From positions 1 to 64,000 of IMG/VR virus record IMGVR_UViG_3300045283_000116: a stretch of DNA of 64,000 bases; one strand, given 5' to 3'. The DNA comes from a virus. Within the stretch, counting starts at the first letter, position 1, and every line of letters starts with the position of its first letter. Below the pieces are notes generated by a model. It made no database searches, was not told where the DNA came from, and saw nothing but the letters and a program-made list of their open reading frames with translations. The position numbers and the translations under genes were made by a program. Shown here in pieces: positions 1 through 64,000 of the stretch.

Positions 1-222
1 CTTCGCTTCGATCCCGGCTTGTTGGCGGCGGTTGACGAGGCTCGCGGCCAGGTGCCCCGAACGGCGTTTTTGATCCGTCTGATCGAGCATGGGCTCTCCC
101 AGGAGGTTCCGGTGGTGCCGGAGGCGGAGGCGACTCGGAGGGCGGTGCCGGTGCGTGGCGCGCGGGAGCATCTCCCTCGGTGCACGTGCGCGGTGTGTGT
201 GGCGACGAGGGGGAAGCGGTGA
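1..222 (+). CDS. Ribbon-helix-helix DNA-binding protein (5' truncated) with C-terminal HxxxCxCxxC
   Basis: Frame open from base 1: LRFDPGLLAAVDEARGQVPRTAFLIRLIE, strand-helix-helix pattern. Confidence 0.6.
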   Translation, partial: LRFDPGLLAAVDEARGQVPRTAFLIRLIEHGLSQEVPVVPEAEATRRAVPVRGAREHLPRCTCAVCVATRGKR

Positions 223-500
223 GCCCCGGCCAGGGCGATCCGTTCCGGCGCGCGTGGCCCGCGCCGCTGTCAGGCCAGGACTTCGATCAGGTCAATGGCG
301 AGCATCCGATCCTGGTCGATGTGCTCGGGGCGGTGGCGGTCGCCGCGCTGGGCGAGGGCGTGGAGCGCGGCGTGATGCTCGACATCGGCGGCAAGCTGAA
401 CAAGCGCACCGAACGGGCCGAAGTGAGGTTTCTGCTCGCTCCCGGCCAGGTCGATGAGCTGATCGCCGAGCTCGTCAGGGCACGGAGCGCCGCGGAGTGA
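219..500 (+). CDS. Hypothetical protein
   Basis: GTGA overlaps at both ends, GC3-rich codons. Confidence 0.65.
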   Translation: MSPGQGDPFRRAWPAPLSGQDFDQVNGEHPILVDVLGAVAVAALGEGVERGVMLDIGGKLNKRTERAEVRFLLAPGQVDELIAELVRARSAAE

Positions 501-685
501 GCGACCCGCTGGACCCGGTCGCCCGCCAGGTCTTCGGCCGCACGCGCCAGGAGGCGCTCGAGCAGCGCGTGTGCATCCGCTGCGGCGAGAACCCCACGTT
601 CACCACCGAGGCGGGCAGGCGCGAGTATGAGATCAGCGCCGTCTGCGAGCCGTGCTTCGACGCCATGTTCGGTGACGACGGGTGA
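497..685 (+). CDS. Small zinc-finger protein
   Basis: CIRC...CEPC. Confidence 0.7.
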   Translation: MSDPLDPVARQVFGRTRQEALEQRVCIRCGENPTFTTEAGRREYEISAVCEPCFDAMFGDDG

Positions 686-1155
686 GCTCCGAGCACCAGC
701 GTGAGATCGAGCGACTCGCGTCCAGGGTTCACGCGCTGGGCATCCAGTCGGTGACGATCGGCCGCGCCCACGTCACGTTGGGCCGCGACGATTTCGAGGG
801 CCTGCTCGCATTGGCCGAGTCGGTGACGCCGCTGTCAGACCTCGACGCCAAAAAGCTCGGCCCGTTCGCCCGCGACTCCGAAACCTCCCGCAAGGCGGCA
901 TTGGCGAACTACCCGCGCCAGGGCACGCAGCGCCACCGGATCATCGAAGCCCTGCGCCACCCCGACCCTCACGGGCGTCACGGTCTGACGCGCGAGCAGA
1001 TCGCCCAGCGCACCGGGATAACGCCGGACGCCGTCCGCCCGCGCGTCGTCGAGCTGATCGAGGGCGGCTGGCTGTGGGCGCACGAGACGCGCAAGACGAA
1101 GCTCGGCCAGGACGCCGAGATCCTGCTGCTGACCCGGCGCGCCGTGGAGACATGA
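682..1155 (+). CDS. Winged-helix DNA-binding protein
   Basis: GLTREQIAQRTGITPDAVRPRVVELIEGGW. Confidence 0.75.
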   Translation: MSSEHQREIERLASRVHALGIQSVTIGRAHVTLGRDDFEGLLALAESVTPLSDLDAKKLGPFARDSETSRKAALANYPRQGTQRHRIIEALRHPDPHGRHGLTREQIAQRTGITPDAVRPRVVELIEGGWLWAHETRKTKLGQDAEILLLTRRAVET

Positions 1156-1502
1156 GCTGGGTCCGCGGTGGACGCTTGTTCGATGCGCGGCTCACGCGCC
1201 GCCGCCGCGTGGCCGATGATCCGGTCATGAACGTGCATCAGCTTCCGACGACGCTGCGCGCCCGCCTTGCCCAGCGCGTGATCGAGGACGTGATCGAAGG
1301 CTCCGCGCTGGACAGCCACTCCGCCCAGCGCAACCTGTCGCACGGCTACGTGATCGCCGACCTGATGCTGCCCGTGATCGCCGATGCGGTCGAGCACCTG
1401 CGCGTCCCGGTCCTCGACACGGACCCGCCGGACGACGCGGCCAAGCTGGAGCGCTGGAACGCGGCGCTCGAGAACGTCCTCGCCGTCCTCGCCGAACGCT
1501 AG
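1152..1502 (+). CDS. Hypothetical protein
   Basis: ATGA overlap, GGAG RBS. Confidence 0.6.
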   Translation: MSWVRGGRLFDARLTRRRRVADDPVMNVHQLPTTLRARLAQRVIEDVIEGSALDSHSAQRNLSHGYVIADLMLPVIADAVEHLRVPVLDTDPPDDAAKLERWNAALENVLAVLAER

Positions 1503-1507
1503 AAGCA

Positions 1508-1536
1508 CAACGCCCCGCGGGGTGAGCGGGGCGTTG
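1508..1536. terminator. Hairpin terminator between convergent genes
   Basis: CAACGCCCCGC / GCGGGGCGTTG inverted repeat. Confidence 0.65.
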
Positions 1537-1595
1537 CTATGGGCAGGGGTCCATATCGGGCCGAGCTCATGCGCATGTCGGCCCGCCGTTCGAGG

Positions 1596-1691
1596 TTACA
1601 GGCGGCGGTGGTATGCGCCAAGGCACAGCAGCGCCAGGATGCAGGCGAGCAGGATGATCTCGATCGTGCTGTTGGAGATGTCGGCGAGCAT
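1596..1691 (-). CDS. 31-aa single-TM peptide (below ORF-track cutoff)
   Basis: MLADISNSTIEIILLACILALLCLGAYHRRL, AGGA upstream, points into the 1508-1536 hairpin. Confidence 0.55.
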   Translation of the reverse strand: MLADISNSTIEIILLACILALLCLGAYHRRL

Positions 1692-1928
1692 GGCCCCGTC
1701 CTACCCGCTGTGACTGGAGTCCTGACTTGCGAGCGCCGCGGCCTCGAGCCGGCTTCGAGGCCCAGCCCCAGATTGCGACCGTAGTCTGAACAACCGTTTT
1801 TGCGCAAAATGCAGGGCGGACGAACGGACTACCCCGCTTTTCAGAACTTCCTCCCCCGCGCGCGTGTAGTGTCGGCTCGCGGCGTCGCCCCAGCGCCGAG
1901 TCGGTTCCCCAATCACAAGGAGGGAAGC

Positions 1929-3446
1929 ATGAGCTTCCGTCTCGCGCTCGGAGTGAGCGTCGCTGCGATGGCCCTGGCGGTCCCCGCGGCAGCAATGGCA
2001 GTCCCAGGAGATCCCGCGATCTCCAACCCGGTGCCGGGCGTGTTCCGGCTCAACCCGCGGACCCTCGAGCCCGGCTGTTTCACGCAGCGGGCGCTGCCGG
2101 TCGATGTCGACGGCCATCTGGTCTTCGGCCTCGTCGGCATCACCCAGGAGGAGCACATCACGGTCGATGACGGCGCGCCGTTCTCGATCGACCAGGTGCT
2201 CGTCCCGTCACTGACCGACGGCTACAAGGTCTACAACGGATTCGACACCGGGACGGTCAACAACGATCCGGACATCGACCCCGGCCAGACGGCCACGGGC
2301 CTCACCAGCCCGAACGCAACCGTCGACCTCGGCGACACGATCATCTGCATCAGCGGCGACCACCGCGACATCGTGCCGATGAACAAGCCCTACAACCAGG
2401 AGGACGGCGGGCTCGTCTCCGCGAAGAACCGCCCGGTCCTGACGCCGAAGGTCGTCGGCCTGGGCGAGTCGAGCATCGACCCGCTCAACACGTTCAAGAT
2501 CGCGTTCGGCTACGACTCGACGCCGTGGTACACGCGGCCCGCGTTCGAGACCGGCGCGAACGGCAACGCGCTGTTCCCCTCGGTCACCGATCCCAACGCG
2601 TTCCCGTCCCCGACGTTCGACGGCATCCTGCCGACGTTCGTCGATCTGTTCCCGCGCAACGATCCCGGCACGTATGACGCCCAGCGCGTCAACATGGTCA
2701 AGGACGCGCGCGGCGACTTCCTGCCGTTCAACATCCCCGGTCAGGGCCAGACGTTCCTGTTCCGGGTCGGCGGGGATTCGACGGCGTGGATCGACGATGG
2801 CGGCGTTCCCGGTCCGGGCATCGGCCTGCTGACGGTCCTCAGCCGGGGCGACTTCCCGGTCTCGTGGACGCTGCGGCCGAGCCTCGCCGCCCCGTCGTCG
2901 CTGCGTAGCGTGACGTTCACGCCCGCGCAGTTCGACGCCTGGGAGCAGGGATGGCAGGACTACTACTGCGGCAAGGGTCCGCACCCGACACTCCCGCTGG
3001 CTCCTGGCACCAACAGCCCGGACCCGCGTGATTGCCCGGTCGTCATCAACCTGCCGGAGACGAAGCCGGTGGCGACGCCGAGCAACCCGACCCCGGCCCA
3101 GGTGGTCCAGGTGCCGGTGACGACGGCGACGAACACCACGACGGCGACCAACACGGTTACCAAGGTGGAGACTCCCGCCGCAGTTTCGACGGCGAAGATC
3201 CAGAAGGCGACGACGTGTCACGGCAGCCGCGTGATCCACATCGTCTGGCCGAAGTCGGCGAAGTCGGGCACGTTGCTGTTCCGCAGCAAGGTCGTCCACG
3301 CCAAGTCGAGCGGTGGCCGCCTGCGTGCGACCGCCGATCTGCGCGGCATGGTCGGTACTCCGGGTGCGTACATGAAGGTCGTCCAGTTGACGACCCTCAA
3401 GTCAGGGAAGCACCTGGCGTTCACCCGGCCGTTCAAGGTCTGCTAG
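1929..3446 (+). CDS. Secreted protein: signal peptide, Pro/Thr linker, Cys-bracketed C-terminal domain
   Basis: AAGGAGG RBS; MSFRLALGVSVAAMALAVPAAAMA; C-terminus CHGSRVIHI...ADLRG...TRPFKVC. Confidence 0.8.
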   Translation: MSFRLALGVSVAAMALAVPAAAMAVPGDPAISNPVPGVFRLNPRTLEPGCFTQRALPVDVDGHLVFGLVGITQEEHITVDDGAPFSIDQVLVPSLTDGYKVYNGFDTGTVNNDPDIDPGQTATGLTSPNATVDLGDTIICISGDHRDIVPMNKPYNQEDGGLVSAKNRPVLTPKVVGLGESSIDPLNTFKIAFGYDSTPWYTRPAFETGANGNALFPSVTDPNAFPSPTFDGILPTFVDLFPRNDPGTYDAQRVNMVKDARGDFLPFNIPGQGQTFLFRVGGDSTAWIDDGGVPGPGIGLLTVLSRGDFPVSWTLRPSLAAPSSLRSVTFTPAQFDAWEQGWQDYYCGKGPHPTLPLAPGTNSPDPRDCPVVINLPETKPVATPSNPTPAQVVQVPVTTATNTTTATNTVTKVETPAAVSTAKIQKATTCHGSRVIHIVWPKSAKSGTLLFRSKVVHAKSSGGRLRATADLRGMVGTPGAYMKVVQLTTLKSGKHLAFTRPFKVC

Positions 3447-3469
3447 CGGACGCGAGCCGTTGCAGCGAC

Positions 3470-3501
3470 ACGAGAGGCCCCGTCACGGCGGGGCCTCTCG
3501 T
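3470..3501 (+). terminator. Intrinsic terminator
   Basis: ACGAGAGGCCCCG / CGGGGCCTCTCGT 13-bp stem. Confidence 0.75.
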
Positions 3502-3533
3502 CGTTCTGCCCGCATTTTCCGGGGATACGTGGC

Positions 3534-3562
3534 TTGACATCATTTGATATCAATGAGATCGT
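3534..3562 (+). promoter_or_regulatory. Possible early promoter with operator palindrome
   Basis: TTGACA at 3534 followed by perfect palindrome TTGATATCAA 3544-3553; -10 unclear. Confidence 0.45.
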
Positions 3563-3831
3563 CTACATGGCCGGTCGCGCTGGGAAAGAGATGCGCTTGG
3601 CGGCGCATCCCGCGCGACCGGCCGCACCCGAACACGGAGGGGAAATGCGCAGATGCCGGATGCTGGAACATCATCGACTACGACGACGCGACTGCTGGCG
3701 GTCACCATCGAGCACAGCGCCGAAGCGGATCTCGACGCGCTGCTGGCGACATGGATCGAAGATCAAGCGCTACCAGAGCTCCTTGAAGCAGCTCCGAAGT
3801 CGCGACTGATGTCGCTCGAAGTGGTGGCCCC

Positions 3832-4044
3832 GTGAACACCGTGTTCACGATCACCGTCGAAGTCCGGCACGCAGACGACGCCGACGCGACGGTCCTCGAG
3901 GACTGGCTGCGGCGCATCACCGACCAGTGGCTCGTTGGTTGCGGGCGCATGGACGTGGACGCGAAGGTCGTGGCCGTCGTCGACGCCAAATCGCCGTGGG
4001 ACACGGAGCCCGCGGAAACCCGAGTGCCCCAGGAAGCAGAATGA
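3832..4044 (+). CDS. Hypothetical protein
   Basis: GTGA overlap, codon bias. Confidence 0.55.
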   Translation: MNTVFTITVEVRHADDADATVLEDWLRRITDQWLVGCGRMDVDAKVVAVVDAKSPWDTEPAETRVPQEAE

Positions 4045-4114
4045 GCGTTGGAGTCCAAATACCACGCTGCGCAGATCCAGGAAATCCTCAACAAGGCCAG
4101 AGCAGAAGGGCGCT

Positions 4115-4351
4115 ATGTCGACATTGGCGATCATCGCGGTCGCAGTGGTGGGGGCGGTCCTGCTGAGCTCCCTCGTTCTGCTGATCGTGGGTATGACGAT
4201 GGCGAGCAGGGCCAGCGACGAGTTGAGTGAGCGCCGCGCGCTGAGCCAGCTACCCGACCACTCCTCGACCGAGGCATGGCGGCAGGCTGCTGCGCAGTCG
4301 CAGGCGGTCGCCGACGCCCGGCGCGGCGAGAATGGGAAGACCTCCCGGTGA
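4115..4351 (+). CDS. Membrane protein
   Basis: N-terminal TM MSTLAIIAVAVVGAVLLSSLVLLIVG. Confidence 0.55.
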   Translation: MSTLAIIAVAVVGAVLLSSLVLLIVGMTMASRASDELSERRALSQLPDHSSTEAWRQAAAQSQAVADARRGENGKTSR

Positions 4352-4545
4352 TCGTCACGCTCGTCCTGTTCGGCGTCCTCGTCGTCGTGTGGGGCTGGTG
4401 CCAGCACCGCCGCCTCCGCCACGAGGCCGCGGTCGCCTGGTTCGATCGCCGGGAGGCCAAGCTGCACGCCGACGTGGACGTGCTCCTGTACGGGCTGACC
4501 GACATGGAACACGCGCGCGCGTATATGGAGGACGAGGCGGCATGA
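4348..4545 (+). CDS. Membrane protein
   Basis: VIVTLVLFGVLVVVWGW TM, GTGA overlap. Confidence 0.6.
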   Translation: MIVTLVLFGVLVVVWGWCQHRRLRHEAAVAWFDRREAKLHADVDVLLYGLTDMEHARAYMEDEAA

Positions 4546-4823
4546 GCACCGATCCGGTCCGCAGCGAGGAACCGACCGACCGTCTGACCCGGCTGTGCGC
4601 CGCGATGACCGACGCGCTTGACGCACACCCGGAGCGCGGCGACGAGAAGTGCATCGTGTTCCTCGACAGCGACTCCGAGGGGCGCGGCGGGCTGCAACTG
4701 CACGGCTACGACGACGACCGCGAGGCGCTCGCCAACCTGTTCATGCACCTGCGCGCGATCTTCAAGTCCCACGGCTCCGACTTGCAAATCCACGCTCTCG
4801 GCGACGACGGGACGATGCAATGA
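4542..4823 (+). CDS. Hypothetical protein
   Basis: ATGA overlap, GAGG RBS. Confidence 0.65.
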   Translation: MSTDPVRSEEPTDRLTRLCAAMTDALDAHPERGDEKCIVFLDSDSEGRGGLQLHGYDDDREALANLFMHLRAIFKSHGSDLQIHALGDDGTMQ

Positions 4824-4987
4824 CGCGCGTGCGGAGATTCGACGTGAAGATCGGCCGCTACACGTTCCATGTGGACGCCTTCGATTGGCGCTCTGCGCAG
4901 CACGCCGCGCAGAAGCGCTACCACGACATCACCGCCGAGCGGGCACCGTTCGTGGCGAAGTCGGCAGTCAGGCGGGCGCGGCCGTGA
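4820..4987 (+). CDS. Hypothetical protein
   Basis: Coupled overlaps on both sides. Confidence 0.55.
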   Translation: MTRVRRFDVKIGRYTFHVDAFDWRSAQHAAQKRYHDITAERAPFVAKSAVRRARP

Positions 4988-5193
4988 GCTTCGTTCACCC
5001 ACGCGCGCGTGAGCGCTACGACCTTGAGGCGATCTCGGTCTGGCTGGAGGGTGCATTGCCCCCGGCCCTGGTCGGCCCGCCGACCCCGTGGGCGTACATC
5101 GCCGAACTGGAGTCCGAGGTTCGGGCTGCGCGCCTTATGCAGCTCGAGATCCTCGCCGCGACGTTGCGCGCCGTGCTGGCGGAGTGCTCGTGA
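4984..5193 (+). CDS. Hypothetical protein
   Basis: Coupled overlaps. Confidence 0.55.
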   Translation: MSFVHPRARERYDLEAISVWLEGALPPALVGPPTPWAYIAELESEVRAARLMQLEILAATLRAVLAECS

Positions 5194-5387
5194 GATCGGT
5201 CGCCGCCAAGATCGCCGAGGATCTCGATCGCCTCCAGGAGCACAACATGATCGCCGGGTGGCGGCGCGTGACTCAGGACGTGGGCAACGCGCGCTGGTTC
5301 ATCGAATGTGGTGGCACCTGGGGGCCGTACACGCAGACGCAGGCCATCGCGTTCGTCGACGGCTGCACGGCGATGGGGGCAGGATGA
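5190..5387 (+). CDS. Hypothetical protein
   Basis: Coupled overlaps. Confidence 0.55.
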   Translation: MRSVAAKIAEDLDRLQEHNMIAGWRRVTQDVGNARWFIECGGTWGPYTQTQAIAFVDGCTAMGAG

Positions 5388-5611
5388 CGATCGGCTCCAC
5401 CTACCGCGCGTGGGGACCGGCCGAGGGCTCGAAGCTCGGTCCGGCCCCGGAGGTACTCGTCGTCGGTAAGACCGACAAGGGCTGGGTCACCGAAGCAGCG
5501 CGCCAGCCCGCCGCCCTGATCGCCTTCGGCTGCGAGCACATGTGGATCGAGACCGCGAAGCCGAACCCGAACGTCATCCCCGGCACGAACCTCACCCTGG
5601 AGATCACATGA
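5384..5611 (+). CDS. Hypothetical protein
   Basis: Coupled overlaps. Confidence 0.55.
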   Translation: MTIGSTYRAWGPAEGSKLGPAPEVLVVGKTDKGWVTEAARQPAALIAFGCEHMWIETAKPNPNVIPGTNLTLEIT

Positions 5612-5967
5612 GAACCCGCCACCACCAGATCGGCCGCAAGCTCGAGACTCTCGTCGCGGTCTTGTGCGTCTTCGCGATCGCCGGGACCGCGGCCACGATC
5701 GCGCTCTCCGACACGGGCGGCGTCGGGACGACGATGGTCCCCTCGAACTTCGACAAGGCGGCGTACCTCGCTCTGCGGCCGATGACGCCGCCGCTGAACG
5801 ACAAGGTCGGTCCGATCCACTGCCGCCTGCACGGCCTGACGCTGGCCTACTGCAACGCGACGTTCACGGGCGGACAGCCGCTCAAGCTGCGCGTCTACGT
5901 CCAGTACATCGTCGCCAAGGACGCCTACAAGGTGTGGGCGCGGATCAGGGGCGTGCATGGCCCCTAA
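5608..5967 (+). CDS. Exported or membrane-anchored protein
   Basis: Basic N-terminus then LVAVLCVFAIAGTAATIA; two Cys in the soluble part. Confidence 0.6.
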   Translation: MRTRHHQIGRKLETLVAVLCVFAIAGTAATIALSDTGGVGTTMVPSNFDKAAYLALRPMTPPLNDKVGPIHCRLHGLTLAYCNATFTGGQPLKLRVYVQYIVAKDAYKVWARIRGVHGP

Positions 5968-6472
5968 CCCGCGGCGTCTCGACGCGCGCCTCGACGCGCT
6001 GTACGAGCGCATCCCGAGCCTGCCGTGCAAGGGCATCTGCTACGACTCGTGCGGCCCGATCGCCATGTCCAACCGCGAGCGCGCGAGGATCGAGACCGGC
6101 ATCCGCTCCGTCCACGTCGTGCAGCGCAACGGCGTGTCCGCGTGCTCGATGCTCGACCAGCACGGGCGCTGCTCCTGCTACGAGATCCGCCCGGCGATCT
6201 GCCGACTGTGGGGCGTGGCCGAGGGCATGGAGTGCCCGTACGGCTGCAAGCCCGAGCGCTATCTGACCCGCACGGAGGCGATGATGATCCTCGGCGAGGC
6301 GCTGACCATCGGCGGCGGCTCCACGGAGACGCAGGTGATGCAGGCGCTCGGCCAGATGCTCGAAACGCTGCCGCCCGACGACGAGTTGCGCCGCACCGCC
6401 GAGGCGATGATCCGCAAGCCCACGCTGGCCGGGCGCGTGAACACGAAACCGAAGTCCGTGATTGACCGATAG
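5957..6472 (+). CDS. YkgJ/FliB-like Cys-cluster (Zn or Fe-S) protein
   Basis: CKGICYDSCG...CSMLDQHGRCSCYEIRPAICRLWG. Confidence 0.75.
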   Translation: MAPNPRRLDARLDALYERIPSLPCKGICYDSCGPIAMSNRERARIETGIRSVHVVQRNGVSACSMLDQHGRCSCYEIRPAICRLWGVAEGMECPYGCKPERYLTRTEAMMILGEALTIGGGSTETQVMQALGQMLETLPPDDELRRTAEAMIRKPTLAGRVNTKPKSVIDR

Positions 6473-6481
6473 GGGACCCGA

Positions 6482-7189
6482 ATGACCGAACTGCTCAGAC
6501 CAGAACTGACCGAGCTCCCGCCGAAGATGCGCAGGCTCCTGGTCGACAACCGCGGCTACCCGGTGCCGTGGTTCGTCACGTGGATCGACGAGAACGACAA
6601 CCCGCTGCCGGACGGCATGGGCAAGCCGGAGTTCGTGCGCGTGCTGCCGGAGAAGACGATTGAGGCGACCCGGTATCGCAAGTGCTGGGTATGCGGCGGG
6701 CAGCTTGGAGCCAACGTGGCGTTCACGATCGGCCCCATGTGCGTCGTGAACCGGATCAGCGCCGAGCCGCCCCAGCACCTTGAGTGCTCGCGCTGGTCGG
6801 CGATCAACTGCCCGTTCCTCGCGCGCCCGTACATGAAGCGCCAGGCGCTCGGCGACAAGCCGGTCGGCGAAGGGCCGGGCGTGATGATCGAGCGCAACCC
6901 CGGCGTGATCGTCGTCTGGGTCACGCGCGCGCAGTCGATGGGCTACCACGTCCACAACCACCTGCCGCTGTTCCACGTCGGCGAGCCGACGCTGGTCGAG
7001 TGGTACTCCGAGGGCCGCGAGGCCACGCGCGAGGAAGCCCAGCGCGGCATCGACACCGGCCTGCCGCTGCTGCTCGAAATGGCGGAGAAGGATGGCCCGG
7101 ACGCCGTCGCCGAGCTCGAGGCGATGACGGTCGTCGCCGAGAAGTTCCTGCCCGAGTCGAAACTAGAGTCTGCCTATGCCGGACGCTGA
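6482..7189 (+). CDS. Cys/His-rich hypothetical protein
   Basis: RGYPVPWF...CWVCG...GPMC...EPPQHLEC...CPFL. Confidence 0.75.
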   Translation: MTELLRPELTELPPKMRRLLVDNRGYPVPWFVTWIDENDNPLPDGMGKPEFVRVLPEKTIEATRYRKCWVCGGQLGANVAFTIGPMCVVNRISAEPPQHLECSRWSAINCPFLARPYMKRQALGDKPVGEGPGVMIERNPGVIVVWVTRAQSMGYHVHNHLPLFHVGEPTLVEWYSEGREATREEAQRGIDTGLPLLLEMAEKDGPDAVAELEAMTVVAEKFLPESKLESAYAGR

Positions 7190-7352
7190 GGAAACCCCGC
7201 CGCAGGAGGCGATGACGCTTCGGATGCCGAAGTGGCTGTGGGACCGCATGGAAGCGGCTCGTGGCGCGATCCCGCGCGAGCGCTGGGTCCGCTGGCTAGT
7301 CGAGAAGGAAACAGACCCGGAGTTGCAAACCAAACCAACAGAAGGACAGTGA
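7176..7352 (+). CDS. 58-aa ribbon-helix-helix protein (not in ORF track)
   Basis: MPDAEETPPQEAMTLRMPKWLWDRMEAARGAIPRERWVRWLVEKE; TAGAGT 6 nt before ATG. Confidence 0.65.
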   Translation: MPDAEETPPQEAMTLRMPKWLWDRMEAARGAIPRERWVRWLVEKETDPELQTKPTEGQ

Positions 7353-7645
7353 TGGCTTCCACGCCCCCGGCAGAGAACAACAACTACACGCTCCAGGAGT
7401 ACCGCCCCGTGGGGAAGAACGGGGATGACGAGGAGGTCTGGGCGTGGGAGGACATCGCCACCGTCGAACTGCCGCCGCGCGCCCAGCGCAAGACGGCGCT
7501 CACGCGGGCGTTCCAGGAGAACCCCGGTCTGACGCCGATCGACGAGGCGGGCAAGTACCGCATCCTCGACGCCGACTCGTCCAGGGTGCTGACGGTCAAG
7601 GCCAAGCCGCCCGAGATCCCGCAGCTTGAGATCACCCCCGAGTGA
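7352..7645 (+). CDS. Hypothetical protein
   Basis: AAGGA RBS, TGATG overlap. Confidence 0.7.
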   Translation: MASTPPAENNNYTLQEYRPVGKNGDDEEVWAWEDIATVELPPRAQRKTALTRAFQENPGLTPIDEAGKYRILDADSSRVLTVKAKPPEIPQLEITPE

Positions 7646-7646
7646 C

Positions 7647-7925
7647 ATGCCGGACTTCGATGCGTACCGGGCGAAGCTGAACGAGCGGCTGGGGCAGCAC
7701 GCCCCGCCGTTCGTCGCCTGGGTCGACAAGCTGGAGCAGTTCTCCAACGCGCAGGACCGCAAGATCGCCGAACTGGACGACCAGATCCGCGACCAGGCCG
7801 ACAAGGACGCCACGATCAAGAGCCTCGAGGAGGAGATGGCGCTGTTGGTTGAGGACATCCTCGACGTGGATCGCGGCATCAAGACGTACGAGGAGCTCGT
7901 CGTCGACGTGCGCCGACGAGCCTAG
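7647..7925 (+). CDS. Coiled-coil protein
   Basis: Heptad pattern IAELDDQIRDQADKDATIKSLEEEM. Confidence 0.65.
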   Translation: MPDFDAYRAKLNERLGQHAPPFVAWVDKLEQFSNAQDRKIAELDDQIRDQADKDATIKSLEEEMALLVEDILDVDRGIKTYEELVVDVRRRA

Positions 7926-7936
7926 ACTGGAGTCGC

Positions 7937-8224
7937 GTGAAGCTCTTTCGCTGTGTTCTGGTGGGCGGGCCTTTCGACGGTGACGAGGGCACGATCCGCC
8001 ACAGTGACCGGCCGCAGACGATCTGGGCCGGTCACTGCAAGCCGATCAGCAAGTGCCGGGAGATCCACTGGACGCTTGACCATGTGCAGGCCGCGGACCT
8101 CGGCTATGAGCGCTACGGCTACGAGCAGACGCGCGATGACGTGCACGTGTACGTGTGCGCGGACGTGGCGTCCGGCCCCGGCGGCTCCGTCCGCGTGCTG
8201 GAGGAGATTCCGGTCAGTGGGTGA
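7937..8224 (+). CDS. Hypothetical protein
   Basis: LVGGPFDG motif common in small phage proteins. Confidence 0.65.
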   Translation: MKLFRCVLVGGPFDGDEGTIRHSDRPQTIWAGHCKPISKCREIHWTLDHVQAADLGYERYGYEQTRDDVHVYVCADVASGPGGSVRVLEEIPVSG

Positions 8225-8612
8225 CTTCGACTTCCCGCACCCGGACTGGCAGAACTGGCAGATGGGCGGCGTGAACGTGTCGTCGAGCAACTACGTGCCG
8301 GACGGGACGCTCTACATGTCCGGCGGCAGGGTGATCGCCGCCCCGAAGACCACGGCGTTCATCAACGACCTGCTCGACACGGACAAGGCCGAGACGCAGG
8401 CGGCCAAGCTCCGGGAGCTCATGGATCTCAAGCCTTCAGTCGAGCTTTTGGAGCGCCTCGACAGCGAGTACGTCGGCGAGCCCGAGCTCGTGCAGGTCAT
8501 CGACGACTACGTCATCGAGTTCACGACACGGCGCGGCAAGATGCGCGTCTTCCGGCGTCCCGGCGAGACGTGGGAGGAATGCCTGATCCGCATGGGGCTG
8601 CTCGATGCTTGA
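8217..8612 (+). CDS. Hypothetical protein
   Basis: GGAGGAG RBS, codon bias. Confidence 0.6.
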   Translation: MGDFDFPHPDWQNWQMGGVNVSSSNYVPDGTLYMSGGRVIAAPKTTAFINDLLDTDKAETQAAKLRELMDLKPSVELLERLDSEYVGEPELVQVIDDYVIEFTTRRGKMRVFRRPGETWEECLIRMGLLDA

Positions 8613-8901
8613 CGTGGACGAGATCGCCCTGGTGGAGGCGAGCCTCAACGACGGCCTCATCGTGCAGTTGGTCGTCGACGCCTGCCGGTTTGCGTGCTGC
8701 GGCAAGCCGTTCCGCGAGCGCGCCGGGTACGAGCAGGTCTACACCGGCACGATCGCGCACGTCGAGCTCAATGGACTGGAGCCGATCGCCGTGCGGATGA
8801 ACGGTCTGGGTATGGGCACGCCGTCGTTCATTGTGGAGGCAGGGGTCGAGAACATCTGCCTTGTGCGCCAGCGTCCTCGCCCGGCCGCGCGCTATGGCTG
8901 A
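8605..8901 (+). CDS. Hypothetical protein
   Basis: Overlapping chain, codon bias. Confidence 0.6.
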   Translation: MLDVDEIALVEASLNDGLIVQLVVDACRFACCGKPFRERAGYEQVYTGTIAHVELNGLEPIAVRMNGLGMGTPSFIVEAGVENICLVRQRPRPAARYG

Positions 8902-9058
8902 TTCGCTGACGCGCGAGGAGGTCGAGGAGCGCACGGGCATCAAGGTCACGCCGAAGATGGTCTTCGTGCTCGCCGCGGACGGCGATCTCTACGGCAGGGT
9001 CGGCGACGAGTGGTACATCTACCCGCCGTATCCCGTTTTCCGTCCGACCGAAACGTAG
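8894..9058 (+). CDS. Hypothetical protein
   Basis: MADSLTREEVEERTGIKV..., codon bias. Confidence 0.55.
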   Translation: MADSLTREEVEERTGIKVTPKMVFVLAADGDLYGRVGDEWYIYPPYPVFRPTET

Positions 9059-9059
9059 G

Positions 9060-9332
9060 ATGGCCGACATGAACGCGCAGCAGGAAGCGTCGAACGCCTG
9101 GCTTGAGATGACGCCCTCGGCGCAGGCCCAGATGCTCCGCTTCTATTGGGCCAAGAAGGAGAAGTTCATCTTCCATCTCGTGTCGCCGCCCTGCGTGCAC
9201 GAGTGGCTCAAGGGCACAGTGCGCTGGGTCTCCGTGACGGGTAGCCTCGTGCACATCAACGGCGGCAAGGGCATCGGCCTCGTCGAGGTCCCTGTCGAGC
9301 ACATCATCGACGTGGTCATGGAGTCGGACTAA
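9060..9332 (+). CDS. Hypothetical protein
   Basis: Chain of adjacent ORFs. Confidence 0.6.
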   Translation: MADMNAQQEASNAWLEMTPSAQAQMLRFYWAKKEKFIFHLVSPPCVHEWLKGTVRWVSVTGSLVHINGGKGIGLVEVPVEHIIDVVMESD

Positions 9333-9541
9333 TGGCGCAGGCGAGTTGTCACGGGTGTGGGGCGGACATCGTGTGGAGGGACCTGCCGGACGGGTCGAAG
9401 GGTGCCTTCGACGTTCACGAGGTCTCGGCCGGGCCGGGGCGGTACGTCGACTCGGAGGAGGGCCTGAGACCCGTCACCGAGACGGCAAGCGTTTCCGCCC
9501 TCCAGCTTCACGCGCTCGTCTGTCCCGTCAATGACCGCTGA
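9332..9541 (+). CDS. Small zinc-finger protein
   Basis: CHGCGADIVW...HALVCP. Confidence 0.7.
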   Translation: MAQASCHGCGADIVWRDLPDGSKGAFDVHEVSAGPGRYVDSEEGLRPVTETASVSALQLHALVCPVNDR

Positions 9542-9746
9542 GGCTCGCGCCCTCGAGGCGCTCCAGCTCGCTCGAGCATCCCAAGAGCGCATATTGGAAC
9601 TGGAGTCTGCACTTGAGCGCGCGAAAGTAAGTCGCGATCGGGCACTTACCGAGTGCTGCGAGATCGCAGGCGAAGAACGGACAGTGCGGGAACTCGGCCT
9701 ACACGCCAACTCCCTGCGTGCGATGGTCAAACGCGCGACATGCTGA
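9531..9746 (+). CDS. Small HTH-like protein
   Basis: RTVRELGLHANSLRAMVKRA. Confidence 0.5.
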   Translation: MTAEARALEALQLARASQERILELESALERAKVSRDRALTECCEIAGEERTVRELGLHANSLRAMVKRATC

Positions 9747-10138
9747 ACGACCGGCTGACCGAACTCGTCGAGGAGTACATGCGCGGCTGGCGCGAGGACC
9801 GCCTCAAGCGCAACCGCGAACCGCTGATGGAGGCGATCGAACTGGAGCGCCGCGGCCTGCGACACACGCGGTTCAGCCACGTGGCGAACCTGCCCGCGAT
9901 GGTCGCGCCGTTCTCGATCGTCATCCCTGGGAACTTCTGGCTGCACGTCGCTGCCGACGAAGTCGAGGTCGCCTGTCCGTGCGGTTCCGAGCCGCGGATG
10001 CACTCCGGCGTTCCGGTGGTCTGCTCTGGCGAGGAGTGCCCACGCGCCTACCTCTACACGGGGCGCGAAGTGCTGGTGGCGTTCAGCCCGAGAGGCACCG
10101 AACCCGTCGAGGAGCCCGATCCCGTCGACGAGATGTGA
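9740..10138 (+). CDS. Hypothetical protein with zinc ribbon
   Basis: CPCG...CSGEECPRAY. Confidence 0.65.
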   Translation: MLNDRLTELVEEYMRGWREDRLKRNREPLMEAIELERRGLRHTRFSHVANLPAMVAPFSIVIPGNFWLHVAADEVEVACPCGSEPRMHSGVPVVCSGEECPRAYLYTGREVLVAFSPRGTEPVEEPDPVDEM

Positions 10139-10175
10139 CGGATCGGTAATCTCGGACTGAAGTCGTCTGCTTTTC

Positions 10176-10484
10176 GTGCAACGATTTACGGCGATGAGGA
10201 ACTACGCGCCCATGCCCAGCCCGGAGCACATGTACGCCATCGCGGTGCGCGTCGGCGAGATCCTCGGCCGCCGTTTCGCCTACATGCACGCGCGCTGCTA
10301 CCACTTCGCGCTCGAGGACGGCTGGTCGATTTCGATTCAGGCGGAAAGTGCGGGCCGTGTCCGCGTGTCGGCCTGCCGCTGGACCCGTCCCGTCGCTACG
10401 CTGTGGGCGCGCGCCGACGACCACAACAGGCTGGCTGGCCTCGTCGTCGAGCTCGCGGGAGAAATCGACGGAGTCTTGGCATAG
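10176..10484 (+). CDS. Hypothetical protein (start uncertain)
   Basis: ORF with codon bias. Confidence 0.55.
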   Translation: MQRFTAMRNYAPMPSPEHMYAIAVRVGEILGRRFAYMHARCYHFALEDGWSISIQAESAGRVRVSACRWTRPVATLWARADDHNRLAGLVVELAGEIDGVLA

Positions 10485-10553
10485 GGAGCACGACATGACG
10501 ACCTCACGACTAGCCACCACGAACCGCTCACGAGGCTGCCGCTCACGCTCGGC

Positions 10554-10877
10554 GTGACGGTCAAAGCCAACTGGTTCGAGGGCTCCGTCGACACCCAGGC
10601 CGCGGGACCGGACGTAACCCGCGTCGGACGGCTCGTTGATCTTCTCGGGCCAGAGGAACTCAACGTCAGGCTCGCTGCCCTCATGCGCGACGAGAGCGAG
10701 CTCTACAACGAGGGCATCACCTGTCCGATCAAGGACCACGACGCCTCATCCTGCGTCGCGTGCCCGATCCGCGAGACCGATCCGCTGGAGCGCCTTGAGC
10801 CGCTGTGCACGATCGGCGTCGAGCAGGACAAGGTCATCACCGCCCTCCTGGTGCACGCCCATGCCCCAGGTCGTTGA
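10554..10877 (+). CDS. Cys-rich hypothetical protein
   Basis: CPIK...CVACP...LC. Confidence 0.6.
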   Translation: MTVKANWFEGSVDTQAAGPDVTRVGRLVDLLGPEELNVRLAALMRDESELYNEGITCPIKDHDASSCVACPIRETDPLERLEPLCTIGVEQDKVITALLVHAHAPGR

Positions 10878-11331
10878 CGCTCCGCTCTCGCACAAGGGGA
10901 CTCCGATATCGGCGACGATCGGCGCGCGGCGGATGTCGGCGACGCACGCGGACCGGCTGGCGATCCTGGCGGGCGAGAAGACGGAGATCCGCCACCACGC
11001 CCCCGCAGCATGGAGGGCGAGGCCACCCGGCCGCCCGCCGGGGCCGTGCATCATCTACACGGATCGCGCTGACGGGCTGGTGCTCACCGACGTGATCTGG
11101 GCGGACACCCCGTGGTTTGAGCCGCTGTCGGCGATCAGCCCCGAGGGCCTCAAGGCCGAGGGTTTCGAGACGTACGAGGAGTTCCTTGCGTACATGAAGC
11201 GGCGGTGGGCACCGAAGAAGCTCGAGATCATGATGGTCGTCCGCGTCACGCGAGTCCGCCGTCTCACCGAGGAGGACATTCAGGCGTTCAAGGACGCGGC
11301 GTACGAGCGGCTCTACGGCCAGTACGCATGA
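10861..11331 (+). CDS. ASCH/PUA-like domain protein
   Basis: AILAGEKTEIR...LSAISPEGLKAEGFETYEEFLAY. Confidence 0.7.
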   Translation: MPQVVDAPLSHKGTPISATIGARRMSATHADRLAILAGEKTEIRHHAPAAWRARPPGRPPGPCIIYTDRADGLVLTDVIWADTPWFEPLSAISPEGLKAEGFETYEEFLAYMKRRWAPKKLEIMMVVRVTRVRRLTEEDIQAFKDAAYERLYGQYA

Positions 11332-11669
11332 GCCCGGCCGAGTGGCGGATCTACGGTCGGCGCGGAGGCTGCGTCATGTGCGGGCTCCGGCTGCCGGAGG
11401 ACCAGGACATCGACCCGAGCTTCCGACCGGAGTTGCGCAATATCGAGGTCCACCACGGCATCCGCCAGCAGGATCTCCGTCGCCGCGGTCTGGACCTCTG
11501 GGACGAGCGACTCGCCGTCTGCCTTTGCGAGTACCACCACCGCCGCCACACGAACAGGGTCCGGCGCATCATCCGCCAGGCGCTTCCGGTCGGCCTGCTG
11601 GACTACGTCGCCGAGCACGACCTCTGGCCCCAATTCGATCGGGAGTACCCCTTTGGCCTCACCACCTAA
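11328..11669 (+). CDS. HNH endonuclease (terminase-associated)
   Basis: CVMCG...EVHH...LCEYHH...H; immediately upstream of packaging genes. Confidence 0.75.
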   Translation: MSPAEWRIYGRRGGCVMCGLRLPEDQDIDPSFRPELRNIEVHHGIRQQDLRRRGLDLWDERLAVCLCEYHHRRHTNRVRRIIRQALPVGLLDYVAEHDLWPQFDREYPFGLTT

Positions 11670-12303
11670 GACTCCGCTCACCACGTCCACGCCGCCGCCG
11701 ACCGCGCCAGCGCCGCCGGTCGTCTTCCAGGTCGCGCTGCCCGGCGGCGGACGCCTCGAACTGGAGAACCAGGACGAGGTCGACATGTGGAACGACGCCA
11801 AGAAGAAGTACGAGATCGACTACGGCTTCACGCGGACCAACGACCTGATCCTGCTCGGTGCGATGTTGTCCCAGGGCATCGCCATGTACCGCGCCCAGGT
11901 GGATCTCACGTCGCCGGTCAAGGGCAAGGCGGCCACCGCGTCGACGCGTATTGCCTCCGCGGCTGGCGAGATCCGGGCGCTCGAGAAGGCGCTGGGCATC
12001 GACAAGAAAACTCGCGACTCGAGTTCCGGGCAGAACCTCGCCGAGTACCTCGCGATGCTCAAGCGCGCGGCCCACGCTCGCGGCGTTCACATCGCGGCGC
12101 GGACCAAGGCGTACGAGGAGTTCAGCATGGCGCTGCGCCAGAAGATCCGGGTGCTGCGAAACGCCGACGACGAGGACCGGCTCTACGAGGGCGTCAGCGA
12201 GGTTTCGATCATCCAGTGGGCCGAAGGTGAGCTCGCGCGACTGGAAGCGAAAGACCAGGAATGGGCTCAGGAGAAAGGCAGGGTGTTCGTCGGCCGCCTG
12301 TAG
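11653..12303 (+). CDS. Probable terminase small subunit
   Basis: Helical, IRALEKALGID motif, position between HNH and TerL. Confidence 0.55.
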   Translation: MASPPKTPLTTSTPPPTAPAPPVVFQVALPGGGRLELENQDEVDMWNDAKKKYEIDYGFTRTNDLILLGAMLSQGIAMYRAQVDLTSPVKGKAATASTRIASAAGEIRALEKALGIDKKTRDSSSGQNLAEYLAMLKRAAHARGVHIAARTKAYEEFSMALRQKIRVLRNADDEDRLYEGVSEVSIIQWAEGELARLEAKDQEWAQEKGRVFVGRL

Positions 12304-12617
12304 ACCTCGTCTGGCTGGTGGCGCGCGAGTACCACGCGACCACGGCAGCGGCGGCGATGGCGCTGGCACATGGCAGGGTGACGATCAACGATGTGGCGGT
12401 GGGCCTCGTTCACCGCTACTCATACACGCGCGAGGACTTGGCCGGGGCAATGCTCGGGCTGCACACGCAGCGCAGGCGCGTCTTTGGCAGCCAGCCGATC
12501 CGTCAGGGTGTAGGGGGTGTAGGGGGTGTCGTAGCCTCACGACACCCAGGCGACACCCCCCTCGCGACACCCCGGCAAGTCACGACTGGAGTTCAAGGAA
12601 CGCTATGGCCTCGTTAG
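12261..12617 (+). CDS. Possible S4-like domain protein
   Basis: VDLVWLVAREYHATTAAAAMALAHGRVTIND; start uncertain, C-terminus runs through a repeat. Confidence 0.35.
   Translation: MGSGERQGVRRPPVDLVWLVAREYHATTAAAAMALAHGRVTINDVAVGLVHRYSYTREDLAGAMLGLHTQRRRVFGSQPIRQGVGGVGGVVASRHPGDTPLATPRQVTTGVQGTLWPR
12505..12573. repeat. Three GGGTGT(A/C) units facing three CGACACCC units
   Basis: agggtgtagggggtgtagggggtgtcg-tagcctca-cgacacccaggcgacacccccctcgcgacacccc. Confidence 0.85.
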
Positions 12618-14326
12618 GAGTCTTCGTCGACGACCAGGGAAAGCCCGGCCGTAGCCCGCTGCCTGAGACCGAAGGGACGTGGACCTTCGACGAGGACGAC
12701 TACCTCCTCTACGCCATGCTCTGCGACCCCGTCCACTGCGCCGAGCTGCTCGGCGACGACCCGAACAACCGCGACTACGGCGGCTGCTACACGGTCCGCG
12801 ACTACCAGTACCCGCTGTTCCGCATGGACGACAACTACGCCGGGGCGACGTGCGCCCGATCGGTGGGCAAGACCGAGTCGATCAAGTGGAAGTCGGTCGC
12901 GCACACGTTCAGGCGGATCGGAGAGAACCTTCTCGTAACCGCCCCGGAGCTCATCCACCTGCTCCCGTTGACGGACGCGATCGAGGACACGATCCGGTCG
13001 CTGCGCCTCACGCGCCAGTTCCTCGACATGCGCGGCGGGAAGACCGGCTTCACGCACCGGCCCTTCGGCGTCGACTTCCTCGACGGGACGAAGATCGTCG
13101 GGCGCATTCCGCGGCTGACGGGCACGGGCGTCAAGGGCCAGCACCAGCCGGACCTGATGGTCGACGAGGGCCAGGACTACCCGGAGAAGGGCTGGACCGA
13201 AGTCCACGAGACGGTGCTCAAGGACCACGTCGACATCGACGGAAACCCCGACTTCAGCTACCACTTCTACGGCGTGCACTCCGGAGAGCGCGGGTCCGGA
13301 TTTGCCAAGCGAGCCACGGAGGGCTCGTTCCGGATCGTGCAGGTCACGGCGATCCAGCGCCCCGGCTGGTGCGCGGCGGAGAAGGCGGCGGCGATCGCGG
13401 CCTACGGCGGCACGTCAAACGGCGACTATCGTCGGAACATCTACGGCGAGCCCGGCGCGCCCGCGAGCCCGTTCTTCGTCACCGCGCGGCTCGTCGCGTG
13501 CCTCGACCAGGAGCGCGAGTCGTTCTACAACCAGAGCGAGTACCTGTACCAGTTGCTCCGCGCCGAGGAGTTCGACGAGATGGGGCTGCCGATCGCGGAG
13601 CTGCTCGACCTGCCGATGGGGCTCAAGAACGTGTGGGGCGGCATGGACGTGGGCCTCACCGAGTCGCCGACCGTCATCACCCTGTGGTCCGAGCAGAAGC
13701 ACGACGGCGTGATCCGCCTCAAGCTCGTGCGGCGCATCCATCTCGAGCGCTTCCGCACGCGCGTGATCCGCGAGGCCCTGTACGCGATCTTCCGCACGTA
13801 CAACAAGAACCTCAAGGGCTTCGGGATGGACATCACCGGGCTCGGCTTCCCGATGTGGCAGGAGATGGAGGACGACGAGGCGGTCCCGCCGCGGTTGCTC
13901 GAAGTCACGCGCGGCTACTTCTTCAACGCCAAGGTGCCGGTCCACGTCGACAAGGATCAGGTCACGACGGACGCTGGCGGGCGGATGCGCGACCATCTCG
14001 GCCAGGCGGTCGTGGAGGAGACCGACCCGAACACCGGTCTGCCGCGCTACGTGACGATGATGTCGATGATCGAAGCGAGCACCCGCTACCTGCGCGAGTT
14101 CGTCGACCAGCGCAAGATGCTGCTCCCCTTCGACACGGAGATCACCCGCGACATGCAGGCCGAGACCCAGCAGCGGGTCAAGCGGCTCGCCGGGGCTCAG
14201 CGCAAGCCCAACGCCTTCCACATCCTCGACTCGATGCGGGCGATGGCGATGGTCTACCACTCCGAGGAAATGGAGCGGGCGCTCGCGCAGGACCAGATCC
14301 AGCCCGTGCTCGAATTGGCGCTGTGA
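12605..14326 (+). CDS. terL: Terminase large subunit
   Basis: Walker A CARSVGKT, Walker B LMVDEGQD, nuclease GGMDVG / GMDITGLG / HILDSMR; AAGGAA RBS. Confidence 0.9.
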   Translation: MASLGVFVDDQGKPGRSPLPETEGTWTFDEDDYLLYAMLCDPVHCAELLGDDPNNRDYGGCYTVRDYQYPLFRMDDNYAGATCARSVGKTESIKWKSVAHTFRRIGENLLVTAPELIHLLPLTDAIEDTIRSLRLTRQFLDMRGGKTGFTHRPFGVDFLDGTKIVGRIPRLTGTGVKGQHQPDLMVDEGQDYPEKGWTEVHETVLKDHVDIDGNPDFSYHFYGVHSGERGSGFAKRATEGSFRIVQVTAIQRPGWCAAEKAAAIAAYGGTSNGDYRRNIYGEPGAPASPFFVTARLVACLDQERESFYNQSEYLYQLLRAEEFDEMGLPIAELLDLPMGLKNVWGGMDVGLTESPTVITLWSEQKHDGVIRLKLVRRIHLERFRTRVIREALYAIFRTYNKNLKGFGMDITGLGFPMWQEMEDDEAVPPRLLEVTRGYFFNAKVPVHVDKDQVTTDAGGRMRDHLGQAVVEETDPNTGLPRYVTMMSMIEASTRYLREFVDQRKMLLPFDTEITRDMQAETQQRVKRLAGAQRKPNAFHILDSMRAMAMVYHSEEMERALAQDQIQPVLELAL

Positions 14327-14724
14327 CCGAGACCGCCACCGATCCGCTGATGGTGGCGCTGACCCTCCGGGTCCCTGTGCAGGACCCGGAGAAACCGCGA
14401 TCGGAGTTTGCGGATGAGCTCGGGACGTTCATGCTGGTCTCGGCGTTCTGGTCGGGCGAGATGAACGCGATCCGCTTCGACGCGCGGCAGGCGCTCGACG
14501 ACCTCGAGAGTCGCTGGGCGAAGATGACCGGCTGGGAGGGCATGGTCCGCGGCCGCACCAACGAGTCGGTCGAGGCGGCAAAGCGCGACTTCGATCCCGA
14601 CTTGTGGGATCACCTGCACTACCGCCGCTGCCAGCTCCGCGACCTCGACACCGAGATCGAGCGCCTCGATCGCGACGCGACGAAGGTCTCGCGTGCGTAC
14701 ACGATCCTGATCGGCTCGCCCTGA
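14323..14724 (+). CDS. Hypothetical helical protein
   Basis: GTGA overlap with TerL, codon bias. Confidence 0.7.
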   Translation: MTETATDPLMVALTLRVPVQDPEKPRSEFADELGTFMLVSAFWSGEMNAIRFDARQALDDLESRWAKMTGWEGMVRGRTNESVEAAKRDFDPDLWDHLHYRRCQLRDLDTEIERLDRDATKVSRAYTILIGSP

Positions 14725-14775
14725 TCGCGGGTATGCGGTAGACCTAGTAGGCGCAAGACCCTCCGACGAAAGGCG

Positions 14776-15024
14776 ATGATGTCCCCCCAGGCACGCACCG
14801 GAACCGCGAAGGCCGACGACGACGAGGACGAGAAGACCACGACCTCAAGCGACGAGGGCGTGACGGAGCCGGACGGCAGCAACGCTCACAACATGGTGAC
14901 CCCGGACACGAACGTCACCCCGATAGAGCCCGGCGAGGGCGCGACCACCTTCATGACCGCCGAGGAGGCGGAGGAGGCCGAAGCGGCGGACGCGAAGTCC
15001 AAGTCGGCCAAGAACGACGACTGA
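14776..15024 (+). CDS. Acidic low-complexity protein
   Basis: D/E/T-rich, AAAGG RBS. Confidence 0.6.
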   Translation: MMSPQARTGTAKADDDEDEKTTTSSDEGVTEPDGSNAHNMVTPDTNVTPIEPGEGATTFMTAEEAEEAEAADAKSKSAKNDD

Positions 15025-15152
15025 TGTCCGTCATCAACTACACGGTCTGGCGCAAGGCGAAGGCAAACACAACGACCCACGTGGACCTACCCGCCCTGCG
15101 CTTGTTCCCGGCGATCCCGTACATCTGGATCGACGCGGCGCGCGGCCGGTAG
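15024..15152 (+). CDS. 42-aa protein (not in ORF track)
   Basis: TGATG overlap; MSVINYTVWRKAKANTTTHVDLPALRLFPAIPYIWIDAARGR. Confidence 0.5.
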   Translation: MSVINYTVWRKAKANTTTHVDLPALRLFPAIPYIWIDAARGR

Positions 15153-15218
15153 AACCAACCGTCCCTCATCAAGACGGTGAATAGGTACCGGCGGCGCTCA
15201 GCCCGCCGGGGGCGTTTG

Positions 15219-15250
15219 CGGAGGGCCGCCATGTTCGGGGCGGCCCTCCG
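15219..15250. terminator. Terminator hairpin between convergent genes
   Basis: CGGAGGGCCGCC / GGCGGCCCTCCG 12-bp stem. Confidence 0.75.
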
Positions 15251-15258
15251 TGTTTGCG

Positions 15259-16206
15259 CTAGTGGCCGGGCACGTTGAACTGCCCGACGCCGTCCTTCGT
15301 GCACAGGGTGTAGATCCTGCGCAGGCTCGGGCGCTTGCCCTGGCGGTTGCGGTGGCCCCAGATCGCCACGGCGACGACGCGGCCAGCGCGCGCGTGGATG
15401 CCCACGAACGAGATGTGGACGCGGCGGCCGGGCAGCACGGGCAGCACCTTGCGAGTGCTGGCAACCCAGGCGATCACGCGCTTGTGGCCCTTGAAGCCGA
15501 TCGGCAGCGTGACGTTGAACTGACGGCGGCTGACACAGGTCGCCGACTTACCGGACGGACCACGCGGACCACGCGGGCCAGCGGGACCGGTCGGTCCGGG
15601 GGGACCAGGAGGGCCGGGAGCACCGTTGGTGCCGTTGGTCCCATTCGTACCATTGGTCCCATTCGCCCCAGCGGGACCAGCGGGGCCTTGCGGACCGGGG
15701 GGACCCTGCGCACCGGGGGCACCGGGCGTGCCGGGAGGCCCAGGAGGACCAGGCGGTCCGGGAGGTCCGGGAGGACCGGGCGGACCAGGCGGGCACTGCA
15801 CGCACGGCGGCGGACAGTCGTGCTTGCAGGGTGGTGGCGGGCAATCCTTCGTGCACGGCGGCGGCGGACAGTCCGTCGTCATCGTGCGTAGCGCCACGCG
15901 ACTGTCCATCGGCGGGCATGGGTTGGGCGGACACGGGTCGGTGGTGACGCCACGTGTCGTGGTCTTCGGGCACGGCGGTGGCGTCGGCTTGCAAGGGCCG
16001 AGGTAGTCGCCGTGCGCGAGATGGGCCGGGACCGCCGACGCGTCGACCGAGATCGTGTGCGCGTTGGCGGGGTTGCCCGGCGGGATGTGGCAGATCGTCA
16101 CCTTGTGATCCACGCGAACGTGGTGCACGGAGTGATGCTTCGTGGCCGACGCGGACGCCGCTGGCAGGACCAGCAACGCGGCAGCGACGGCCAATAGGGA
16201 CTTCAT
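15259..16206 (-). CDS. Secreted collagen-like protein
   Basis: Signal [21 protein letters not shown]; KVTICH...[11 protein letters not shown] module; CPPPPC repeats; (GPP)n; C-terminal CVSRRQF...RIYTLC. Confidence 0.85.
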
Positions 16207-16359
16207 GGCTCTCCCTGAGTCGTGGTCGCTGTGGGCGGGGCGGACCACGCCGACCTGTGGATTCTTAGCGCGAGCTTAGGGGCTAAGAGCCCGAACCGCC
16301 GACCCAAGTCCCCCGATTCACGATCTAAGGACCACGGATCGGACTCTAGTCCGGCTTTC

Positions 16360-16372
16360 GTCGTAGATTAGG
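16360..16372 (+). promoter_or_regulatory. Late promoter-like motif GTCGTAGATTAGG (copy 1, portal)
   Basis: Exact 13-mer found 5 times; TAGATT is 6 nt before the portal GTG. Confidence 0.75.
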
Positions 16373-16375
16373 AGC

Positions 16376-18478
16376 GTGGCCGAGCTCCTCCTCCCGCCCG
16401 GCGTCGACGCTCCCAGCCGCGGCCCGTTGCCGGAGGGCCAAGTTGTCGGCCGAGGCATGGTCGTCAACGAGACCGATCTCCCCGACGAGGCGGTCATGAC
16501 CTACGTCGAGGAGCACGCCTCGATGCTCGGTGTCAACCAGTCCTCGCAGATGACCAGCTTCCAGGGCTCGGGCGGCTCCCTCTTGGCTCGTGCGCGGTTC
16601 AAGGTGCCGCGCACGATCCAGGACGAGATGATGCTCGCCCGCGACCTCGCCGAGAAGGACGACGATGTCGGCGCGACGATCGGCTCGATGACCGCGCTCG
16701 CGTGCGGCGAGGGATGGCGGCACTCGCACGTCGACGAGGTCACCGTCGCCGCCTTCGACAAGATCGCGCGCGAGATGAACCTGTACCGCGTGTTGCAGGA
16801 GATGTACCGCGAGCTCCTCATCACGGCGTCGATCACGTCGGTCCACGCGTTCATGTCCAAGCCGCTCCAGTTCCAGCCGCAGGGCTCGGACCGCCAGCGC
16901 ACCCGGAACATCATCATGCCGATGGTCGGCGTGCTGCCGGGCGAGCAGGTGCGGGTGCTCGACAACGACATGTTCGCCACCGGCACCCTCGCCTACGCGC
17001 CGCTGACCGGCTCGCAGGAGGTCTGGCTGCGCGAGTTCTTCTCGCCGCAGACCACCGCGGCGCGCAAGGCCGAGATGCGCCGCGAGGACCCGGTGCTCAC
17101 CACGCTTCTCGTGCGCGAGGTCCGCGTCAACACGGACGCTCCGACGTACATCGAGTCCACCGACGCGGCGCAGGGCGGCACGCTATACCTGCTCAACCCG
17201 ACGATGGTGCACCGCTCCACGTTCCCGAAGGGTGCGGCTCGCTACGCCCGGCCGCTACTGACCCGGAACTTCGCGCTCGTCGAGGCCAAGCGGATGCTGA
17301 ACATCATGGACTACGCTCTGCTCCAGGGCGGGGCGAACTTCCTCGTCGTGGCGAAGAAGGGCACCGACCAGCGCCCCGCCCAACCTGCCGAGATCAGCAA
17401 CCTGCGCGAGCAGCTCCGGCGGTCCGGATCGACCGGCGCGATCATCGGCGACCACCGCCTCAGCATCGAGGTCATCACGCCGAAGCTCGACGAGATGCTC
17501 AACGCGGAGAAGCGCAAGCTGCTGGGTCGCAAGATCGCGATGGCGATGCTCCGGCTGCCCGAGTTCAGCGAGGGCGACACGGGCGGCGGCGGCCAGTCGG
17601 TCCTCACGGACACGGAAATCCTGTCTCGAGTCGTGGCTTCGGACCGCGGCATCCTTAAGCGTCACGTCGAGAACGGGATCTACGAGGAGATCGAGGAGCG
17701 CAACACGGCGAGCTTCCAGACCGGCGCGGCCGACCTGTGGTTCCCGAAGATCGTCCTCCAGGGCCTCCAGTTCTTCACCGATATGGTGCTCAAGCTCCGC
17801 GACCGAGGCGACATCTCCCGTCATAGCGCCGTCGCCGCGGCGGGCTACGACTATGACGCCGAGGTCGCGGAGCGCAAGCGTGAGAAGTCGGACGATCGGA
17901 CGATGACCCCGGCGATGGGCACCGTTCCGTTCTCCTCTGCGTCCGGCGGTCCACAGGACAATGGTGGTGGACGCCCGCCCGGTGCGTCCAGCGCGAACGG
18001 CGCGCCCGGCTCCCAGCCACCCGGCACATCGAAGGACCCGGCGCATCCCACGAAGGTCATCCAGCGCAACGCGGGCGAGACGGTGCGCGCCTTCGTCGAG
18101 GGCGAGGTCACGTACCGCGCTGGTGAGCTCACCCAGGCGATCCTCGAGGAGTACGCCGACGCCAGCCAGGGTCGCCTCTCCGCCTTCGAGCGCCGGGCCA
18201 TCGAGGAGATCGCCAATGACACATGGCCGGACGAGTGCTTCATGGAGGGGCCGATCACGATCGTGCCGGTGAACCCCGGCGAGATCATCGACGAGATCAA
18301 GGCGATCCGGCTCGCGTCCGGCCTGTCGATGCTGGTCGGGCGCAACACGGAGGACGCGATCATGGCGCGCGCGTTCTGCTTCCGCACGCCGGAGTTCTCA
18401 TCGACCGGCGCGCAGGAGACGGCGTTCAAGTGGGGCTTCGACGTGGGTCCCGTGAAGCGCGAGCCGGTGCCCGCATGA
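16376..18478 (+). CDS. Portal protein with C-terminal extension
   Basis: 700 aa, follows terminase; FLVVAKKGTD...P and IIGDHRLSIEVITP; Gly/Pro linker then about 140 aa extra domain. Confidence 0.8.
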   Translation: MAELLLPPGVDAPSRGPLPEGQVVGRGMVVNETDLPDEAVMTYVEEHASMLGVNQSSQMTSFQGSGGSLLARARFKVPRTIQDEMMLARDLAEKDDDVGATIGSMTALACGEGWRHSHVDEVTVAAFDKIAREMNLYRVLQEMYRELLITASITSVHAFMSKPLQFQPQGSDRQRTRNIIMPMVGVLPGEQVRVLDNDMFATGTLAYAPLTGSQEVWLREFFSPQTTAARKAEMRREDPVLTTLLVREVRVNTDAPTYIESTDAAQGGTLYLLNPTMVHRSTFPKGAARYARPLLTRNFALVEAKRMLNIMDYALLQGGANFLVVAKKGTDQRPAQPAEISNLREQLRRSGSTGAIIGDHRLSIEVITPKLDEMLNAEKRKLLGRKIAMAMLRLPEFSEGDTGGGGQSVLTDTEILSRVVASDRGILKRHVENGIYEEIEERNTASFQTGAADLWFPKIVLQGLQFFTDMVLKLRDRGDISRHSAVAAAGYDYDAEVAERKREKSDDRTMTPAMGTVPFSSASGGPQDNGGGRPPGASSANGAPGSQPPGTSKDPAHPTKVIQRNAGETVRAFVEGEVTYRAGELTQAILEEYADASQGRLSAFERRAIEEIANDTWPDECFMEGPITIVPVNPGEIIDEIKAIRLASGLSMLVGRNTEDAIMARAFCFRTPEFSSTGAQETAFKWGFDVGPVKREPVPA

Positions 18479-18547
18479 CCCCGCCCCCGAAGCCTCCGTA
18501 CGTGCTCGGCTCCTGGTGGCACGACATCACGACCACGGGGAAGTGAC

Positions 18548-18964
18548 ATGGCCGAGAAGAAGAAGAAGGTCAAGTGCAAGAACTGCGGGACGGTGCAGTC
18601 GGCCTCGAACGACACGTGCATCAACTGCGGCGCGTTCCCGCTGTCCGGAGATCCGGTGCAGGAGATGGCCGACACGCGCTACGGGGCCACGCTGCCCACG
18701 AAGACGGCGACCGGCCTGCCGGTCGAGCTTCTCGCCGGCCTGCCGGAGACGGCGCGCACGTTCTCGGCAGCCGAGCGCAAGAAGGCGGCGAGCTCCGGGG
18801 CGGCGATGCCGGACGGCTCGTTCCCGATCCACCACGCCGGGGACCTCTCCAACGCGATCCGGCTGGCGGGCAACGCGAAGGACCCGGCGGCCGCGAAGGC
18901 GCACATCAAGAAGCGGGCCAAGGCGCTCGGTCTTCACAAGGCGATCCCGGACACCTGGTCGTAG
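18548..18964 (+). CDS. Zinc ribbon plus head-associated helical domain
   Basis: CKNCG...CINCG; ERKKAASSGAAMPDGSFPI...DLSNAI...AHIKKRAKALG...IPDTW. Confidence 0.75.
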   Translation: MAEKKKKVKCKNCGTVQSASNDTCINCGAFPLSGDPVQEMADTRYGATLPTKTATGLPVELLAGLPETARTFSAAERKKAASSGAAMPDGSFPIHHAGDLSNAIRLAGNAKDPAAAKAHIKKRAKALGLHKAIPDTWS

Positions 18965-18970
18965 ATTAGG
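18958..18970 (+). promoter_or_regulatory. Late promoter-like motif (copy 2, protease)
   Basis: Exact GTCGTAGATTAGG; TAGATT 7 nt before GTG 18975. Confidence 0.75.
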
Positions 18971-18974
18971 TGGC

Positions 18975-20288
18975 GTGGCCGTCACCGCCGTGAAGCCCAA
19001 GACGTTCTCGTTCTTCCGCGGCGACCATCTCTATCTCGTCTCGCCCGTCACGCCCTTCGAGCCCGCCGAAACCGAGATCGAGGAGTTCGCGTTCGCCAAC
19101 CACATGAAGACGGTCGCGCCGAACCCGAACATCCTGTGGCTCCAGGGCCAGTACGTCGAGGGCGACAAGCCGAACCTCAACGGCGCGATGTGGGCCGGGG
19201 ACGAGCTGGCGATCAAGAGCCTGACGCCGAACTTCATGCCCGTCTCGGTGATGCACGATCCCTCGACGGCAGTCGGGCTTATCGCGGACACGAAGCTCGT
19301 CCTGCCCGAGGAGGGCGGCGTCGAGCACGCGCGTCTGGACAACACGATCGGCGTGTGGAGGCACCGCTTCCCCGAGGTCGCCGAGGAGATCGCAGAGAAC
19401 TACAAGTCCGGGACGCTGATGCAGTCGATGGAGTGCCTGCCGACGCACTACGACTGCTCGGTCTGCGGCAAGGTGTTCCCGAAGCTGCCCGGCGGCGCTG
19501 AGGAGGCGCAGTGGTGCGTCCATCTCAAGGGTGAGGAAGGCGCTCGGGCCGCTCGTATATTACGGAACGTCTGCTTCACCGGGACCGGATTGATCTTCGG
19601 ATCGCGGGGCGTCAAGGGGGCACTTCCCTCCGCTCACCTTGAAGTTCTTGAGGACGAGGTCGCCGCTTTCCACGAGGCCGTACACAAGACTCCAGGCGCA
19701 AAGCCCAAACCACGCGGAGGAAAGCGAACCATGGAAATCGAAGACGGGCGCTACCAGGAGCTCATCGCGGCCGAGGCGAAGCTCAAGGAACTGGAGCCCA
19801 AGCTCGCGACGGCCGAGGACTCGGCCTCGAAGGTGCCCGACCTCGAGAAGAAGGTCGAGACGCTGGAGGTCGAGAAGAAGGCCGCCGTAGACGAGGCGGC
19901 TCAGATCAAGACCGAGAAGGAAGCCCTGGAGGAGACCGCGCGCTCTGCGACTCTCGCCACGGAGCGCCTCTCGAAGGTCGGCGAGCCCTTCAAGGCCAAG
20001 CTGCCAGAGACCGTCAAGGCCAAGCTCGACGAGCAGGCCAAGGTGCTGTCCGATGAGGACTGGACCGCGCGGCTCGAGGAGCTGGCGGCGCTGACCGGCG
20101 TCAAGCCCGACGCCGAGGGCAGCAAGGACGACAAGGACAAGGACAAGCACACCTTCACTGCCGAGGAGATCGCGGCCAGCCGTCTCGGCGGCGGCGGTGA
20201 GCCCTCGACCTCGGAGCCGTCCCCGGAGGCTCGCCGGTCCGTCATCGGTTCGCTCGTCGGGGCCGGAGCGAGCAAGGACGACAAGTAG
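18975..20288 (+). CDS. Capsid maturation protease fused to scaffold
   Basis: NLNG..W, VMHD, MQSMEC..CSVCG..CVHL, FTGTGLI; C-terminal coiled coil. Confidence 0.8.
   Translation: MAVTAVKPKTFSFFRGDHLYLVSPVTPFEPAETEIEEFAFANHMKTVAPNPNILWLQGQYVEGDKPNLNGAMWAGDELAIKSLTPNFMPVSVMHDPSTAVGLIADTKLVLPEEGGVEHARLDNTIGVWRHRFPEVAEEIAENYKSGTLMQSMECLPTHYDCSVCGKVFPKLPGGAEEAQWCVHLKGEEGARAARILRNVCFTGTGLIFGSRGVKGALPSAHLEVLEDEVAAFHEAVHKTPGAKPKPRGGKRTMEIEDGRYQELIAAEAKLKELEPKLATAEDSASKVPDLEKKVETLEVEKKAAVDEAAQIKTEKEALEETARSATLATERLSKVGEPFKAKLPETVKAKLDEQAKVLSDEDWTARLEELAALTGVKPDAEGSKDDKDKDKHTFTAEEIAASRLGGGGEPSTSEPSPEARRSVIGSLVGAGASKDDK
19731..20288 (+). CDS. Nested in-frame scaffold protein (internal start)
   Basis: GGAGGA RBS before in-frame ATG 19731, which begins the coiled coil. 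Confidence 0.55.
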   Translation: MEIEDGRYQELIAAEAKLKELEPKLATAEDSASKVPDLEKKVETLEVEKKAAVDEAAQIKTEKEALEETARSATLATERLSKVGEPFKAKLPETVKAKLDEQAKVLSDEDWTARLEELAALTGVKPDAEGSKDDKDKDKHTFTAEEIAASRLGGGGEPSTSEPSPEARRSVIGSLVGAGASKDDK

Positions 20289-20330
20289 GGCCAGTCGGCC
20301 GACCCCTCACACACCAGGAGATACCTCGAA

Positions 20331-20912
20331 ATGACCCCGCCCGACACTGGCTCCTTCCCTCTCTCCGGCGTTGCCGCTGGCGCGACCACTCAGCTTCCGA
20401 ACGTCTCCGTGGCGTTCCCCGGCGAGCACTGGTCGGATGGCAAGGCAGCCGTCGCCATCGACCCCGGTTCGATGATCGTCCCGCTCAACTCCGGGGGCAA
20501 GCTGTACTGGCAGATCGCGTCGGCGGGTGCCGTGGACCCGCGCTCGGCGATCGCGCTGCGCCCGGTGATGGTCCCGGACCTGAACACGGGCTCGCAGTAC
20601 GGCACGGCGCTCGGCCCGAACGAGATCGTCAACCTCGTGCTGAACCCCGGCGAGTACGTGCACTCCTACCACTCGGGGGCGTTCCATCTGACGCTCATCA
20701 AGCCGGACGCGGCCTACGTGCCGGGGGACCTGATCGGCTGGGACCCGGCCGGTGCGCGGCCACAGGGCAAGGGGCAGACGAACGGGACGGGTTCGTGGAT
20801 GCGCGGCGTTGCCGCGGCGAACGCGCTGTTCACCGTCCAGGAGTTCCGGCCGTACAACACGGCGGGGACCGAGGGCGTTCTCACCGTCAGGAGTCTCCGC
20901 GGCCAGTTCTAG
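20331..20912 (+). CDS. Capsid decoration/cement protein
   Basis: Between scaffold and MCP, beta-rich, AGGAG RBS. Confidence 0.6.
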   Translation: MTPPDTGSFPLSGVAAGATTQLPNVSVAFPGEHWSDGKAAVAIDPGSMIVPLNSGGKLYWQIASAGAVDPRSAIALRPVMVPDLNTGSQYGTALGPNEIVNLVLNPGEYVHSYHSGAFHLTLIKPDAAYVPGDLIGWDPAGARPQGKGQTNGTGSWMRGVAAANALFTVQEFRPYNTAGTEGVLTVRSLRGQF

Positions 20913-20945
20913 GCGTCCGCGGCAAATCACGAGTAAGGAGCACAC

Positions 20946-21884
20946 ATGGACGCCGTCATCTTCAACACGCTGGCGAAGGTCGCCGCGGAGACGGACAAGG
21001 TCAAGCGGGCACAGCTCAAGGCCGAGACGAACATCGAACTCGCGTCGCACTTCGCGCGTCACGGCATGGACATGGAGGAGCTCGCGTACGACCTCCTGAA
21101 CCAGGCGTGGGGCGACGCGATGCAGGGCAACATCGTCGGCTCGGTTATCGAGGTCAAGACGGTCGGCCTCGGCGATGTCGATTTCGTGGAGGAGAACCTC
21201 CGCGGGATGCGCGCGTACTGGCAGGGCAAGGGCGGCCAGATCCGCTCGGACATCCTGCGCTACGAGCGTTCCCAGATGCCGCGTGAGGAGATCGTCGCGG
21301 CGATCGACATGCACCAGGACGAGCTCGCGCTCAACTTCTGGGGCTCGCTCGACAAGCTGTCCAGCCACGCGCAGGACAAGATGGAGATCCTCCCGGCGCA
21401 GCGGCTCATCGAGCTCATCCAGGCCGCGATCACGACGGGCACGTACTTCGGTTCGTTCGCCGCCGCGACGCTGACCGACACGCAGATCGACACGATCCTC
21501 GACGCCGTGGCGCTGCGGTCCGGCGGCAAGGTCTCGATCCTCGGAACCTCCGTGGCGATCCGCAAGCTCGCCAACGTGGGTCTCGACTTCGGTCCCAACA
21601 TCCAGGAGCGGGTGTTCGAGACCGGCCAGATCGCGACCTACAAGGGCTACCCCGTCGTGCAGGTGGAGAACTTCGAGAACTTCGAGGGCAACTTCGTCCT
21701 GCCGAACAACGAGCTCTGGTTCGTCGGGCGCAACGCCGGTCGGCTGACCTACTACGGCAGCACCGCCAAGGTCCAGCAGTTGAAGCTCCCGAGCTTCTAC
21801 TTCCGCTGGGAGACCGCGCGCGATGCCGGGATGCTGCTCTACGGCGTGGCGAAGGGGCGTCTGGGCCGCGTCGTTCTGACCTAG
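20946..21884 (+). CDS. Major capsid protein
   Basis: 312 aa, TAAGGAG RBS, strong codon bias, IATYKGYPVVQV, followed by terminator. Confidence 0.8.
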   Translation: MDAVIFNTLAKVAAETDKVKRAQLKAETNIELASHFARHGMDMEELAYDLLNQAWGDAMQGNIVGSVIEVKTVGLGDVDFVEENLRGMRAYWQGKGGQIRSDILRYERSQMPREEIVAAIDMHQDELALNFWGSLDKLSSHAQDKMEILPAQRLIELIQAAITTGTYFGSFAAATLTDTQIDTILDAVALRSGGKVSILGTSVAIRKLANVGLDFGPNIQERVFETGQIATYKGYPVVQVENFENFEGNFVLPNNELWFVGRNAGRLTYYGSTAKVQQLKLPSFYFRWETARDAGMLLYGVAKGRLGRVVLT

Positions 21885-21908
21885 TCCCTGCCGGGGCGTG
21901 GGATTGAG

Positions 21909-21934
21909 CGGGCGGTTGAAAAGCCGCCCGTTCT
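21909..21934 (+). terminator. Intrinsic terminator after MCP
   Basis: CGGGCGGTT-GAA-AAGCCGCCCG then TTCT. Confidence 0.7.
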
Positions 21935-21944
21935 GCTGTCTGGA

Positions 21945-21957
21945 GTCGTAGATTAGG
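21945..21957 (+). promoter_or_regulatory. Late promoter-like motif (copy 3, neck genes)
   Basis: Exact GTCGTAGATTAGG directly after the terminator. Confidence 0.75.
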
Positions 21958-21989
21958 AACGGCAAACGGCTCCCTGTGGAGGACTGGCA

Positions 21990-22358
21990 ATGGCGAAGGT
22001 GAAGACAACGCGGTTCCGCAATACGAGCGCCGGATACGTCGGCGTGTCGAAGTACAAGCCCAACGGCGACGAGGACGCGATCGCCGTTGAGCCGCACGGC
22101 ACCGTGGAGCTCACGGACGAGGAGATCGAACTCACCGCCCGCGCGCCGAGGGAGCTCAAGGACAACCCGTTCCTGCCGCAGCGCTTCGAGATCCGCGACC
22201 AGAACACGGACGAGTTGATCGAGGAGGGCACCCGGCCGCTCCTGGTCGTCGACACGTCCGAGGTCTTCGTGCCGGATACCGGCAGCTTCGCCGAGGGCGA
22301 GGAGGTCGGCACTCCCGCCGCACGCAGGGTGCGCCGTCGTGCGAAGGCCGAGGCGTAG
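21990..22358 (+). CDS. Hypothetical virion-region protein
   Basis: GGAGG RBS. Confidence 0.7.
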   Translation: MAKVKTTRFRNTSAGYVGVSKYKPNGDEDAIAVEPHGTVELTDEEIELTARAPRELKDNPFLPQRFEIRDQNTDELIEEGTRPLLVVDTSEVFVPDTGSFAEGEEVGTPAARRVRRRAKAEA

Positions 22359-22933
22359 TGGCCGTCACCGTCGACGAGACGCTGACCGACATTCGGGTGC
22401 TCACCCCGCGGATCAGGCGCGCCCTCGAAGGTACGGGCGCGCCGGTCCTGACCGACGACCAGATCAAGGACATCACTGCCGACGCGATGGCGGACGTGAC
22501 GCTGTATCTCGGCAGCGTCTTCGGCAAGCAGTTGGTCGTCACGGAGACGGACGCGAACGGCGCGCCGATCGAATACGCCACCACGGAGGAGCTCAGCCTC
22601 CAGGAGGGCTCGGTCATCGCGGCCCAGGCGGCGCTGGACTACTTCTTCTTCCAGTTCGCCGGGATGAAGGTCTCGGAGACGATCTCGGACGAGGCGTCGT
22701 CGTGGGAGTACGCGCTGTCGCCGTCGCTGCTCGCCAACCAGCTCAAGCTGTTGCAGCAGGAGCGCGACAAGGCGCTGGAGGCGCTGGCGGGCAACATGGA
22801 CCCGCTGGAGCACTTCATGGACTTCGTCTACGCGCGCGACGCGGTAACGGCACGCATGATCGAGCCGTGGGTCCTCAACCAGGGCGTCGGCGGGCAGGCG
22901 GGCTTCTTCGACGAGCGCTTCGGGACGTACTAG
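22358..22933 (+). CDS. Head-tail adaptor (positional)
   Basis: Helical, follows MCP region. Confidence 0.55.
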   Translation: MAVTVDETLTDIRVLTPRIRRALEGTGAPVLTDDQIKDITADAMADVTLYLGSVFGKQLVVTETDANGAPIEYATTEELSLQEGSVIAAQAALDYFFFQFAGMKVSETISDEASSWEYALSPSLLANQLKLLQQERDKALEALAGNMDPLEHFMDFVYARDAVTARMIEPWVLNQGVGGQAGFFDERFGTY

Positions 22934-23391
22934 TGGTCGTCATCACGCCCGATCTGGCGGGCTACGAGGAGGCCCACAACCGGGCTCGCGACTACATGGG
23001 CGTGCCGATCGTCCTGTTCGGCCCGGTGGAGAGCACCTGGCCGCCGGGCACACCGGTCGATCCTCTGACTGGAGTCCCGATGGACCCGACGCTCGAGCCC
23101 ATCTCCTCGGCCGCGGCTTCGGCGCTCGTCCACGGCAAGGTCGGCTTCCGGGCGGTGATCCGCGGGTTTAGCGCAGGCTCGTCGGAGGACAAGTCGGCCG
23201 GAGTCATGGACCGCGCCGACGTGATGCTGATCCTGCCGTCTGCCGCTGCGTCCGCGGTCACCGCGATCGACGCCCAGAGCTTCGAGGCGCGCGACTGGAC
23301 CTGCAAGATCGAGACCTACAAGTTCGACGGCGTCGCCGGGATCGACCGCTTCCTGATCTACGGTAGGCGCATCTCGGAGCCACGGCTGTGA
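22933..23391 (+). CDS. Head closure/stopper (positional)
   Basis: TAGTG overlap, beta-rich, PVDPLTG. Confidence 0.5.
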   Translation: MVVITPDLAGYEEAHNRARDYMGVPIVLFGPVESTWPPGTPVDPLTGVPMDPTLEPISSAAASALVHGKVGFRAVIRGFSAGSSEDKSAGVMDRADVMLILPSAAASAVTAIDAQSFEARDWTCKIETYKFDGVAGIDRFLIYGRRISEPRL

Positions 23392-23873
23392 TCTCCCGCG
23401 AAGACCTGATCGACAAGTCCGTCCGCGAGTTCGCCCGGCAGTATCTCGTCACGCGCGGCTACGGGCCGGACAAGCTGCGCTGGATCGAGAGCTTCCCGCA
23501 CTCGCTGGAGTCGCTGGACGGCGTGTCACTCGCCGCGGTCGGCTTCAACTTCGACGACGAGGGTCGCGAGGCCGAGATGGGCTCGTCGCTCACAGAGCGC
23601 AACTACACGATCGAGTTCTTCGTCTTCGGCGTCGACATGGAGATCGCGCGCAACGTCGCGAACTGGATGAAGTTCGCACTGGAGTCCGACGAACAGGGCA
23701 CGCTCCCGCTCATGGACTACGGCCAAGACCCGCCTGTCGAGATCGACCGGCTGCGCGTCGACGGCGTGTCGACGCATCACCAGGCGTTCCTTGACCCCGA
23801 GCCGTGGCAGGAGTTCACCTGGCTCACGACCGTCCGCGTGGAGGACATCTACTACGCCTCGACGCTGGCCTGA
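23388..23873 (+). CDS. Tail terminator (positional)
   Basis: YTIEFFVFG...ARNVANWMKFAL pattern. Confidence 0.55.
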   Translation: MISREDLIDKSVREFARQYLVTRGYGPDKLRWIESFPHSLESLDGVSLAAVGFNFDDEGREAEMGSSLTERNYTIEFFVFGVDMEIARNVANWMKFALESDEQGTLPLMDYGQDPPVEIDRLRVDGVSTHHQAFLDPEPWQEFTWLTTVRVEDIYYASTLA

Positions 23874-24568
23874 TGGCGCAGTGGTACGACATCTTCGTCG
23901 TCGAGGATGTCGGGCCGATCTACGAGCACTTCGACCGCATCATCATCCAACTCAGGGAGCTTGAGGCCGCGGGCGTTGCGGGCATCGCGGGAGCGGGGTT
24001 CCTGGCGAGGGTCCAGAAGTCGCTCCTGAACTTCATGGACGGGCTGGAGTTGGCGGCTCGCACCGCGGCGGTCCAAGCCCAGCAGGAGATCGTCGGGAAG
24101 ATCGCGGCAACCCAGGTCCGCCCCGACACCGGGCGACGCCCCGGCCTGGCTGCTGCGATACGCACGGCGGTGCTGGAGCCACGCGGGGGCCTGCCGACCG
24201 GGGCGGTCGGCGTCGGCAACATCAATACGCTCGATCGCCTCACGACACGGAGCGGCAGGATGGCGCGCTACGGCCCGTACTGGCGTTCCCAGGAGTACGG
24301 CTTCCGGCCGCGCGGTCGCCAGCTTTCGGGCATCCGCGGCTTCTTCACGGGACCGGGCTTCGGGAACGTCGCGCCGAGTCCCGGCGCGTTCCGCGATCAG
24401 CCCACATTCGAGGCCCGGCGCGGCGGACCTCTGATGCGTCCGAGCGGCTACCAGGGCCGGTTCTTCCTGCGTGACGGCTCCGCCGCCGCCTTCGCCGCCT
24501 ACAAGCGGGAGCTCCTGGCGCTCCAGGACCGGATCGACGCCGAGCTCGCGCCGATCCTCCGCTACTGA
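23873..24568 (+). CDS. Neck/tail completion protein (positional)
   Basis: Basic; PYWRSQEYG and GRFFLRDG motifs. Confidence 0.5.
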   Translation: MAQWYDIFVVEDVGPIYEHFDRIIIQLRELEAAGVAGIAGAGFLARVQKSLLNFMDGLELAARTAAVQAQQEIVGKIAATQVRPDTGRRPGLAAAIRTAVLEPRGGLPTGAVGVGNINTLDRLTTRSGRMARYGPYWRSQEYGFRPRGRQLSGIRGFFTGPGFGNVAPSPGAFRDQPTFEARRGGPLMRPSGYQGRFFLRDGSAAAFAAYKRELLALQDRIDAELAPILRY

Positions 24569-24591
24569 GCGTCTGTCAGAGAGCGCCTCCA

Positions 24592-24604
24592 GTCGTAGAT
24601 TAGG
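24592..24604 (+). promoter_or_regulatory. Late promoter-like motif (copy 4, tail genes)
   Basis: Exact GTCGTAGATTAGG, intergenic. Confidence 0.75.
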
Positions 24605-24634
24605 AGCGCAACGGCGACGTAGGCAAGGACTGGC

Positions 24635-24898
24635 GTGGACCGAGAGCAGTATCTCCACAGGCGGAAGGCGAAGTACATGGCTCAGACGCTTGAGGAGTTC
24701 GAGAACAAGATCGAGCCCCTCTTGCCGGACACGACAGAAGCACGCGAGGCGCGGGACCACTTCAAGGGCCTGTGCCGAGGGCGCTTCAACGGACTGGCAG
24801 TCGACGGCTGTGAACTGCTCAAGCTGGATGGGATTTCCGAGATCAACGGCGTCGCGCAAGGCATTCGAGACCAACTTTCGCCCGTCGGCCGACCCTGA
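24635..24898 (+). CDS. Hypothetical protein
   Basis: AAGGA RBS. Confidence 0.6.
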   Translation: MDREQYLHRRKAKYMAQTLEEFENKIEPLLPDTTEAREARDHFKGLCRGRFNGLAVDGCELLKLDGISEINGVAQGIRDQLSPVGRP

Positions 24899-24919
24899 CA
24901 CCAGGAGCAACGAGACCAT

Positions 24920-26185
24920 ATGAGCGTCAACGCCGGTTCCATCATCCACGTCGCGGGCAACAGCGTCATCGACCGTCTCCAGTCGGCCGGTCTGAGCAAC
25001 GTCAACGTCCCGCTGACGGTCGTCCAGGAGATCGGCAACGACTCGATCGTCGACAAGATCCCCGGCGACCCGCAGTTCACGTTCTCGATGGAGTCGTGGG
25101 ATGTCTCCACCGAGCTCGAAGCCCTCCTCATGGGCGAGCACGCCACCAGCGGCAGCTTCGCATCCGGCCAGGCGCTCGACGTGACGGACGCGGACGGCAC
25201 CGAGTACAAGTTCTCCAAGTGCCAGTACGTCACGATCGCCTCGCCGTGGAAGGACCCGCTGTCCTCCGGTGGCGTCGTCAACGCGGGCCATCTTGTTCCC
25301 GCCTACTGGCCGACCCGGATCAGCTACTCCTACGGTGTCAGCGACCAGGCCGCGGAGACCGTCGAGCTCTCGGGCGGGGCGTTCTACTACGCCAAGGGCG
25401 CGCCGGTCGAGCAGTTCGCCGCGGGCGGGTCCGCGAGCTACGTCACGTCGGACCCGGCGATCCCGTACCGCATCGGCGGCGCGGCGGGCACGACGTTCAA
25501 GTCCGTCTTCGGCGTGATCGTCAACGGCGCGGTGATGATCGAGGGCGTCGACTACACGTCGACGCCGACCAACTCGCCGAACCCGGCCGTCGCCACCATC
25601 ACGTTCACCACGGCGACCCCGGCCACGGACGTGAACGGCCAGCCGACCGTCGTCAAGTTCTCCTACTTCACGACCGCGGCCAAGTCGTTCCCGCAGCCGG
25701 TCCACGCGAGCGTCATCACGAAGCCGGGCGCGGTCCGCGGCCGCAACATCTGCGTCTACCTGACCGATGCGAAGCTCAAGCTGGCGAGCGTCCAGCAGTT
25801 CACGCTGGAGGGCACCGTCACCGGTCAGTTCGACTACGAGTTCTGCAACATGGACTCGATCGGCTACACGGTCACGCAGCGCGACGTGAACGGCACGATC
25901 ACCGTGCGCTCGCGCGACGCGGCAGCGTTCTTCTCGATGCTGTCGGAGATGACCGGCGTCGCCCCGGCCGAGGTCCAGGGCTGGCTGAACCAGAACGCGA
26001 TCAAGCTCGAGGTCCAGATCCAGAACCCGAAGAACCCGGCGGCGATCCTCAAGACGCTGTACGTGTCGGACGCGATCTTCCAGACCCCGGCGACCCCGGC
26101 CCGCGTGAACACGCCGACCGATTTCGTCATCAACTACACGAGCCAGAGCGGTGAGTTCTCGGCGTTCAAGGGGTTGAGGCCCTGA
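24920..26185 (+). CDS. Major tail tube protein
   Basis: 421 aa beta-rich, upstream of chaperone and TMP; EGVDYT insert. Confidence 0.75.
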   Translation: MSVNAGSIIHVAGNSVIDRLQSAGLSNVNVPLTVVQEIGNDSIVDKIPGDPQFTFSMESWDVSTELEALLMGEHATSGSFASGQALDVTDADGTEYKFSKCQYVTIASPWKDPLSSGGVVNAGHLVPAYWPTRISYSYGVSDQAAETVELSGGAFYYAKGAPVEQFAAGGSASYVTSDPAIPYRIGGAAGTTFKSVFGVIVNGAVMIEGVDYTSTPTNSPNPAVATITFTTATPATDVNGQPTVVKFSYFTTAAKSFPQPVHASVITKPGAVRGRNICVYLTDAKLKLASVQQFTLEGTVTGQFDYEFCNMDSIGYTVTQRDVNGTITVRSRDAAAFFSMLSEMTGVAPAEVQGWLNQNAIKLEVQIQNPKNPAAILKTLYVSDAIFQTPATPARVNTPTDFVINYTSQSGEFSAFKGLRP

Positions 26186-26475
26186 TGGCACAGGTCCACC
26201 AGTTCGGGGCGGGCGACAAGGGCGGCATCGTCGACCGGGTCAGCCTGCTCGCGATGGTCAATGGTCTCGGCGGGCGGGTTCCGACGCCGGTCAAGGCGAG
26301 CCGGGTCGCCCGGTTCCTGCACCCGCGGGGCACCATCACGACGGCGGAAGTTCGCGCCGTTGCGGCGTCGAACGCGACGCTCGTGACCGACGACGGCTCC
26401 GGCAACCTCACGCTCACGGGCACGGGGCTCAGGCAGGCGCGCTCGCGCATGTCCCCGAGGTACTGCATCCGATAG
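26185..26475 (+). CDS. Hypothetical protein
   Basis: TGATG overlap. Confidence 0.55.
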   Translation: MAQVHQFGAGDKGGIVDRVSLLAMVNGLGGRVPTPVKASRVARFLHPRGTITTAEVRAVAASNATLVTDDGSGNLTLTGTGLRQARSRMSPRYCIR

Positions 26476-26576
26476 CACCCCTCATAGGGCTGACGGCCCG
26501 CTCGACGGCACAAGCGGCTCATGGAGCCAGGCAAGCAGGAAAGGCGCGACTCCGGTCGCACGGCGAAAGGAACGAT

Positions 26577-27452
26577 ATGACCGACGTAGCTGTCGAGGAG
26601 ATCGAGGAAGTCACCGTAGTGCCCGACGAGATGAGCCCGGAACTCCGGGCTCTGTTCACGTTCTCGACGTGGGTCCACGTCGGTCTGGGGGCGGAGGAGT
26701 GCGACGCCGTCGACACGGAGGCGGGGACGAACGGGTGCGTGGACCCGGCGCACATCCACGTCTGGTGCCGCCTGCCCAACGGCCTCCAGCTTCGCGTCAT
26801 CGCGGAGAAGGCGCGGGCGGCCAAGGCCCGGCGCGCGCGCGAGCTTCGCGACGACCAGACCGACTCGCACGCCGTCCTCGAAGACGAGGTCGCCGACCTG
26901 ATCGACGCGGGCGAGAAGGAGCCGCTCGTGGACGTGCTCGTCGGCCGCGAGTGGTTCAAGCACTACCTGCGCGCACGCAACGAGGTCGAAGCCACCGAGG
27001 CCGAGCCCGACGAGGACGACGGGCCATTCGCGCACATCGACGACGACCAGGAGCGCCTGCTGGCGATCAGCCGGATGCCCGAGGCCGATCAGCCGAAGGA
27101 CGAACGGGAGTCGCTGGATAAGCACGTCCGCCGCTACCAGGATCTCGTCGAGGCCAAGCTGGAGGAGTACCTCGAGCCCGAGCGCGAGGGTCTGCGGCTA
27201 CTGGAGATGGAGGCGCTGGTCGAGCGAGTCCGCCGCGACCTCATCCAGCAGGACGCGATGGCCGTCTTCCAGCACGAGTACGCCATCCATGAGTGGCTGC
27301 TGTGCACCACGGACGCGCCGCACGGCAAGCGGCGCTGGATGACCGCCGAGGACATGGAGAACGAGCCGCCGGAACTCATCGACACCGTCAAGGACGCCTA
27401 CGAGCGTCTGGAGCGCGAGCAGAGGACGCTGACCCAGGGAAAAGCCTCCTGA
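26577..27452 (+). CDS. Tail assembly chaperone (G)
   Basis: Acidic helical, ends at a slippery site upstream of TMP. Confidence 0.75.
   Translation: MTDVAVEEIEEVTVVPDEMSPELRALFTFSTWVHVGLGAEECDAVDTEAGTNGCVDPAHIHVWCRLPNGLQLRVIAEKARAAKARRARELRDDQTDSHAVLEDEVADLIDAGEKEPLVDVLVGREWFKHYLRARNEVEATEAEPDEDDGPFAHIDDDQERLLAISRMPEADQPKDERESLDKHVRRYQDLVEAKLEEYLEPEREGLRLLEMEALVERVRRDLIQQDAMAVFQHEYAIHEWLLCTTDAPHGKRRWMTAEDMENEPPELIDTVKDAYERLEREQRTLTQGKAS
27437..27443 (+). other. -1 programmed ribosomal frameshift site G GGA AAA
   Basis: CAG GGA AAA GCC TCC TGA; -1 frame reads on (SLLTSDEWLSIV...) to 27769. Confidence 0.85.
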
Positions 27453-27769
27453 CCTCGGACGAGTGGCTGAGCATCGTCAAGCTCGCCCGCGACCTGGGGT
27501 CGATCGACCACCTACTGCCAGATCACGTTGAAAGCCTCATCGACATCCCGTACACGCTGGCCGCAGCCATCAGCCTTGCGACGACAGTCTGGAATTGGCG
27601 CGAGAACCTCGCGTCCGACGAGATCCCTCCGCGGCACATCTGGCTGGACGGTGAGCTTGTGACCGACTGGTTCGCCGAGGTCGACGCCGCCCGCGAGCGC
27701 AAGTACAAGGGCGAGCCGGACGGGGAGCAGAACGAGGCCGTGAACGCCCTGGTGGTCGGCGATGGCTGA
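27440..27769 (+). CDS. Tail assembly chaperone frameshift extension (T)
   Basis: No start of its own; EIPPRHIWLDGELVTDWF. Confidence 0.75.
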   Translation, partial: KSLLTSDEWLSIVKLARDLGSIDHLLPDHVESLIDIPYTLAAAISLATTVWNWRENLASDEIPPRHIWLDGELVTDWFAEVDAARERKYKGEPDGEQNEAVNALVVGDG

Positions 27770-30700
27770 TCGCAGCATCAACCCCGAGACCAACGTCAAG
27801 CTCGACAAGCTCGAGTCGACCGTCTCGCGTTTGGACACCCGCCTCGGGCAGGAGGCGCAGATCGCACGGGAGAACGCGGCGAAAGTCGAACGCGCCGCTA
27901 CGCGCCGCGCTGCCGCCGCGGAGCGAGGGACTGCACCCGCGGCGGGACCGACCGAGAAGGCGACGATCGACGAGGCCACGCTGAGCACCGAGCGCCTCGT
28001 CAAGGCGCAGGCGGATGCGCTGGCCGCGGCGCGGCAACGGCTGGCGGTCGAGCAGGAGGAGGGCCGAGTCCTCGCCGCGAACGCGGCCACGATCAGCGCG
28101 CAAGCTGAACGGGTCCGCGCGGCCGCGCGCCAAGAGAGCCCGCTGCTCCAAGCTGCGACTCGAGTCCAGCGTCTCAACGATCCGGCGCTGATCCAGGCCC
28201 GTGCCGAGCAGGAGGCGGCGATCGCGGCCCGCGGCCGGGCGTACTCGTCGCAGAAACTTCTCGGCCCCGGCCCGCAGCCGACACCGCAGCTCCTCCTCGG
28301 CGCGGGTCCACAGCCACCGCCGCAACGCCTGCTCACGGCGGGCGAAGACCTGTCGAAGGTCGCCAAGGGCTACGGCGACATGGAGCACGCCCAGGCCGCC
28401 GCGGAAACCCAGACGGCTCGCTCGACCCAGACGACCAGCCTGTTCTCCCGCGAGCTACGAGAGCTCGACGCCCAGCTTGAGTACGAGGCGCGCGCCTACA
28501 ACCTCGCGGCCGACGCTGCGGCCCGGCATGGCCTGCTGACCAGCGAGACGATCGGCTACATGGCGCGCGGTCAGGTGACGGCCCGCCAGTTCGGCGCGGA
28601 GATCCTCGGCACGATTGGCAAGTTCGCGGGCTGGACGGCCGCGGCGTCCCTGACCTTCGGCGCGGTTCGCGCGCTCGGCCTGCTGGGCAAGGGCGCGGTC
28701 GACGCGGCGTCCGGTGTCGGGCTCGTCTCGCGCGTCCTGAACAACGTCGACTCGTCGAAGCTCCAGCAGAGCTTCCGGGACCTCAGCGCGCAGTTCAACG
28801 TCCCGATCGAAGACACGGTGCAGGCGGTCTACGGCTCGGCCAAGGTCTTCAACGACCAGGCCGACGCGGTGCAGGGGGCCACGGTCGCGTTGTACGCGAT
28901 GAAGGTCGGCGAGCTCACCGCCGCTCAGTCGACGCAGTACCTCAACGCGATCGTCAACGGCTTCAAGCTCACTGCCGCCGACCTGCTGCCCGTTCTCGAC
29001 TCGGTCAACAACGTGCAGAACCGTTTTGGCGGCAACCAGGGCCAGCTCATCGCGGGCGTCGCCAAGGCTGCGGGCGCGTTCCGGCTGGCGGGCGGCAACT
29101 TCCGCGACCTGATCGCCCTGATCGAGACCGGCACGAAGCTGACCGGCGCGTCCGGGGAGAACGTTGGTACGGCGATCTCGCGCGCCGCGTCGAGACAGCT
29201 CACACCGCAGGGCGCTGCGGCCCTGCGGTCGGTCGGGATCACGCCGGGCGGCGGGTTCATGGACACCCTGACGCAGGCGGTCAAGCTCGCCAAGGACGCG
29301 TCGCCGGAGCAGGTCAACGCCCTCGCGCGAGCCCTGGTCCCTTCGGGTGGTCAATTCGCCCGGTTCTTCATCCCGATCATCCAGAACCCGCAGCTCTTGC
29401 GGCGGATTCAGGGCGCGGCCGGGGAGGACCAGGCTCAGGGTTCCGCCGCTCGCGAGTTGCGCCACGCCCTCGGGCAGGTCAACGAGCAGATCAGCGCCAT
29501 CGGCCACGGGATCGAGCGACTCGGGTCGGCGTTTGCGTCGGCCGGTGGCCTCGGCGGCGTCGGACTGCTGGTTCGCGTCCTGAACCAGGGCCTCACGATG
29601 ACGACGAGCCTGGTCGAGGAGATCAGCAAGATCCCCGGCATCAAGGTCGCCCTCCCGTTCCTTGAGCTGTACGGGATCGTCAGGGCGCTCAAGTTCTTCA
29701 ACCTTGGCGGGTCGCTGCCGGGAGCCCAGCCGGGATCGCTTCGCGGCGGCATCCAGGGTCTCGTCACTGCGAGCCCGGAGCGGATTCAGAACCGGGAGAT
29801 CCTCAAGGACTTCGAGTCCGAGCGAAACCAGCTTTCCGGCGAGGCTCAGAACGCTGCGAGGGCAAGCCGCCTGGCCGCTTCGCGAGCGAAGAACCTCGCG
29901 ATCGCAGCAGAGCAGATGGCTGTCGGGACGGAGGAGCAGGAGGCGGCGGTAGAGCGCGCCAACGTCGCGTTCCGCAAGTCGACCGAGGCGGCGCTGCTCT
30001 CCGCGCAGAAGGCCGAGGAGTTCCAGGCGCTCAACGAGCGCGAGGGCATCTACCGCTCCCTCCAGAGGGGCGGGATGGCCCCCATCCCAGCGATCACCGC
30101 CGCGGGCGGCAGGTTCGGGACCGGCACCCTGGAGCACGGGGCTGGTGGCGTACCGGTCGAGTACGCACGGTCGCTCGACGCGGCGGCCGTGGCCGACCAC
30201 AGGGCCGCGGTGGAGGCGGAGGCGTCGGCGAGGACTCGGGCCACGGCGGCAGCCGATGTCGTGGCGGCCGAGGAGGTCGCAGGCGCGCGCCGGGTGGCGG
30301 TCGTGCGGGAGGGCGTCACCACCATCTCCGAGATCGAGGCGGTCGGGATGGCCGCAGTGGCGACCCGCTGGGAAGTCGGGATGGAGCGGATCACCGCGGC
30401 CACCGTTGCCGGATTCGGCGTGATGGGAGCGGCGGTGAGGGTGGGACGCGCCGTCCCCGGTGCCGTTCGCACGGGGCTCGGAGCACGGATTGGCGGGCCG
30501 GTCGAAGCGCTGTTCGTCGCCGGGATCACCAGCAAGGCGATCTACGACCACTACGACAACTACGCCAAGCAGGAAAAGAGCTTCTCGGACGCGGCGAACG
30601 CCGGGACGGTGAACCTCGAGAAGACGGTTACGCAGGGCAAGGCGATCCAGAAGCAGAACGAGGTCACGGCGACAGGGCTGCTGAGCGACGTTGCGCAGGG

Positions 30701-32783
30701 CAAGGTCGGAGACCTCTACTTCAAGGTCACGACCGGAGTCGGGAATTGGGTCAGGGACCAGCTCGGGCTTTTCAACCAGGCCAAGCAGGACCGGGAGAAC
30801 ACGGAGGCGCTCGCGTCGGAGCTTGCGCATCAGAGGCTCGCTCAGGGCACCGGCATCACGCGCACCGACCGACAGTCGCTCATCGACGAGCAGTTGAGGA
30901 ACCTCCCCGACTGGTATCGCAGCAACCCGGCGGTCCAGCGGCAGGCCGCTCAGGTGGCCGACCGGGAGATAGCGGCAGCCAAACGACGCGGGGCCGCGGG
31001 GCAGGGCACGCTCCTGACGACGAACCAGATCGACCGGGGGCTCAGGCAGCGACTCGCCGACGCCACGAGCGACAAGGAACGCTTCGACGCCTACGACAAG
31101 GCGTCGAGCGACTTGAGCAACTCCTACGCCACGATCTTCGGCGGGAGGCAGGCCAAGGCGGCGTCGGCTGCCGAGCGGTCCAAGGTCGTCGCAGGCCGGG
31201 CGCTCCTGTCCGCCCAGACGGGCGACTGGACCGCGCTCCAGAAGGCACTTGCGGACGGCTCGATCTCCCTCGACGGCTACGCCCAGGCGATCACCGACAC
31301 GATCGCCCAGACGGGCGTCACGGGCGTCACGGTCAAGAGGGCGCAGTACGGGATCGAGCAGGCCCTCACGAACCTCGGCAAGGCGGCGTTGCTGGGTCCC
31401 GCGGGTCAGGGCGACGCGACGAAAGCGCTCAAGCAGATCAAGGACATCCAGGACTCGATCACCGGACCTGCCCAGCAGAACTTCCAGACCGCGTTGTCTC
31501 TCGCGCAGACCCCGCAGCAGGACGAGGCGGCTCGCCAGACCTACCTGGATCAGGCCCCCCGCTTCATCATGGGGGTCTTCAACAGGAGGATTCGCGCCGC
31601 GCTGGCCGACATCGCGCGACTCCAGCTTCTCCCTCGCACGACCGCCAATCTGCAAGCGCTCCGCGAGGACAGGTCGACCCTCGCGCAGACCCGCCAGCAG
31701 AGGGGCCTGTACCAGCCGACGTTCGACGCGACGGTCCTACAACAGAGCCAGCAGCATCTCGAGCAGAGCGTCTTCCCGCTGATCGACTCGAGGGCCGCGC
31801 TCGCCGAGGCCAGAACCTCAGACCCGACCGAGAAGATGCGGATCGCGCTGGAGGCAATCAACCACAAGATCCGCGACATGGTGAAGGCGCACCTGACGCA
31901 CACCAAGGAGTTCATCGACCTCCAGACCGCGGCCGCCACGGCGTTGCAGAACGTCGCCGACAACGCCGTGCAGCAGTACGACGACCAGGCCGCGGTCGCC
32001 GACTCGGCCGCGGGGATCGGAGCGACCCAGGCCCAGAAGCTCACGACGGCGCTCAACCGCTCGATCGACCGGCTCGCATTCCTGCGCAGCCACCACGCCT
32101 CCGCACACGACATCTCCCAGCAGATCGTCGCGGTCAACAACAACCGCGCGGCGTGGCAGGACTACCTGACCGGCCAGGCCCAGGCGTACGTCCGGGCGTC
32201 GGCCAATCTCGCGGCGAGCGGCACCACAGACCCGGTGAAGCTCGCAGATATCAACTTGAGGCGCGACATCCAGTTGAGCAAGTACGCGCAGACCCCGGCC
32301 GAGAAGATCGACGCGCTCGCCACGGTCCGTAGCGACCGGCAAGCTCGGCGTCAGGCGGGCTGGCAGGACCGGCTGGACACGATCAACTTCAACCTCGACA
32401 TGGGCCGGATCAGCAAGGACATCGCCGCCACGGAGATCGAGGCGCTGGCCCGGAGGGTCAAGAACAACAAGGCGTACAAGAACCAGCTCCTGCTGCAAGC
32501 GCACGAGCTCCGCGCGTCCCAGGCTGACGCCAGCAACTACGAGCTCAACGTCGGCAACATCAAGTTCCCGACCGCGTACGAGGTCATGCGCGGCATCGGG
32601 CAGGCCAACAAGGCTTCGTCGCGGACGCTGAGCACCGGCAACGTTCATGCGACTGCAAACGCAACTATCAACGTCAACGTGGCGAACAGGGGCGACGTGG
32701 GCGCGGTCTCCGACGCGATCGACACGGTTCTGTCGACTCACGTCCGATCCACGCTGCGGGCGAAGGGAGTGCTTGGCGGATGA
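27762..32783 (+). CDS. Tape measure protein
   Basis: 1,673 aa, Ala-rich helical; TMP core with GASGENVGTAISR. Confidence 0.92.
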   Translation: MADRSINPETNVKLDKLESTVSRLDTRLGQEAQIARENAAKVERAATRRAAAAERGTAPAAGPTEKATIDEATLSTERLVKAQADALAAARQRLAVEQEEGRVLAANAATISAQAERVRAAARQESPLLQAATRVQRLNDPALIQARAEQEAAIAARGRAYSSQKLLGPGPQPTPQLLLGAGPQPPPQRLLTAGEDLSKVAKGYGDMEHAQAAAETQTARSTQTTSLFSRELRELDAQLEYEARAYNLAADAAARHGLLTSETIGYMARGQVTARQFGAEILGTIGKFAGWTAAASLTFGAVRALGLLGKGAVDAASGVGLVSRVLNNVDSSKLQQSFRDLSAQFNVPIEDTVQAVYGSAKVFNDQADAVQGATVALYAMKVGELTAAQSTQYLNAIVNGFKLTAADLLPVLDSVNNVQNRFGGNQGQLIAGVAKAAGAFRLAGGNFRDLIALIETGTKLTGASGENVGTAISRAASRQLTPQGAAALRSVGITPGGGFMDTLTQAVKLAKDASPEQVNALARALVPSGGQFARFFIPIIQNPQLLRRIQGAAGEDQAQGSAARELRHALGQVNEQISAIGHGIERLGSAFASAGGLGGVGLLVRVLNQGLTMTTSLVEEISKIPGIKVALPFLELYGIVRALKFFNLGGSLPGAQPGSLRGGIQGLVTASPERIQNREILKDFESERNQLSGEAQNAARASRLAASRAKNLAIAAEQMAVGTEEQEAAVERANVAFRKSTEAALLSAQKAEEFQALNEREGIYRSLQRGGMAPIPAITAAGGRFGTGTLEHGAGGVPVEYARSLDAAAVADHRAAVEAEASARTRATAAADVVAAEEVAGARRVAVVREGVTTISEIEAVGMAAVATRWEVGMERITAATVAGFGVMGAAVRVGRAVPGAVRTGLGARIGGPVEALFVAGITSKAIYDHYDNYAKQEKSFSDAANAGTVNLEKTVTQGKAIQKQNEVTATGLLSDVAQGKVGDLYFKVTTGVGNWVRDQLGLFNQAKQDRENTEALASELAHQRLAQGTGITRTDRQSLIDEQLRNLPDWYRSNPAVQRQAAQVADREIAAAKRRGAAGQGTLLTTNQIDRGLRQRLADATSDKERFDAYDKASSDLSNSYATIFGGRQAKAASAAERSKVVAGRALLSAQTGDWTALQKALADGSISLDGYAQAITDTIAQTGVTGVTVKRAQYGIEQALTNLGKAALLGPAGQGDATKALKQIKDIQDSITGPAQQNFQTALSLAQTPQQDEAARQTYLDQAPRFIMGVFNRRIRAALADIARLQLLPRTTANLQALREDRSTLAQTRQQRGLYQPTFDATVLQQSQQHLEQSVFPLIDSRAALAEARTSDPTEKMRIALEAINHKIRDMVKAHLTHTKEFIDLQTAAATALQNVADNAVQQYDDQAAVADSAAGIGATQAQKLTTALNRSIDRLAFLRSHHASAHDISQQIVAVNNNRAAWQDYLTGQAQAYVRASANLAASGTTDPVKLADINLRRDIQLSKYAQTPAEKIDALATVRSDRQARRQAGWQDRLDTINFNLDMGRISKDIAATEIEALARRVKNNKAYKNQLLLQAHELRASQADASNYELNVGNIKFPTAYEVMRGIGQANKASSRTLSTGNVHATANATINVNVANRGDVGAVSDAIDTVLSTHVRSTLRAKGVLGG

Positions 32784-33223
32784 CCGTGGTGCACAACGTC
32801 TTCACGAACCCGGCGACCGGCGACCAGTTCACGTGGCCGATCAACCACGACACCGAGGACATGGGCGGGCGCTCGCGGCAGATCACCTACAGCGGCAACA
32901 CGAAGCAGGTCGGCCTGGTCCGCCAGCAGGGCGACAGTATCCCGATGCAGTTCAAGTACAGCGGAACGTTTTTCGATCAGGCGTCAATCCAGCGCATGTT
33001 CGACTTCTACAACCTCGGCCGCAGCCAGACGATCTACTTCACGGACTTCTCCGGGGCGATGTACGAAGTGCTCATCACGGAGTTCACGCCGGTCCGCAAG
33101 CGCACGGTGCGCAACAGCCGGGACTTCGCGCACGCCCCGACGTGGTACTGGACCTACACGATCACGATGGACGTGGTCACCGTTCTCGCTGGCTACCTGC
33201 TGGGCCACGTCGTCGACGCATGA
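32780..33223 (+). CDS. Distal tail (Dit-like) protein
   Basis: Directly after TMP, beta-rich. Confidence 0.6.
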   Translation: MTVVHNVFTNPATGDQFTWPINHDTEDMGGRSRQITYSGNTKQVGLVRQQGDSIPMQFKYSGTFFDQASIQRMFDFYNLGRSQTIYFTDFSGAMYEVLITEFTPVRKRTVRNSRDFAHAPTWYWTYTITMDVVTVLAGYLLGHVVDA

Positions 33224-35616
33224 GCCCTCGTCCACTCGGCGCACGCGGTGTCAAGGACGTACCGAAGCTCCGCGCCGCGCAGTTCCTCCAGCCGCCGAGC
33301 GCGGAGGCGGGTCCGGAGGGCAGCACCGGCTCTCGCGGCACAGCACCGATCGACACGATCAACCACTTCGCCGGGATCGGCTTCGACACGGTCAGCAACC
33401 AGGTCTACGGGACCTGCTGCCCCACGGGTATCGGCAACTTGATCCGCCTGACCTCGGGCTACTACACCGACCGGCAGATCCAGCCGTCGTCCGATGATGT
33501 CTACGACCTGTACCGGCGCGCGGGCAATCCGGGCTTCGTGCCGGGCGTGTCGGTCCAGGACGGCCCGGACGACCAGGGGTGCTATATCCAGGACGCCCTC
33601 GACGAGGTCCGCATCAACGGGATGGGGGCGGGCAAGTACGGCCGGGTCTACGCCCTCGCGCACGCCACGGTCGACCACACGAATGAGGCGGAGCTCAAGC
33701 AGGCCATGCAGATTTTCGGCGGCCTGCTCTACCAGACGGAGATTTCGGCGGCCCAGGACGCGGCCTACGAGGTCGTCTACGCGGAGGCCACGGCCGGAAT
33801 CCCGGTCGACCTCAAGGACCCTGACACGTGGTGGGACGGGTTCTCGGGGGAGGACCGTGGCGCTCATGTGACGGTGGCCGGAGCCTACGAGCCGACCGAG
33901 ATGCAGGACATCATCACCTGGGGCTATCGCATCCCGACGACCCGCAACTACCGGCAGGTCAATGCGGGGCGTCTCCAGGAGGTCTGGATCGTCATCTGGC
34001 CGTGGACGCTGGAGCACCCGAACTTCCAGGAGGGCGTCGACTACGACGCGCTCCAGACCGCCTACCACGCCCTGACGGGCGGCAACCTGCCGCCGCAGCC
34101 GACCCCGACCTCGATCGCGGGGCGCTGGAAGTCCGGCAAGCACGTCGGGGCTGCCAAGCCGCGCGCGAATGTGATGGTCCGCCGCGGCCATTACCACCGC
34201 CGCTACTCGGCCGACGGCGTGTGGCAGGCCGTCTGGGTCGCGGACTCCGACTGGATGGTCATCCCGAACATCACGCAGATCACGCTCGAGTCGAGCTTCG
34301 ACAGCAACGGCGTGACGGTGGCGACCGTCCAGATGGACAACGTCGGCTACATCAATGCCGTGGGCGCTCTCGGCGATCCGTTCCACAAGATCGAGCGCGG
34401 CTGGTTCTCGCCGCTGCGGGCGTACAAGGCTCCGGGCCGTCCGAGCCTCTTTCACGAGCCGAACGAGTGGGACCGGCTGCTCACCGACTCGGTGGAGATC
34501 CACATCTCGCAGGGCTACGGGGACCAGATCGTCCCGACCTTCTCCGGGCTCATCGACTCGGCCACCGTCGGCGACCTGCCCGACCAGATCACGCTGTCAT
34601 GTCGCGACTTCGGTCTGAACCTCGTCGACAGCAAGCTGTTCGGCTGGAACATCGACCCCGACAAGCGTGATCCGGTGACGTTCTACGACCGCGGTCAGGT
34701 CCAGCAGCGCCTCGACTCCAAGGTCAAGGCCACGCGGGACGAGGGGGCTCTCCAGCAGAAGAAGGGCGTCCTCATCGACGACCTGTCCGACATGGTGAAG
34801 ATCGCCTGCCGATGGGGCGGCTGGAACGTCAACAACATGCGCATCGACCCGACCGGAAACCTCGGGCCGCACGGACTCAAGGCACAGGGAATCGTGTTCG
34901 ACGTGCAGAGCACGCTCATGGACATCATCAAGAAGGCGTGCGATCTGACCGGCTTCATCTTCTACATCGAGCCCGCGAGCGGCGCGCATCCCAACGGCCG
35001 CCCGGTGTTCAAGCAGTCCGAGGCCGCGGGCCAGAACCCGCCGATCTTCACGGAGATCCGCGACGACCAACTCCTGACTGGAGTCCAGTACCAGACGGAC
35101 AACACGCAGAAGGCGAGCATCATCCGGGTCCGCGGCAAGCTCCCGAAGAACGGTCGCGGGGGTCTCAAGCTCGGCGGCGACCAGACCCTCGGGATCACCG
35201 GGCTCTACCGCCCGCCGTGGCACAAGACCATCTACCTGACGGGGACCGACCGCGACGCGCGCGTCCTGCGCCACGAGATCCACCAGGAGCCGCTGTTCAC
35301 CACGCAGCACGAATGCGACCTGGCCGCTCAGTTGATCGCCTTCCGGCAGGCCCTCGCTGCCACCACGGCCACCGTCGAGATCCCGGCCTACCCGTACTTC
35401 TACCTCGACCGGGTCCTGACGCTCATGGATCGTCCGTCCGGGATCAATTCCCGCATGTGGCTGGCGCACATCACGAGCACGCAGACGTTGGGTCAGAACG
35501 GCACCTACAAGATGTCGCTCGGCGTGGCGCTGCTCGACAACCCGGACGTGTCGGAGGTCGTCAAGGATCTGATCGTCACGTGGGCCGAGCCGAACCTCGG
35601 GATTACGGGGTGGTGA
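33220..35616 (+). CDS. Tail hub/Tal-like protein with N-terminal papain-like (C1) peptidase domain
   Basis: NQVYGTCC, GCYIQDAL, GAHVTVAGAY, IITWG; then FSGLIDS...ITLSCRDFG hub motifs. Confidence 0.75.
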   Translation: MSPRPLGARGVKDVPKLRAAQFLQPPSAEAGPEGSTGSRGTAPIDTINHFAGIGFDTVSNQVYGTCCPTGIGNLIRLTSGYYTDRQIQPSSDDVYDLYRRAGNPGFVPGVSVQDGPDDQGCYIQDALDEVRINGMGAGKYGRVYALAHATVDHTNEAELKQAMQIFGGLLYQTEISAAQDAAYEVVYAEATAGIPVDLKDPDTWWDGFSGEDRGAHVTVAGAYEPTEMQDIITWGYRIPTTRNYRQVNAGRLQEVWIVIWPWTLEHPNFQEGVDYDALQTAYHALTGGNLPPQPTPTSIAGRWKSGKHVGAAKPRANVMVRRGHYHRRYSADGVWQAVWVADSDWMVIPNITQITLESSFDSNGVTVATVQMDNVGYINAVGALGDPFHKIERGWFSPLRAYKAPGRPSLFHEPNEWDRLLTDSVEIHISQGYGDQIVPTFSGLIDSATVGDLPDQITLSCRDFGLNLVDSKLFGWNIDPDKRDPVTFYDRGQVQQRLDSKVKATRDEGALQQKKGVLIDDLSDMVKIACRWGGWNVNNMRIDPTGNLGPHGLKAQGIVFDVQSTLMDIIKKACDLTGFIFYIEPASGAHPNGRPVFKQSEAAGQNPPIFTEIRDDQLLTGVQYQTDNTQKASIIRVRGKLPKNGRGGLKLGGDQTLGITGLYRPPWHKTIYLTGTDRDARVLRHEIHQEPLFTTQHECDLAAQLIAFRQALAATTATVEIPAYPYFYLDRVLTLMDRPSGINSRMWLAHITSTQTLGQNGTYKMSLGVALLDNPDVSEVVKDLIVTWAEPNLGITGW

Positions 35617-36143
35617 TGAGCGACCAGGCCACATCCGTCCCGACCCATGCGCTTCACCGTTCGATCGGGACGCTGGCGCACGGTATCGCCCAGGAGATCC
35701 TCAATACCGAGCGCAGTCGGCAGTGGGGCGCGCTGCGCGAGTGCGTGGAGCAATTCCAGATTTCAGTCTCGGGAACCGCCTCGGACTACCCCGGCTGGCT
35801 GGAGCTCGAGCTCAAGTTCACGCAGCACTTCGTGACGGTGACCGGCAACCGGATGTCCGATCTCGAGCGGCCGCACTTCTACTACGGCTTCGAGCTTGTC
35901 ACCGGCCAGTCCCAGAACGCGATCGTGATCGAGAACACGCCGGGCGGCGTGACCCGCTCGGACCCGGTGATGTTCTGCGCCGTCGTCACCGAATGGGTCA
36001 TCAGCGACGCCTCGATGGTGACCGGAGCCAAGCTCAAGCTCGGTGCCATCGCGCCGGGGGACACGGTCGTCTTCGACGGCTTCGTGCACGTCTCGTTCCA
36101 GGGGCTCGGGGCGACCTACCAAGACGAGGACACCCAGGAGTAG
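35616..36143 (+). CDS. Minor tail protein
   Basis: TGATG overlap, tail module. Confidence 0.65.
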   Translation: MSDQATSVPTHALHRSIGTLAHGIAQEILNTERSRQWGALRECVEQFQISVSGTASDYPGWLELELKFTQHFVTVTGNRMSDLERPHFYYGFELVTGQSQNAIVIENTPGGVTRSDPVMFCAVVTEWVISDASMVTGAKLKLGAIAPGDTVVFDGFVHVSFQGLGATYQDEDTQE

Positions 36144-36145
36144 AC

Positions 36146-37369
36146 ATGGAGCAGACGATCTTCGCCGGACTGTCGACGCTGGAACCGGGCGACGCCCTGT
36201 ACGACAACGGCGCGGCGTTCACGGACCGCAACATCCGCACGATCGACAGCCTGCTCCAGCTCGGGACGGTCACGCACGTCCACGACGCCCACGCACCGCT
36301 TCCTGCGCCTACCGTCGCACCTTCGGTCGTGGCGAACGCGACGGGCGGCCAGATCCCGGCGAACACCACGGTCTACTTCGGGCTGACCGCGGTGGATGCC
36401 TACGGCGGCGAGACGAACATCGGGCCGCTCGGCAGCGCTGCGACGCCGGGGGGCTTCGGGACGCCGACGATCGCCCCGTCCGCGGTTGCGAGCTACAGCG
36501 GCGGCAACCTGCCGATCGCGCAGTATTACTACGCCGTCACGCTCGCCGACGGGATGGGCGGCGAGACGGAGACCGGGCCGTACACGAGCCTGTCGCGCGA
36601 CCCCGGCTACGCCAGCGGCCAGATCATCCTCAGCGGCCTGACGACGATTCTGCACTCGGAGGCGCTGGCGACCGGCTGGCGCGTCTACCGGTCCGTCAAC
36701 GGCGGGCAGTTCGCCTTCCTCGCCTCGGGTGCGGCGGGGCAGGACACGGTCACCGACGACGGGAACCTGTGCGCCGACTGCACGCAAGCGCCGCCCACGG
36801 TGAGCACCACCGCCTCGACGGCGTCGATCGCGGTCACCGTGCCTCCGCTGGGCTCCGGGGCGTCCTCGTGGAGGCTGTACGGCGGGGTGTCGCCACCGTT
36901 CGGCTCGCCGTCGCTGGTCGGCACGGGCCTGGGCTCGGGTGGTGTCGGGTTCACCGTGACCACGTTGGGATTCCAGTCGGGATCTCCGCCGCCGGTCAGC
37001 CTGTCGAAGCCGGGCGCGAACAAGATCAACCCGGCGACCGACATGCTCCCCGCGGCGTCGGGTGCGATCACGCTGGGCGCTGGCTGCTCGGCGTATGGCA
37101 CCGGCTATGCCGCGCCTCGAGTCTCACGAATGGCGCAGGATCTCCGGGTTCTGGAGGGCGTCGTCGCCGGACCGGGGACGGCCGGGAGCACGCTGGTGAC
37201 CCTTGCCCCCGCGGATCGCCCGACTGCAATCCACGCTTTCAGCGTCGCGTCGCTCACTACGCCACGCAGCCAGGTCGGTGTCGACGTGATGCCGGACGGC
37301 CGAGTGGTGCTCGTCAACGCTGCGACCGCGGCCGTGTCCCTCGACGGGATCGCGTTCAGGGTGACGTAG
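36146..37369 (+). CDS. Short tail fibre / receptor-binding protein
   Basis: YYYAVT..DGMGGET repeats; C-terminal TLAPADRPT...VMPDGRV...VSLDGIAF fibre tip. Confidence 0.75.
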   Translation: MEQTIFAGLSTLEPGDALYDNGAAFTDRNIRTIDSLLQLGTVTHVHDAHAPLPAPTVAPSVVANATGGQIPANTTVYFGLTAVDAYGGETNIGPLGSAATPGGFGTPTIAPSAVASYSGGNLPIAQYYYAVTLADGMGGETETGPYTSLSRDPGYASGQIILSGLTTILHSEALATGWRVYRSVNGGQFAFLASGAAGQDTVTDDGNLCADCTQAPPTVSTTASTASIAVTVPPLGSGASSWRLYGGVSPPFGSPSLVGTGLGSGGVGFTVTTLGFQSGSPPPVSLSKPGANKINPATDMLPAASGAITLGAGCSAYGTGYAAPRVSRMAQDLRVLEGVVAGPGTAGSTLVTLAPADRPTAIHAFSVASLTTPRSQVGVDVMPDGRVVLVNAATAAVSLDGIAFRVT

Positions 37370-40300
37370 ATGGATCAGACGCCGTTCGCGGGCCTGACTG
37401 TTCTCCAGCGCGGGGATGCGCTGGCAGTCGGCACTCCGTTCACGGACCGCGACGTGCGTACCGTCGACCACTACCTGCGCGTTGGCGCGATCGACCATCG
37501 CCACGACGCGCACCCGGCGCTCGCCAACCCGCAGGTCGCGCCGGGCGTGACCGTCGACCCGAGCGCGGGCCAGCTCACCCCGGACACGACGTACTACGTG
37601 GGCTTCACGCTGCTGGACAGCTTCCAGGGTGAGACCGCAGTCTCCCCTTTGGGGTCGGGGGCCACGCCGCCCGGCCTGACGGACCCGACCGAGGCTCCGG
37701 TGGCGTCCGCTGTCTACACGGGCGGGACGCTCACGCCCGCCACGTACTACTACACGGTCACGCTCATGGACGAGTTCGGCGGCGAGACGCTGCCGAGCCC
37801 TGTCGCGCAGGTGAGCGTCGACTACGGCCACGCCTCGGCGACGGTGCTCATCAGCGGCTTGCTCGCCGTCAACGACGGCAACCCGGTGCGCCTGTATCGC
37901 TCGACGAACGGCGGCACCTACGACTACGTGGACTCGATCGCCTCGGATGTCGACTCGTACGTCGACGACGGCGCGGAGTGCATCGACTGCGGAATCGGGA
38001 CTCCAGTCGTGAACAACACCATGAGCATCTCGAGGCTCCTGGTGACCGTGCCGTCGGCGGCGGTGGCAAGCGCGGCGGGGTTCGGGCTGTACTGCTCGGA
38101 CGCGCCGGATCTGGCGACCCCCGCGTTCATTGGCTTCCTCCCGGCCGCGAGCGCGGGGGTCCCGATCCAGATCGACAGCCCGTTGTTCGCCCCCGGCGAG
38201 CCGCCTCCTGTGTCGATGTCGACGCCGGGGGCGAACAAGATCGACCCGGACACGGAGTTGATCGACTGGCACTGGCTGCGGCCGGTGGACACGTGGGCGT
38301 CGCTTGGCGAGGGCGTCAACGGCGATGTGCGCATGGCGATGGACACGAAGTTCATCTGGACGCCGAGCGGCTCGGGTGCCGTGGTGGCCGACGACTGGAT
38401 GCGCGTGCCGGGGACCACCGGCATGAACGGCGTCGGCGTCATCGACGGCAACGGCCACGCTGCATCCGGCTCGGCGATCGAGTTCACCGCCTCCGGCAAC
38501 GTCCACGTCGCGGTGTCGCAGGGCGTCGGCGGCTCGGCACAGGTGCTCATCGGCAGCGCGGACCCGACGCTGTACGACGGCGACGAGCTCGACTGGCTGT
38601 ACGGCACCCCGAGCGCTCCGGGCACTGAGCTCGCGCACATCAAGGCGACCTCGTCCGGCGCGGAGTGGACCCAGGTCACCGAGCTCACCGGGGTCAGCCA
38701 GGACACGTCGGGATTCCAGTCGTTCGCTCTGGACGCGGCGCACACCAGCGACTACGCGATCGCCGAGTACGACGCCTCGGCGCGGCCGGGCTCCGTCCAC
38801 GGCATCGGCTTCCAGGACCCGTCCGGCAACGTGCTGTGCCTCACCTACTACAGCGGCTACGCCCTGTTCGACGGCCCGCCGTTCGTCGGCGGAAGCCAGA
38901 TCCACGCGTTCTCGTCGCCGCCGTCGACGACCGGATGGATTGTCCTCTCGCGGCTCGGCAGCACGATCCGCCTCGAGCATTGGACCGGCGATCCGGCCGG
39001 GGGCGGAACCGTCGACTACAGCCAGGACTACGTCCTTACCGGCACGCTGGCGACGCACTTCGGCGGGGGCGCATCCTGCTTCCCGATCTATTGGGGCACG
39101 GGCGCGACGTACACCGCGGACATCCTGCGCGCGAGCCGCGGCGTGACGCTGAAGGCGCTGCTCGCAAGCGTCGACGGGAGTCCCGAGAAGGCCCTGATGC
39201 GCGACGACGGGACCTCGGACTTCCAGATCACGCTCGGCGGCTACGACCGCATCCAGTCGCTCGAGATCGTCGGCGCGGGCGGCACCACCGTGGACACGGT
39301 TGCCACGGTTGGCGGCAGCGCACGGGTGACGGTGACCGGTGCGATGGGCGGCAGCGGTGCGTCCGGCGCTCCGGGTCCTCCCGGTCCGACCGGCGCTACC
39401 GGCCCTGTTGGTCCGACCGGCGCGACCGGTGACCCCGGCGCTACCGGTCCGCCCGGCGCGACCGGCCCGACTGGCGCGACGGGTCCGGTCGGTCCCGCTG
39501 GCCCAACGGGTCCCGCTGGCGTGACCGGGCCGGTCGGGGCTACCGGGCCGCAAGGCATACAGGGCGTGCAAGGCGTCATCGGACCTACCGGTGCGACCGG
39601 GCCTGCCGGAACAGCGGGCGTCGTCGGCGCGACCGGCCCGACCGGAGCCACGGGTCCGACCGGTGCGACCGGACCTACCGGGGCCACCGGACCTGCGGGT
39701 ACCGCGGGCGCGATCGGCGCGACCGGGCCGGTCGGCGCAACTGGACCGACTGGAGTCACAGGTCCGGCCGGGGTCGCCGGTCCGACCGGCGCGACAGGTC
39801 CGGCTGGCACGGCTGGCGCTGTTGGCGCGACGGGACCGACCGGCCCGCAAGGCACCGCGGGCACCACTGGCGCGACCGGCGCGACAGGACCGACCGGCGC
39901 GACCGGACCGACCGGCGCGACCGGACCGACCGGCGCGACCGGACCGACCGGCGCGACCGGACCGACCGGCGCGACCGGACCCATTGGGGCCACCGGACCC
40001 ACTGGACCCATTGGCACCAGTGGCGGCCGGACGTTCTGGCTTGACTATCAGGACAAGTCGGCCGTAACCCCGACCTACGGAACGGTGGTGGAGGCCCCGA
40101 GTCTGAAGACGCAGACCGCGCTCAGCCTGACCCTGTCGGGAACCTCCAACACTTTCGCCGCGGGCTTCATCTCACCCGATGGAGTTCCTGGGACCGCGGT
40201 GTATCCACCCGAAACCGGAATCCTCCGGGACATCTACGGCATCGTGACGACTCCCGGTGCCTTCGCGACGATCACGGTCTACGTCGCCGTGCTTGATCCG

Positions 40301-43300
40301 GCGACTTCGGCCGAGAGCGGCGTCAGTCAGGTCACGAGCGCGCCGTTCGGCTACTCCGCAGCCCCGCAGCTCATTCAGATACCCAGCACCACCACGGTGG
40401 GCGTGCCGATGAAGCCGGGGGATCGCATAACGGTCAAGATTTGGATGGCGCGCGTTAGCGGTCCCGCCAGCATCGGTGCCGCGGTCTACTTCGACGGCTA
40501 CGACTATGCGTCGTACGTCCAGACCTCGCTCAGCGGCGGGCAGGGCGACGTGGGTGCCGCGGGGTTGCCGGGAACCGTGGGGTTGCCGGGAGCTACCGGG
40601 GCGACCGGGCCAACGGGAGCTACCGGGCCGACCGGGGCTACGGGTCCGACTGGAGTCACGGGTCCGGCCGGGGTAGTCGGTCCGACCGGCGCAACCGGGC
40701 CACAGGGCATCGCGGGTACCACTGGCGCGGTCGGTGCGACCGGGCCGATTGGAGCGACCGGGCCGATCGGCGCAACGGGTCCGACCGGAGTCGCAGGTCC
40801 GATCGGCGCGACTGGCCCACAGGGCGTCATCGGCCCGACGGGAGTGACCGGCCCGGCCGGAACGACCGGAGCCGTGGGCGCAACGGGACCGACGGGTGCA
40901 ACGGGGCCGATCGGTGCAACGGGTCCAGTCGGGATCAACGACCGCGGGGCATTCACGAACCCAACGGCGTATGCGGTCGGGGATGCCGTTACGTCGGCGG
41001 GTGGCTACTACCGCTGCATCCTCGGTTACACGTCGAGCGCCACGTTGCCCGCTGCCGATCCGACCCACTGGGCACAGCTCGCCGCGCCTGGCGTCACCGG
41101 ACCTACCGGAGCGACCGGGCCTACCGGGGCGACGGGACCTACCGGCGCGACGGGACCCATCGGCGCGACCGGACCCACGGGCTCGACCGGCGCGATCGGC
41201 GCGACCGGCCCCGGTGGAACGCCTGGCGCTGTCGGAGCGACCGGACCTGTCGGAGCGACCGGACCCGTCGGCGTAACGGGTCCGACTGGAGTCACAGGCC
41301 CAACCGGCGCTACGGGACCCATCGGGGCGACGGGGCCACAGGGTGCGACGAGCTACGACACCGACCAGATCGGTGCCGTCAAGGCGTGGTCGGCCAGCCT
41401 CGCTTCGATCCCCGCGGGCTACGTGGTGTGCAACGGCGCGACCTATACGCAGGTTGCGTACCCACAGGCTTATGACTTCGCCGTGACGAACGCCACAGGC
41501 TCGAACGGCCTCTGGGCGGCGGATACGTCAGCCCACACGTTCAGGGTGCCGAACCTCGCCGACCGCTTCATCTACGGCGTCGGCAGCCGGGCTGTCGGTA
41601 CGAGTTCGATTACCTCGCCGCCCGGCGCGGCGAACCTGGGCGAGGAGACGCACGTCCTGACTCCGGCCGAGACGGCGATGATCGCCCACGGCCACACGAT
41701 CACCGGCAACACGGGCAACCAGGGTGCACCCGACCACCTTCACCAGACTCCGGTCGCGGGCTACCAGTACCTCCTCTGGCTCGGGGAGGCGTGCCTCATC
41801 AACGCCGGGGCCGGGAGCGCGTACCCGCACGGCGCGGCCGCGAACACGGGCGCGTCGGACCGCAGCCTCGCCCACACGCACGACCAGGGCACGCTCGCCA
41901 ACTCCCTCACCACGGCGGCGAGCGGGGCGGCGCACAACAACATGCCGCCGTACGTGGTGCTGTTCTGGATCGTCAAGGTCGCCGGGGCGACGATCAGCGC
42001 GTCGGTCATCACCGGCCCACCGGGACCGACCGGCGCGACAGGTCCGACCGGTGCGACCGGGCCGACAGGCGCGACAGGTCCGATAGGCGCGACAGGTCCA
42101 CCGGTCTCTGAGACCTCCATCCTGGCCGCTGTTCCCGTTCTCGACGTAGGCGTGCTCAACCAGATCCGCGCCGGACGAACGCTCACGGCAGCCGACTTCA
42201 CAAGCATGGGCCTGTCGGCTCCGGTTGGCCTGTGGAATCTCTCCGACCTCACCGACGCGAGCGGTAACGGACGAGCCCTGACCAACAAGGGCTCAGTCAC
42301 GTTCGACGTAGGCATCAACGGTTCCGCCAGCACCGCGGCGAGGTTTACCAGCACCGCGGCACAAAACCTGTATATCGCCGATACCGGTGCCGCCGATCCG
42401 TTCAGAATCAGGAACGGCTCGTGGGGTTGCTGGGTGCGTACGGCAAAACGCGGCGCTTCGCAGTATCTCGTGGCAAAATCCACTGCCGCTGGCGGGGGAT
42501 ACGGGTACTTCATATCCGTACTGACCAGTAATGTCGTTTATGCGCAGGTGTCCGGTGACGGGAGCGGCACAGCCAATATCGCTGGAACGACCGATATCGC
42601 CGACGATCGCTGGCATTTCGTTGTTGCCACATTCGACTCGATGTTCCTCCGCGCGTATGTAGATGGAGCCCTCGAGGCCCTTGTTCCGACCGCGAATGTC
42701 CCGATCTTTGGGACCTCGGGTGCATTGAACGTCGGTGCCTACGGTGGGGATGCTGCCACCGCCAACAACGGGCCTCATGGCGGTCGTATTGACGAGGCGT
42801 TCGTCACCACCGACGTACTGAGCGACGAGCAGGTTCGCTTGCTCTACTGCGCACGGATTCCGCACAGCCTCGGCGTCACACCGGGTCACGCTTCGGTCAA
42901 CGTTCATCGCCGTCGCAAGGGCGCAACAGCGATATCCGCCGACTTCGTGACCGCACCACAGCGCTGGTACAACTTCACGAACGGGTCGATCGCCGACAGT
43001 GGCTCGCAGGGCGTCTCAGTGGCCCCGGTGAATACCGCTCCCGTGCCTATCTCCGGAGCGGACGGCACAAAGGACAACGCCGTCATGTTCGGCGGGGCCG
43101 GATACCTGGCGTCAACGGATGCGCTCCTGCCCGCGGGCCTCGCTGCACGCAGCTACGGATGCTGGTTCAAGGTCAACAACGTCACCACGGGCTCAAATCA
43201 AACCATGATCGCCTGGGGCACGTACAGCACGGCGGATCTCAGGCTCGTTATGAACAACGCGGGAATACTCCAAACCATTGAGGCGGGCAACATCATCAGC

Positions 43301-43702
43301 GGCCCATTCGTCGCCGACGGACAATGGCATCACGTGGTTGGAGTCGAAGATAACTCAGCGGTCGACGGCCTGAAGCGCAAGCTGTATCTCGACGGTCGAG
43401 TGGTCGGTTCAGACACCACCATGTTCACGATCACCCTGGCCGGAGCCAACAAGTTCGCCATTGGCAACAACGGCAACTCGCCAGCTAGCGCTCCGTATCA
43501 GGGCATCATCGACTCCGTCTTCGTATGCGATTTCGCGATGCCATTCGAGACCGTTGCCAAGCTCTACACGAAGGGAGCCCAGGATCTCGGAGCCAGCCCC
43601 AAGAACTCCGGTGACCATGTCGAGCGCATGGACGCGACGAGCATTCTTGCGATCTTCGACAGCATCGACATGCAGAACACCGTGGACATGGTGATCGCAT
43701 GA
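37370..43702 (+). CDS. Long tail fibre: collagen GPT/GAT tracts, tail-collar domain, two LamG-like domains
   Basis: 2,110 aa; IGAVKAW...[10 protein letters not shown]...FRVPNL...HNNMPPY collar; [10 protein letters not shown] and DGQWHHVVG...LYLDG LamG. Confidence 0.88.
39887..39981 (+). repeat. Perfect 18-bp tandem repeat (about 5 copies) encoding GPTGAT
   Basis: (ggaccgaccggcgcgacc)n. Confidence 0.85.
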
Positions 43703-44115
43703 GGTCAACCCGTACGCCGATCCGGGGGATCTTCTCGCATACGATGACGGCCACCGGCGCTGCCGGATTCATAGTCGCGACTCTCGCGCCCGTGGGCGGT
43801 AATCAGATGGTGGCGTCGGGTGTGATGAACACCATCGTCATCCCTCGCGATGGCTGGTACAAGTTTTCGTTGGACGCGCAGTATCAGAACTCCGCTGGTA
43901 GTGCCTTTTACTCGTATGTTCAGCAGAACGGGACTAACATCATCATCGTGTCGGGCAATCAGAACGCTGTGGCATCCGCCCCTACGGCGGCCTACAGTCG
44001 TGTGGCCTGGTGCAAGGCGGGGGATAGGATTGTCGTTCAATCGAGCCACAACGAGGGCGGAGCGACAGTTCGCCAGATCAATGGCGTTCTGACGATTGAG
44101 GAGATCGTGTCATGA
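43699..44115 (+). CDS. C1q/TNF-like fibre-associated protein
   Basis: [12 protein letters not shown]...CKAGDRIVV. Confidence 0.6.
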
Positions 44116-45185
44116 GGCTCCACGTCGTCAGCCTGCCCCACACGCAGACGACCGGCGAGTACAACCAGTGCGCCTACACGGCCAAGGCCACCCGGTTCTG
44201 CACGATGATGACCGACCTCGGTCACGACGTGATCCTGTACGCCTCCGAGGAGAACGAGGCGCGCTGCGCCGAGCTGGTGACGTGCATCACGAAGAACCAG
44301 CAGGAGAACATGATCCCGGAGGGCGAGGTCTACGAGGTCGACTTCGACCCGACGCTGCCGTTCTGGCGGCACTTCAACGCCAAGGTGATCGAGAAGCTGC
44401 GCCCGCGGCTCGAGCCTCACGACTTCATCTGCCTGACGGTCGGCGACCCGCACCGCGAGATCGTCGAGGCGTACCCGAACCACATCGTTGTCGAGACTGG
44501 AGTCGGATACGAAGGCATCCTGCCGTCGACGTGGAAGGTGTACGAGAGCTACGCATGGATGCACGCCATGTACGGGAAGAACGGCCCGACCGCCGCTGAC
44601 GGCCGCGCGTTCGACGCGGTGATCCCGAACTTCTACGACGTGGATGACTTCCCGGCCGGGGACGGGGACGGCGGCTACTACGCCTTCCTGTCGCGGATGA
44701 CGCCGCGCAAGGGGCCGACGATCGCGATCGACGCCGCGGCCGAAGTTGGCGCGGAACTGTGGGTCGGCGGGTCGGGCGGCGACCGGATCGAGGCCGACCA
44801 CGTGAAGTACCTCGGGTTTCTGGACGCAGAGGGGCGCGCGAAGGCGCTGGGCGGCGCGATCGCGACGTTCGTCCCAACGCAGTACATCGAGCCGTTCGGC
44901 GGGGTCGCGGTCGAGTCGATGCTTTGCGGGACTCCGGTCATCACTTCGGACTTCGGCGCGTTCACCGAGACGGTGCACCACGGCGTTGACGGCTACCGCT
45001 GTCACGTGATGGGCGAGTACGTCATCGCCGCACTGGCCGCCCACGAGCTCGACCGCGACGCGATCCGCGAGTCGGCGATCTCGCGATTCTCGACGGAGGT
45101 TGCGGGTCGCAGATACGAGCTGCACTTCGGCCGGTTGCTGACGCTGTGGGGCGCAGGGTTCTACGAAGGGGTGACCGTCCGGTGA
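44112..45185 (+). CDS. Glycosyltransferase family 4 (GT-B)
   Basis: RMTPRKG...EPFGGVAVESMLCGTPVITSDFGAFTE. Confidence 0.9.
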   Translation: MRLHVVSLPHTQTTGEYNQCAYTAKATRFCTMMTDLGHDVILYASEENEARCAELVTCITKNQQENMIPEGEVYEVDFDPTLPFWRHFNAKVIEKLRPRLEPHDFICLTVGDPHREIVEAYPNHIVVETGVGYEGILPSTWKVYESYAWMHAMYGKNGPTAADGRAFDAVIPNFYDVDDFPAGDGDGGYYAFLSRMTPRKGPTIAIDAAAEVGAELWVGGSGGDRIEADHVKYLGFLDAEGRAKALGGAIATFVPTQYIEPFGGVAVESMLCGTPVITSDFGAFTETVHHGVDGYRCHVMGEYVIAALAAHELDRDAIRESAISRFSTEVAGRRYELHFGRLLTLWGAGFYEGVTVR

Positions 45186-46933
45186 CGATCACTTCGATCG
45201 CGCCGGACCGTACGACGGCGACGATCGACCACACGATCATCGTCGACATCGTCGGCGGCGTGAACGTGATGCCCGCCATCCAGCGCCAGTGGTGCTTCGA
45301 GGCGATCGACACCTGCGCGTTCGACTGGATGCGTCTCGCCGCCGCGGTAGGTGTGAACACGCACGACTCGACCCTCGGGCAGGCCGGAGTCACGCCCGCC
45401 AACATCCGCATCGTCTGCGAGGTCGTGCCGAAGGGGAGCATCTCGCGCTTCGACCAAGGCGAATACGGCTACGGCGTGTGGGGCGACCCGCGGCTTCCGG
45501 AGAACCACGTCTACATCTGGGATGGCCTCGGGGCCAACCCGCCGCCGTTCGGTGGCCGCATGTTCTTCAAGGAGACCGTCATCCATGCGCTCGGGGACAT
45601 CGCCACCGTGGCGCTCGCGCCGCAGAAGGACCCGTGGAAGATGGCGGAGCTCGGGATGGCGATGGGTCTCGGCACCGTCACCACCGAGAGCTTCGACACG
45701 CCGAACACGCCTCCGGACCTGCTCATGCCTCCGGACTCCCGTCCGAAGCAGACCGACCTCAACAACATGAAGAAGCCCAGCATCAACGAGGCGTACAACG
45801 CCTGGCTCGGCGTCGGAAAGCACATCAAGCAGCTACACCGCGACGACTTCTTCGAGCCGATCCCCGGCTTCCCGGACGAAACGGACAACTTCTACTACCT
45901 GTATTGGGGCAAGACGGTCGGGCTCGACGGCGTGCCCGGCATGTACAACCCCGACAATCCGGAGGTCGTCGGCGGGGGCGGGATGTTCCAGGAGACGTAC
46001 ATCACCGTCGACGCGCCGCCGTGGGACGAGGACCCGCGCGAGTTCATGGCCGAAGCGTTCAAGGACATCTACGCCGCCAACGGCGCGTACCGCTTCGCCA
46101 ACAGGACGAAACTCAAGGCGGACTATCGGGTCGTCGACAAGCACTTCTCGATCCTGCTGCCCCTGGGTGGCACCGGCTACACGGGGGCGGCGTCCGACAT
46201 CGGCTCGGCGCTGCTGGGGGTCAATCAGGACACGGGTGCCCTGACCCAGAACGAGCTGTCGATCCGCACCGGCCTGCCGCACTCGAAGATCACGCAGCAC
46301 TCCTCGATCCAGACGCGGCCGTGGGGAATGGAGGACGAGCCTCACGTGGTGGGCACGACCTACGAGGTCTCGGTTCAGACGACGATCGAACAGCAGGACG
46401 AACGGCAGACGGTCACCGCGCACGAGGGCTACAAGCGTGGGCTCACGATCGCGCTCAAGATCGACGAGCCCCACGGCGGAGTGTCCGAGGAGGACTGGTT
46501 GGCCGGGGTCGGGCTCGGGATCATCGGCAGCCAGATCAACATGCAGATCCTCGTCAATATCGCGACGTTGCCCGACCACAGCCCGCCGAACCCCTTGATC
46601 CGGCCGGGCATCGACTTCGGCAACACCATCGACGGCGTGACTGAAGTCTCACCCTTCCTGGCCGGGGTAGCGGTCATCAACCGCCACGCGCCGAACGGCT
46701 CCCCCGCTACGTTCCCGCTGAACATCCACGCCGAGTGGCACGCGCACTCGAGACGGGGGCCGGGGCGACTTGCGACTGGAGTCGTGAAGGTCAAGGGCTG
46801 GGACAACGGTGTGATGGTCCCGGCCGATCGGCACATGGGGCGCGGTGTGACGGCGGCCGACCAACACGAGCCCGCCGTATTGGACTCCGGTGGCACCGGA
46901 TACGCGCAGCCCTTGACGGTCAACGGCATCTGA
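45182..46933 (+). CDS. Large hypothetical protein with degenerate zincin-like motif
   Basis: ETVIHALGD...PREFMAEAF. Confidence 0.6.
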   Translation: MTITSIAPDRTTATIDHTIIVDIVGGVNVMPAIQRQWCFEAIDTCAFDWMRLAAAVGVNTHDSTLGQAGVTPANIRIVCEVVPKGSISRFDQGEYGYGVWGDPRLPENHVYIWDGLGANPPPFGGRMFFKETVIHALGDIATVALAPQKDPWKMAELGMAMGLGTVTTESFDTPNTPPDLLMPPDSRPKQTDLNNMKKPSINEAYNAWLGVGKHIKQLHRDDFFEPIPGFPDETDNFYYLYWGKTVGLDGVPGMYNPDNPEVVGGGGMFQETYITVDAPPWDEDPREFMAEAFKDIYAANGAYRFANRTKLKADYRVVDKHFSILLPLGGTGYTGAASDIGSALLGVNQDTGALTQNELSIRTGLPHSKITQHSSIQTRPWGMEDEPHVVGTTYEVSVQTTIEQQDERQTVTAHEGYKRGLTIALKIDEPHGGVSEEDWLAGVGLGIIGSQINMQILVNIATLPDHSPPNPLIRPGIDFGNTIDGVTEVSPFLAGVAVINRHAPNGSPATFPLNIHAEWHAHSRRGPGRLATGVVKVKGWDNGVMVPADRHMGRGVTAADQHEPAVLDSGGTGYAQPLTVNGI

Positions 46934-46949
46934 CGGTAGGGTTTTCCGC

Positions 46950-47035
46950 TGCGACAAAAAATGCGACGCCGCTGGACGGAGTTGTCCTAGACCGAGGACC
47001 ATTCCCGCGCTGAACCAGCGGCGTCGCAGTCGTTC
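46950..47035 (+). ncRNA. Structured leader upstream of rlpA-rpf
   Basis: TGCGACGCCGCTGG (46962-46975) pairs with CCAGCGGCGTCGCA (47015-47028); TAGGGT -10-like at 46937. Confidence 0.4.
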
Positions 47036-47059
47036 TACCACCTACCCGTAGGAGGAGAC

Positions 47060-47572
47060 ATGACGACGGACAAGGGTCCGCAGCATTTCATGGTCGGATT
47101 CGTCGGAGGTCTGACGATCGGCCTGTTGGTCGGCTGGCTCTATCTCAGCGGCGGCTCTGCTGGTGCGAAGCCGCGGCCGCACTGCTCCCCCGCGTGCGTC
47201 GAGCGCGTGAAGGGCAAGATCAGGAAGCGCCTGCACCACCGGCACGTACTGGAGGCGCGCCACGCTCGGTATCGGGCGGCGAAGGAACGTGCGGGCATGG
47301 CGACCGCCGTCGCGTCGTGGTACGAGGACGCCGGAGGAACGGCGTGCGGAACGCACTACAGGGACGGAGTGGCCCACAAGACGTTGCCGTGCGGCACGTT
47401 CGTCCGGATGTGCGCGGTGCGTTGCGTGACCGCGACCGTTCAAGACCGAGGGCCGTTCATCGCAGGACGCGAGTTCGATCTCAATCCTGGCCTCAAGGCC
47501 GACATCGGGTGCGGCGACATCTGCACGGTCCGTTGGGCCGTCGTCACCGAGCACCCTCCGACCGGAAGGTAG
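47060..47572 (+). CDS. rlpA: RlpA-like (double-psi beta-barrel) lytic transglycosylase, membrane-anchored
   Basis: N-terminal TM; ASWY...TACG...AHKTLPCGT...VQDRGPFIAGREFDL. Confidence 0.88.
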   Translation: MTTDKGPQHFMVGFVGGLTIGLLVGWLYLSGGSAGAKPRPHCSPACVERVKGKIRKRLHHRHVLEARHARYRAAKERAGMATAVASWYEDAGGTACGTHYRDGVAHKTLPCGTFVRMCAVRCVTATVQDRGPFIAGREFDLNPGLKADIGCGDICTVRWAVVTEHPPTGR

Positions 47573-47574
47573 AC

Positions 47575-47967
47575 ATGACCGTCCTACTGGCCTCACTGGC
47601 GCTCGTCGCCGCCCCGCATCCCATCCACCACCCCCGGCCCAGCCACTCGCCCTGTTCGATCGCGTGTATCGAGCGGGTGAAGACCAAGATCCGGCACGAC
47701 ATCCGGGTGCGCCATCGCAAGGAATGGCGGGCCTTCATCGCCCCGTACGTCGGCTGGCTCAGATCGACGCGCTCGTGCGAGTCGGGCGGCGACTACAAGA
47801 TCAACACGGGCAACGGGTTCTACGGTGCGTACCAGTTCGTCCTGACCACCTGGCAGTCGATGGGTGGCCGCGGGTTGCCCAACGACGCTTCGCCATTGGA
47901 GCAGGACTACCGGGCGGTGAAGCTGCTCAAGGCGGCTGGCACCGGGCCGTGGCCCGTCTGCGGGTAG
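47575..47967 (+). CDS. rpf: Resuscitation-promoting factor (Rpf) transglycosylase, secreted
   Basis: MTVLLASLALVAA signal; CESGGDYKINTGNGFYGAYQF..TTW...ASPLEQ...GPWPVCG with catalytic Glu and both Cys. Confidence 0.92.
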   Translation: MTVLLASLALVAAPHPIHHPRPSHSPCSIACIERVKTKIRHDIRVRHRKEWRAFIAPYVGWLRSTRSCESGGDYKINTGNGFYGAYQFVLTTWQSMGGRGLPNDASPLEQDYRAVKLLKAAGTGPWPVCG

Positions 47968-47979
47968 TCGTAGATTAGG
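47967..47979 (+). promoter_or_regulatory. Late promoter-like motif (copy 5, lysis cassette)
   Basis: Exact GTCGTAGATTAGG. Confidence 0.75.
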
Positions 47980-47990
47980 GGGCGAGCAAT

Positions 47991-48206
47991 GTGCTCGCCC
48001 TCGCCGCTGAAACCCTGTTTGGTGCAGTCGCCGCGCTGTGCTCCATCATCGGCATAGCGATGGCGATCCTCAGCCATATCGCTGGGCGCAGGAACGCGGC
48101 CGAGCAGGCTGCCGATGAGCTGCACGAGAAGCTGCTGGCTGAGCAGCGCCGCTCCGAGGAGCTCTCAGCCGAGCTCCACAGGCTGAGGATGGAGGAGCTG
48201 TCGTGA
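47991..48206 (+). CDS. TM plus coiled-coil lysis-cassette protein
   Basis: One TM then a charged helix. Confidence 0.6.
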
Positions 48207-48616
48207 GACTCGGGTCTACAGCGACCGCTGTGCTGCTGGCCGGTGGCCTGGGCATGACTGGAGTCGCAGGCTTCTTCACGGCCAAGGCCGTCACCGCCAG
48301 CGCACAGTCGGCGGGGACAACCCGGACGGTCACCGTCGACGTGGGCACGGGCGTGATCGGGCCGCCCGGACCGCCTGGTCCGAAGGGTGACACCGGAGCG
48401 AAGGGTGCGACGGGCGACACTGGCCCCACCGGACCTGCCGGACCTGCTGGCGACACCGGCCCGGCCGGACCCGCTGGTCCGAAGGGCGACAAGGGCGACA
48501 CGGGTCCCGCGGGCGGCATCATCTGCCCTGCCGGGTTCAGCGAAGGGTTCGTGCAGATCAACGGAGCGGGTGGGCACGTCGTCATCTACACCTGCGTGGA
48601 GGACACAGCACCATGA
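48203..48616 (+). CDS. Exported collagen-like protein in lysis cassette
   Basis: Hydrophobic N-terminus, (GXY) about 20 repeats, C-terminal CPAGF...YTC. Confidence 0.8.
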
Positions 48617-48843
48617 GCGAAATCATCAAGCGTGCGTGGAAGGAACCCGCCGTCGGCATCGGCCTACTGGTCACCGTGGCCCTGGCGATCGGGGCCGCTG
48701 CGACAAGCTCTGACTGGAGTTGGGAGACGATCGTGGCGGTGCTGTCCCCGCTGCTGGCCGGGCTCGGCATCCGGCCGCTGGTGACCCCGGTCAAGAAGCC
48801 TGCGGATGTTGTACCATCGCCGCAAGGCGATACTGCGGTCTGA
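48613..48843 (+). CDS. Holin-like two-TM protein
   Basis: KEPA...two TMs...IRPLVTPV. Confidence 0.7.
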
Positions 48844-48999
48844 GGCTCGATCTGGCTACCTTTCGGCTGCCGCGTCCGCCACAGACGAGTGAGCCTTTGG
48901 CTTAGCGAGTCGCTCCGGTCCGGGGCGGCTCGCGGCCTTTCTGGACGGATGTTCGGTACATCTTCGACGCGCGATGGCCGATCATCGGGTCGTAGGGTT

Positions 49000-49113
49000 G
49001 AACATCGTCTTGGCCGGTCCCACGGCGGCATACCACCGGGACCGGAGGGGCCACAGGCGACGATCCCCTTCGACCGCGACCCGCCACCTACCCCGGCGGG
49101 TCGCGGTCGTTCT
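49000..49113 (+). ncRNA. Candidate small RNA ending in a 15-bp terminator stem
   Basis: GTCGTAGGGTT at 48989; nested stems 49004-49064; CGACCGCGACCCGCC/GGCGGGTCGCGGTCG 49071-49109. Confidence 0.4.
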
Positions 49114-49164
49114 GCGTCCGGTTCGGTTTGTATCCTGGGCTGAAATCACGACCCACGGAGCGAA

Positions 49165-50139
49165 ATGCCTGACACCCCGCAAGAAGTCGAACTCGCCGCC
49201 GAACAGCACGGGTCCCGGTGGTTCCACGCCCCGCCAGCCGGAGAGGACTTCGCCGCCTGGTTCGCCGCCAACGTGAAGATCCACGAGGGCATGGAGCACG
49301 CGCCGTACGTCACCGGCTGCGTGATGATCGGCAGCCAGGAGACCTACAAGCGCACGATCCAGAAGGCCAACGGCGAGCTCGTGTTCCTGGACTCCAAGCG
49401 CCGGGTCTACACGCCGTACGCCAAAGTCGAGACTCGAGTCGCGTACTTCTGGGACCTGATGGACACCGACGGCTTCGACGACGTGGTCGGCATGATCGAG
49501 CCGGTCCCGATGGCGAGCCTCAACGACCCCGGCTACGTCAACTACAACCTGCCGCCCGGCTTCTTCCGCATCCCGATCGGCCTCGGCGGCAACATCGTCA
49601 GCTACATCGGCTGCTCGATGAAGGTCAGCATGTGGGACAAGGGCTCGATCATGTGGGTCGAGCGCGAGGAGGTCACCCGGCTCCCGGACGGCACGGAGAC
49701 CACGCGGCCCTTCCACGAGTTGCAGGGCACGCCCGTTCGCGTGTTCCCCTCGGCGACCAAGATGGTGCCCGTCCTGAGCCGCAGCGACGAGGAGGACCCG
49801 TTCGCGGTGATGAAGGCAGAGACCGGCGCGGTCGGCCGCGCGCTCGGTATGGCCGGGATGCTCGTGATCCCCGGCTCCGGTGTCGCCACTGCCGACGACA
49901 TGCTCGAGGTCGACTCGATCACCCGCGGCGTAACTTCCGACCCGAGTCTCCCGGCAGCACCCCAGGCGGCCGCGGAGGGCGTCGACGAGGTCGAGGAGCT
50001 CAAGGTGCGATTCGAGGCGCTGGATAAGGGCCAGCAGACGATCGTCGAGGAGTGGGCGGAGGGCCGCAAGATCGACCTGAGCAACCCGAAGTCGACGCAG
50101 CTCCGGGCGATCCGCGCGCAGATCGACCGCCTGTCGTGA
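49165..50139 (+). CDS. Putative single-strand annealing protein (Rad52/Sak-like)
   Basis: YAKVETRVAYF and KAETGAVGRALGMAG...VATADDM motifs. Confidence 0.55.
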   Translation: MPDTPQEVELAAEQHGSRWFHAPPAGEDFAAWFAANVKIHEGMEHAPYVTGCVMIGSQETYKRTIQKANGELVFLDSKRRVYTPYAKVETRVAYFWDLMDTDGFDDVVGMIEPVPMASLNDPGYVNYNLPPGFFRIPIGLGGNIVSYIGCSMKVSMWDKGSIMWVEREEVTRLPDGTETTRPFHELQGTPVRVFPSATKMVPVLSRSDEEDPFAVMKAETGAVGRALGMAGMLVIPGSGVATADDMLEVDSITRGVTSDPSLPAAPQAAAEGVDEVEELKVRFEALDKGQQTIVEEWAEGRKIDLSNPKSTQLRAIRAQIDRLS

Positions 50140-50342
50140 AAGAGGTCGAGCACCACGAAGCGTCGGACGGCCGGACGTTTAGGACATTCACCGTCCCGTG
50201 TTTCCATATGGACCCGTGCTGGCAGGGGCGCTGCCAGTGCGGCGAGGCGCTGACGAAGCACGACGACACCCGCGAGATGTCCATTCGCTGCTCCCTGGAG
50301 GCGCTCAGGAAGGACCACCCGACGTGCAGACGACGGAAGTAG
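50136..50342 (+). CDS. Small Cys/His protein
   Basis: GTGA overlap; CQCG...H. Confidence 0.5.
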   Translation: MKEVEHHEASDGRTFRTFTVPCFHMDPCWQGRCQCGEALTKHDDTREMSIRCSLEALRKDHPTCRRRK

Positions 50343-50698
50343 CGCTGGAGTACCTGCCGCCGTCCTACAACGTCCTGATGCGGAGCCACTGGCGCAAGCA
50401 GGCCAAGCTCAAGGCCGACCTCCAGCAGGACATCACGATCATGCTGCTCGCGGTCAAGCTGCCACGGCTCCTGTCGTTCGTCAGGGCCACGGCGGTCCTG
50501 ATCGTCCCGGACCGGCGCAAGCGTGACGAGGGCAACTACCGCACACCGCTGGAGAAGGCCCTCGGCGATGCCCTCGCGCCGAGTGGCGGGCATGGGTGGC
50601 TCCCCGACGACACGCCGCAGCACTACCGGTTCGAGCGACTGGAGTTCGAGCACGTTCCAAGGAGCTCGAGGACGCTCCTCTCCTTGGAGTACCGATGA
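50324..50698 (+). CDS. rusA: RusA-like Holliday junction resolvase
   Basis: PPSYN...HW...RKRDEGN...KALGDAL...GWLPDD. Confidence 0.75.
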   Translation: MQTTEVALEYLPPSYNVLMRSHWRKQAKLKADLQQDITIMLLAVKLPRLLSFVRATAVLIVPDRRKRDEGNYRTPLEKALGDALAPSGGHGWLPDDTPQHYRFERLEFEHVPRSSRTLLSLEYR

Positions 50699-50725
50699 TC
50701 CGACCGAAGTCGTAGCATCATCGAC

Positions 50726-51799
50726 ATGGCCGACAACTACGGGAAGCTCACCACCACCGAGCAGGGCTACTGGAACGTCTACACCCGACTTCGCCAGCTC
50801 TCGGATTGGGCAGGCTTCACGGACGGCCAGGACGACGCCAAGACCAAGTCGCGCAACTGGCTGGAGCAGCAGCGCAAGGAAATCTGGCGGCAGGCCCAGC
50901 CGAAATCCGACGGCGGTGACGGCAAGGGCTGGGACGTGAACAACCGCCGCGAGCGCTACGCGCAGTTGGCTGACGACTCCTTGAACGGCGGCTCGCCGCG
51001 GAACCTGTGCCAGCTTCCGACTGGAGGCGGAACTGCGACCGAGAAGGCCAAGATCGCCGAGCGCGAGATGTGGTGGAACCAGTCGAGCGTCGACGACGCC
51101 ACGAAGCAGTGGCGGACGAACAACTCGTCGTGGCTGACGGAGCGCCGCAAGCAGCTTTGGCATCTCATCAACGACGAGGGCGGCTCCCCGGCCTACAACC
51201 GCCAGTCGCGCTACGACGCGATGTGCGTCGCCACGAAGACCGGCGAGCCGTACGACTCGTGGGCCAAGACCCACGACGTGAACACGGGCGGCACGAAACC
51301 GAAGCCCGCTCCGGCCCCCACGCCGCCGTCGAGCCGCGAGAAGGCGGTCGAGCAGGCCCGCTCCTACCTCGGCGTTCACGAGAGCCCCGCTGGCTCCAAC
51401 CGCGGCAACCCGCAGCCGTCCGGCTGGCAGCGCCGCCTGCTCGGCTCGGACGGGTTCGCGTGGTGCGCGTGCTTTACGACCTGCATGGCCTGGGACGCGG
51501 GGGTGAAGGGCGGAAGCTCGGCCGGGGTCATCGTCATCATGTCGATGGCGCAGAGGGGCCAGGGCATGTTCAAGGGCTGGACTACCGACCCGAGTCGCGT
51601 TTTGCGGGGCGACATGGCGGTCATCGGCTGCGCGTCCTGCCACATTGGCCTGGTCGCGGACTCCAACGATCCCTATCACCTGATCGAAGGCAACACGTCC
51701 CCCGGCAGCGAAGGCAGCCAGTACGCCGGGGGCTGCGTGGCCGAGAAGCGCCGCCCGCGCGGGGCGATCATCGGCTGGGCGCTCGTCGACTACCCGTAG
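50726..51799 (+). CDS. Endolysin, C-terminal CHAP domain, N-terminal duplicated helical repeat
   Basis: ARSYLGVHE..GSN...AWCACF...HIGLV...IEGNT. Confidence 0.88.
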   Translation: MADNYGKLTTTEQGYWNVYTRLRQLSDWAGFTDGQDDAKTKSRNWLEQQRKEIWRQAQPKSDGGDGKGWDVNNRRERYAQLADDSLNGGSPRNLCQLPTGGGTATEKAKIAEREMWWNQSSVDDATKQWRTNNSSWLTERRKQLWHLINDEGGSPAYNRQSRYDAMCVATKTGEPYDSWAKTHDVNTGGTKPKPAPAPTPPSSREKAVEQARSYLGVHESPAGSNRGNPQPSGWQRRLLGSDGFAWCACFTTCMAWDAGVKGGSSAGVIVIMSMAQRGQGMFKGWTTDPSRVLRGDMAVIGCASCHIGLVADSNDPYHLIEGNTSPGSEGSQYAGGCVAEKRRPRGAIIGWALVDYP

Positions 51800-51808
51800 G
51801 AGAGACCG

Positions 51809-52069
51809 ATGACCGTAACGATGAGCGTAGCCATCTCGTTCGACGCCGACACCCCCGAGGAGGGTCAGGCGATGGTGCACGCGATGAACATCCCCGAGGG
51901 CGCGCAGGTGAACGTCAACGCGAACGTGCATCTCGTGGCGGGCGTCGTGGATGCCCGTGGCGTCGTGGCCCCCCCCGGCCCGCCCGAGCAAGTTCTCGCC
52001 GAGGCCGCGGAGGAGGCAGCAGCAGCGCTTCCTCTCGGCGAGCCAGTGCCCGTAGAGTCCGACTCATGA
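51809..52069 (+). CDS. Hypothetical protein
   Basis: AGGAG RBS. Confidence 0.55.
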   Translation: MTVTMSVAISFDADTPEEGQAMVHAMNIPEGAQVNVNANVHLVAGVVDARGVVAPPGPPEQVLAEAAEEAAAALPLGEPVPVESDS

Positions 52070-52326
52070 CCGAGCTTCCCGAGACCCCCGTCATCCAGTA
52101 CCGCGACGCGAAGACCGGCGAGTACGTTACCGCCGAGTACGCGGAGGCGAACCCCGACACGACGGTCAGCGAGACCGAGACCGGCAGCGACGACCTGCTC
52201 ATCGAGACCGGCGTCATGGAGCAAGTGCAGGCCGCGCAGGACAAGTTCGAGCACGACGAGGCCAACGAGGAAGCGATCGTCAGCAACACCGAGCCCGAGG
52301 ACGACGGGCTGCCGGACGCCGAGTAA
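52066..52326 (+). CDS. Acidic small protein
   Basis: YRDAKTGEYVTAEYAEANPDTTVSE motif; ATGA overlap. Confidence 0.65.
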   Translation: MTELPETPVIQYRDAKTGEYVTAEYAEANPDTTVSETETGSDDLLIETGVMEQVQAAQDKFEHDEANEEAIVSNTEPEDDGLPDAE

Positions 52327-52362
52327 CGGATCAACAACTCGCGACTGCGGTCGTAGCGTAGT

Positions 52363-52890
52363 GTGGCTGGCGGGATGCTCACCTTCTGGCAGCGGCTCGT
52401 CTACAACAACGCGCAGTTCCTCGCAGGGCAGTTCCGGCGCTGGGCCGACCAGCTTGACGCCGCTGCTCCGGGGCCTCCGGTGGTGGCATTCCCGATCCTG
52501 TTCATCACCGGAAAGGAAATCTCCGTGGGCCACATCACCGTGCGCGACTCGACCGCGCCGATCAAGGCGTCCGTCACGTTCAAGGACGCTGCCGGACACG
52601 ACACCGCACCCGAAGGTCTGCCGACCTGGACCTCATCCGACGAGGCGGTAGCGACCGTCGTCGCATCCGAGGACGGCCTGTCGGCCGAGGTCACCGCGGG
52701 CTCGCCGGGTGCCGCCGTCATCGAGGTCAAGGAAGTGGACAACGCCGGGCAGGAGATCGTGTCTCAGGGCACCGTCACCGTGCAGCCGGGCGACGCCGTG
52801 ATCGGCGAGATCCACTTCGAGGGCGAGGACGCTCCCGCCGTCCCGGATCAGAGCCTTCCCGGCGACCAGCCGGAGATCAACCCGCTCTAG
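52363..52890 (+). CDS. Ig-like (Big_2-type) domain protein
   Basis: PTWTSSDEAVATV...GAAVIEV...TVTV. Confidence 0.7.
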   Translation: MAGGMLTFWQRLVYNNAQFLAGQFRRWADQLDAAAPGPPVVAFPILFITGKEISVGHITVRDSTAPIKASVTFKDAAGHDTAPEGLPTWTSSDEAVATVVASEDGLSAEVTAGSPGAAVIEVKEVDNAGQEIVSQGTVTVQPGDAVIGEIHFEGEDAPAVPDQSLPGDQPEINPL

Positions 52891-52910
52891 GGCGGGCTAC
52901 GCTGACGCAG

Positions 52911-52943
52911 CAGCGGCCCGGTAGATCATCCGCCGGGCCGCTG
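52911..52943 (+). terminator. Hairpin
   Basis: CAGCGGCCCGG / CCGGGCCGCTG. Confidence 0.6.
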
Positions 52944-52947
52944 TCCT

Positions 52948-53040
52948 GTGATCGCCACCACGAACATCGCCGCGATCGCGGGACTAATCGCCGTCCTGAT
53001 CTTCGCGATCCTCGTCGCGCTCTACGCCTCCAACAAGTAG
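52948..53040 (+). CDS. 30-aa single-TM peptide (not in ORF track)
   Basis: VIATTNIAAIAGLIAVLIFAILVALYASNK. Confidence 0.5.
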   Translation: MIATTNIAAIAGLIAVLIFAILVALYASNK

Positions 53041-53041
53041 C

Positions 53042-53329
53042 TCAGGCGGCGTGGAGTTCCTCGAGGTTGCGCATCCACACGTCGAACAGCGGCTCGGTCT
53101 CCGGGTCGATCCCCCAAACACGGTGCTGGCGGCGGCGGTTCTCCCACGACGCGCGCCACATGACGTGGAACGCCTCGCGGGGAAACTCCTCGTCGGTCGG
53201 CCACGGTGCCTCCGGCGCGAGCGCCTCGGCCAATCGGCCGAGGCGCATGTTCACCTGCTGGGCCGCACCGACGCTGTCGTCGGTCGGCCAGCTTGGCGGG
53301 CTAACCCACTCAGAATCCGTGGCGGGCAT
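53042..53329 (-). CDS. Hypothetical protein
   Basis: Last gene of leftward operon; WPTDD/WPTDE repeat. Confidence 0.6.
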   Translation of the reverse strand: MPATDSEWVSPPSWPTDDSVGAAQQVNMRLGRLAEALAPEAPWPTDEEFPREAFHVMWRASWENRRRQHRVWGIDPETEPLFDVWMRNLEELHAA

Positions 53330-53756
53330 AGATGTTGTCGATCTCGGCCTCGAACTCGCCCATCGTCACCGGGCGACCGAGGCGAAGCGCCTGCTTGTCG
53401 AGGAACTTCCCGACGGCCACGTCCGCGGCGAGCCGACGCTGGACGGAGACGATGTGCGCGCCCTTGATCCGCAGCGTCACCTTGAACTCCTGGTCCGTGA
53501 TGTCCGTGTCGACCTTGCGATCCCACGTCGAGTCGCTGGAGAGCATCATGCCCCTCGCCTTGAGACGGGCACGGACCCGGCCGGTGACGAGCCGAGCGAA
53601 CTCGGTGAACATCAGCGCGGCAGGGACCGTCGACACCAGATCCCCGGCGACATCCCCGGTCGTGACCGGATGCCCCGCGGCCTCGCGGGCGTCGATGGAC
53701 GTGTCGATGGCCTGGGTCAACGGATGACCGGAACGGCGGTAGCGCTTCGACTTCAT
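53310..53756 (-). CDS. Hypothetical protein
   Basis: ATGA overlap with the HTH gene. Confidence 0.65.
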   Translation of the reverse strand: MKSKRYRRSGHPLTQAIDTSIDAREAAGHPVTTGDVAGDLVSTVPAALMFTEFARLVTGRVRARLKARGMMLSSDSTWDRKVDTDITDQEFKVTLRIKGAHIVSVQRRLAADVAVGKFLDKQALRLGRPVTMGEFEAEIDNIYARHGF

Positions 53757-54496
53757 GATGCGATCCCTTCGGCTTCGTTCGACGCCTTGGCAGCCTCGGC
53801 GGCATCAAGCTGCTCGAGAAAGAACGAGATCCGCTGACCGCACTGGATCAGCCGCTCGCGTTCCCTGTCGAACTCGCCGAGTTCGGTCAACGCCATGCGG
53901 AACCCGTGGCGCTCGTAGCGCCCGTACGCCTTCTCGATCATGTTGTAGACCGAGTCCAGCGCGGGCTCCATCGTCTCGTTGTGGATCTTGTCCGCCATCG
54001 CGCCCGGACCCATCCCGCCAAGCTGGTGGCTGGCGGCGTCGGGCGGCGGCGGCTTCTCGTTCGCCTTCCTGCGCAGATACGACTCGGTCGACGAGGCGAT
54101 ACCCACGTTGTCGAGCGCCTTCTGGCTGGATTCGGCGGTGACCGCCTGCGCGATCTCCGGGTCCTCCATCGCCTGCGCGATTTCAGTCGCAACTTCGGCG
54201 GGCTTCTCCGCGATCAGCTTCCGGGCTCCGGCCTCGATCTCAGCGGTCGTGGCATGCGACCCGCGGTCCCACGGGATCTTCAAGTCCCCCTGCGGCACCG
54301 GCTCCGCACTTGTGCGTGCGCGCACAAGCTGCTCCACCCATCGTGCGCTCCTATCGAGCCTCCGGGCAATCTCTCGCGTGCTCAGTCCCGGATCGTCCTT
54401 CTGCGCGGCGACGATCTCGTCCGCCGCCTTGAGGTAGAAGCCGTCGCCCTTGGCGATGTACCCCCTCGCCTTCTCGATGTGATCGACCTTCGTCAT
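53753..54496 (-). CDS. HTH DNA-binding protein (ParB-like HTH pattern)
   Basis: AGGAGG RBS; GLSTREIARRLDRSARWVEQLV. Confidence 0.7.
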   Translation of the reverse strand: MTKVDHIEKARGYIAKGDGFYLKAADEIVAAQKDDPGLSTREIARRLDRSARWVEQLVRARTSAEPVPQGDLKIPWDRGSHATTAEIEAGARKLIAEKPAEVATEIAQAMEDPEIAQAVTAESSQKALDNVGIASSTESYLRRKANEKPPPPDAASHQLGGMGPGAMADKIHNETMEPALDSVYNMIEKAYGRYERHGFRMALTELGEFDRERERLIQCGQRISFFLEQLDAAEAAKASNEAEGIAS

Positions 54497-54515
54497 ACGA
54501 CCTCCTGGTTCGGTT

Positions 54516-54772
54516 CGGTACATCATCCCACGAATCGGTACATCATCAACGTTCGTTACGAGCCCGCTCTCGCGAGGTCGATTAGGTTCTGGGCGACCTC
54601 GTCCAGGGCTGGCTTGCGGTAGGCCGGTGCGTGCCAGCCCTCCGGCGTCGGCTCTGGGGCGATCCCGAGTAGGAAGCGCATCCGTGCGAGTACGTAGGTC
54701 GCCTCAATCGCCTGGCTTCCGACCAGGCGATTGCCGTAGTAGGTGTCTGTCATGGCCCCACGGTACATCATC
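54516..54772. promoter_or_regulatory. Three exact 12-bp repeats CGGTACATCATC (54516, 54536, 54761)
   Basis: Each lies just upstream of a leftward start codon; inverted 2-mismatch copy near 54802. Confidence 0.75.
54556..54753 (-). CDS. Hypothetical protein
   Basis: MTDTYYGNRLVGSQAIEA... Confidence 0.5.
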   Translation of the reverse strand: MTDTYYGNRLVGSQAIEATYVLARMRFLLGIAPEPTPEGWHAPAYRKPALDEVAQNLIDLARAGS

Positions 54773-54897
54773 CGCAGACGTTCGGTCAAGATGTTCATAC
54801 TGATGGTATACCGATTGCCTCGTTCGTCGCCGGCGACTTCCGTCCGACCGGCAGGCTTTACTCCCGACTGTAAATCGAACTTCGGGAGGATGGGCTC

Positions 54898-56082
54898 GTG
54901 GAGCTCCCAGACAGCAGCATCGGCATCTCGGACATCATCGGCTGGCGCGACTGCCCGAGGCGGATGAGCTACTCCATGCGCCGCCACACCGGCAACGGAG
55001 CCCAGAGCGACGAGCGCACGCCCGAGGCTGGCTCGTGGGCCACGTGGTACGGCTCGGCGATCCACGAGGCCATCCACGCCTCGGACCAGGGGTTCGACGA
55101 CGAGGCTGCGCTACAGGCCGCGTGGGATCTGTTCGGCCGCTACCTGCGCCCGTCCGATGTCGACGCCCTGCGCGAGGATCTGGAGACCTACCATCAGCGC
55201 GACTTCCGCAACGTGCGGACCGTCATGAACGAGGAGGAGTTCCGGGTCCCACTACTAGATCACGACGGTCGTCGCATCTTCTTCCGCGGCCGCATCGACC
55301 GGCTGTACGAACGCCTGGATGCGCCGGGGCACTTCATACACATCGACTACAAGTCGAGCCGGTGGCCCAAGACGCAGGCCGACATCAACGAGGACGAGCA
55401 GCTCTGGGCCTACAACTTCGCCCTGCACGAGTGGCTGCCCGAGATGACCAGCCTGCTCCAGTTCCACGAGCAGTTGAAGTTCGGCCAGCTACACACGCGC
55501 AAGACCCCCGACCAGCGTCGCCAGATGGGCGACTGGCTGCGGCTCAACGTCGAGGCGATCCTCAACGACGACGACGTTCGCCCGGACGGGCTGCTCAAGC
55601 ACAGCAAGAACCAATGGTGCGCCTGGTGTCCCATCTTGGAGTCGTGCCCGATCGTCCCCGAGCTCACCGACTTCGCGCTGATGGAGCTCGAGCTCCTGGC
55701 CCCGACCCAGAAGATCGGACGCAAGTCTGTGCCTTTCCTGGAGCCGGACCGCATCGAGGAGTACATGGTCGAGCTTGCCCAGGCCAAGGACGCGCAGGCA
55801 ATCCTCGGCCGGTTCACCGACGCGATGAGGGATCTGATCCTCAGGATGGACGAGGTCGAGCGCGTGACCTACGGCTACAAGCTCCAGCCCCGCAAGAAGA
55901 CCACGTTCACCGGCTCGGCGATGGAGCAGCTACACGACATGCTCGGACCCGAGTTCTACGAGGTCGCCTCGGTCACGAAAACTGCACTCGAGGCCCACTT
56001 TGAGGGCGACGAGTCGGGACTCCAGTCGGCCCTGGATCTCGCCGTCGAGGAAGCCGGGGCCTCCGCCGTCGTCAAGGCGTAG
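54898..56082 (+). CDS. Cas4/RecB-like PD-(D/E)XK exonuclease
   Basis: DCPRR, GSAIHEAI, GRIDRL, IDYKS, CAWCPILESC. Confidence 0.88.
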   Translation: MELPDSSIGISDIIGWRDCPRRMSYSMRRHTGNGAQSDERTPEAGSWATWYGSAIHEAIHASDQGFDDEAALQAAWDLFGRYLRPSDVDALREDLETYHQRDFRNVRTVMNEEEFRVPLLDHDGRRIFFRGRIDRLYERLDAPGHFIHIDYKSSRWPKTQADINEDEQLWAYNFALHEWLPEMTSLLQFHEQLKFGQLHTRKTPDQRRQMGDWLRLNVEAILNDDDVRPDGLLKHSKNQWCAWCPILESCPIVPELTDFALMELELLAPTQKIGRKSVPFLEPDRIEEYMVELAQAKDAQAILGRFTDAMRDLILRMDEVERVTYGYKLQPRKKTTFTGSAMEQLHDMLGPEFYEVASVTKTALEAHFEGDESGLQSALDLAVEEAGASAVVKA

Positions 56083-56110
56083 GAAAGAAAGCTCCCGATC
56101 GCTTTCCTAG
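56080..56110 (+). terminator. Hairpin after exonuclease
   Basis: TAGGAAAG / CTTTCCTA. Confidence 0.5.
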
Positions 56111-56132
56111 CGCAAGATGCGAGGACTCGTTG

Positions 56133-56160
56133 TTGACGTGCGCGAACGCTGCGCTAGAAC
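56133..56160 (+). promoter_or_regulatory. Sigma70/HrdB-like promoter for replication genes
   Basis: TTGACG-16 nt-TAGAAC. Confidence 0.5.
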
Positions 56161-56392
56161 GGGAGACGCGCCCGGTCCCCTTGCTGGCTGGCGTGGGACC
56201 GGGCGCGCGCTGGAGCACTCCTCCATCCTCCGTCGTCGAACTTTACGGGCTAACGGAAATATTCGCAACGGAGAAGAAGACGTGACGAAACGCCAAGATT
56301 TTACCCCGAACCACGCTCGCTACACGCACCACGCTGCGAGCAGACCTCCACGACGCTCGTCATCCACTTCTCCCTCAGAGAGGTTGTAGACG

Positions 56393-57127
56393 ATGAAGGT
56401 CACGCTAGGTTCTGATCGGTACTTGCGGGATGTTTCTGGCCGGATCGTAGGCAAGGCCCTTGACAAGCCCGGAACGTTTGAGCTCAAGATTGGGGAAGGA
56501 ATAGAGGATGGGGTAGAGGAGGATGGGGCTCAGCTAGGGCTCGGGCTTAGCTCCGGTAGCGATGGTGCTGTAGACGTAGGTCTTACCAGCGACGTTGGTC
56601 GCGCGCGCGAGGACCGCTCAGAAAAACTTACGGCGGTCAACCGTGTCTGGGAGAGCTACTGCATCACCATGCACCCGCGGTCGACGCTGCTGGGCGAGCA
56701 GGAGCGCAAGATCATCGGCGCGGCGCTCAAGGTCGCAAGCTGGGAGGAGTGCATCCGGGCGATCATGGCCTGCGAGCGGTCCGACTTCCACATGGCGCGC
56801 GGCGAGTACCAGGGCGGCAAGCGTTACAACCGCCTGTCGCAAATCCTGAAAGGCAAGCCCGCTTCTCCGCGTGGCCCAGGGAAAACGATTCGCGAGCAAA
56901 TCGACATGTTCCTGGACCTCGCGGAAAAAGACGGACAGGAGTCAGGGGTTCCGTCCGTAGGAAATGACAACATCCGCAGGGCCAAGCGCGAGGTAATCGA
57001 CGCGACCGAGTTCCCCGGTGACGAACGGATTGTCGAACGGGGTCAGCGGGCGCGAGCGCTTCTCGCCGAAGTCGGAATCACCGTCGTGGACGTAGTCGGC
57101 GGACTCCCGACCTTCATCAACTCATGA
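56393..57127 (+). CDS. Replication initiator-like protein
   Basis: Upstream of DnaB; low-complexity purine-rich linker then VWESY...ECIRAI...SDFH...LSQIL. Confidence 0.6.
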   Translation: MKVTLGSDRYLRDVSGRIVGKALDKPGTFELKIGEGIEDGVEEDGAQLGLGLSSGSDGAVDVGLTSDVGRAREDRSEKLTAVNRVWESYCITMHPRSTLLGEQERKIIGAALKVASWEECIRAIMACERSDFHMARGEYQGGKRYNRLSQILKGKPASPRGPGKTIREQIDMFLDLAEKDGQESGVPSVGNDNIRRAKREVIDATEFPGDERIVERGQRARALLAEVGITVVDVVGGLPTFINS

Positions 57128-57531
57128 GCCTCCCAGATCGCATCGAAGCCAAGATTGACCGCAGCGGCGACTGCCATCTCTGGACGGGCTACGTCGAGAA
57201 GAACGGCTACGGAAGGGCGAAGTTCAGGGGCGAAATGTGGCTCGTTCACCGCTTGGTCTACGCCCTTGAGGTCGGCCCCATCCCGCCGGGGATGCAGATC
57301 GACCACGTCAGGACTCGAGGCTGCACTTCGCGCGCGTGCGTGAACGTCGCCCACCTGGAGGCCGTGACGCTCACGGAGAACGCCCTTCGCGCGCGAAAGA
57401 CCCACTGTCTCCGCGGCCACCCGTACGACGAGGCCAACACGTACGTCGATCCGTCGACCGGATACCGCCGCTGTCGACGCTGCCACGCCGATGCTGAGCG
57501 CGCACGCTGGACGGCACGGAGGGCGGCATGA
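57124..57531 (+). CDS. HNH endonuclease
   Basis: CHLWTG...GYG...VHRLVY...IDH...CVNVAHLE...EN; KTHCLRGHPY...RRCRRC. Confidence 0.92.
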   Translation: MSLPDRIEAKIDRSGDCHLWTGYVEKNGYGRAKFRGEMWLVHRLVYALEVGPIPPGMQIDHVRTRGCTSRACVNVAHLEAVTLTENALRARKTHCLRGHPYDEANTYVDPSTGYRRCRRCHADAERARWTARRAA

Positions 57532-58907
57532 CCGTTTCACGTGAAACCCTCCCGTACTCCCCCGCCGCCGAGGAATCGGTCGTGGGGGGCGTGCTGGCAC
57601 GTCCGGCGATCGTGCAGGACATCATCGCCACCGGCCTTGAGCCGATCCACTTCTACGGCGCGCCGATGCGAGCGCTGTTCCACGAGGCCGTCCAGTGCTA
57701 CTACGCCGACCAGCCGATCGACCCGCTGACGTTCGCGGAGATTCTCGCCAAGCCGCTCTCGAGGTCATGGGCCTGCGACGACGACGAAGTCGTGACTCGG
57801 GTCCGGGCCTTGGCTGGGGCCGCTCGTGGCGCTCCGCCGCGCCAGCCTGTCGACCACGCCCAACTCGTCAAGCGCCACGCCGACTACCGTGCCCTGCTCG
57901 AAACCGCGGCGATGATCGTGACCGAGGTCGAGCGCGAGAACCAGAGCCCCGAGGAGATTGCCGGGCTGGTCTCGGTGGGCGCGATGGAAGTCGCAACATC
58001 GTCCAGCCTCATGTCGACGATCGTGTCGTTCGACGACCTGGGCCGGAACTTCATCCACACCCAGCGCACGCTGATGGCTGCTCGAGCCGCCGGAGTCGAG
58101 TTGGGCGTCTACTTCGGACTGCCGTTCCTGGATGCGTTCACGCGCGGCCTGCGTCCCTCGGAGCTCCTGTTCATCGCCGGGGAGCCGGGGGTGGGCAAGT
58201 CGGCGGTGACGTGGGCCGCGGCGCTGTCGTTCGCCACGAAGCAGATGCAGCGCCCGGAGGACAAGCGGATCGCCACGCTCGTCCTGTCGCTGGAGATGGC
58301 CGAGGAGCCGTCGTCGGGCCGCCTGGCGCAGGGGGTGACCGGGTTGGACGGTGGCAAGCTGCGCGAGGGCCGTGCGACCCAGGAGGATCTGCGCCGGGTG
58401 GCGGCCGAGTGGCGTAACCGCAAGGGCCTGCCCCTGTACTTCAGCTTCGGGTCGAACCTTCGCGCCTCGCAGGTCCGGGCGATCGTCGCCGACGCGATCC
58501 GCCGCCACAACGTCGGGCTGGTCATCATCGACCACTTCAAGTACCTCGACATGGATGGCCGCTGGCGCTCTCAGATCGAGGAGGACGGGGCCAAGGCCCG
58601 CTTTCTCAAGCAGGACATTGCCACGCAGTTGAACGTGGCCTGCATCTGCTTGGCGCACACGACGAAGGCGATGGAAAACAAGGACCGCCGTCCGAGGTTG
58701 GAGCACCTGCGCGGCAGCCAGGAGATCAGCGCTCATGCGGACTTCGTGTCGTTCATCTACCGGCCGTACAACCACGCGACTGAGTCGGAGATCGACGCCG
58801 GGAAGGTGCTGCGCACGGATGCGGAGATGATCTTCGCGAAGAATCGGCACGCGCTGGAGGGCAGCGCGCAGTTCTTCTTCGACCCGAGCAGGATGGAGAT
58901 TCACTGA
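57528..58907 (+). CDS. dnaB: DnaB-like replicative helicase
   Basis: AEESVVGGVL, GEPGVGKS, SLEM, IIDH, RPRLEHLRGSQEISAHAD, AKNRH. Confidence 0.95.
   Translation: MTVSRETLPYSPAAEESVVGGVLARPAIVQDIIATGLEPIHFYGAPMRALFHEAVQCYYADQPIDPLTFAEILAKPLSRSWACDDDEVVTRVRALAGAARGAPPRQPVDHAQLVKRHADYRALLETAAMIVTEVERENQSPEEIAGLVSVGAMEVATSSSLMSTIVSFDDLGRNFIHTQRTLMAARAAGVELGVYFGLPFLDAFTRGLRPSELLFIAGEPGVGKSAVTWAAALSFATKQMQRPEDKRIATLVLSLEMAEEPSSGRLAQGVTGLDGGKLREGRATQEDLRRVAAEWRNRKGLPLYFSFGSNLRASQVRAIVADAIRRHNVGLVIIDHFKYLDMDGRWRSQIEEDGAKARFLKQDIATQLNVACICLAHTTKAMENKDRRPRLEHLRGSQEISAHADFVSFIYRPYNHATESEIDAGKVLRTDAEMIFAKNRHALEGSAQFFFDPSRMEIH
57534..57547. promoter_or_regulatory. parS: Canonical bacterial parS palindrome
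   Basis: GTTTCACGTGAAAC perfect 14-bp match, encodes VSRET. Confidence 0.8.
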
Positions 58908-59329
58908 TGGCTGCGAACGTGACGTGCGCGAACTGCGGGGTCGAGTTCTGGATGACCGACGGGCTTGAGCGTGCGCGTCGCCGTGACGGGTCCAGCTTCT
59001 ACTGCCCCAACGGCCACTCGCTGTCCTACGCGCCGACCGAGGACCAGAAGCAGATCAAGGAACTCGAGGGGCAACTGGAGTCCCAGCGTCGCCAGCATCG
59101 GCGGCTCATCAACGACTACAACGAGCTCTGGGCGCAGCGCGAGGAACTCGTCGCCGACCTCAAGGTCTGTCCGCTGGGCTGCGGCTATCGCTCGCGCCGC
59201 CAGGTGCCGCGCGACCCGGTGGCGATGGGCCGGGGCCTTGAGCGGGTGCGCACCGACATGGTCGACCACCTGCGCGTCGTCCACGGCGCGCGCATCCCCG
59301 CGACGAAGCTGCTGAAGGCCGGAGCGTGA
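58907..59329 (+). CDS. Zinc-finger plus coiled-coil protein
   Basis: CANCG...FYCPNGH...CPLGC...HLRVVH. Confidence 0.75.
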   Translation: MAANVTCANCGVEFWMTDGLERARRRDGSSFYCPNGHSLSYAPTEDQKQIKELEGQLESQRRQHRRLINDYNELWAQREELVADLKVCPLGCGYRSRRQVPRDPVAMGRGLERVRTDMVDHLRVVHGARIPATKLLKAGA

Positions 59330-59454
59330 TGTGCATCCGCTGCCGTGGTACCGGCAAGATCACCTACCCGCCCGCGCTCACCCCGCAGTTCCCTACGTCC
59401 CAGACCTGCCCCGACTGTGCGGGCACGGGCCAGAACAAACCACAGGAGAGATGA
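59329..59454 (+). CDS. 41-aa DnaJ-type zinc-finger peptide (not in ORF track)
   Basis: MCIRCRGTG...TCPDCAGTG; TGATG overlap. Confidence 0.65.
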   Translation: MCIRCRGTGKITYPPALTPQFPTSQTCPDCAGTGQNKPQER

Positions 59455-59664
59455 ATGCCACGCACGAACTCAGTGCCGATCGGCGAGATCAAGACTCGCG
59501 TCGAGAAAAGGCTGCGCGTCAAGGCCAAGACCGCGGCTGAGCTCGGAGACGAGATCGGCATGTCTGGCCGCGGCGTCGGTCGCGCCCTGGGCCAGCTCGT
59601 GCGGGAGGGCCGCGCCGTCAAGGTCGCGACCCGAGTTCCTGGATACACGAAGCCGAGGCCCTGA
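59455..59664 (+). CDS. Small winged-helix protein
   Basis: KTAAELGDEIGMSGRGVGRALGQLVREG. Confidence 0.7.
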   Translation: MPRTNSVPIGEIKTRVEKRLRVKAKTAAELGDEIGMSGRGVGRALGQLVREGRAVKVATRVPGYTKPRP

Positions 59665-60224
59665 TGCTGACCACCAACCAGACCCTTCTGCTGCGCCGGA
59701 TCGCCAACGCGCCCGAGCCAATCTCGGTCGAGGCGCTGTCGTCCGTTCGCAATGAGCACGACGACGAGATGGGGGAGAACGCCGTTCGCTCGTCGACGAA
59801 GCGCATGGAGAAGAACGGCTGGGTCACGGGCTCAGGCATCGGGAGACTGCGCTCCTACGCGATCACGGCCGTCGGAGTGGCCGCCCTTCAGGACCCGACA
59901 GCTTCGGACTCCAGTCTCGACAATGGGGACCAGGGTGCACCAGCTCCGCCTGGACTCGAGCTGGATGCTTCCCCGGCCTCCAGTCGCAACTACGTGGTGC
60001 TGGAGGAGGTCATGGTCGGCGAGCTCGAGCTGGATGAGCAGGCCGCGGTGTACGTCGTGGTCGAAACCACCGCGGCCCGCAACGTCGAAGCCGCCCTGCG
60101 CCACGCCGCCAAGGCGAACTTCGAGGACGGCATCCCGAGACTGGTCGCCGTGTCCGAGAAGATGTGGCAGGTGACCCCGGTGGAGGTCAAGACCGCGAGG
60201 TCGGTGAGCATCGGTGGAGGGTGA
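59664..60224 (+). CDS. Winged-helix (PadR/MarR-like) protein with C-terminal domain
   Basis: ENAVRSSTKRMEKNGWV...YAITAVG. Confidence 0.7.
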   Translation: MLTTNQTLLLRRIANAPEPISVEALSSVRNEHDDEMGENAVRSSTKRMEKNGWVTGSGIGRLRSYAITAVGVAALQDPTASDSSLDNGDQGAPAPPGLELDASPASSRNYVVLEEVMVGELELDEQAAVYVVVETTAARNVEAALRHAAKANFEDGIPRLVAVSEKMWQVTPVEVKTARSVSIGGG

Positions 60225-60465
60225 CCTGTTCCGCGCGCACGACGACGCCGTGAGCCGAGCTCGCGAGTTCGACGGCGACTGGATCGGGCGACTCAAGGCT
60301 TTCGGTCTGGACCCGGCCGAGGTCGAGGAGGTCATCGTGGCTCGCTGGGAGGACTTCAAGACGGTGCGGCAGGAGGGCGTCATCACGGAGGACTTCGTGC
60401 TGTTCGCCGCGGGCTTTGCCGAGGGCCTCGTTGCTGGCGTGGCGTTCGGTGAACGTGAACACTGA
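60214..60465 (+). CDS. Hypothetical protein
   Basis: Overlapping chain. Confidence 0.55.
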   Translation: MEGDLFRAHDDAVSRAREFDGDWIGRLKAFGLDPAEVEEVIVARWEDFKTVRQEGVITEDFVLFAAGFAEGLVAGVAFGEREH

Positions 60466-61123
60466 ACTGTTCGCCTACGAGGCGTGGCCTCCCCGTTCGA
60501 TCTGGGGCGAGCACGCGGCGCAGGGTCAGAACCCGTACGACACCGTCGACTTCCACGTCGACCTGGGCTGCGGAACCTTGCCGAAGGGTCGGATTGGAGT
60601 CGACCGCTACCGCGCGCCGGGCGTCAACGTCCTCGCCGACCTGGATGCGGTCCTGACGTACGCGGTTCCAGTGGTGCCTGGTGGCGAGGCGGGACCGGGG
60701 GCCGTGCCTGGCCCCGGACTCCCGTTCGCGGATAGCTCGATCCGGTCGATCATCTCCCACCACGCGCTCGAACACATCGGGGACGGGTTCCTCACGCTCA
60801 TGGAGGAAATCCATCGGGTGCTGGTACCGGGCGGTTTGCTGCGGGTCATCACGCCCGCGTTCCCCTCCTGGGCAGCGGTCGGTGACCCCGACCACCGTCG
60901 CTACTTCATGGCCGATCCGTCGACGGGCGCGTCGACGTGGGACGCTTTCTTCGTCGACGGCAACGGCCACTCGTGGCTTTCGGAGTTCTCCGTCCCCTAC
61001 ATCGGCACGGCGAAGTTCATGCGACTCGAGTTGGACGTGACCCCGACGCCCCCCCTGGAACTGCAATGGACGGCCGAGGACAGACGAGAGATGCGTATCG
61101 CTATGGCGGCCTGGAAGCCCTGA
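60455..61123 (+). CDS. Class I SAM-dependent methyltransferase
   Basis: VDLGCG, IGVD, LPFADSS, HALEHI, MEEIHRVLVPGG, DPDH. Confidence 0.88.
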   Translation: MNTELFAYEAWPPRSIWGEHAAQGQNPYDTVDFHVDLGCGTLPKGRIGVDRYRAPGVNVLADLDAVLTYAVPVVPGGEAGPGAVPGPGLPFADSSIRSIISHHALEHIGDGFLTLMEEIHRVLVPGGLLRVITPAFPSWAAVGDPDHRRYFMADPSTGASTWDAFFVDGNGHSWLSEFSVPYIGTAKFMRLELDVTPTPPLELQWTAEDRREMRIAMAAWKP

Positions 61124-61219
61124 GCCATCACTTCGATCCGTCCTACGCTTGGCCGGTCGGTTCTCGCGTCTGCGTTTGCGGTCGCCATGAAGATCATTCG
61201 ATCCACCTAAAATCACTGC

Positions 61220-61645
61220 ATGGCACCACTACCGACACGCCGAATCACAGCCACGTCCTGCGAGGTCATCACGACCGGGCTGGGCAAGAACAACAGGGAG
61301 TACACGATCTACGAGATCGCGGCCCGCGGTGAGGACGGGCTCGAGATCACCGAGAACCTGCGGTCGTTCGAGAAACTGCCGTTGGACGTACTCATCGAGG
61401 TCGAGGTCGAGTCGTTCAGCAGCGACCGCCACGGGCACTCGTACACGCTCAAGCTGCCGCGCAACTCGGAACACAAGGCCGAGAATCAGTCGGGCTCCGG
61501 GCTGTTGGAGCTCATCCGCACCCAGCTCACCGAGCTCCGCACCGAGCTCGAGCTCCTGAAGCCCCAGGTCCGCCAACTCAGGACTCAAGTCGCAGAGTTA
61601 CGGGGCGAAGAAGCGCCCCGAGACGAGACCGAGGTCATCCTGTGA
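61220..61645 (+). CDS. Possible OB-fold protein with coiled coil
   Basis: TGLGKNNREYTIYEI beta pattern; C-terminal heptads. Confidence 0.5.
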   Translation: MAPLPTRRITATSCEVITTGLGKNNREYTIYEIAARGEDGLEITENLRSFEKLPLDVLIEVEVESFSSDRHGHSYTLKLPRNSEHKAENQSGSGLLELIRTQLTELRTELELLKPQVRQLRTQVAELRGEEAPRDETEVIL

Positions 61646-62346
61646 GCCACGCGACGTGCTGCGTGCTCTCCTACAACCGACCGGAGTTCCTGTCTCGCAG
61701 CGTCCTGTCGATGATCCAGAACGCCGACGAGCCTTTCGAGTTGATCGTCCACGACGACGGCAGCAAGGACGCGGTCGACATGCGCGTCGTGCTCGACTGG
61801 TTGCAGTACGTCGTGGGGGCGACCGTCATCCGCAACGCTCCCGGCCACAATCAGGGGCAGGGTGTGGCGCTGAACCGCATGTTCGGGATGGCGACCGGCG
61901 ACCCGATCTACAAGCTCGACCACGACCTGACGTACAAGCCGGGGTGGCTGAGCCGATCGAAGCGGCTGATCCTCGGCAACCCGAAGATCGGCCTCCTGGG
62001 CCTGTTCCACTACTACTACGAGCCGTGCGACTCCCGTCGCACGTTGATCGAGGATCACGAGGAGTGGAGCTCACGCACCCACATCCTCGGTTCGGCGTTC
62101 GGGGTTCGCCGCCACTGCTGGGACTGGCTCGGCCCGTTCGATGAGCACCGCGCCGACTTCGGTGAGGACTGGTGGTTCCAGAAGCGGGTCACGGCAAGCC
62201 GCGACTACTGTTGCGCGTTGCCGAGGAGGGATCTCGTCGAGAACTTCGGCTTCGGGATCGGGCCGTCGACCGTGAACGTTGCGGCCAACACGCTCCAGGA
62301 GATTTACACCCAGCCGTACCTCATCGTTCCGCCTGGAGTCCCATGA
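61642..62346 (+). CDS. Glycosyltransferase family 2
   Basis: SYNRPEFL, HDDGS, NQGQGVALN, KLDHD, GED. Confidence 0.9.
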   Translation: MSHATCCVLSYNRPEFLSRSVLSMIQNADEPFELIVHDDGSKDAVDMRVVLDWLQYVVGATVIRNAPGHNQGQGVALNRMFGMATGDPIYKLDHDLTYKPGWLSRSKRLILGNPKIGLLGLFHYYYEPCDSRRTLIEDHEEWSSRTHILGSAFGVRRHCWDWLGPFDEHRADFGEDWWFQKRVTASRDYCCALPRRDLVENFGFGIGPSTVNVAANTLQEIYTQPYLIVPPGVP

Positions 62347-63233
62347 TCGGCATCGTCATCCCCGTGGGGCCGGGCCGCGAGAAGAACCTGACCCAATGCC
62401 TGTTGGCGATCCGCAGCCTCGGTCGCGACCTGCCGCCCGTCGTGCTCGTCGGTGACGGCGTGGGTCCCGACGATCTGTGGGCCACGGTGCCATTCGGACT
62501 GCCGGAGGTCGGCGTGATCGAGCTACCCAAGCATGTCCCCGGCATGGAGCAGCCGCGCAATCAGGGCGTTCGCTATCTCGCTGGGCGCTGGCCCGAGGTC
62601 ACGTACGTGTGGTTCGTGGATTCCGACGTGGTGCTGGAGCCGTGGGCGCTGGACGCCATGCGCGATGCGATCGCCGACGGCAATGCCGGGACGGAACCTC
62701 GGATTCTCGTCGGACCCTACGACTGGCTGCCGGAGGGTTGGCGGCCCGAGAGCGGGGTGGGCTGGTCGAGTAGAGGCGGCCTCCGCAACGACCCCCGCTG
62801 GCCCGCCTTCGATACCAACGACCCGAGTCACGTGTTCAAGGGCGACCTCATGGCTGGGCTGGCCTGCTTCTCCGGCAACCTGGTGTGGCCGATCGAGGAG
62901 TTCCAGAGGACCGGCGGATTCTGGTCGGAGCTTCACCACGGCCGCTGCGAGGACGGGGAGCTGGGCTTGCGGGCCGTGGCGATGGGCGTCGGAATCTCGA
63001 TGGTGCGCGAGGCGCGCGGCTACCACCTGTGGCACCCGGTCGACACGCAGTTGGCCCTCGCGCGTAACCTGCGCGACGTGCCCATGCTCAACACGCGCCA
63101 CCCCTGGGCCGAGGGTGCGGGCGTGGTGATGGTGGATCGGGACGGCAAGGCGTTCGACGTGCGCTGTTCGGGGTGCGGGAGGCTGGTCCCGACGATCGGC
63201 TGGTGGGAGCACGCCGCCGCCTGTCATGAGTGA
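62343..63233 (+). CDS. Glycosyltransferase family 2
   Basis: IVIPV, RNQG, FVDSD, GGF...EDGELGLR, HLWH. Confidence 0.88.
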   Translation: MIGIVIPVGPGREKNLTQCLLAIRSLGRDLPPVVLVGDGVGPDDLWATVPFGLPEVGVIELPKHVPGMEQPRNQGVRYLAGRWPEVTYVWFVDSDVVLEPWALDAMRDAIADGNAGTEPRILVGPYDWLPEGWRPESGVGWSSRGGLRNDPRWPAFDTNDPSHVFKGDLMAGLACFSGNLVWPIEEFQRTGGFWSELHHGRCEDGELGLRAVAMGVGISMVREARGYHLWHPVDTQLALARNLRDVPMLNTRHPWAEGAGVVMVDRDGKAFDVRCSGCGRLVPTIGWWEHAAACHE

Positions 63234-64000
63234 AATCCTGGTTGTAGTCCCGACCTACCTGACCGAGCCCGCGGACCTCGAGGTCACGCTGAAGATGCTC
63301 GAGTCCCTACGGGCCACGGAACCCGAAGTCGGAGTCGTGGTCGTCGACGACGGATCGCCCGCCGGGCAGCTCGTCGACGAGATCGAAGCCGCCAAGTCAC
63401 GACTGGAGTTTGCCCTTATCCGCCGCCCCGTGAACGAGGGATTCGCCCGTACCGTGAACGTTGGACTGGAGATGGCACGCAACTCGGACCGCGACGCGAT
63501 CCTGGTCAACGCCGACATCGAGTTCATCGACCAGAATTGGGCGCAGAAGATGCAGCAATGCCAGCGCTTCGACGGCCAAGGTCCGGCTGCCGTCGTCGGC
63601 GGACTGCTGCTCTACCCCACCGGCCTGATCCAGCACGCCGGGATCTTCTTCAGCCTCCTGCACCGATGTTTCGACCACCGTTACAAGTACGCGCCGCTCG
63701 ATCTCCCCGAGGCGCTGGTGGCCGAGTCGTGCCCGGTCACCGGAGCGTTGCAGTTCATCCGCAACGACTGCCTCCAGATCGTCGGCCTCTACGACGAGGA
63801 GTTCCGGCTCGGCTGGGAGGATGTGGACTATTGCTTGCGCGTGTTCATGGCCGGGGGCGAGTGCGTGTACGACCCGACCGTCCGCGCATTCCACTACGAG
63901 TCGATGTTCCGCAGCAAGCCGTCCCCGAAGATCCAAGATTGGCAGGCTCGCTCATGGCTGTACCTAGTCCAGAAGTACAAGACCACGAGCTTCGCCCTGT
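63226..64000 (+). CDS. Glycosyltransferase family 2 (3' truncated)
   Basis: MSEILVVVPTY, VDDGSP, NEGFARTVNVG, LVNAD, GWEDVDYCLR. Confidence 0.9.
   Translation, partial: MSEILVVVPTYLTEPADLEVTLKMLESLRATEPEVGVVVVDDGSPAGQLVDEIEAAKSRLEFALIRRPVNEGFARTVNVGLEMARNSDRDAILVNADIEFIDQNWAQKMQQCQRFDGQGPAAVVGGLLLYPTGLIQHAGIFFSLLHRCFDHRYKYAPLDLPEALVAESCPVTGALQFIRNDCLQIVGLYDEEFRLGWEDVDYCLRVFMAGGECVYDPTVRAFHYESMFRSKPSPKIQDWQARSWLYLVQKYKTTSFAL

Follow-up and report, generated by a model that had tools for sequence, protein, structure and literature searches.

Does the word GACT-NN-AGTC, which recurs across the genome of an uncultured soil phage, mark binding sites for a protein, and if so, what could read it? 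The phage is an 84,692-bp virus record (G000) and the window analysed here is its first 64 kb, with a G+C content of 67.1%. A total of nineteen copies of GACTNNAGTC were found in the window, where dinucleotide-preserving shuffles gave a mean of 1.13 and five at the largest. Thirteen of them have a GG or CC centre and the remaining six have other centres. All nineteen starts listed in the original prediction match GACTNNAGTC exactly and its one-mismatch copies (5105, 9598, 12584, 23677, 48712, 50637, 59073 and 63401) are all present; its by-eye estimate of the G+C content was about 68%. The full 84.7-kb record holds 29 copies of GACTNNAGTC, and relaxing the outer base to RACT-NN-AGTY gives 43 sites in the whole record against about 2.4 expected. 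Among the 8-mers of the genome none is more strongly over-represented than the core ACTGGAGT, which has 27 occurrences (both strands summed) against 1.5 under a third-order Markov model.

The geometry of the site is narrow. When spacers of 0 to 12 nt were tested between the GACT and AGTC arms, only the 2-nt spacer was enriched (29 vs 1.3 expected), and the enriched arrangement is that of inverted arms only. The arms are invariant but the centre is not, as GA, CA, CG and CT centres also occur. Weaker symmetric positions were found further out, namely (counting from the centre) A at -12, G at -10 and a pyrimidine at -8, the last present in 48 and the A in 25 of 54 flank half-sites. The full site is a dyad of about 24-26 bp, made up of the core RACT-NN-AGTY and these weaker outer positions. 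The earlier suggestion that the flanks extend the dyad holds only in part. The systematic component comprises two bases at a distance of 3 nt from the 10-mer, a pyrimidine before it and a purine after it, and an A 7 nt outside it.

The same GACT and AGTC arms occur in the C-boxes of R-M controller proteins (C.PvuII and C.AhdI type), which have the form GACT-N3-AGTC and are recognised by small HTH proteins acting as dimers. The C-box was rejected as an identity for the dyad, as the spacer is 2 nt and not 3 (the N3 form occurs 3 times vs 1.5 expected) and no DNA methyltransferase, restriction enzyme or HTH_3 C protein was found among the approximately 70 predicted proteins searched. The sole methyltransferase-domain match (60431-61123) lies in a glycosylation cluster, adjoining glycosyltransferase genes, and has homologues in two relatives, G001 and G002. 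C-boxes also form one or two operators, whereas about 40 dispersed sites are found here.

Within the whole record, 33 of the 43 RACT-NN-AGTY sites lie in genes, at all relative positions, and site spacing is only marginally more even than random (P ~0.06). Intergenic copies in the window include GACTGGAGTC at 1712-1721, followed by a third half-site (AGTCctGACT), and the variant AACTGGAGTC at 9598-9607. Another GACTGGAGTC copy (7925-7934) lies between genes 7647-7925 and 7937-8224, where its GGAG may also act as a ribosome-binding site. The variant GACTGGAGTT at 12584-12593 is preceded by a third half-site and lies 12 nt before the terminase start, and GACTCTAGTC at 16342-16351 is intergenic, 13 nt before a late-promoter-like element, GTCGTAGATTAGG. 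This last element is separate from the dyad and does have start-associated placement; for the dyad itself a start-associated sequence of the Cluster K type was rejected, as most copies are within genes. An activator box of the T4 MotA-box type was also rejected, since no offset from -45 to +49 has TAnnnT in three or more of the 43 sites.

Copies of GACTGGAGTC within genes were found at 23067-23076 (gene 22933-23391), 35076-35085 (gene 33220-35616), 44495-44504 (glycosyltransferase gene 44112-45185), 46774-46783 (gene 45182-46933, which also holds GACTGAAGTC at 46639-46648) and 48256-48265 (close to the start of gene 48230-48616). Three more (39748-39757, 40648-40657 and 41284-41293) are each located in a collagen-like tract; they sit in repeated tracts of one gene and are not independent of each other, a caution that had already been raised. 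GACTCCAGTC occurs in a 2110-aa fibre gene (37999-38008), in a PD-(D/E)XK nuclease gene (56018-56027, preceded by a third half-site) and within the winged-helix gene 59664-60224 (59907-59916). GACTCGAGTC is found in a 1673-aa ORF (27762-32783), a putative tape-measure by size and position, at 28157-28166, and again at 49431-49440, where a third half-site precedes it (AGTCgaGACT). The other copies in the window are GACTCAAGTC at 61582-61591, AACTGGAGTC at 5105-5114 (in gene 4984-5193) and 59073-59082, AACTAGAGTC at 7161-7170 (in gene 6482-7189), GACTCGAGTT at 12016-12025 (in gene 11653-12303) and 61023-61032, the near-copy CACTGGAGTC at 23677-23686, and GACTGGAGTT at 48712-48721, 50637-50646 and 63401-63410. 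The last of these is preceded by a third half-site and has an 18-mer, CAAGTCACGACTGGAGTT, in common with position 12576.

Are these words a by-product of the encoded proteins? Genes contain 23 copies of GACTNNAGTC and 15 of GACTSSAGTC, while a within-gene synonymous codon shuffle, in which amino acids and codon usage were kept, gave about 0.5 and 0.3 respectively. As the excess survives this codon-preserving shuffle, the test named in the original prediction, selection acts on the DNA word itself. ACT-GGA-GTC spells 9 of the 20 Thr-Gly-Val tripeptides where codon usage predicts 0.06. Of the 13 GG/CC-centred copies inside genes, 11 lie in one codon phase, as do both CG-centred copies, and the phase favoured by the in-gene dyads is the one that fixes the fewest residues. 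Dyads were created wherever the protein is at or near Thr-x-Val, either through the rare codons ACT NNA GTC or through conservative residue changes. The copy at 23067, for instance, reads ctG ACT GGA GTC, and the copy at 35076 encodes LTGV where relatives have LTGI. Since dyads are made wherever the protein allows, selection acts on how many sites there are, or how densely they lie, and not on fixed places.

Comparison with a sister phage (83-84% nucleotide identity) shows an equal dyad density. Five copies were found in 16.9 kb of its DNA; the sites turn over while the density is kept. The copy at 23067 is retained in the sister, those at 23677 and 28157 are not, and at the 12584 site the sister has GACTCCAGTC, in which the centre has changed from GG to CC with the arms unchanged. 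This flip before the terminase start counts against an RNA-level word, in which an internal Shine-Dalgarno-like GGAG would pause or start translation or form a start-associated sequence. Such a word would fit the GGAG at the dyad centre, the location of copies 7925 and 12584 at 3-12 nt before start codons, and the sense-strand preference for GG (about 18) over CC (about 6). However, the arms are the invariant part and the centre the variable one, most sites lie inside genes at all relative positions, and a distant relative, G407, favours a CA/TG centre without GGAG. The GG bias may instead reflect glycine being tolerated better than proline in T-x-V (20 TGV and 13 TPV tripeptides in this genome), and we give the RNA-level reading almost no credence.

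The dyad is unevenly distributed in the family. RACTNNAGTY occurs 42 times in G407, 27 times in G410 and 4 times in 12 kb of G418, all of them distant lineages, and G408 carries a variant dyad, CAACTSSAGTTG, ten times. Four other complete or near-complete relatives have one (G001), five (G002), one (G409) and zero (G417) copies. The word thus differs by lineage (GACT, AACT or CAAC) and several relatives are without it. The outer flank positions of the dyad recur in G407 and G410, and core and outer flank stay nearly the same between lineages with just 58% identity in their capsid proteins. This near-constancy, a dyad distribution matched by no phage gene and the patchy occurrence in the family favour a host protein as the binder, which would be recruited or titrated by about 40 sites per genome copy, with sites lost in hosts that do not have it. 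G417, which has accessory genes of G407 and G410 but no sites, points the same way. We give this possibility a fairly low probability, as the host is hinted at only by a capsid-gene relative, found on a 6-kb contig that was binned in an Actinomycetota MAG, and we know of no host regulator with a GACT-NN-AGTC dyad site. In 401 sampled Actinomycetota genomes the dyad was nowhere enriched, its density reaching at most about 8 per Mb against 224 per Mb in the phage, although such counts would miss a small regulon and the sample may not include the phage's own host.

The lack of enrichment in these 401 genomes also weighs, within that sample, against mimicry of a signal on the host's chromosome, such as a Chi-like, KOPS-like or uptake sequence, for which a high density that depends little on position would be typical. 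Chi and KOPS are also polar, unlike the symmetric dyad. Spread of the word by a small mobile insertion is the companion proposal, but gains and losses between relatives occurred by point substitution and not by insertions or indels, and we regard either origin as highly improbable.

Which phage protein, then, might read the dyad? Among the phage proteins that carry a recognised DNA-binding domain, none is present and absent in step with it, and the RHH, wHTH and HTH (53753-54496) proteins put forward in the original prediction could not be linked to it. The HTH gene, located in the immunity region, is flanked by a separate repeat, GGTACATCATC, in three copies and is without a homologue in the other dyad-bearing phages. 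A Pfam search of the approximately 70 predicted proteins found no MatP, SlmA or ParB/Noc domain.

A 96-aa ORF on the plus strand (10194-10484, here gpX) has an alpha-beta5-alpha fold and no family match. GACTGAAGTC at 10155-10164 lies 30 nt upstream of it, and a dyad is found 30-40 nt upstream of the gpX start in four lineages (this phage with its sister, G407, G410 and G418). This upstream dyad, present in every lineage with both dyads and the gene, is probably regulatory, unlike the other sites. Among the genomes and loci compared, gpX occurs only in dyad-bearing phages and in G417, where the gene is intact, dyads number zero and the upstream site is broken. The 149 metagenome homologues of gpX are uncharacterised, its fold is a generic alpha/beta sandwich (best Z 7.3, a value within the stated noise range), and it matched none of the recognised DNA-binding folds. 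We regard gpX as a weak candidate for the dyad binder. It is doubtful that the dyads form a lattice read for genome-wide silencing or compaction by a gpX of unrecognised fold, which would control its own gene by way of the conserved upstream dyad, or else a sponge that titrates a host regulator during phage replication.

Other genes of the phage include a tyrosine integrase, a leftward HTH cassette, Ku, HNH_3 (57124-57531) and an ATP-dependent ligase. The phage looks temperate, judging lysogeny from the integrase alone. Only HNH_3, the ligase and a muralytic gene are common to dyad-rich G407 and absent from G001, G002, G408, G409 and G410, and this sharing, with the presence of Ku, favours a reading of the dyads as enzyme targets. 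They would serve either a dimeric nuclease or nickase (HNH_3), with nicks sealed by the phage ligase on the model of phages with site-specific single-strand interruptions, or a sequence-specific DNA modification. Dimeric HNH enzymes reading short palindromes do exist. We nevertheless consider enzyme targets improbable: G410 has 27 sites and neither HNH_3 nor ligase, the HNH gene of G407 adjoins the terminase gene, the usual place of a packaging helper, HNH_3 genes are sporadic and of homing type, and selecting for one's own cleavage sites brings no clear benefit. Modification has against it the methyltransferase search described above, whose sole match has homologues in dyad-poor phages.

With moderate confidence, we favour the reading that the approximately 40 genome-wide dyads are putative docking sites at which a single sequence-specific protein, symmetric (homodimeric) in form, binds the DNA. 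The restriction to the 2-nt spacer, the symmetric flank, the centre flip, selection at synonymous sites and turnover at constant density argue, at the level of sequence, for this part of the original prediction, that of dispersed sites for a dimeric protein. The half-site centres are 6 bp apart, which is tight for a classical HTH dimer. The dyads appear to lie in transcription units in either orientation, at no set distance from promoters or start codons. The bound protein most plausibly works in dispersed fashion, as a roadblock, a silencer or a genome-marking factor, as proposed for stoperators and the Cluster O 17-bp repeats; action as a classical promoter operator would be less plausible. 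The binder would come either from the host or from the phage, in the latter case as a protein not linkable between lineages by BLAST and HMM comparison.

Short palindromes that are dispersed in coding DNA, mark a replicon for binding by a dimeric protein and serve organisation rather than promoters are known as matS (MatP), SBS (SlmA) and NBS (Noc). These differ from the dyad in belonging to bacterial chromosomes and in sequence, and to our knowledge there is no example of such a chromosome-marking system in a phage. The analogies first drawn, to matS and to stoperators, both fail on sequence and symmetry. Cluster A stoperators (L5 gp71) would share with the present sites their dozens of copies across early and late operons, a temperate actinophage and silencing by an elongation block. 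According to PMC4351075, they are 13-mers without symmetry that follow the direction of transcription, and an immunity repressor binds them as a monomer. A stoperator was rejected here because the dyad form is symmetric, because genes of one direction contain the centre in both orientations and because the sister phage has a flipped centre. The HTH gene of the immunity region has its own, different repeat.

A similar architecture is found in Cluster O mycobacteriophages, whose 17-bp dyad repeat, TGTTCGGNNNCCGAACA (TGTTCGG-N3-CCGAACA), occurs 34 times in Corndog, is predicted to be bound by a dimer and has an unexplained function (PMC4351075, PMC6439249). Both repeats have invariant inverted arms around a variable but biased centre, at least 30 copies across a 70-85-kb high-GC genome, and many copies in genes. 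Neither is tied to promoters or start codons, and neither follows a rule of orientation. Corndog encodes Ku and virion glycosylation genes, as the present phage has Ku and glycosyltransferases. Corndog's glycosyltransferases are mentioned in PMC4351075. Corndog infects an actinobacterium. About three quarters of the dyads of the present phage are in genes compared with about one third of the Cluster O repeats. The word of the present family also varies and is missing from several relatives, unlike that of Cluster O. Relatedness between this phage and the Cluster O phages was not detectable: its nucleotide sequence had no match among deposited phages, and its capsid protein found one distant record as the sole match in the phage collection. 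Membership of the Cluster O repeat is ruled out by the different word and spacer. The dispersed dyad is a feature known from Cluster O mycobacteriophages, to which this phage adds a different word in an uncultured family.

A total of 29 copies of the dyad GACT-NN-AGTC (GACTNNAGTC) were found in the whole phage record (G000; 84,692 bp, 67.2% G+C, CheckV completeness 97%), whose first 64 kb form the window. Seventeen of them have a GG/CC centre, two a CG centre and ten another centre. All nineteen positions listed in the original prediction were exact matches, against an expectation for the window of 1.13 and a maximum of 5 in dinucleotide-preserving shuffles. Allowing a relaxed outer base (RACT-NN-AGTY) raises the count to 43 sites (about 2.4 expected under a first-order Markov model), and the dyad core, ACTGGAGT, is the record's most over-represented 8-mer (27 vs 1.5).

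The codon tests were based on 128 genes called with a codon-usage model, and synonymous codons were permuted inside each gene so that the proteins and the per-gene codon usage were preserved. The original prediction had named such a shuffle as the one that could account for the counts, but it did not reproduce them: 23 in-gene copies of GACTNNAGTC were observed and about 0.5 remained after shuffling, while in-gene GACTSSAGTC fell from 15 to about 0.3. The rare spelling ACT-GGA-GTC that had been noted by eye was borne out, as nine of the twenty Thr-Gly-Val strings are so spelled against 0.06 expected, Thr being encoded by ACT in 5% of cases and Gly by GGA in 11%. The spelling ACT-NNA-GTC is also frequent at T-E-V, T-R-V, T-Q-V and T-P-V, so that the non-GG centres are due to amino-acid constraints. 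Eleven of the thirteen in-gene GG/CC-centred dyads and both CG-centred ones share the codon phase xxG-ACT-GGA-GTC, which constrains just three small residues; the other phases require Trp or a four-residue string. A uniform codon register was not seen in the relatives with a crude GC3 method. On the sense strand GG centres are commoner than CC, an excess that can be explained by glycine being tolerated better than proline and by an occasional GGAG serving as ribosome-binding site. The orthologues of distant relatives read LTGI, ETRM, LTER and others at the places of the dyads, which therefore arise opportunistically via synonymous and conservative changes. Selection targets the DNA word and not the peptide.

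When GACT and AGTC were compared in inverted, everted and direct order with spacers of 0-12, GACT-N2-AGTC alone stood out (29 vs 1.3). AGTC-N2-GACT shows a slight excess (8 vs 1.2) because six places have an additional, third half-site in step with the 6-bp period. When the flanks were symmetrised, 48 of the 54 half-sites had a pyrimidine 3 nt beyond the 10-mer and 25 had an A 7 nt beyond it, and the conserved flank positions include rare third-position T and A. Given these symmetric preferences, the whole dyad spans about 24-26 bp. Because no hairpin can form from a stem of 4 bp closed by a loop of 2 nt, the symmetry points to recognition as double-stranded DNA by a protein with two-fold symmetry; a reading at the RNA level is less likely. 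We consider it reasonably probable that the dyads are scattered binding sites of a symmetric protein that recognises DNA sequence-specifically, and that they are maintained by selection for site number. An 18-mer combining a third half-site with a dyad variant, CAAGTCACGACTGGAGTT, occurs twice in the window (12576-12593 and 63393-63410), one copy preceding the terminase gene and the other lying within the gene at 63226-64017.

Ten of the 43 dyads are not wholly intragenic, where about three would be expected from the 7% non-coding fraction, and the remaining ones are found anywhere along their genes, whatever the functional class of the gene. No constant distance to TAnnnT was found for the 43 sites, so a fixed -10 partner was rejected. 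The evenness of spacing is marginal for 29 sites (P about 0.06) and not significant for 43.

Two other repeated words were observed. GTCGTAGATTAGG lies on the '+' strand at window positions 16363, 18961, 21948, 24595 and 47970, directly preceding portal, protease, post-capsid, tail and lysis-region genes, and the form CGTAnATTAGG occupies equivalent places in relatives with 4-9 copies each. This element looks like a family-wide single-element late promoter or start-associated sequence; each of the copies at 21948 and 24595 is joined to a one-mismatch dyad (GTCTGGAGTC and GCCTCCAGTC), and this is kept in the sister phage. CCGG-N5-CCGG (54 vs 9.4 expected in the genome; window 39000-42100) is probably a side effect of the collagen-like Gly-X-Y tracts (GGT CCG GCC GGG) of a 2110-aa fibre gene, tracts for which metagenome contigs contain many alternative joints. 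A glycosyltransferase gene is found downstream of the fibre gene (44112-45185), and a cluster at window 60431-64000, continuing to 65084 and mostly kept in relatives, encodes a methyltransferase-domain protein, two GT2 and one GT4 glycosyltransferases; together they suggest virion glycosylation.

No close deposited phage was found for G000. The sister phage, two contigs from another sample with 83-84% nucleotide identity, has five dyads in 16.9 kb, which is the density of G000. The dyads at 23067 and 10155 are kept exactly, those at 28157 and 23677 are missing, and two sister-phage dyads align with near-misses in G000. At 12584 the arms are kept and the centre is flipped (sister GACTCCAGTC vs G000 GACTGGAGTT). 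Every one of these differences is a substitution; a mobile insertion is a less probable reading of the dyad.

The more distant family members (capsid protein 54-67% identical, CGTAnATTAGG element in common) form two groups by the dyad. The relaxed form, predominantly GG/CC-centred in G000, occurs 42 times in G407 (85.8 kb; centre predominantly CA/TG), 27 times in G410 (82 kb, L085-L089; arms predominantly AACT/AGTT or mixed), four times in the 12.4-kb fragment G418, and twelve times in G408 (L076-L080), which also carries ten copies of CAACTSSAGTTG in equivalent register. The re-spelled arms of G410 comprise nine AACT-NN-AGTT and sixteen mixed G/A forms. There are five copies in G002, one each in G001 and G409, and none in G417; in five more records of the family, of which three measure 64-79 kb, GACTNNAGTC occurs 0-2 times. 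G001 has a different word, ATCT-N6-AGAT, 11 times against 1.3 expected. The outer flank (A at -12, G at -10 and C/T at -8 from the centre) is common to G000, G407, G410 and G408 and therefore favours a single recognition system that has changed slightly from lineage to lineage.

The original prediction had pointed to related phages and candidate host chromosomes as the places to count the motif; counts were high in some relatives, but the 401 sampled Actinomycetota genomes were not enriched. None of these has more than 24 copies of GACTSSAGTC, about 8 per Mb or less, which resembles a reversed-pattern control; the phage has 224 per Mb. The 401 include fifteen genomes flagged as unpublished (G126, G007, G180, G397, G232, G054, G245, G024, G342, G154, G088, G274, G324, G349 and G094), and the lack of enrichment rests partly on these. 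Among the 401 sampled, the dyad is not a word of host chromosomes, and a host signal is among the less likely readings. The sole clue to the host comes from an Actinomycetota MAG, in which a binned contig of 6 kb carries a relative of the capsid gene. A full-text literature search for the word returned primers only. All sequencing runs carrying this phage, as contigs, are soil metagenomes. In four of these runs many contigs match window 35000-54999 without difference and few differ, and none of the few differences listed falls on a dyad; the four carry different study codes and may be one campaign.

No gene matched the dyad distribution perfectly when all G000 proteins were profiled against seven full-length relatives, and no DNA-binding family tracked the dyad among about 70 predicted proteins searched with Pfam, PHROGs and NCBIfam. 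A serious sub-case is that the binder is host-encoded and is recruited or titrated by the phage, which would account both for the patchy distribution of the dyad and for the absence of any phage gene that matches it. Two proteins are common to G000, G407, G410 and G417 only, namely a zinc-ribbon/DGSFPI protein adjoining the protease gene (18548-18964) and a 96-aa ORF (10194-10484). The only ORF present in G407 and G410 yet missing from G417 encodes an 85-aa protein without family matches. The two HTH/winged-helix candidates had no relatives on viral contigs. The leftward HTH gene (53753-54496) lies among its own repeat and is more likely a conventional local regulator; this repeat, GGTACATCATC, occurs three times exactly (54517, 54537 and 54762) and nine times with at most one mismatch (0.44 expected), flanks the HTH gene and the leftward gene 54556-54798, probably supplies an immunity-like cassette with its operators or promoters, and is distinct from the dyad.

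A scenario in which the dyads are nicked and sealed is possible but weak, and other enzyme-target readings are likewise less likely. An HNH_3 protein (57124-57531) and an ATP-dependent ligase are common only to the dyad-rich G000 and G407, as is a muralytic gene; all three are lacking in G410. The HNH_3 endonuclease gene is free-standing and directly upstream of dnaB; its homologue, found in G407 only among the relatives, adjoins the terminase gene. The ligase and a Ku homologue lie beyond the window on the minus strand (G000 72186-74456; L005:8186-10456), 4 nt apart with only an overlapping 98-aa ORF (73327-73623) between them and a RuvB-like ATPase upstream; G001 and G002 contain no homologue of the ligase or of Ku. 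They are an NHEJ-type pair, as also found in mycobacteriophages Corndog and Omega.

Upstream of the 96-aa ORF a dyad is found 30-40 nt from the start codon in G000, the sister phage, G407, G410 and G418, following directly on the stop of the preceding gene. The ORF has 149 metagenome homologues, all of about 90-105 aa and uncharacterised, falls in unnamed clusters only in the protein atlas and has no match in Pfam, PHROGs or NCBIfam. Its confident structure model (pLDDT 91.5) is an alpha-beta5-alpha sandwich for which Foldseek returned nothing at E <=0.001; the best VIA-align scores (Z 7.3, type III secretion chaperones and frataxin) and that for the T4 MotA C-terminal domain (Z 5.4, rmsd 6.2) are within the stated noise range. 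G417 retains the ORF intact with zero dyads, its upstream site being disrupted by a 3-nt gap, so it is safer to regard the ORF as a gene that the dyad-binding protein would control than as that protein itself.

Returning to the array of protein-binding sites, G000 encodes a tyrosine integrase, Ku, ligase and the leftward HTH cassette, and every transcription unit contains dyads, which occur in either orientation. Given this, the most economical reading would be that the predicted bound protein acts as a roadblock, silencer or genome mark. Dyad repeats throughout an actinophage genome, partly intragenic, are a published kind, being described in 2015 for Cluster O mycobacteriophages; to our knowledge neither a function nor a binder is known for these. 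A roadblock or silencing-type role has been proposed for stoperators and the Cluster O 17-bp repeats (PMC4351075). New here are the quantitative proof of synonymous-site selection with one preferred codon phase, the same 24-26-bp architecture seen family-wide, with its arms re-spelled and with the dyad wholly lost in close relatives, and a single conserved dyad upstream of a small uncharacterised gene.

The family provides a natural comparison set, with about 40 sites, re-spelled arms (GACT, AACT, CAAC) or none in close relatives, and this together with the conserved site upstream of the small gene makes the question experimentally approachable. If true, a lattice for silencing, compaction or titration would be a general, overlooked layer of phage genome organisation.

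Follow-up and report, generated by a model that had tools for sequence, protein, structure and literature searches.

Two adjacent genes of a soil phage, ORF A and ORF B, encode small, predicted exported proteins in which two unrelated types of glycan-cleaving domain stand behind the same short leader. With a probability of about 50%, they belong to a split lysis region as accessory muralytic enzymes, exported by the Sec pathway and aiding breakage of the host wall. Both lie on the + strand of the window, that is, the whole analysed stretch of 64,000 nt from an IMG/VR virus genome, ORF A at 47060..47572 (170 aa) and ORF B at 47575..47967 (130 aa), with 2 nt between the stop codon of the former and the ATG of the latter. 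Pfam, alignment, AF2 models and Foldseek point to a DPBB (RlpA-like) protein of lytic-transglycosylase type for ORF A and an Rpf-type (PF06737) transglycosylase-like protein for ORF B. The initial annotation had described two adjacent stand-alone RlpA-like and Rpf-like genes with intact motifs, and this description is upheld by the matches to DPBB_1 and PF06737 and by the retention of the key residues.

The virus genome is 84.7 kb long with a completeness of about 97%, and the phage is temperate since it encodes a tyrosine integrase; no serine recombinase was found in the phage and no tRNAs within the window. Identical phage DNA was seen again in several soil metagenomes, and contigs from four soil runs did not differ from the window, leaving zero variation for a test of selection. 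None of the datasets listed as containing the phage sequence was an RNA dataset. ORF A was also present on a 91-kb metagenome contig, and metagenome homologues are numerous (P0003-P0160). The host is probably a high-GC Gram-positive bacterium of the Solirubrobacterales or a related group. A tblastn search of cultured phages with the endolysin-like protein described below gave zero matches, and a 700-aa ORF (16376-18478) gave only distant ones, to portal proteins of Bacillus phages, so that the phage has no cultured close relative.

ORF A matched Pfam DPBB_1 over residues 82-145 with 43.8 bits (cut-off 28.8), and the domain as a whole spans residues 82-165 (47303..47554, +). The family-invariant D-R-G-P and F-D-L residues are kept, the aspartates D129 (DRGP) and D140 (FDL) being invariant among 20 homologues and both aligning to PA4485. 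We take the DRGP aspartate to be the catalytic residue in Pseudomonas RlpA. The AF2 model has a mean pLDDT of 84, and its top Foldseek matches were the DPBB protein PA4485 followed by the cyanophage A-1(L) baseplate hub, through its RlpA-like domain, with expansins, kiwellins and a papain inhibitor also among the structural matches. Like PA4485 and like RlpA of Pseudomonas, Vibrio and E. coli, a septal-ring lytic transglycosylase, ORF A carries a DPBB_1 domain with the signature D-R-G-P-F ... G-R-x-x-D-L. Unlike RlpA it has no lipobox after the hydrophobic segment, where the sequence reads ...LSGGSAGAKPRPHC, and no SPOR domain (zero matches), the protein stopping just past the DPBB domain; the domain has extra cysteines, and the scores against TIGR00413 (RlpA; 28 bits, cut-off 82.15) and PRK10672 (15.9 bits, cut-off 201) are both below the cut-offs.

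ORF B matched Pfam Transglycosylas (PF06737) over residues 67-129 with 75.2 bits (cut-off 27), and its Rpf catalytic domain spans residues 57-130 (47743..47964, +), with the motif C68-E69-S-G-G and C129. These two cysteines and E69 are invariant among 22 homologues; in the alignment with RpfE, RpfC and RpfB of M. tuberculosis the CESGG glutamate and both cysteines are retained. The AF2 model (mean pLDDT 88) superimposes on RpfE, RpfC and RpfB with an rmsd of 1.3-1.5 Å at 41-46% identity in Foldseek and matches 4cge, 4ow1 and 4emn with target-normalised TM-scores of 0.7-0.84. ORF B thus resembles these proteins and the Rpf of Micrococcus luteus in fold, CESGG glutamate, disulfide pair and (predicted) secretion. 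It differs from them in falling below the NCBIfam Rpf equivalog cut-offs, neither NF046106 (65.7 bits, cut-off 180) nor NF046107 (58.5 bits, cut-off 200) being reached, and in having a phage-type leader in place of the DUF348/G5/LysM or Pro-Ala regions. The catalytic domains of both ORF A and ORF B are strongly conserved over many homologues.

Export had been proposed for both proteins in the initial annotation and would fit their N-termini, which are hydrophobic, and the canonical signal peptides of the homologues, which end in AxA. Residues 10-36 of ORF A (47087..47167, +) form a Gly-rich hydrophobic segment followed by S-A-G-A, with an AF2 helix at 15-29, and are predicted from the sequence to serve as a signal peptide or else to anchor the protein in the membrane by its N-terminus. 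The hydrophobic segment itself, FMVGFVGGLTIGLLVGWLYLSGGSAG, is 20 residues long, Gly-rich and followed by a Cys pair, inviting comparison with SAR endolysins, in which a weakly hydrophobic segment rich in Gly and Ala leaves the membrane and cysteines are regulatory; its homologues have ordinary signal peptides. The n-region of ORF B is without positive charge.

Ribosome-binding sites read from the sequence are strong for both genes: AGGAGG (47050..47055, +), 4 nt 5′ of the ORF A start, and GGAAGG (47564..47569, +) for ORF B. The latter abuts the ORF A stop codon, making translational coupling likely. The promoter-like site attributed to the pair was not recovered: a consensus scan of 44000-53000 returned no sigma-70-like promoter. 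A leader of the pair had likewise been put forward, and Rfam gave zero family matches in 46000-49200, a c-di-AMP riboswitch not being detected. The 126-nt gap 5′ of ORF A, after the 595-aa gene, does hold a hairpin (46962..47028, +) without a U-tract, in which a perfect stem of 14 bp closes a structured loop of 39 nt; this hairpin ends only about 30 nt from the ATG. It is unusually stable (z = -4.1 to -4.6; 0 of 200 shuffles folded equally well) and may be a terminator or a stabiliser. A dispersed repeat was ruled out for its stem, counts in the window being at chance level, and a family-wide upstream RNA leader was dropped, since the upstream regions of eight relatives were not unusually structured (z = +1.4 to -1.3). 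A further hairpin with an 11-bp stem (47978..48002, +; z = -3.4) lies directly 3′ of ORF B and overlaps the GTG start of the next gene, so that the pair is flanked on both sides by strong hairpins.

The feature that ties the two proteins together is the leader, in which a predicted signal peptide is followed by a His-rich stretch, the motif C-x3/4-C-x2-R-V and a long basic helix. In ORF A it occupies residues 38-78 (47171..47293, +), reading P-R-P-H-C-x3-C-x-E-R-V-K before the basic helix (AF2 helix 44-78), and in ORF B residues 20-52 (47632..47730, +), with a His-rich start, C27-x3-C31, E-R-V-K and the basic helix (AF2 helix 29-70). BLASTP of ORF A against ORF B aligned 18 identical residues out of 33 in the leader, the core of which shows about 79% DNA identity between the two genes. 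The leader was found ahead of Rpf-like and DPBB domains and no others, in some proteins as 2-3 tandem copies. It was present in 10 of 21 viral loci and absent from all 80 bacterial loci and all 401 Solirubrobacterales genomes searched, and by this sampling of sequences appears almost only in phage copies, which argues for a phage-specific use of the enzymes. The lone match in the 401 genomes was an antisense-frame artefact within ABC-transporter genes, and P0180 and P0185 from the exhaustive leader search were repetitive translations unrelated to the family.

The pair lies shortly 3′ of the tail-fibre, glycosyltransferase and 595-aa genes, and is co-oriented and contiguous with the late genes. 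Three small genes follow on the + strand. The first encodes a 71-aa protein (47991..48206) whose build, an N-terminal TM segment plus a charged helix, makes it a candidate for a membrane protein associated with lysis; the second a predicted exported 137-aa collagen-repeat protein (48203..48616; Pfam Collagen); and the third a 76-aa protein (48613..48843) with two hydrophobic segments and a holin-like build. No family match was found for the 71-aa or the 76-aa protein. Within 3.5 kb, L018, a related phage, has genes for an endolysin, a two-TM protein, a TM-plus-helix protein, a collagen-like homologue and an Rpf-like protein, in this order; the collagen-like homologue (6475-6783 of L018, 42% identical) sits between the holin-like and Rpf-like genes, and the protein of similar build to the 71-aa protein has the same relative place. 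Two-TM proteins of similar size to the 76-aa protein lie directly 3′ of the endolysin in both L018 and L003, with no sequence similarity to it detected.

The endolysin-like protein of this phage (50726..51799, +; 357 aa) is without a signal peptide and begins 2.8 kb from the pair, with two recombination-type genes between. It had been annotated as a CHAP endolysin separate from the pair. The separation stands; the CHAP label was not confirmed. The C-terminal half matches PHROG endolysin families, the only basis for the endolysin label (E = 1e-9) besides a weak TIGR02594 match, and Pfam, a PDB sequence search and NCBIfam gave nothing firm. Homologues of this protein with 52-66% identity were found near an Rpf-like or DPBB gene in five loci (L005, L008, L018, L003 and L184). 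The Rpf-like gene follows the endolysin homologue by 236 nt in L005, in L008 and L184 the distance between the homologue and an Rpf-like or DPBB gene is 1.9-3.7 kb, and in L003 the Rpf-like gene comes directly after the integrase. In four further loci (L011, L006, L007 and L010) the Rpf-like gene lies between tail and helicase/recombination genes with no endolysin in the 16 kb examined. Linkage of pair-type genes to the endolysin is consequently loose, from 0.2 kb to none in the DNA examined, and co-location is only modest evidence, the phages being related to one another and a window of ±8 kb spanning 20-40% of a genome of this kind. The tandem arrangement of A and B was found in 0 of about 260 related loci and is not a conserved module, and a scan of viral contigs with ORF B alone revealed no close relatives of the pair.

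From these results we infer a course of events in which both proteins would be exported by Sec across the host membrane during infection. Each would consist of four parts: a signal peptide, in ORF A perhaps an uncleaved anchor; the His-rich stretch; Cys-x3-Cys-x2-Arg-Val opening the basic helix; and a glycan-cleaving domain, presumably active, which is a DPBB/RlpA-type barrel in A and Rpf-type and lysozyme-like in B. The basic cysteine-bracketed leader would tether both enzymes to the wall or to the membrane of the cell that makes them, or control them otherwise. The two enzymes would then cut the glycan strands, and the endolysin-like peptidase or amidase, cytoplasmic until freed by the holin-like proteins, would cut the peptides, the combined action lysing the thick Gram-positive wall faster or more completely. 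This reading is favoured by the domains, folds and conserved residues, the ribosome-binding sites and 2-nt gap, the lysis-type neighbours shared with L018, the distances to the endolysin homologue in L005, L008 and L184, the confinement of the leader to Rpf-like and DPBB proteins of phages in the sequences sampled, and the precedents in Kayvirus and BRock given below; it is weakened by the loose endolysin linkage, the PHROG-only endolysin label and a two-TM protein in which no similarity to the two-TM proteins of L003 and L018 was detected.

Among phage proteins studied by experiment, the nearest with PF06737 and a signal peptide is Tgl of the Staphylococcus phage genus Kayvirus, encoded three genes from lysK, a secreted second endolysin that lyses only on collapse of the membrane potential (PMC7150955). 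Lys44 of fOg44 is another secretory phage endolysin with a signal peptide. Like ORF B, Tgl is phage-encoded, small and stand-alone; its gene lies a few genes from that of a signal-less CHAP/amidase endolysin, and ORF B a few genes from that of the signal-less endolysin-like protein. Tgl differs in its Bacillota host and in lacking both the Cys/basic leader and a DPBB partner, and its activity and export are experimental, those of A and B predicted. In Streptomyces phage BRock, the NlpC/P60 protein gp44 adjoins the Rpf-LysM protein gp43, with the amidase endolysin gp40 three genes away; as in the predicted pair here and in gp63 of Rhodococcus phage REQ1 (Rpf-M23-LysM), a further wall hydrolase accompanies an exported Rpf-type domain near but outside the endolysin. 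The partner in BRock and REQ1 is a peptidase (NlpC/P60 or M23), in contrast to the second predicted glycan cutter here, and wall binding is by LysM where A and B have the Cys/basic leader; the REQ1 domains are moreover fused, and A and B are two genes. A further parallel is the "non-orthologous domain displacement" of Rpf and Sps proteins, where the same N-terminal architecture is joined in some proteins to an Rpf domain and in others to a DPBB-related (MltA-like) one (Ravagnani et al. 2005, PMC1084345). That exchange occurs between phyla around a shared DUF348/G5 architecture, whereas here both versions stand side by side in one phage behind a shared Cys-bracketed basic unit of roughly 20 residues.

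An alternative is that infected or lysogenic cells release the secreted Rpf-type B, with the DPBB protein A cutting glycan alongside it, and that B wakes or stimulates dormant hosts, providing replicating hosts or a benefit to the lysogen. This is unlikely. B does have a true Rpf-type domain with the fold and 41-46% identity to RpfE, RpfC and RpfB, the phage is temperate and lives in soil, the pair lies between two strong hairpins as an inserted cassette might, the gene next to the L003 integrase is in a typical moron position, and an exchange of Rpf for DPBB-type (Sps/3D) domains has been described for growth-factor-like proteins of Actinobacteria and Firmicutes (PMC1084345). Against this, the sigma-70 scan of 44000-53000 gave no promoter from which the pair could be expressed independently; A and B share the orientation of the late genes and adjoin them, the equivalog cut-offs are missed (65.7 bits against 180), and the strongly basic, sometimes tandem leader would suggest retention on the wall over diffusion. 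No paper was found reporting a phage Rpf that wakes cells. An effect on dormancy or division is also less economical given that Kayvirus Tgl, which shares the Pfam domain of B and has a signal peptide, serves as a secreted second endolysin (PMC7150955), that the pair adjoins small membrane and collagen-like genes like those flanking the endolysin of a related phage, that cultured actinophages have stand-alone exported Rpf-like genes beside a second small wall hydrolase near the endolysin, and that the pair is absent from about 260 related loci. Since the majority of bacteria in soil are inactive, a role in dormancy is attractive ecologically, but nothing so far favours it.

Export soon after infection, with a block of septation, cell enlargement or priming of the wall rather than lysis itself, is distinctly improbable. 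Several relatives have the gene bordering the replication/recombination block or within it, the host polymerase transcribes Kayvirus tgl early (PMC7150955) and Pseudomonas RlpA functions in daughter-cell separation (PMC6895207); in this phage (G000), however, the pair comes after tail genes of the same orientation and no promoter was detected for it, and early export followed by late action would overlap with the accessory lysis role. Even less probable is local cutting of the wall at DNA injection by virion-associated forms of A and B. Rpf motifs inside mycobacteriophage tape measures, cited as established in the initial annotation, are borne out (PMC1796659), and the same two domain types are directed against the wall in the tape-measure motif of TM4 and in the baseplate hub of A-1(L) (PDB 8kea), whose RlpA-like domain is the best structural match to ORF A after PA4485. 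The pair comes soon after the tail-fibre, glycosyltransferase and 595-aa genes, and Pfam found no muralytic domain in the tape measure or large tail proteins of this phage. The TM4 and A-1(L) domains are, however, parts of large virion proteins acting at entry, whereas A and B are small, show no tail-attachment domain and carry N-terminal export signals, cleavable in the homologues, that would take them out of the cytoplasm where virions assemble. Binding without cutting by one or both proteins, which would then loosen the wall as expansins do or serve as inhibitor or decoy, has hardly any probability. The non-enzymatic expansins, kiwellins and papain inhibitor among the DPBB matches and the score of A under the RlpA subfamily cut-off (28 bits against 82) would be consistent with it, but A keeps the family-invariant acidic residues, B keeps the catalytic glutamate, and the conservation of the catalytic domains over many homologues speaks for enzymes.

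A more far-reaching proposal, which we regard as doubtful, concerns the leader itself. The His-rich, Cys-bracketed basic unit (G-C-x-T-x-x-C-x-x-R-V plus helix) could be a previously undescribed phage-specific module for control or targeting of exported glycan cutters, acting as a wall anchor, pairing A with B through helices and cysteines, or keeping the enzymes latent until a redox or membrane change at lysis, and thereby moved between two unrelated enzyme folds. Disulfide caging keeps the P1 SAR lysozyme latent. In a still bolder version, the pair may be a phage-borne resuscitation system.

Exported wall hydrolases beyond the holin-endolysin system are common in phage sequence data and hardly any have been studied, Kayvirus Tgl being an example of the few tested. 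The locus is a compact natural experiment, in that a single phage places one small leader in front of two glycan-cutting folds that are unrelated. The function of the leader, whether in targeting, pairing or latency, could reveal a new form of control of secreted lysins in phages of Gram-positive soil bacteria, and the leader could yield a small portable targeting tag.

ORF A (P0001, 170 aa, 47060-47572) and ORF B (P0002, 130 aa, 47575-47967) had been proposed as two adjacent wall enzymes with putative export signals, and this part of the initial annotation is real: both have their Pfam domain, kept active-site residues and a hydrophobic N-terminus. The HMM search returned DPBB_1 in ORF A (43.8 bits, cut-off 28.8) and PF06737, Transglycosylase-like, in ORF B (75.2 bits, cut-off 27), with A below the RlpA and B below the Rpf cut-off of the stricter NCBIfam models. 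Aligned to the solved RpfE, RpfC and RpfB domains, ORF B keeps the C-E-S-G-G glutamate and both cysteines, and its AF2 model (pLDDT 88) overlays them at 1.3-1.5 Å. ORF A retains D-R-G-P and F-D-L residues invariant in its family and aligns to PA4485, and the best structural matches of its model (pLDDT 84) are, in order, PA4485, an RlpA-like domain in the baseplate hub of cyanophage A-1(L), and expansins. Having neither lipobox nor SPOR domain, ORF A is RlpA-like in its catalytic barrel only. The DPBB domain of ORF A and its close homologues has extra conserved cysteines (C96, C111, C118, C122, C151 and C155), two pairs of which are spaced C-x3-C, as in the segment shared with ORF B. A ribosome site, AGGAGG, lies 4 nt upstream of the ORF A ATG, and translational coupling of the two genes is likely, since GGAAGG adjoins the ORF A stop codon just ahead of the ORF B ATG and the gap is only 2 nt.

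The N-terminal leader of ORF B is short and without positive charge. In ORF A the corresponding segment is Gly-rich, 20 residues long and continued by S-A-G-A, and may serve either as a cleaved signal or as an anchor. Since canonical signal peptides with a terminal AxA are present in homologues from each family, we infer that A and B are both exported.

After the signal peptide the two proteins have a common leader, P-R-P-(H/S)-...-C-x3-C-(V/I)-E-R-V-K-x-K-I-R, in which 18 of 33 residues are identical and whose core is about 79% identical between A and B in DNA. The AF2 models place a long helix from the second leader cysteine to the catalytic domain (residues 44-78 in A and 29-70 in B). In each family many homologues have this unit, usually a His-rich stretch and G-C-x-T-x-x-C-x-x-R-(V/M)-D, ahead of the catalytic domain; it is present in 93 of the 119 Rpf-like and 15 of the 47 DPBB proteins retrieved. 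When a profile of the unit alone was run against longer proteins, every match was a small protein with PF06737 or PF03330. Searching 1.84 billion representatives exhaustively by HMM gave 16 matches, of which 14 were real and all Rpf-like or DPBB. Five of these 14, the metagenome representatives P0181, P0183, P0184, P0188 and P0192, carry the unit of about 20 residues (G-C-x-T-x-x-C-x-x-R-V) two or three times in tandem ahead of the Rpf-like domain. Of 21 viral-contig loci carrying an Rpf-like gene, 10 had the unit; it was absent from the best 80 bacterial-genome loci (the single regex match was an upstream artefact) and from 401 Solirubrobacterales genomes (the single match was an antisense artefact). 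In its place bacterial homologues have a longer basic, helical region that lacks the cysteines. The tandem copies, the occurrence with two domain types only and the absence from the bacterial genomes sampled indicate at the sequence level that the leader is a compact module that can be repeated and is restricted to two glycan-cutting folds.

The pair itself is not conserved. Viral, metagenome and genome collections yielded 101 loci for the Rpf-like gene (±8 kb) and 160 for the DPBB gene (±6 kb); among them relatives carry one gene or the other, and both occur only in the window's own genome. L011, a locus syntenic from tail to recombination genes, has the Rpf-like gene alone in the corresponding place, and L184, with an endolysin 66% identical, the DPBB gene alone. 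The tandem arrangement is therefore taken to be occasional, not a conserved operon. Viral contigs often carry DPBB genes (409 confirmed stretches); in cultured phages they were found in cyanophages and Rhodobacter phages only.

The pair is, as originally described, apart from the endolysin. ORF B is followed by genes for a 71-aa TM-plus-helix protein, a 137-aa exported collagen-repeat protein (48203-48616) and a 76-aa two-TM protein, then by those for a 324-aa protein, a RusA-like resolvase and a 357-aa endolysin-like protein without signal peptide (50726-51799). The N-terminal approximately 200 residues of the latter have no counterpart in Pfam, PHROGs, NCBIfam or PDB sequences and are 52-66% identical in five related phages. 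In L018 the endolysin homologue is followed by genes for a two-TM protein, a TM-plus-helix protein and a collagen-like homologue and, 1.2 kb on, by the Rpf-like gene; the collagen-like protein there (L018 6475-6783) is 42% identical to that of the window, conserved in its C-terminal part, and likewise lies among small membrane proteins. The Rpf-like gene starts 236 nt after the endolysin in L005, and the distance from endolysin to Rpf-like or DPBB gene is 1.9 kb in L008, 3.7 kb in L184 and 7.4 kb in L003. This gene order and proximity suggest a split lysis region of which the pair is part. Elsewhere the Rpf-like gene has tail genes on one side and helicase or recombination genes on the other (L006, L007, L010, L011) or comes after an integrase (L003), and in L191 a PAPS reductase is found 3' of the gene. 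Because the linkage is loose, a span of ±8 kb takes in a large share of genomes of this kind and these phages are mutually related, the context was counted as moderate and not strong evidence.

The promoter-like site and upstream leader claimed for the pair were not recovered. A consensus scan gave no sigma-70-like promoter in 44-53 kb. Some bacterial rpf genes are preceded by a c-di-AMP riboswitch; no Rfam family matched in 46000-49200, and thus no such riboswitch was detected there. What is present upstream is a hairpin with a 14-bp perfect stem (46962-47028, z = -4.1 to -4.6), which is not a dispersed repeat and has no comparable structure upstream of the genes in eight relatives. Downstream, a second hairpin with an 11-bp stem (47978-48002, z = -3.4) extends over the GTG with which the following gene starts. 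Neither hairpin has a U-tract. Bracketed by the two, the pair looks like a cassette, for which independent transcription is conjectural.

The window makes up the first 64 kb of a single 84,692-bp IMG/VR virus record, 67% G+C and listed as about 97% complete. Virion-block genes run rightward with a 1673-aa tape measure (27762-32783, PhageMin_Tail domain only) and a 2110-aa collagen/lectin fibre; a glycosyltransferase (GT1) and a 595-aa protein without assigned function come next, and then ORFs A and B. Identical DNA, with zero differences, occurs in soil metagenomes of several studies, on contigs covering A, the gap upstream of it and the beginning of B. The phage is probably temperate, given a tyrosine integrase beyond the window end (contig 66006-66455, minus strand, PF00589, 65.7 bits). 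No cultured phage relative was found. In bacteria, ORF B best matches MAGs of Solirubrobacterales/Thermoleophilia and then Acidimicrobiia. A full-length homologue of the endolysin-like protein, 38% identical, is found in a Solirubrobacterales genome (L266; G022 contig 57, 37402-38472, minus strand), possibly as part of a prophage remnant, and may hint at the host; weaker homologues occur in 13 of 301 genomes sampled from that order. The L266 homologue has one in-frame TGA within a 960-aa open frame.

The preferred mechanism, with a probability of about 0.5, is that A and B are exported glycan cutters, held or controlled by their leader, that cooperate with the endolysin-like protein. Sec would export both, the basic Cys leader would hold or control them, and once holin-like proteins act the enzymes would cooperate with the cytoplasmic endolysin-like peptidase/amidase. 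Rpf enzymes work jointly with NlpC/P60 peptidases. RlpA-type enzymes favour glycan strands stripped of peptides (PMC6895207), and both properties fit such cooperation.

Resuscitation of dormant hosts, as first proposed, or lysogenic conversion is unlikely. Early wall remodelling by the pair is more doubtful still, and below it ranks a virion enzyme, for which the baseplate-hub match of A may be set beside the finding by Pfam of no muralytic motif in the tape measure or large tail proteins. Binding without enzymatic activity, with the catalytic glutamate kept in B and the family's invariant acidic residues in A, is the most improbable of these.

Free exported Rpf-type genes are already known from cultured actinophages, namely BRock gp43, REQ1 gp63 (an Rpf-M23-LysM protein) and gp102 of prophage prophi79-1 (a bare Rpf). 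In Streptomyces phage BRock, gp43 (Rpf-LysM) adjoins gp44 (NlpC/P60), three genes from the amidase endolysin; the record annotation of gp44 (L264 2374-2859), 'glycoside hydrolase', appears wrong, Pfam giving NlpC/P60 at 80 bits. Kayvirus Tgl, which has the Pfam domain of ORF B and a signal peptide and is encoded three genes from lysK, is exported by the host and digests walls, lyses S. aureus only once the membrane potential has been collapsed by nisin, and was termed a second endolysin by its authors (PMC7150955). A parallel to the leader is the Rpf/Sps domain displacement of Ravagnani et al. (PMC1084345), but here the common part is far smaller and the exchange is within phages. It is this leader, carried on two unrelated folds in phage copies and not in sampled bacterial genomes, rather than the Rpf label, that is the most interesting element of the pair.
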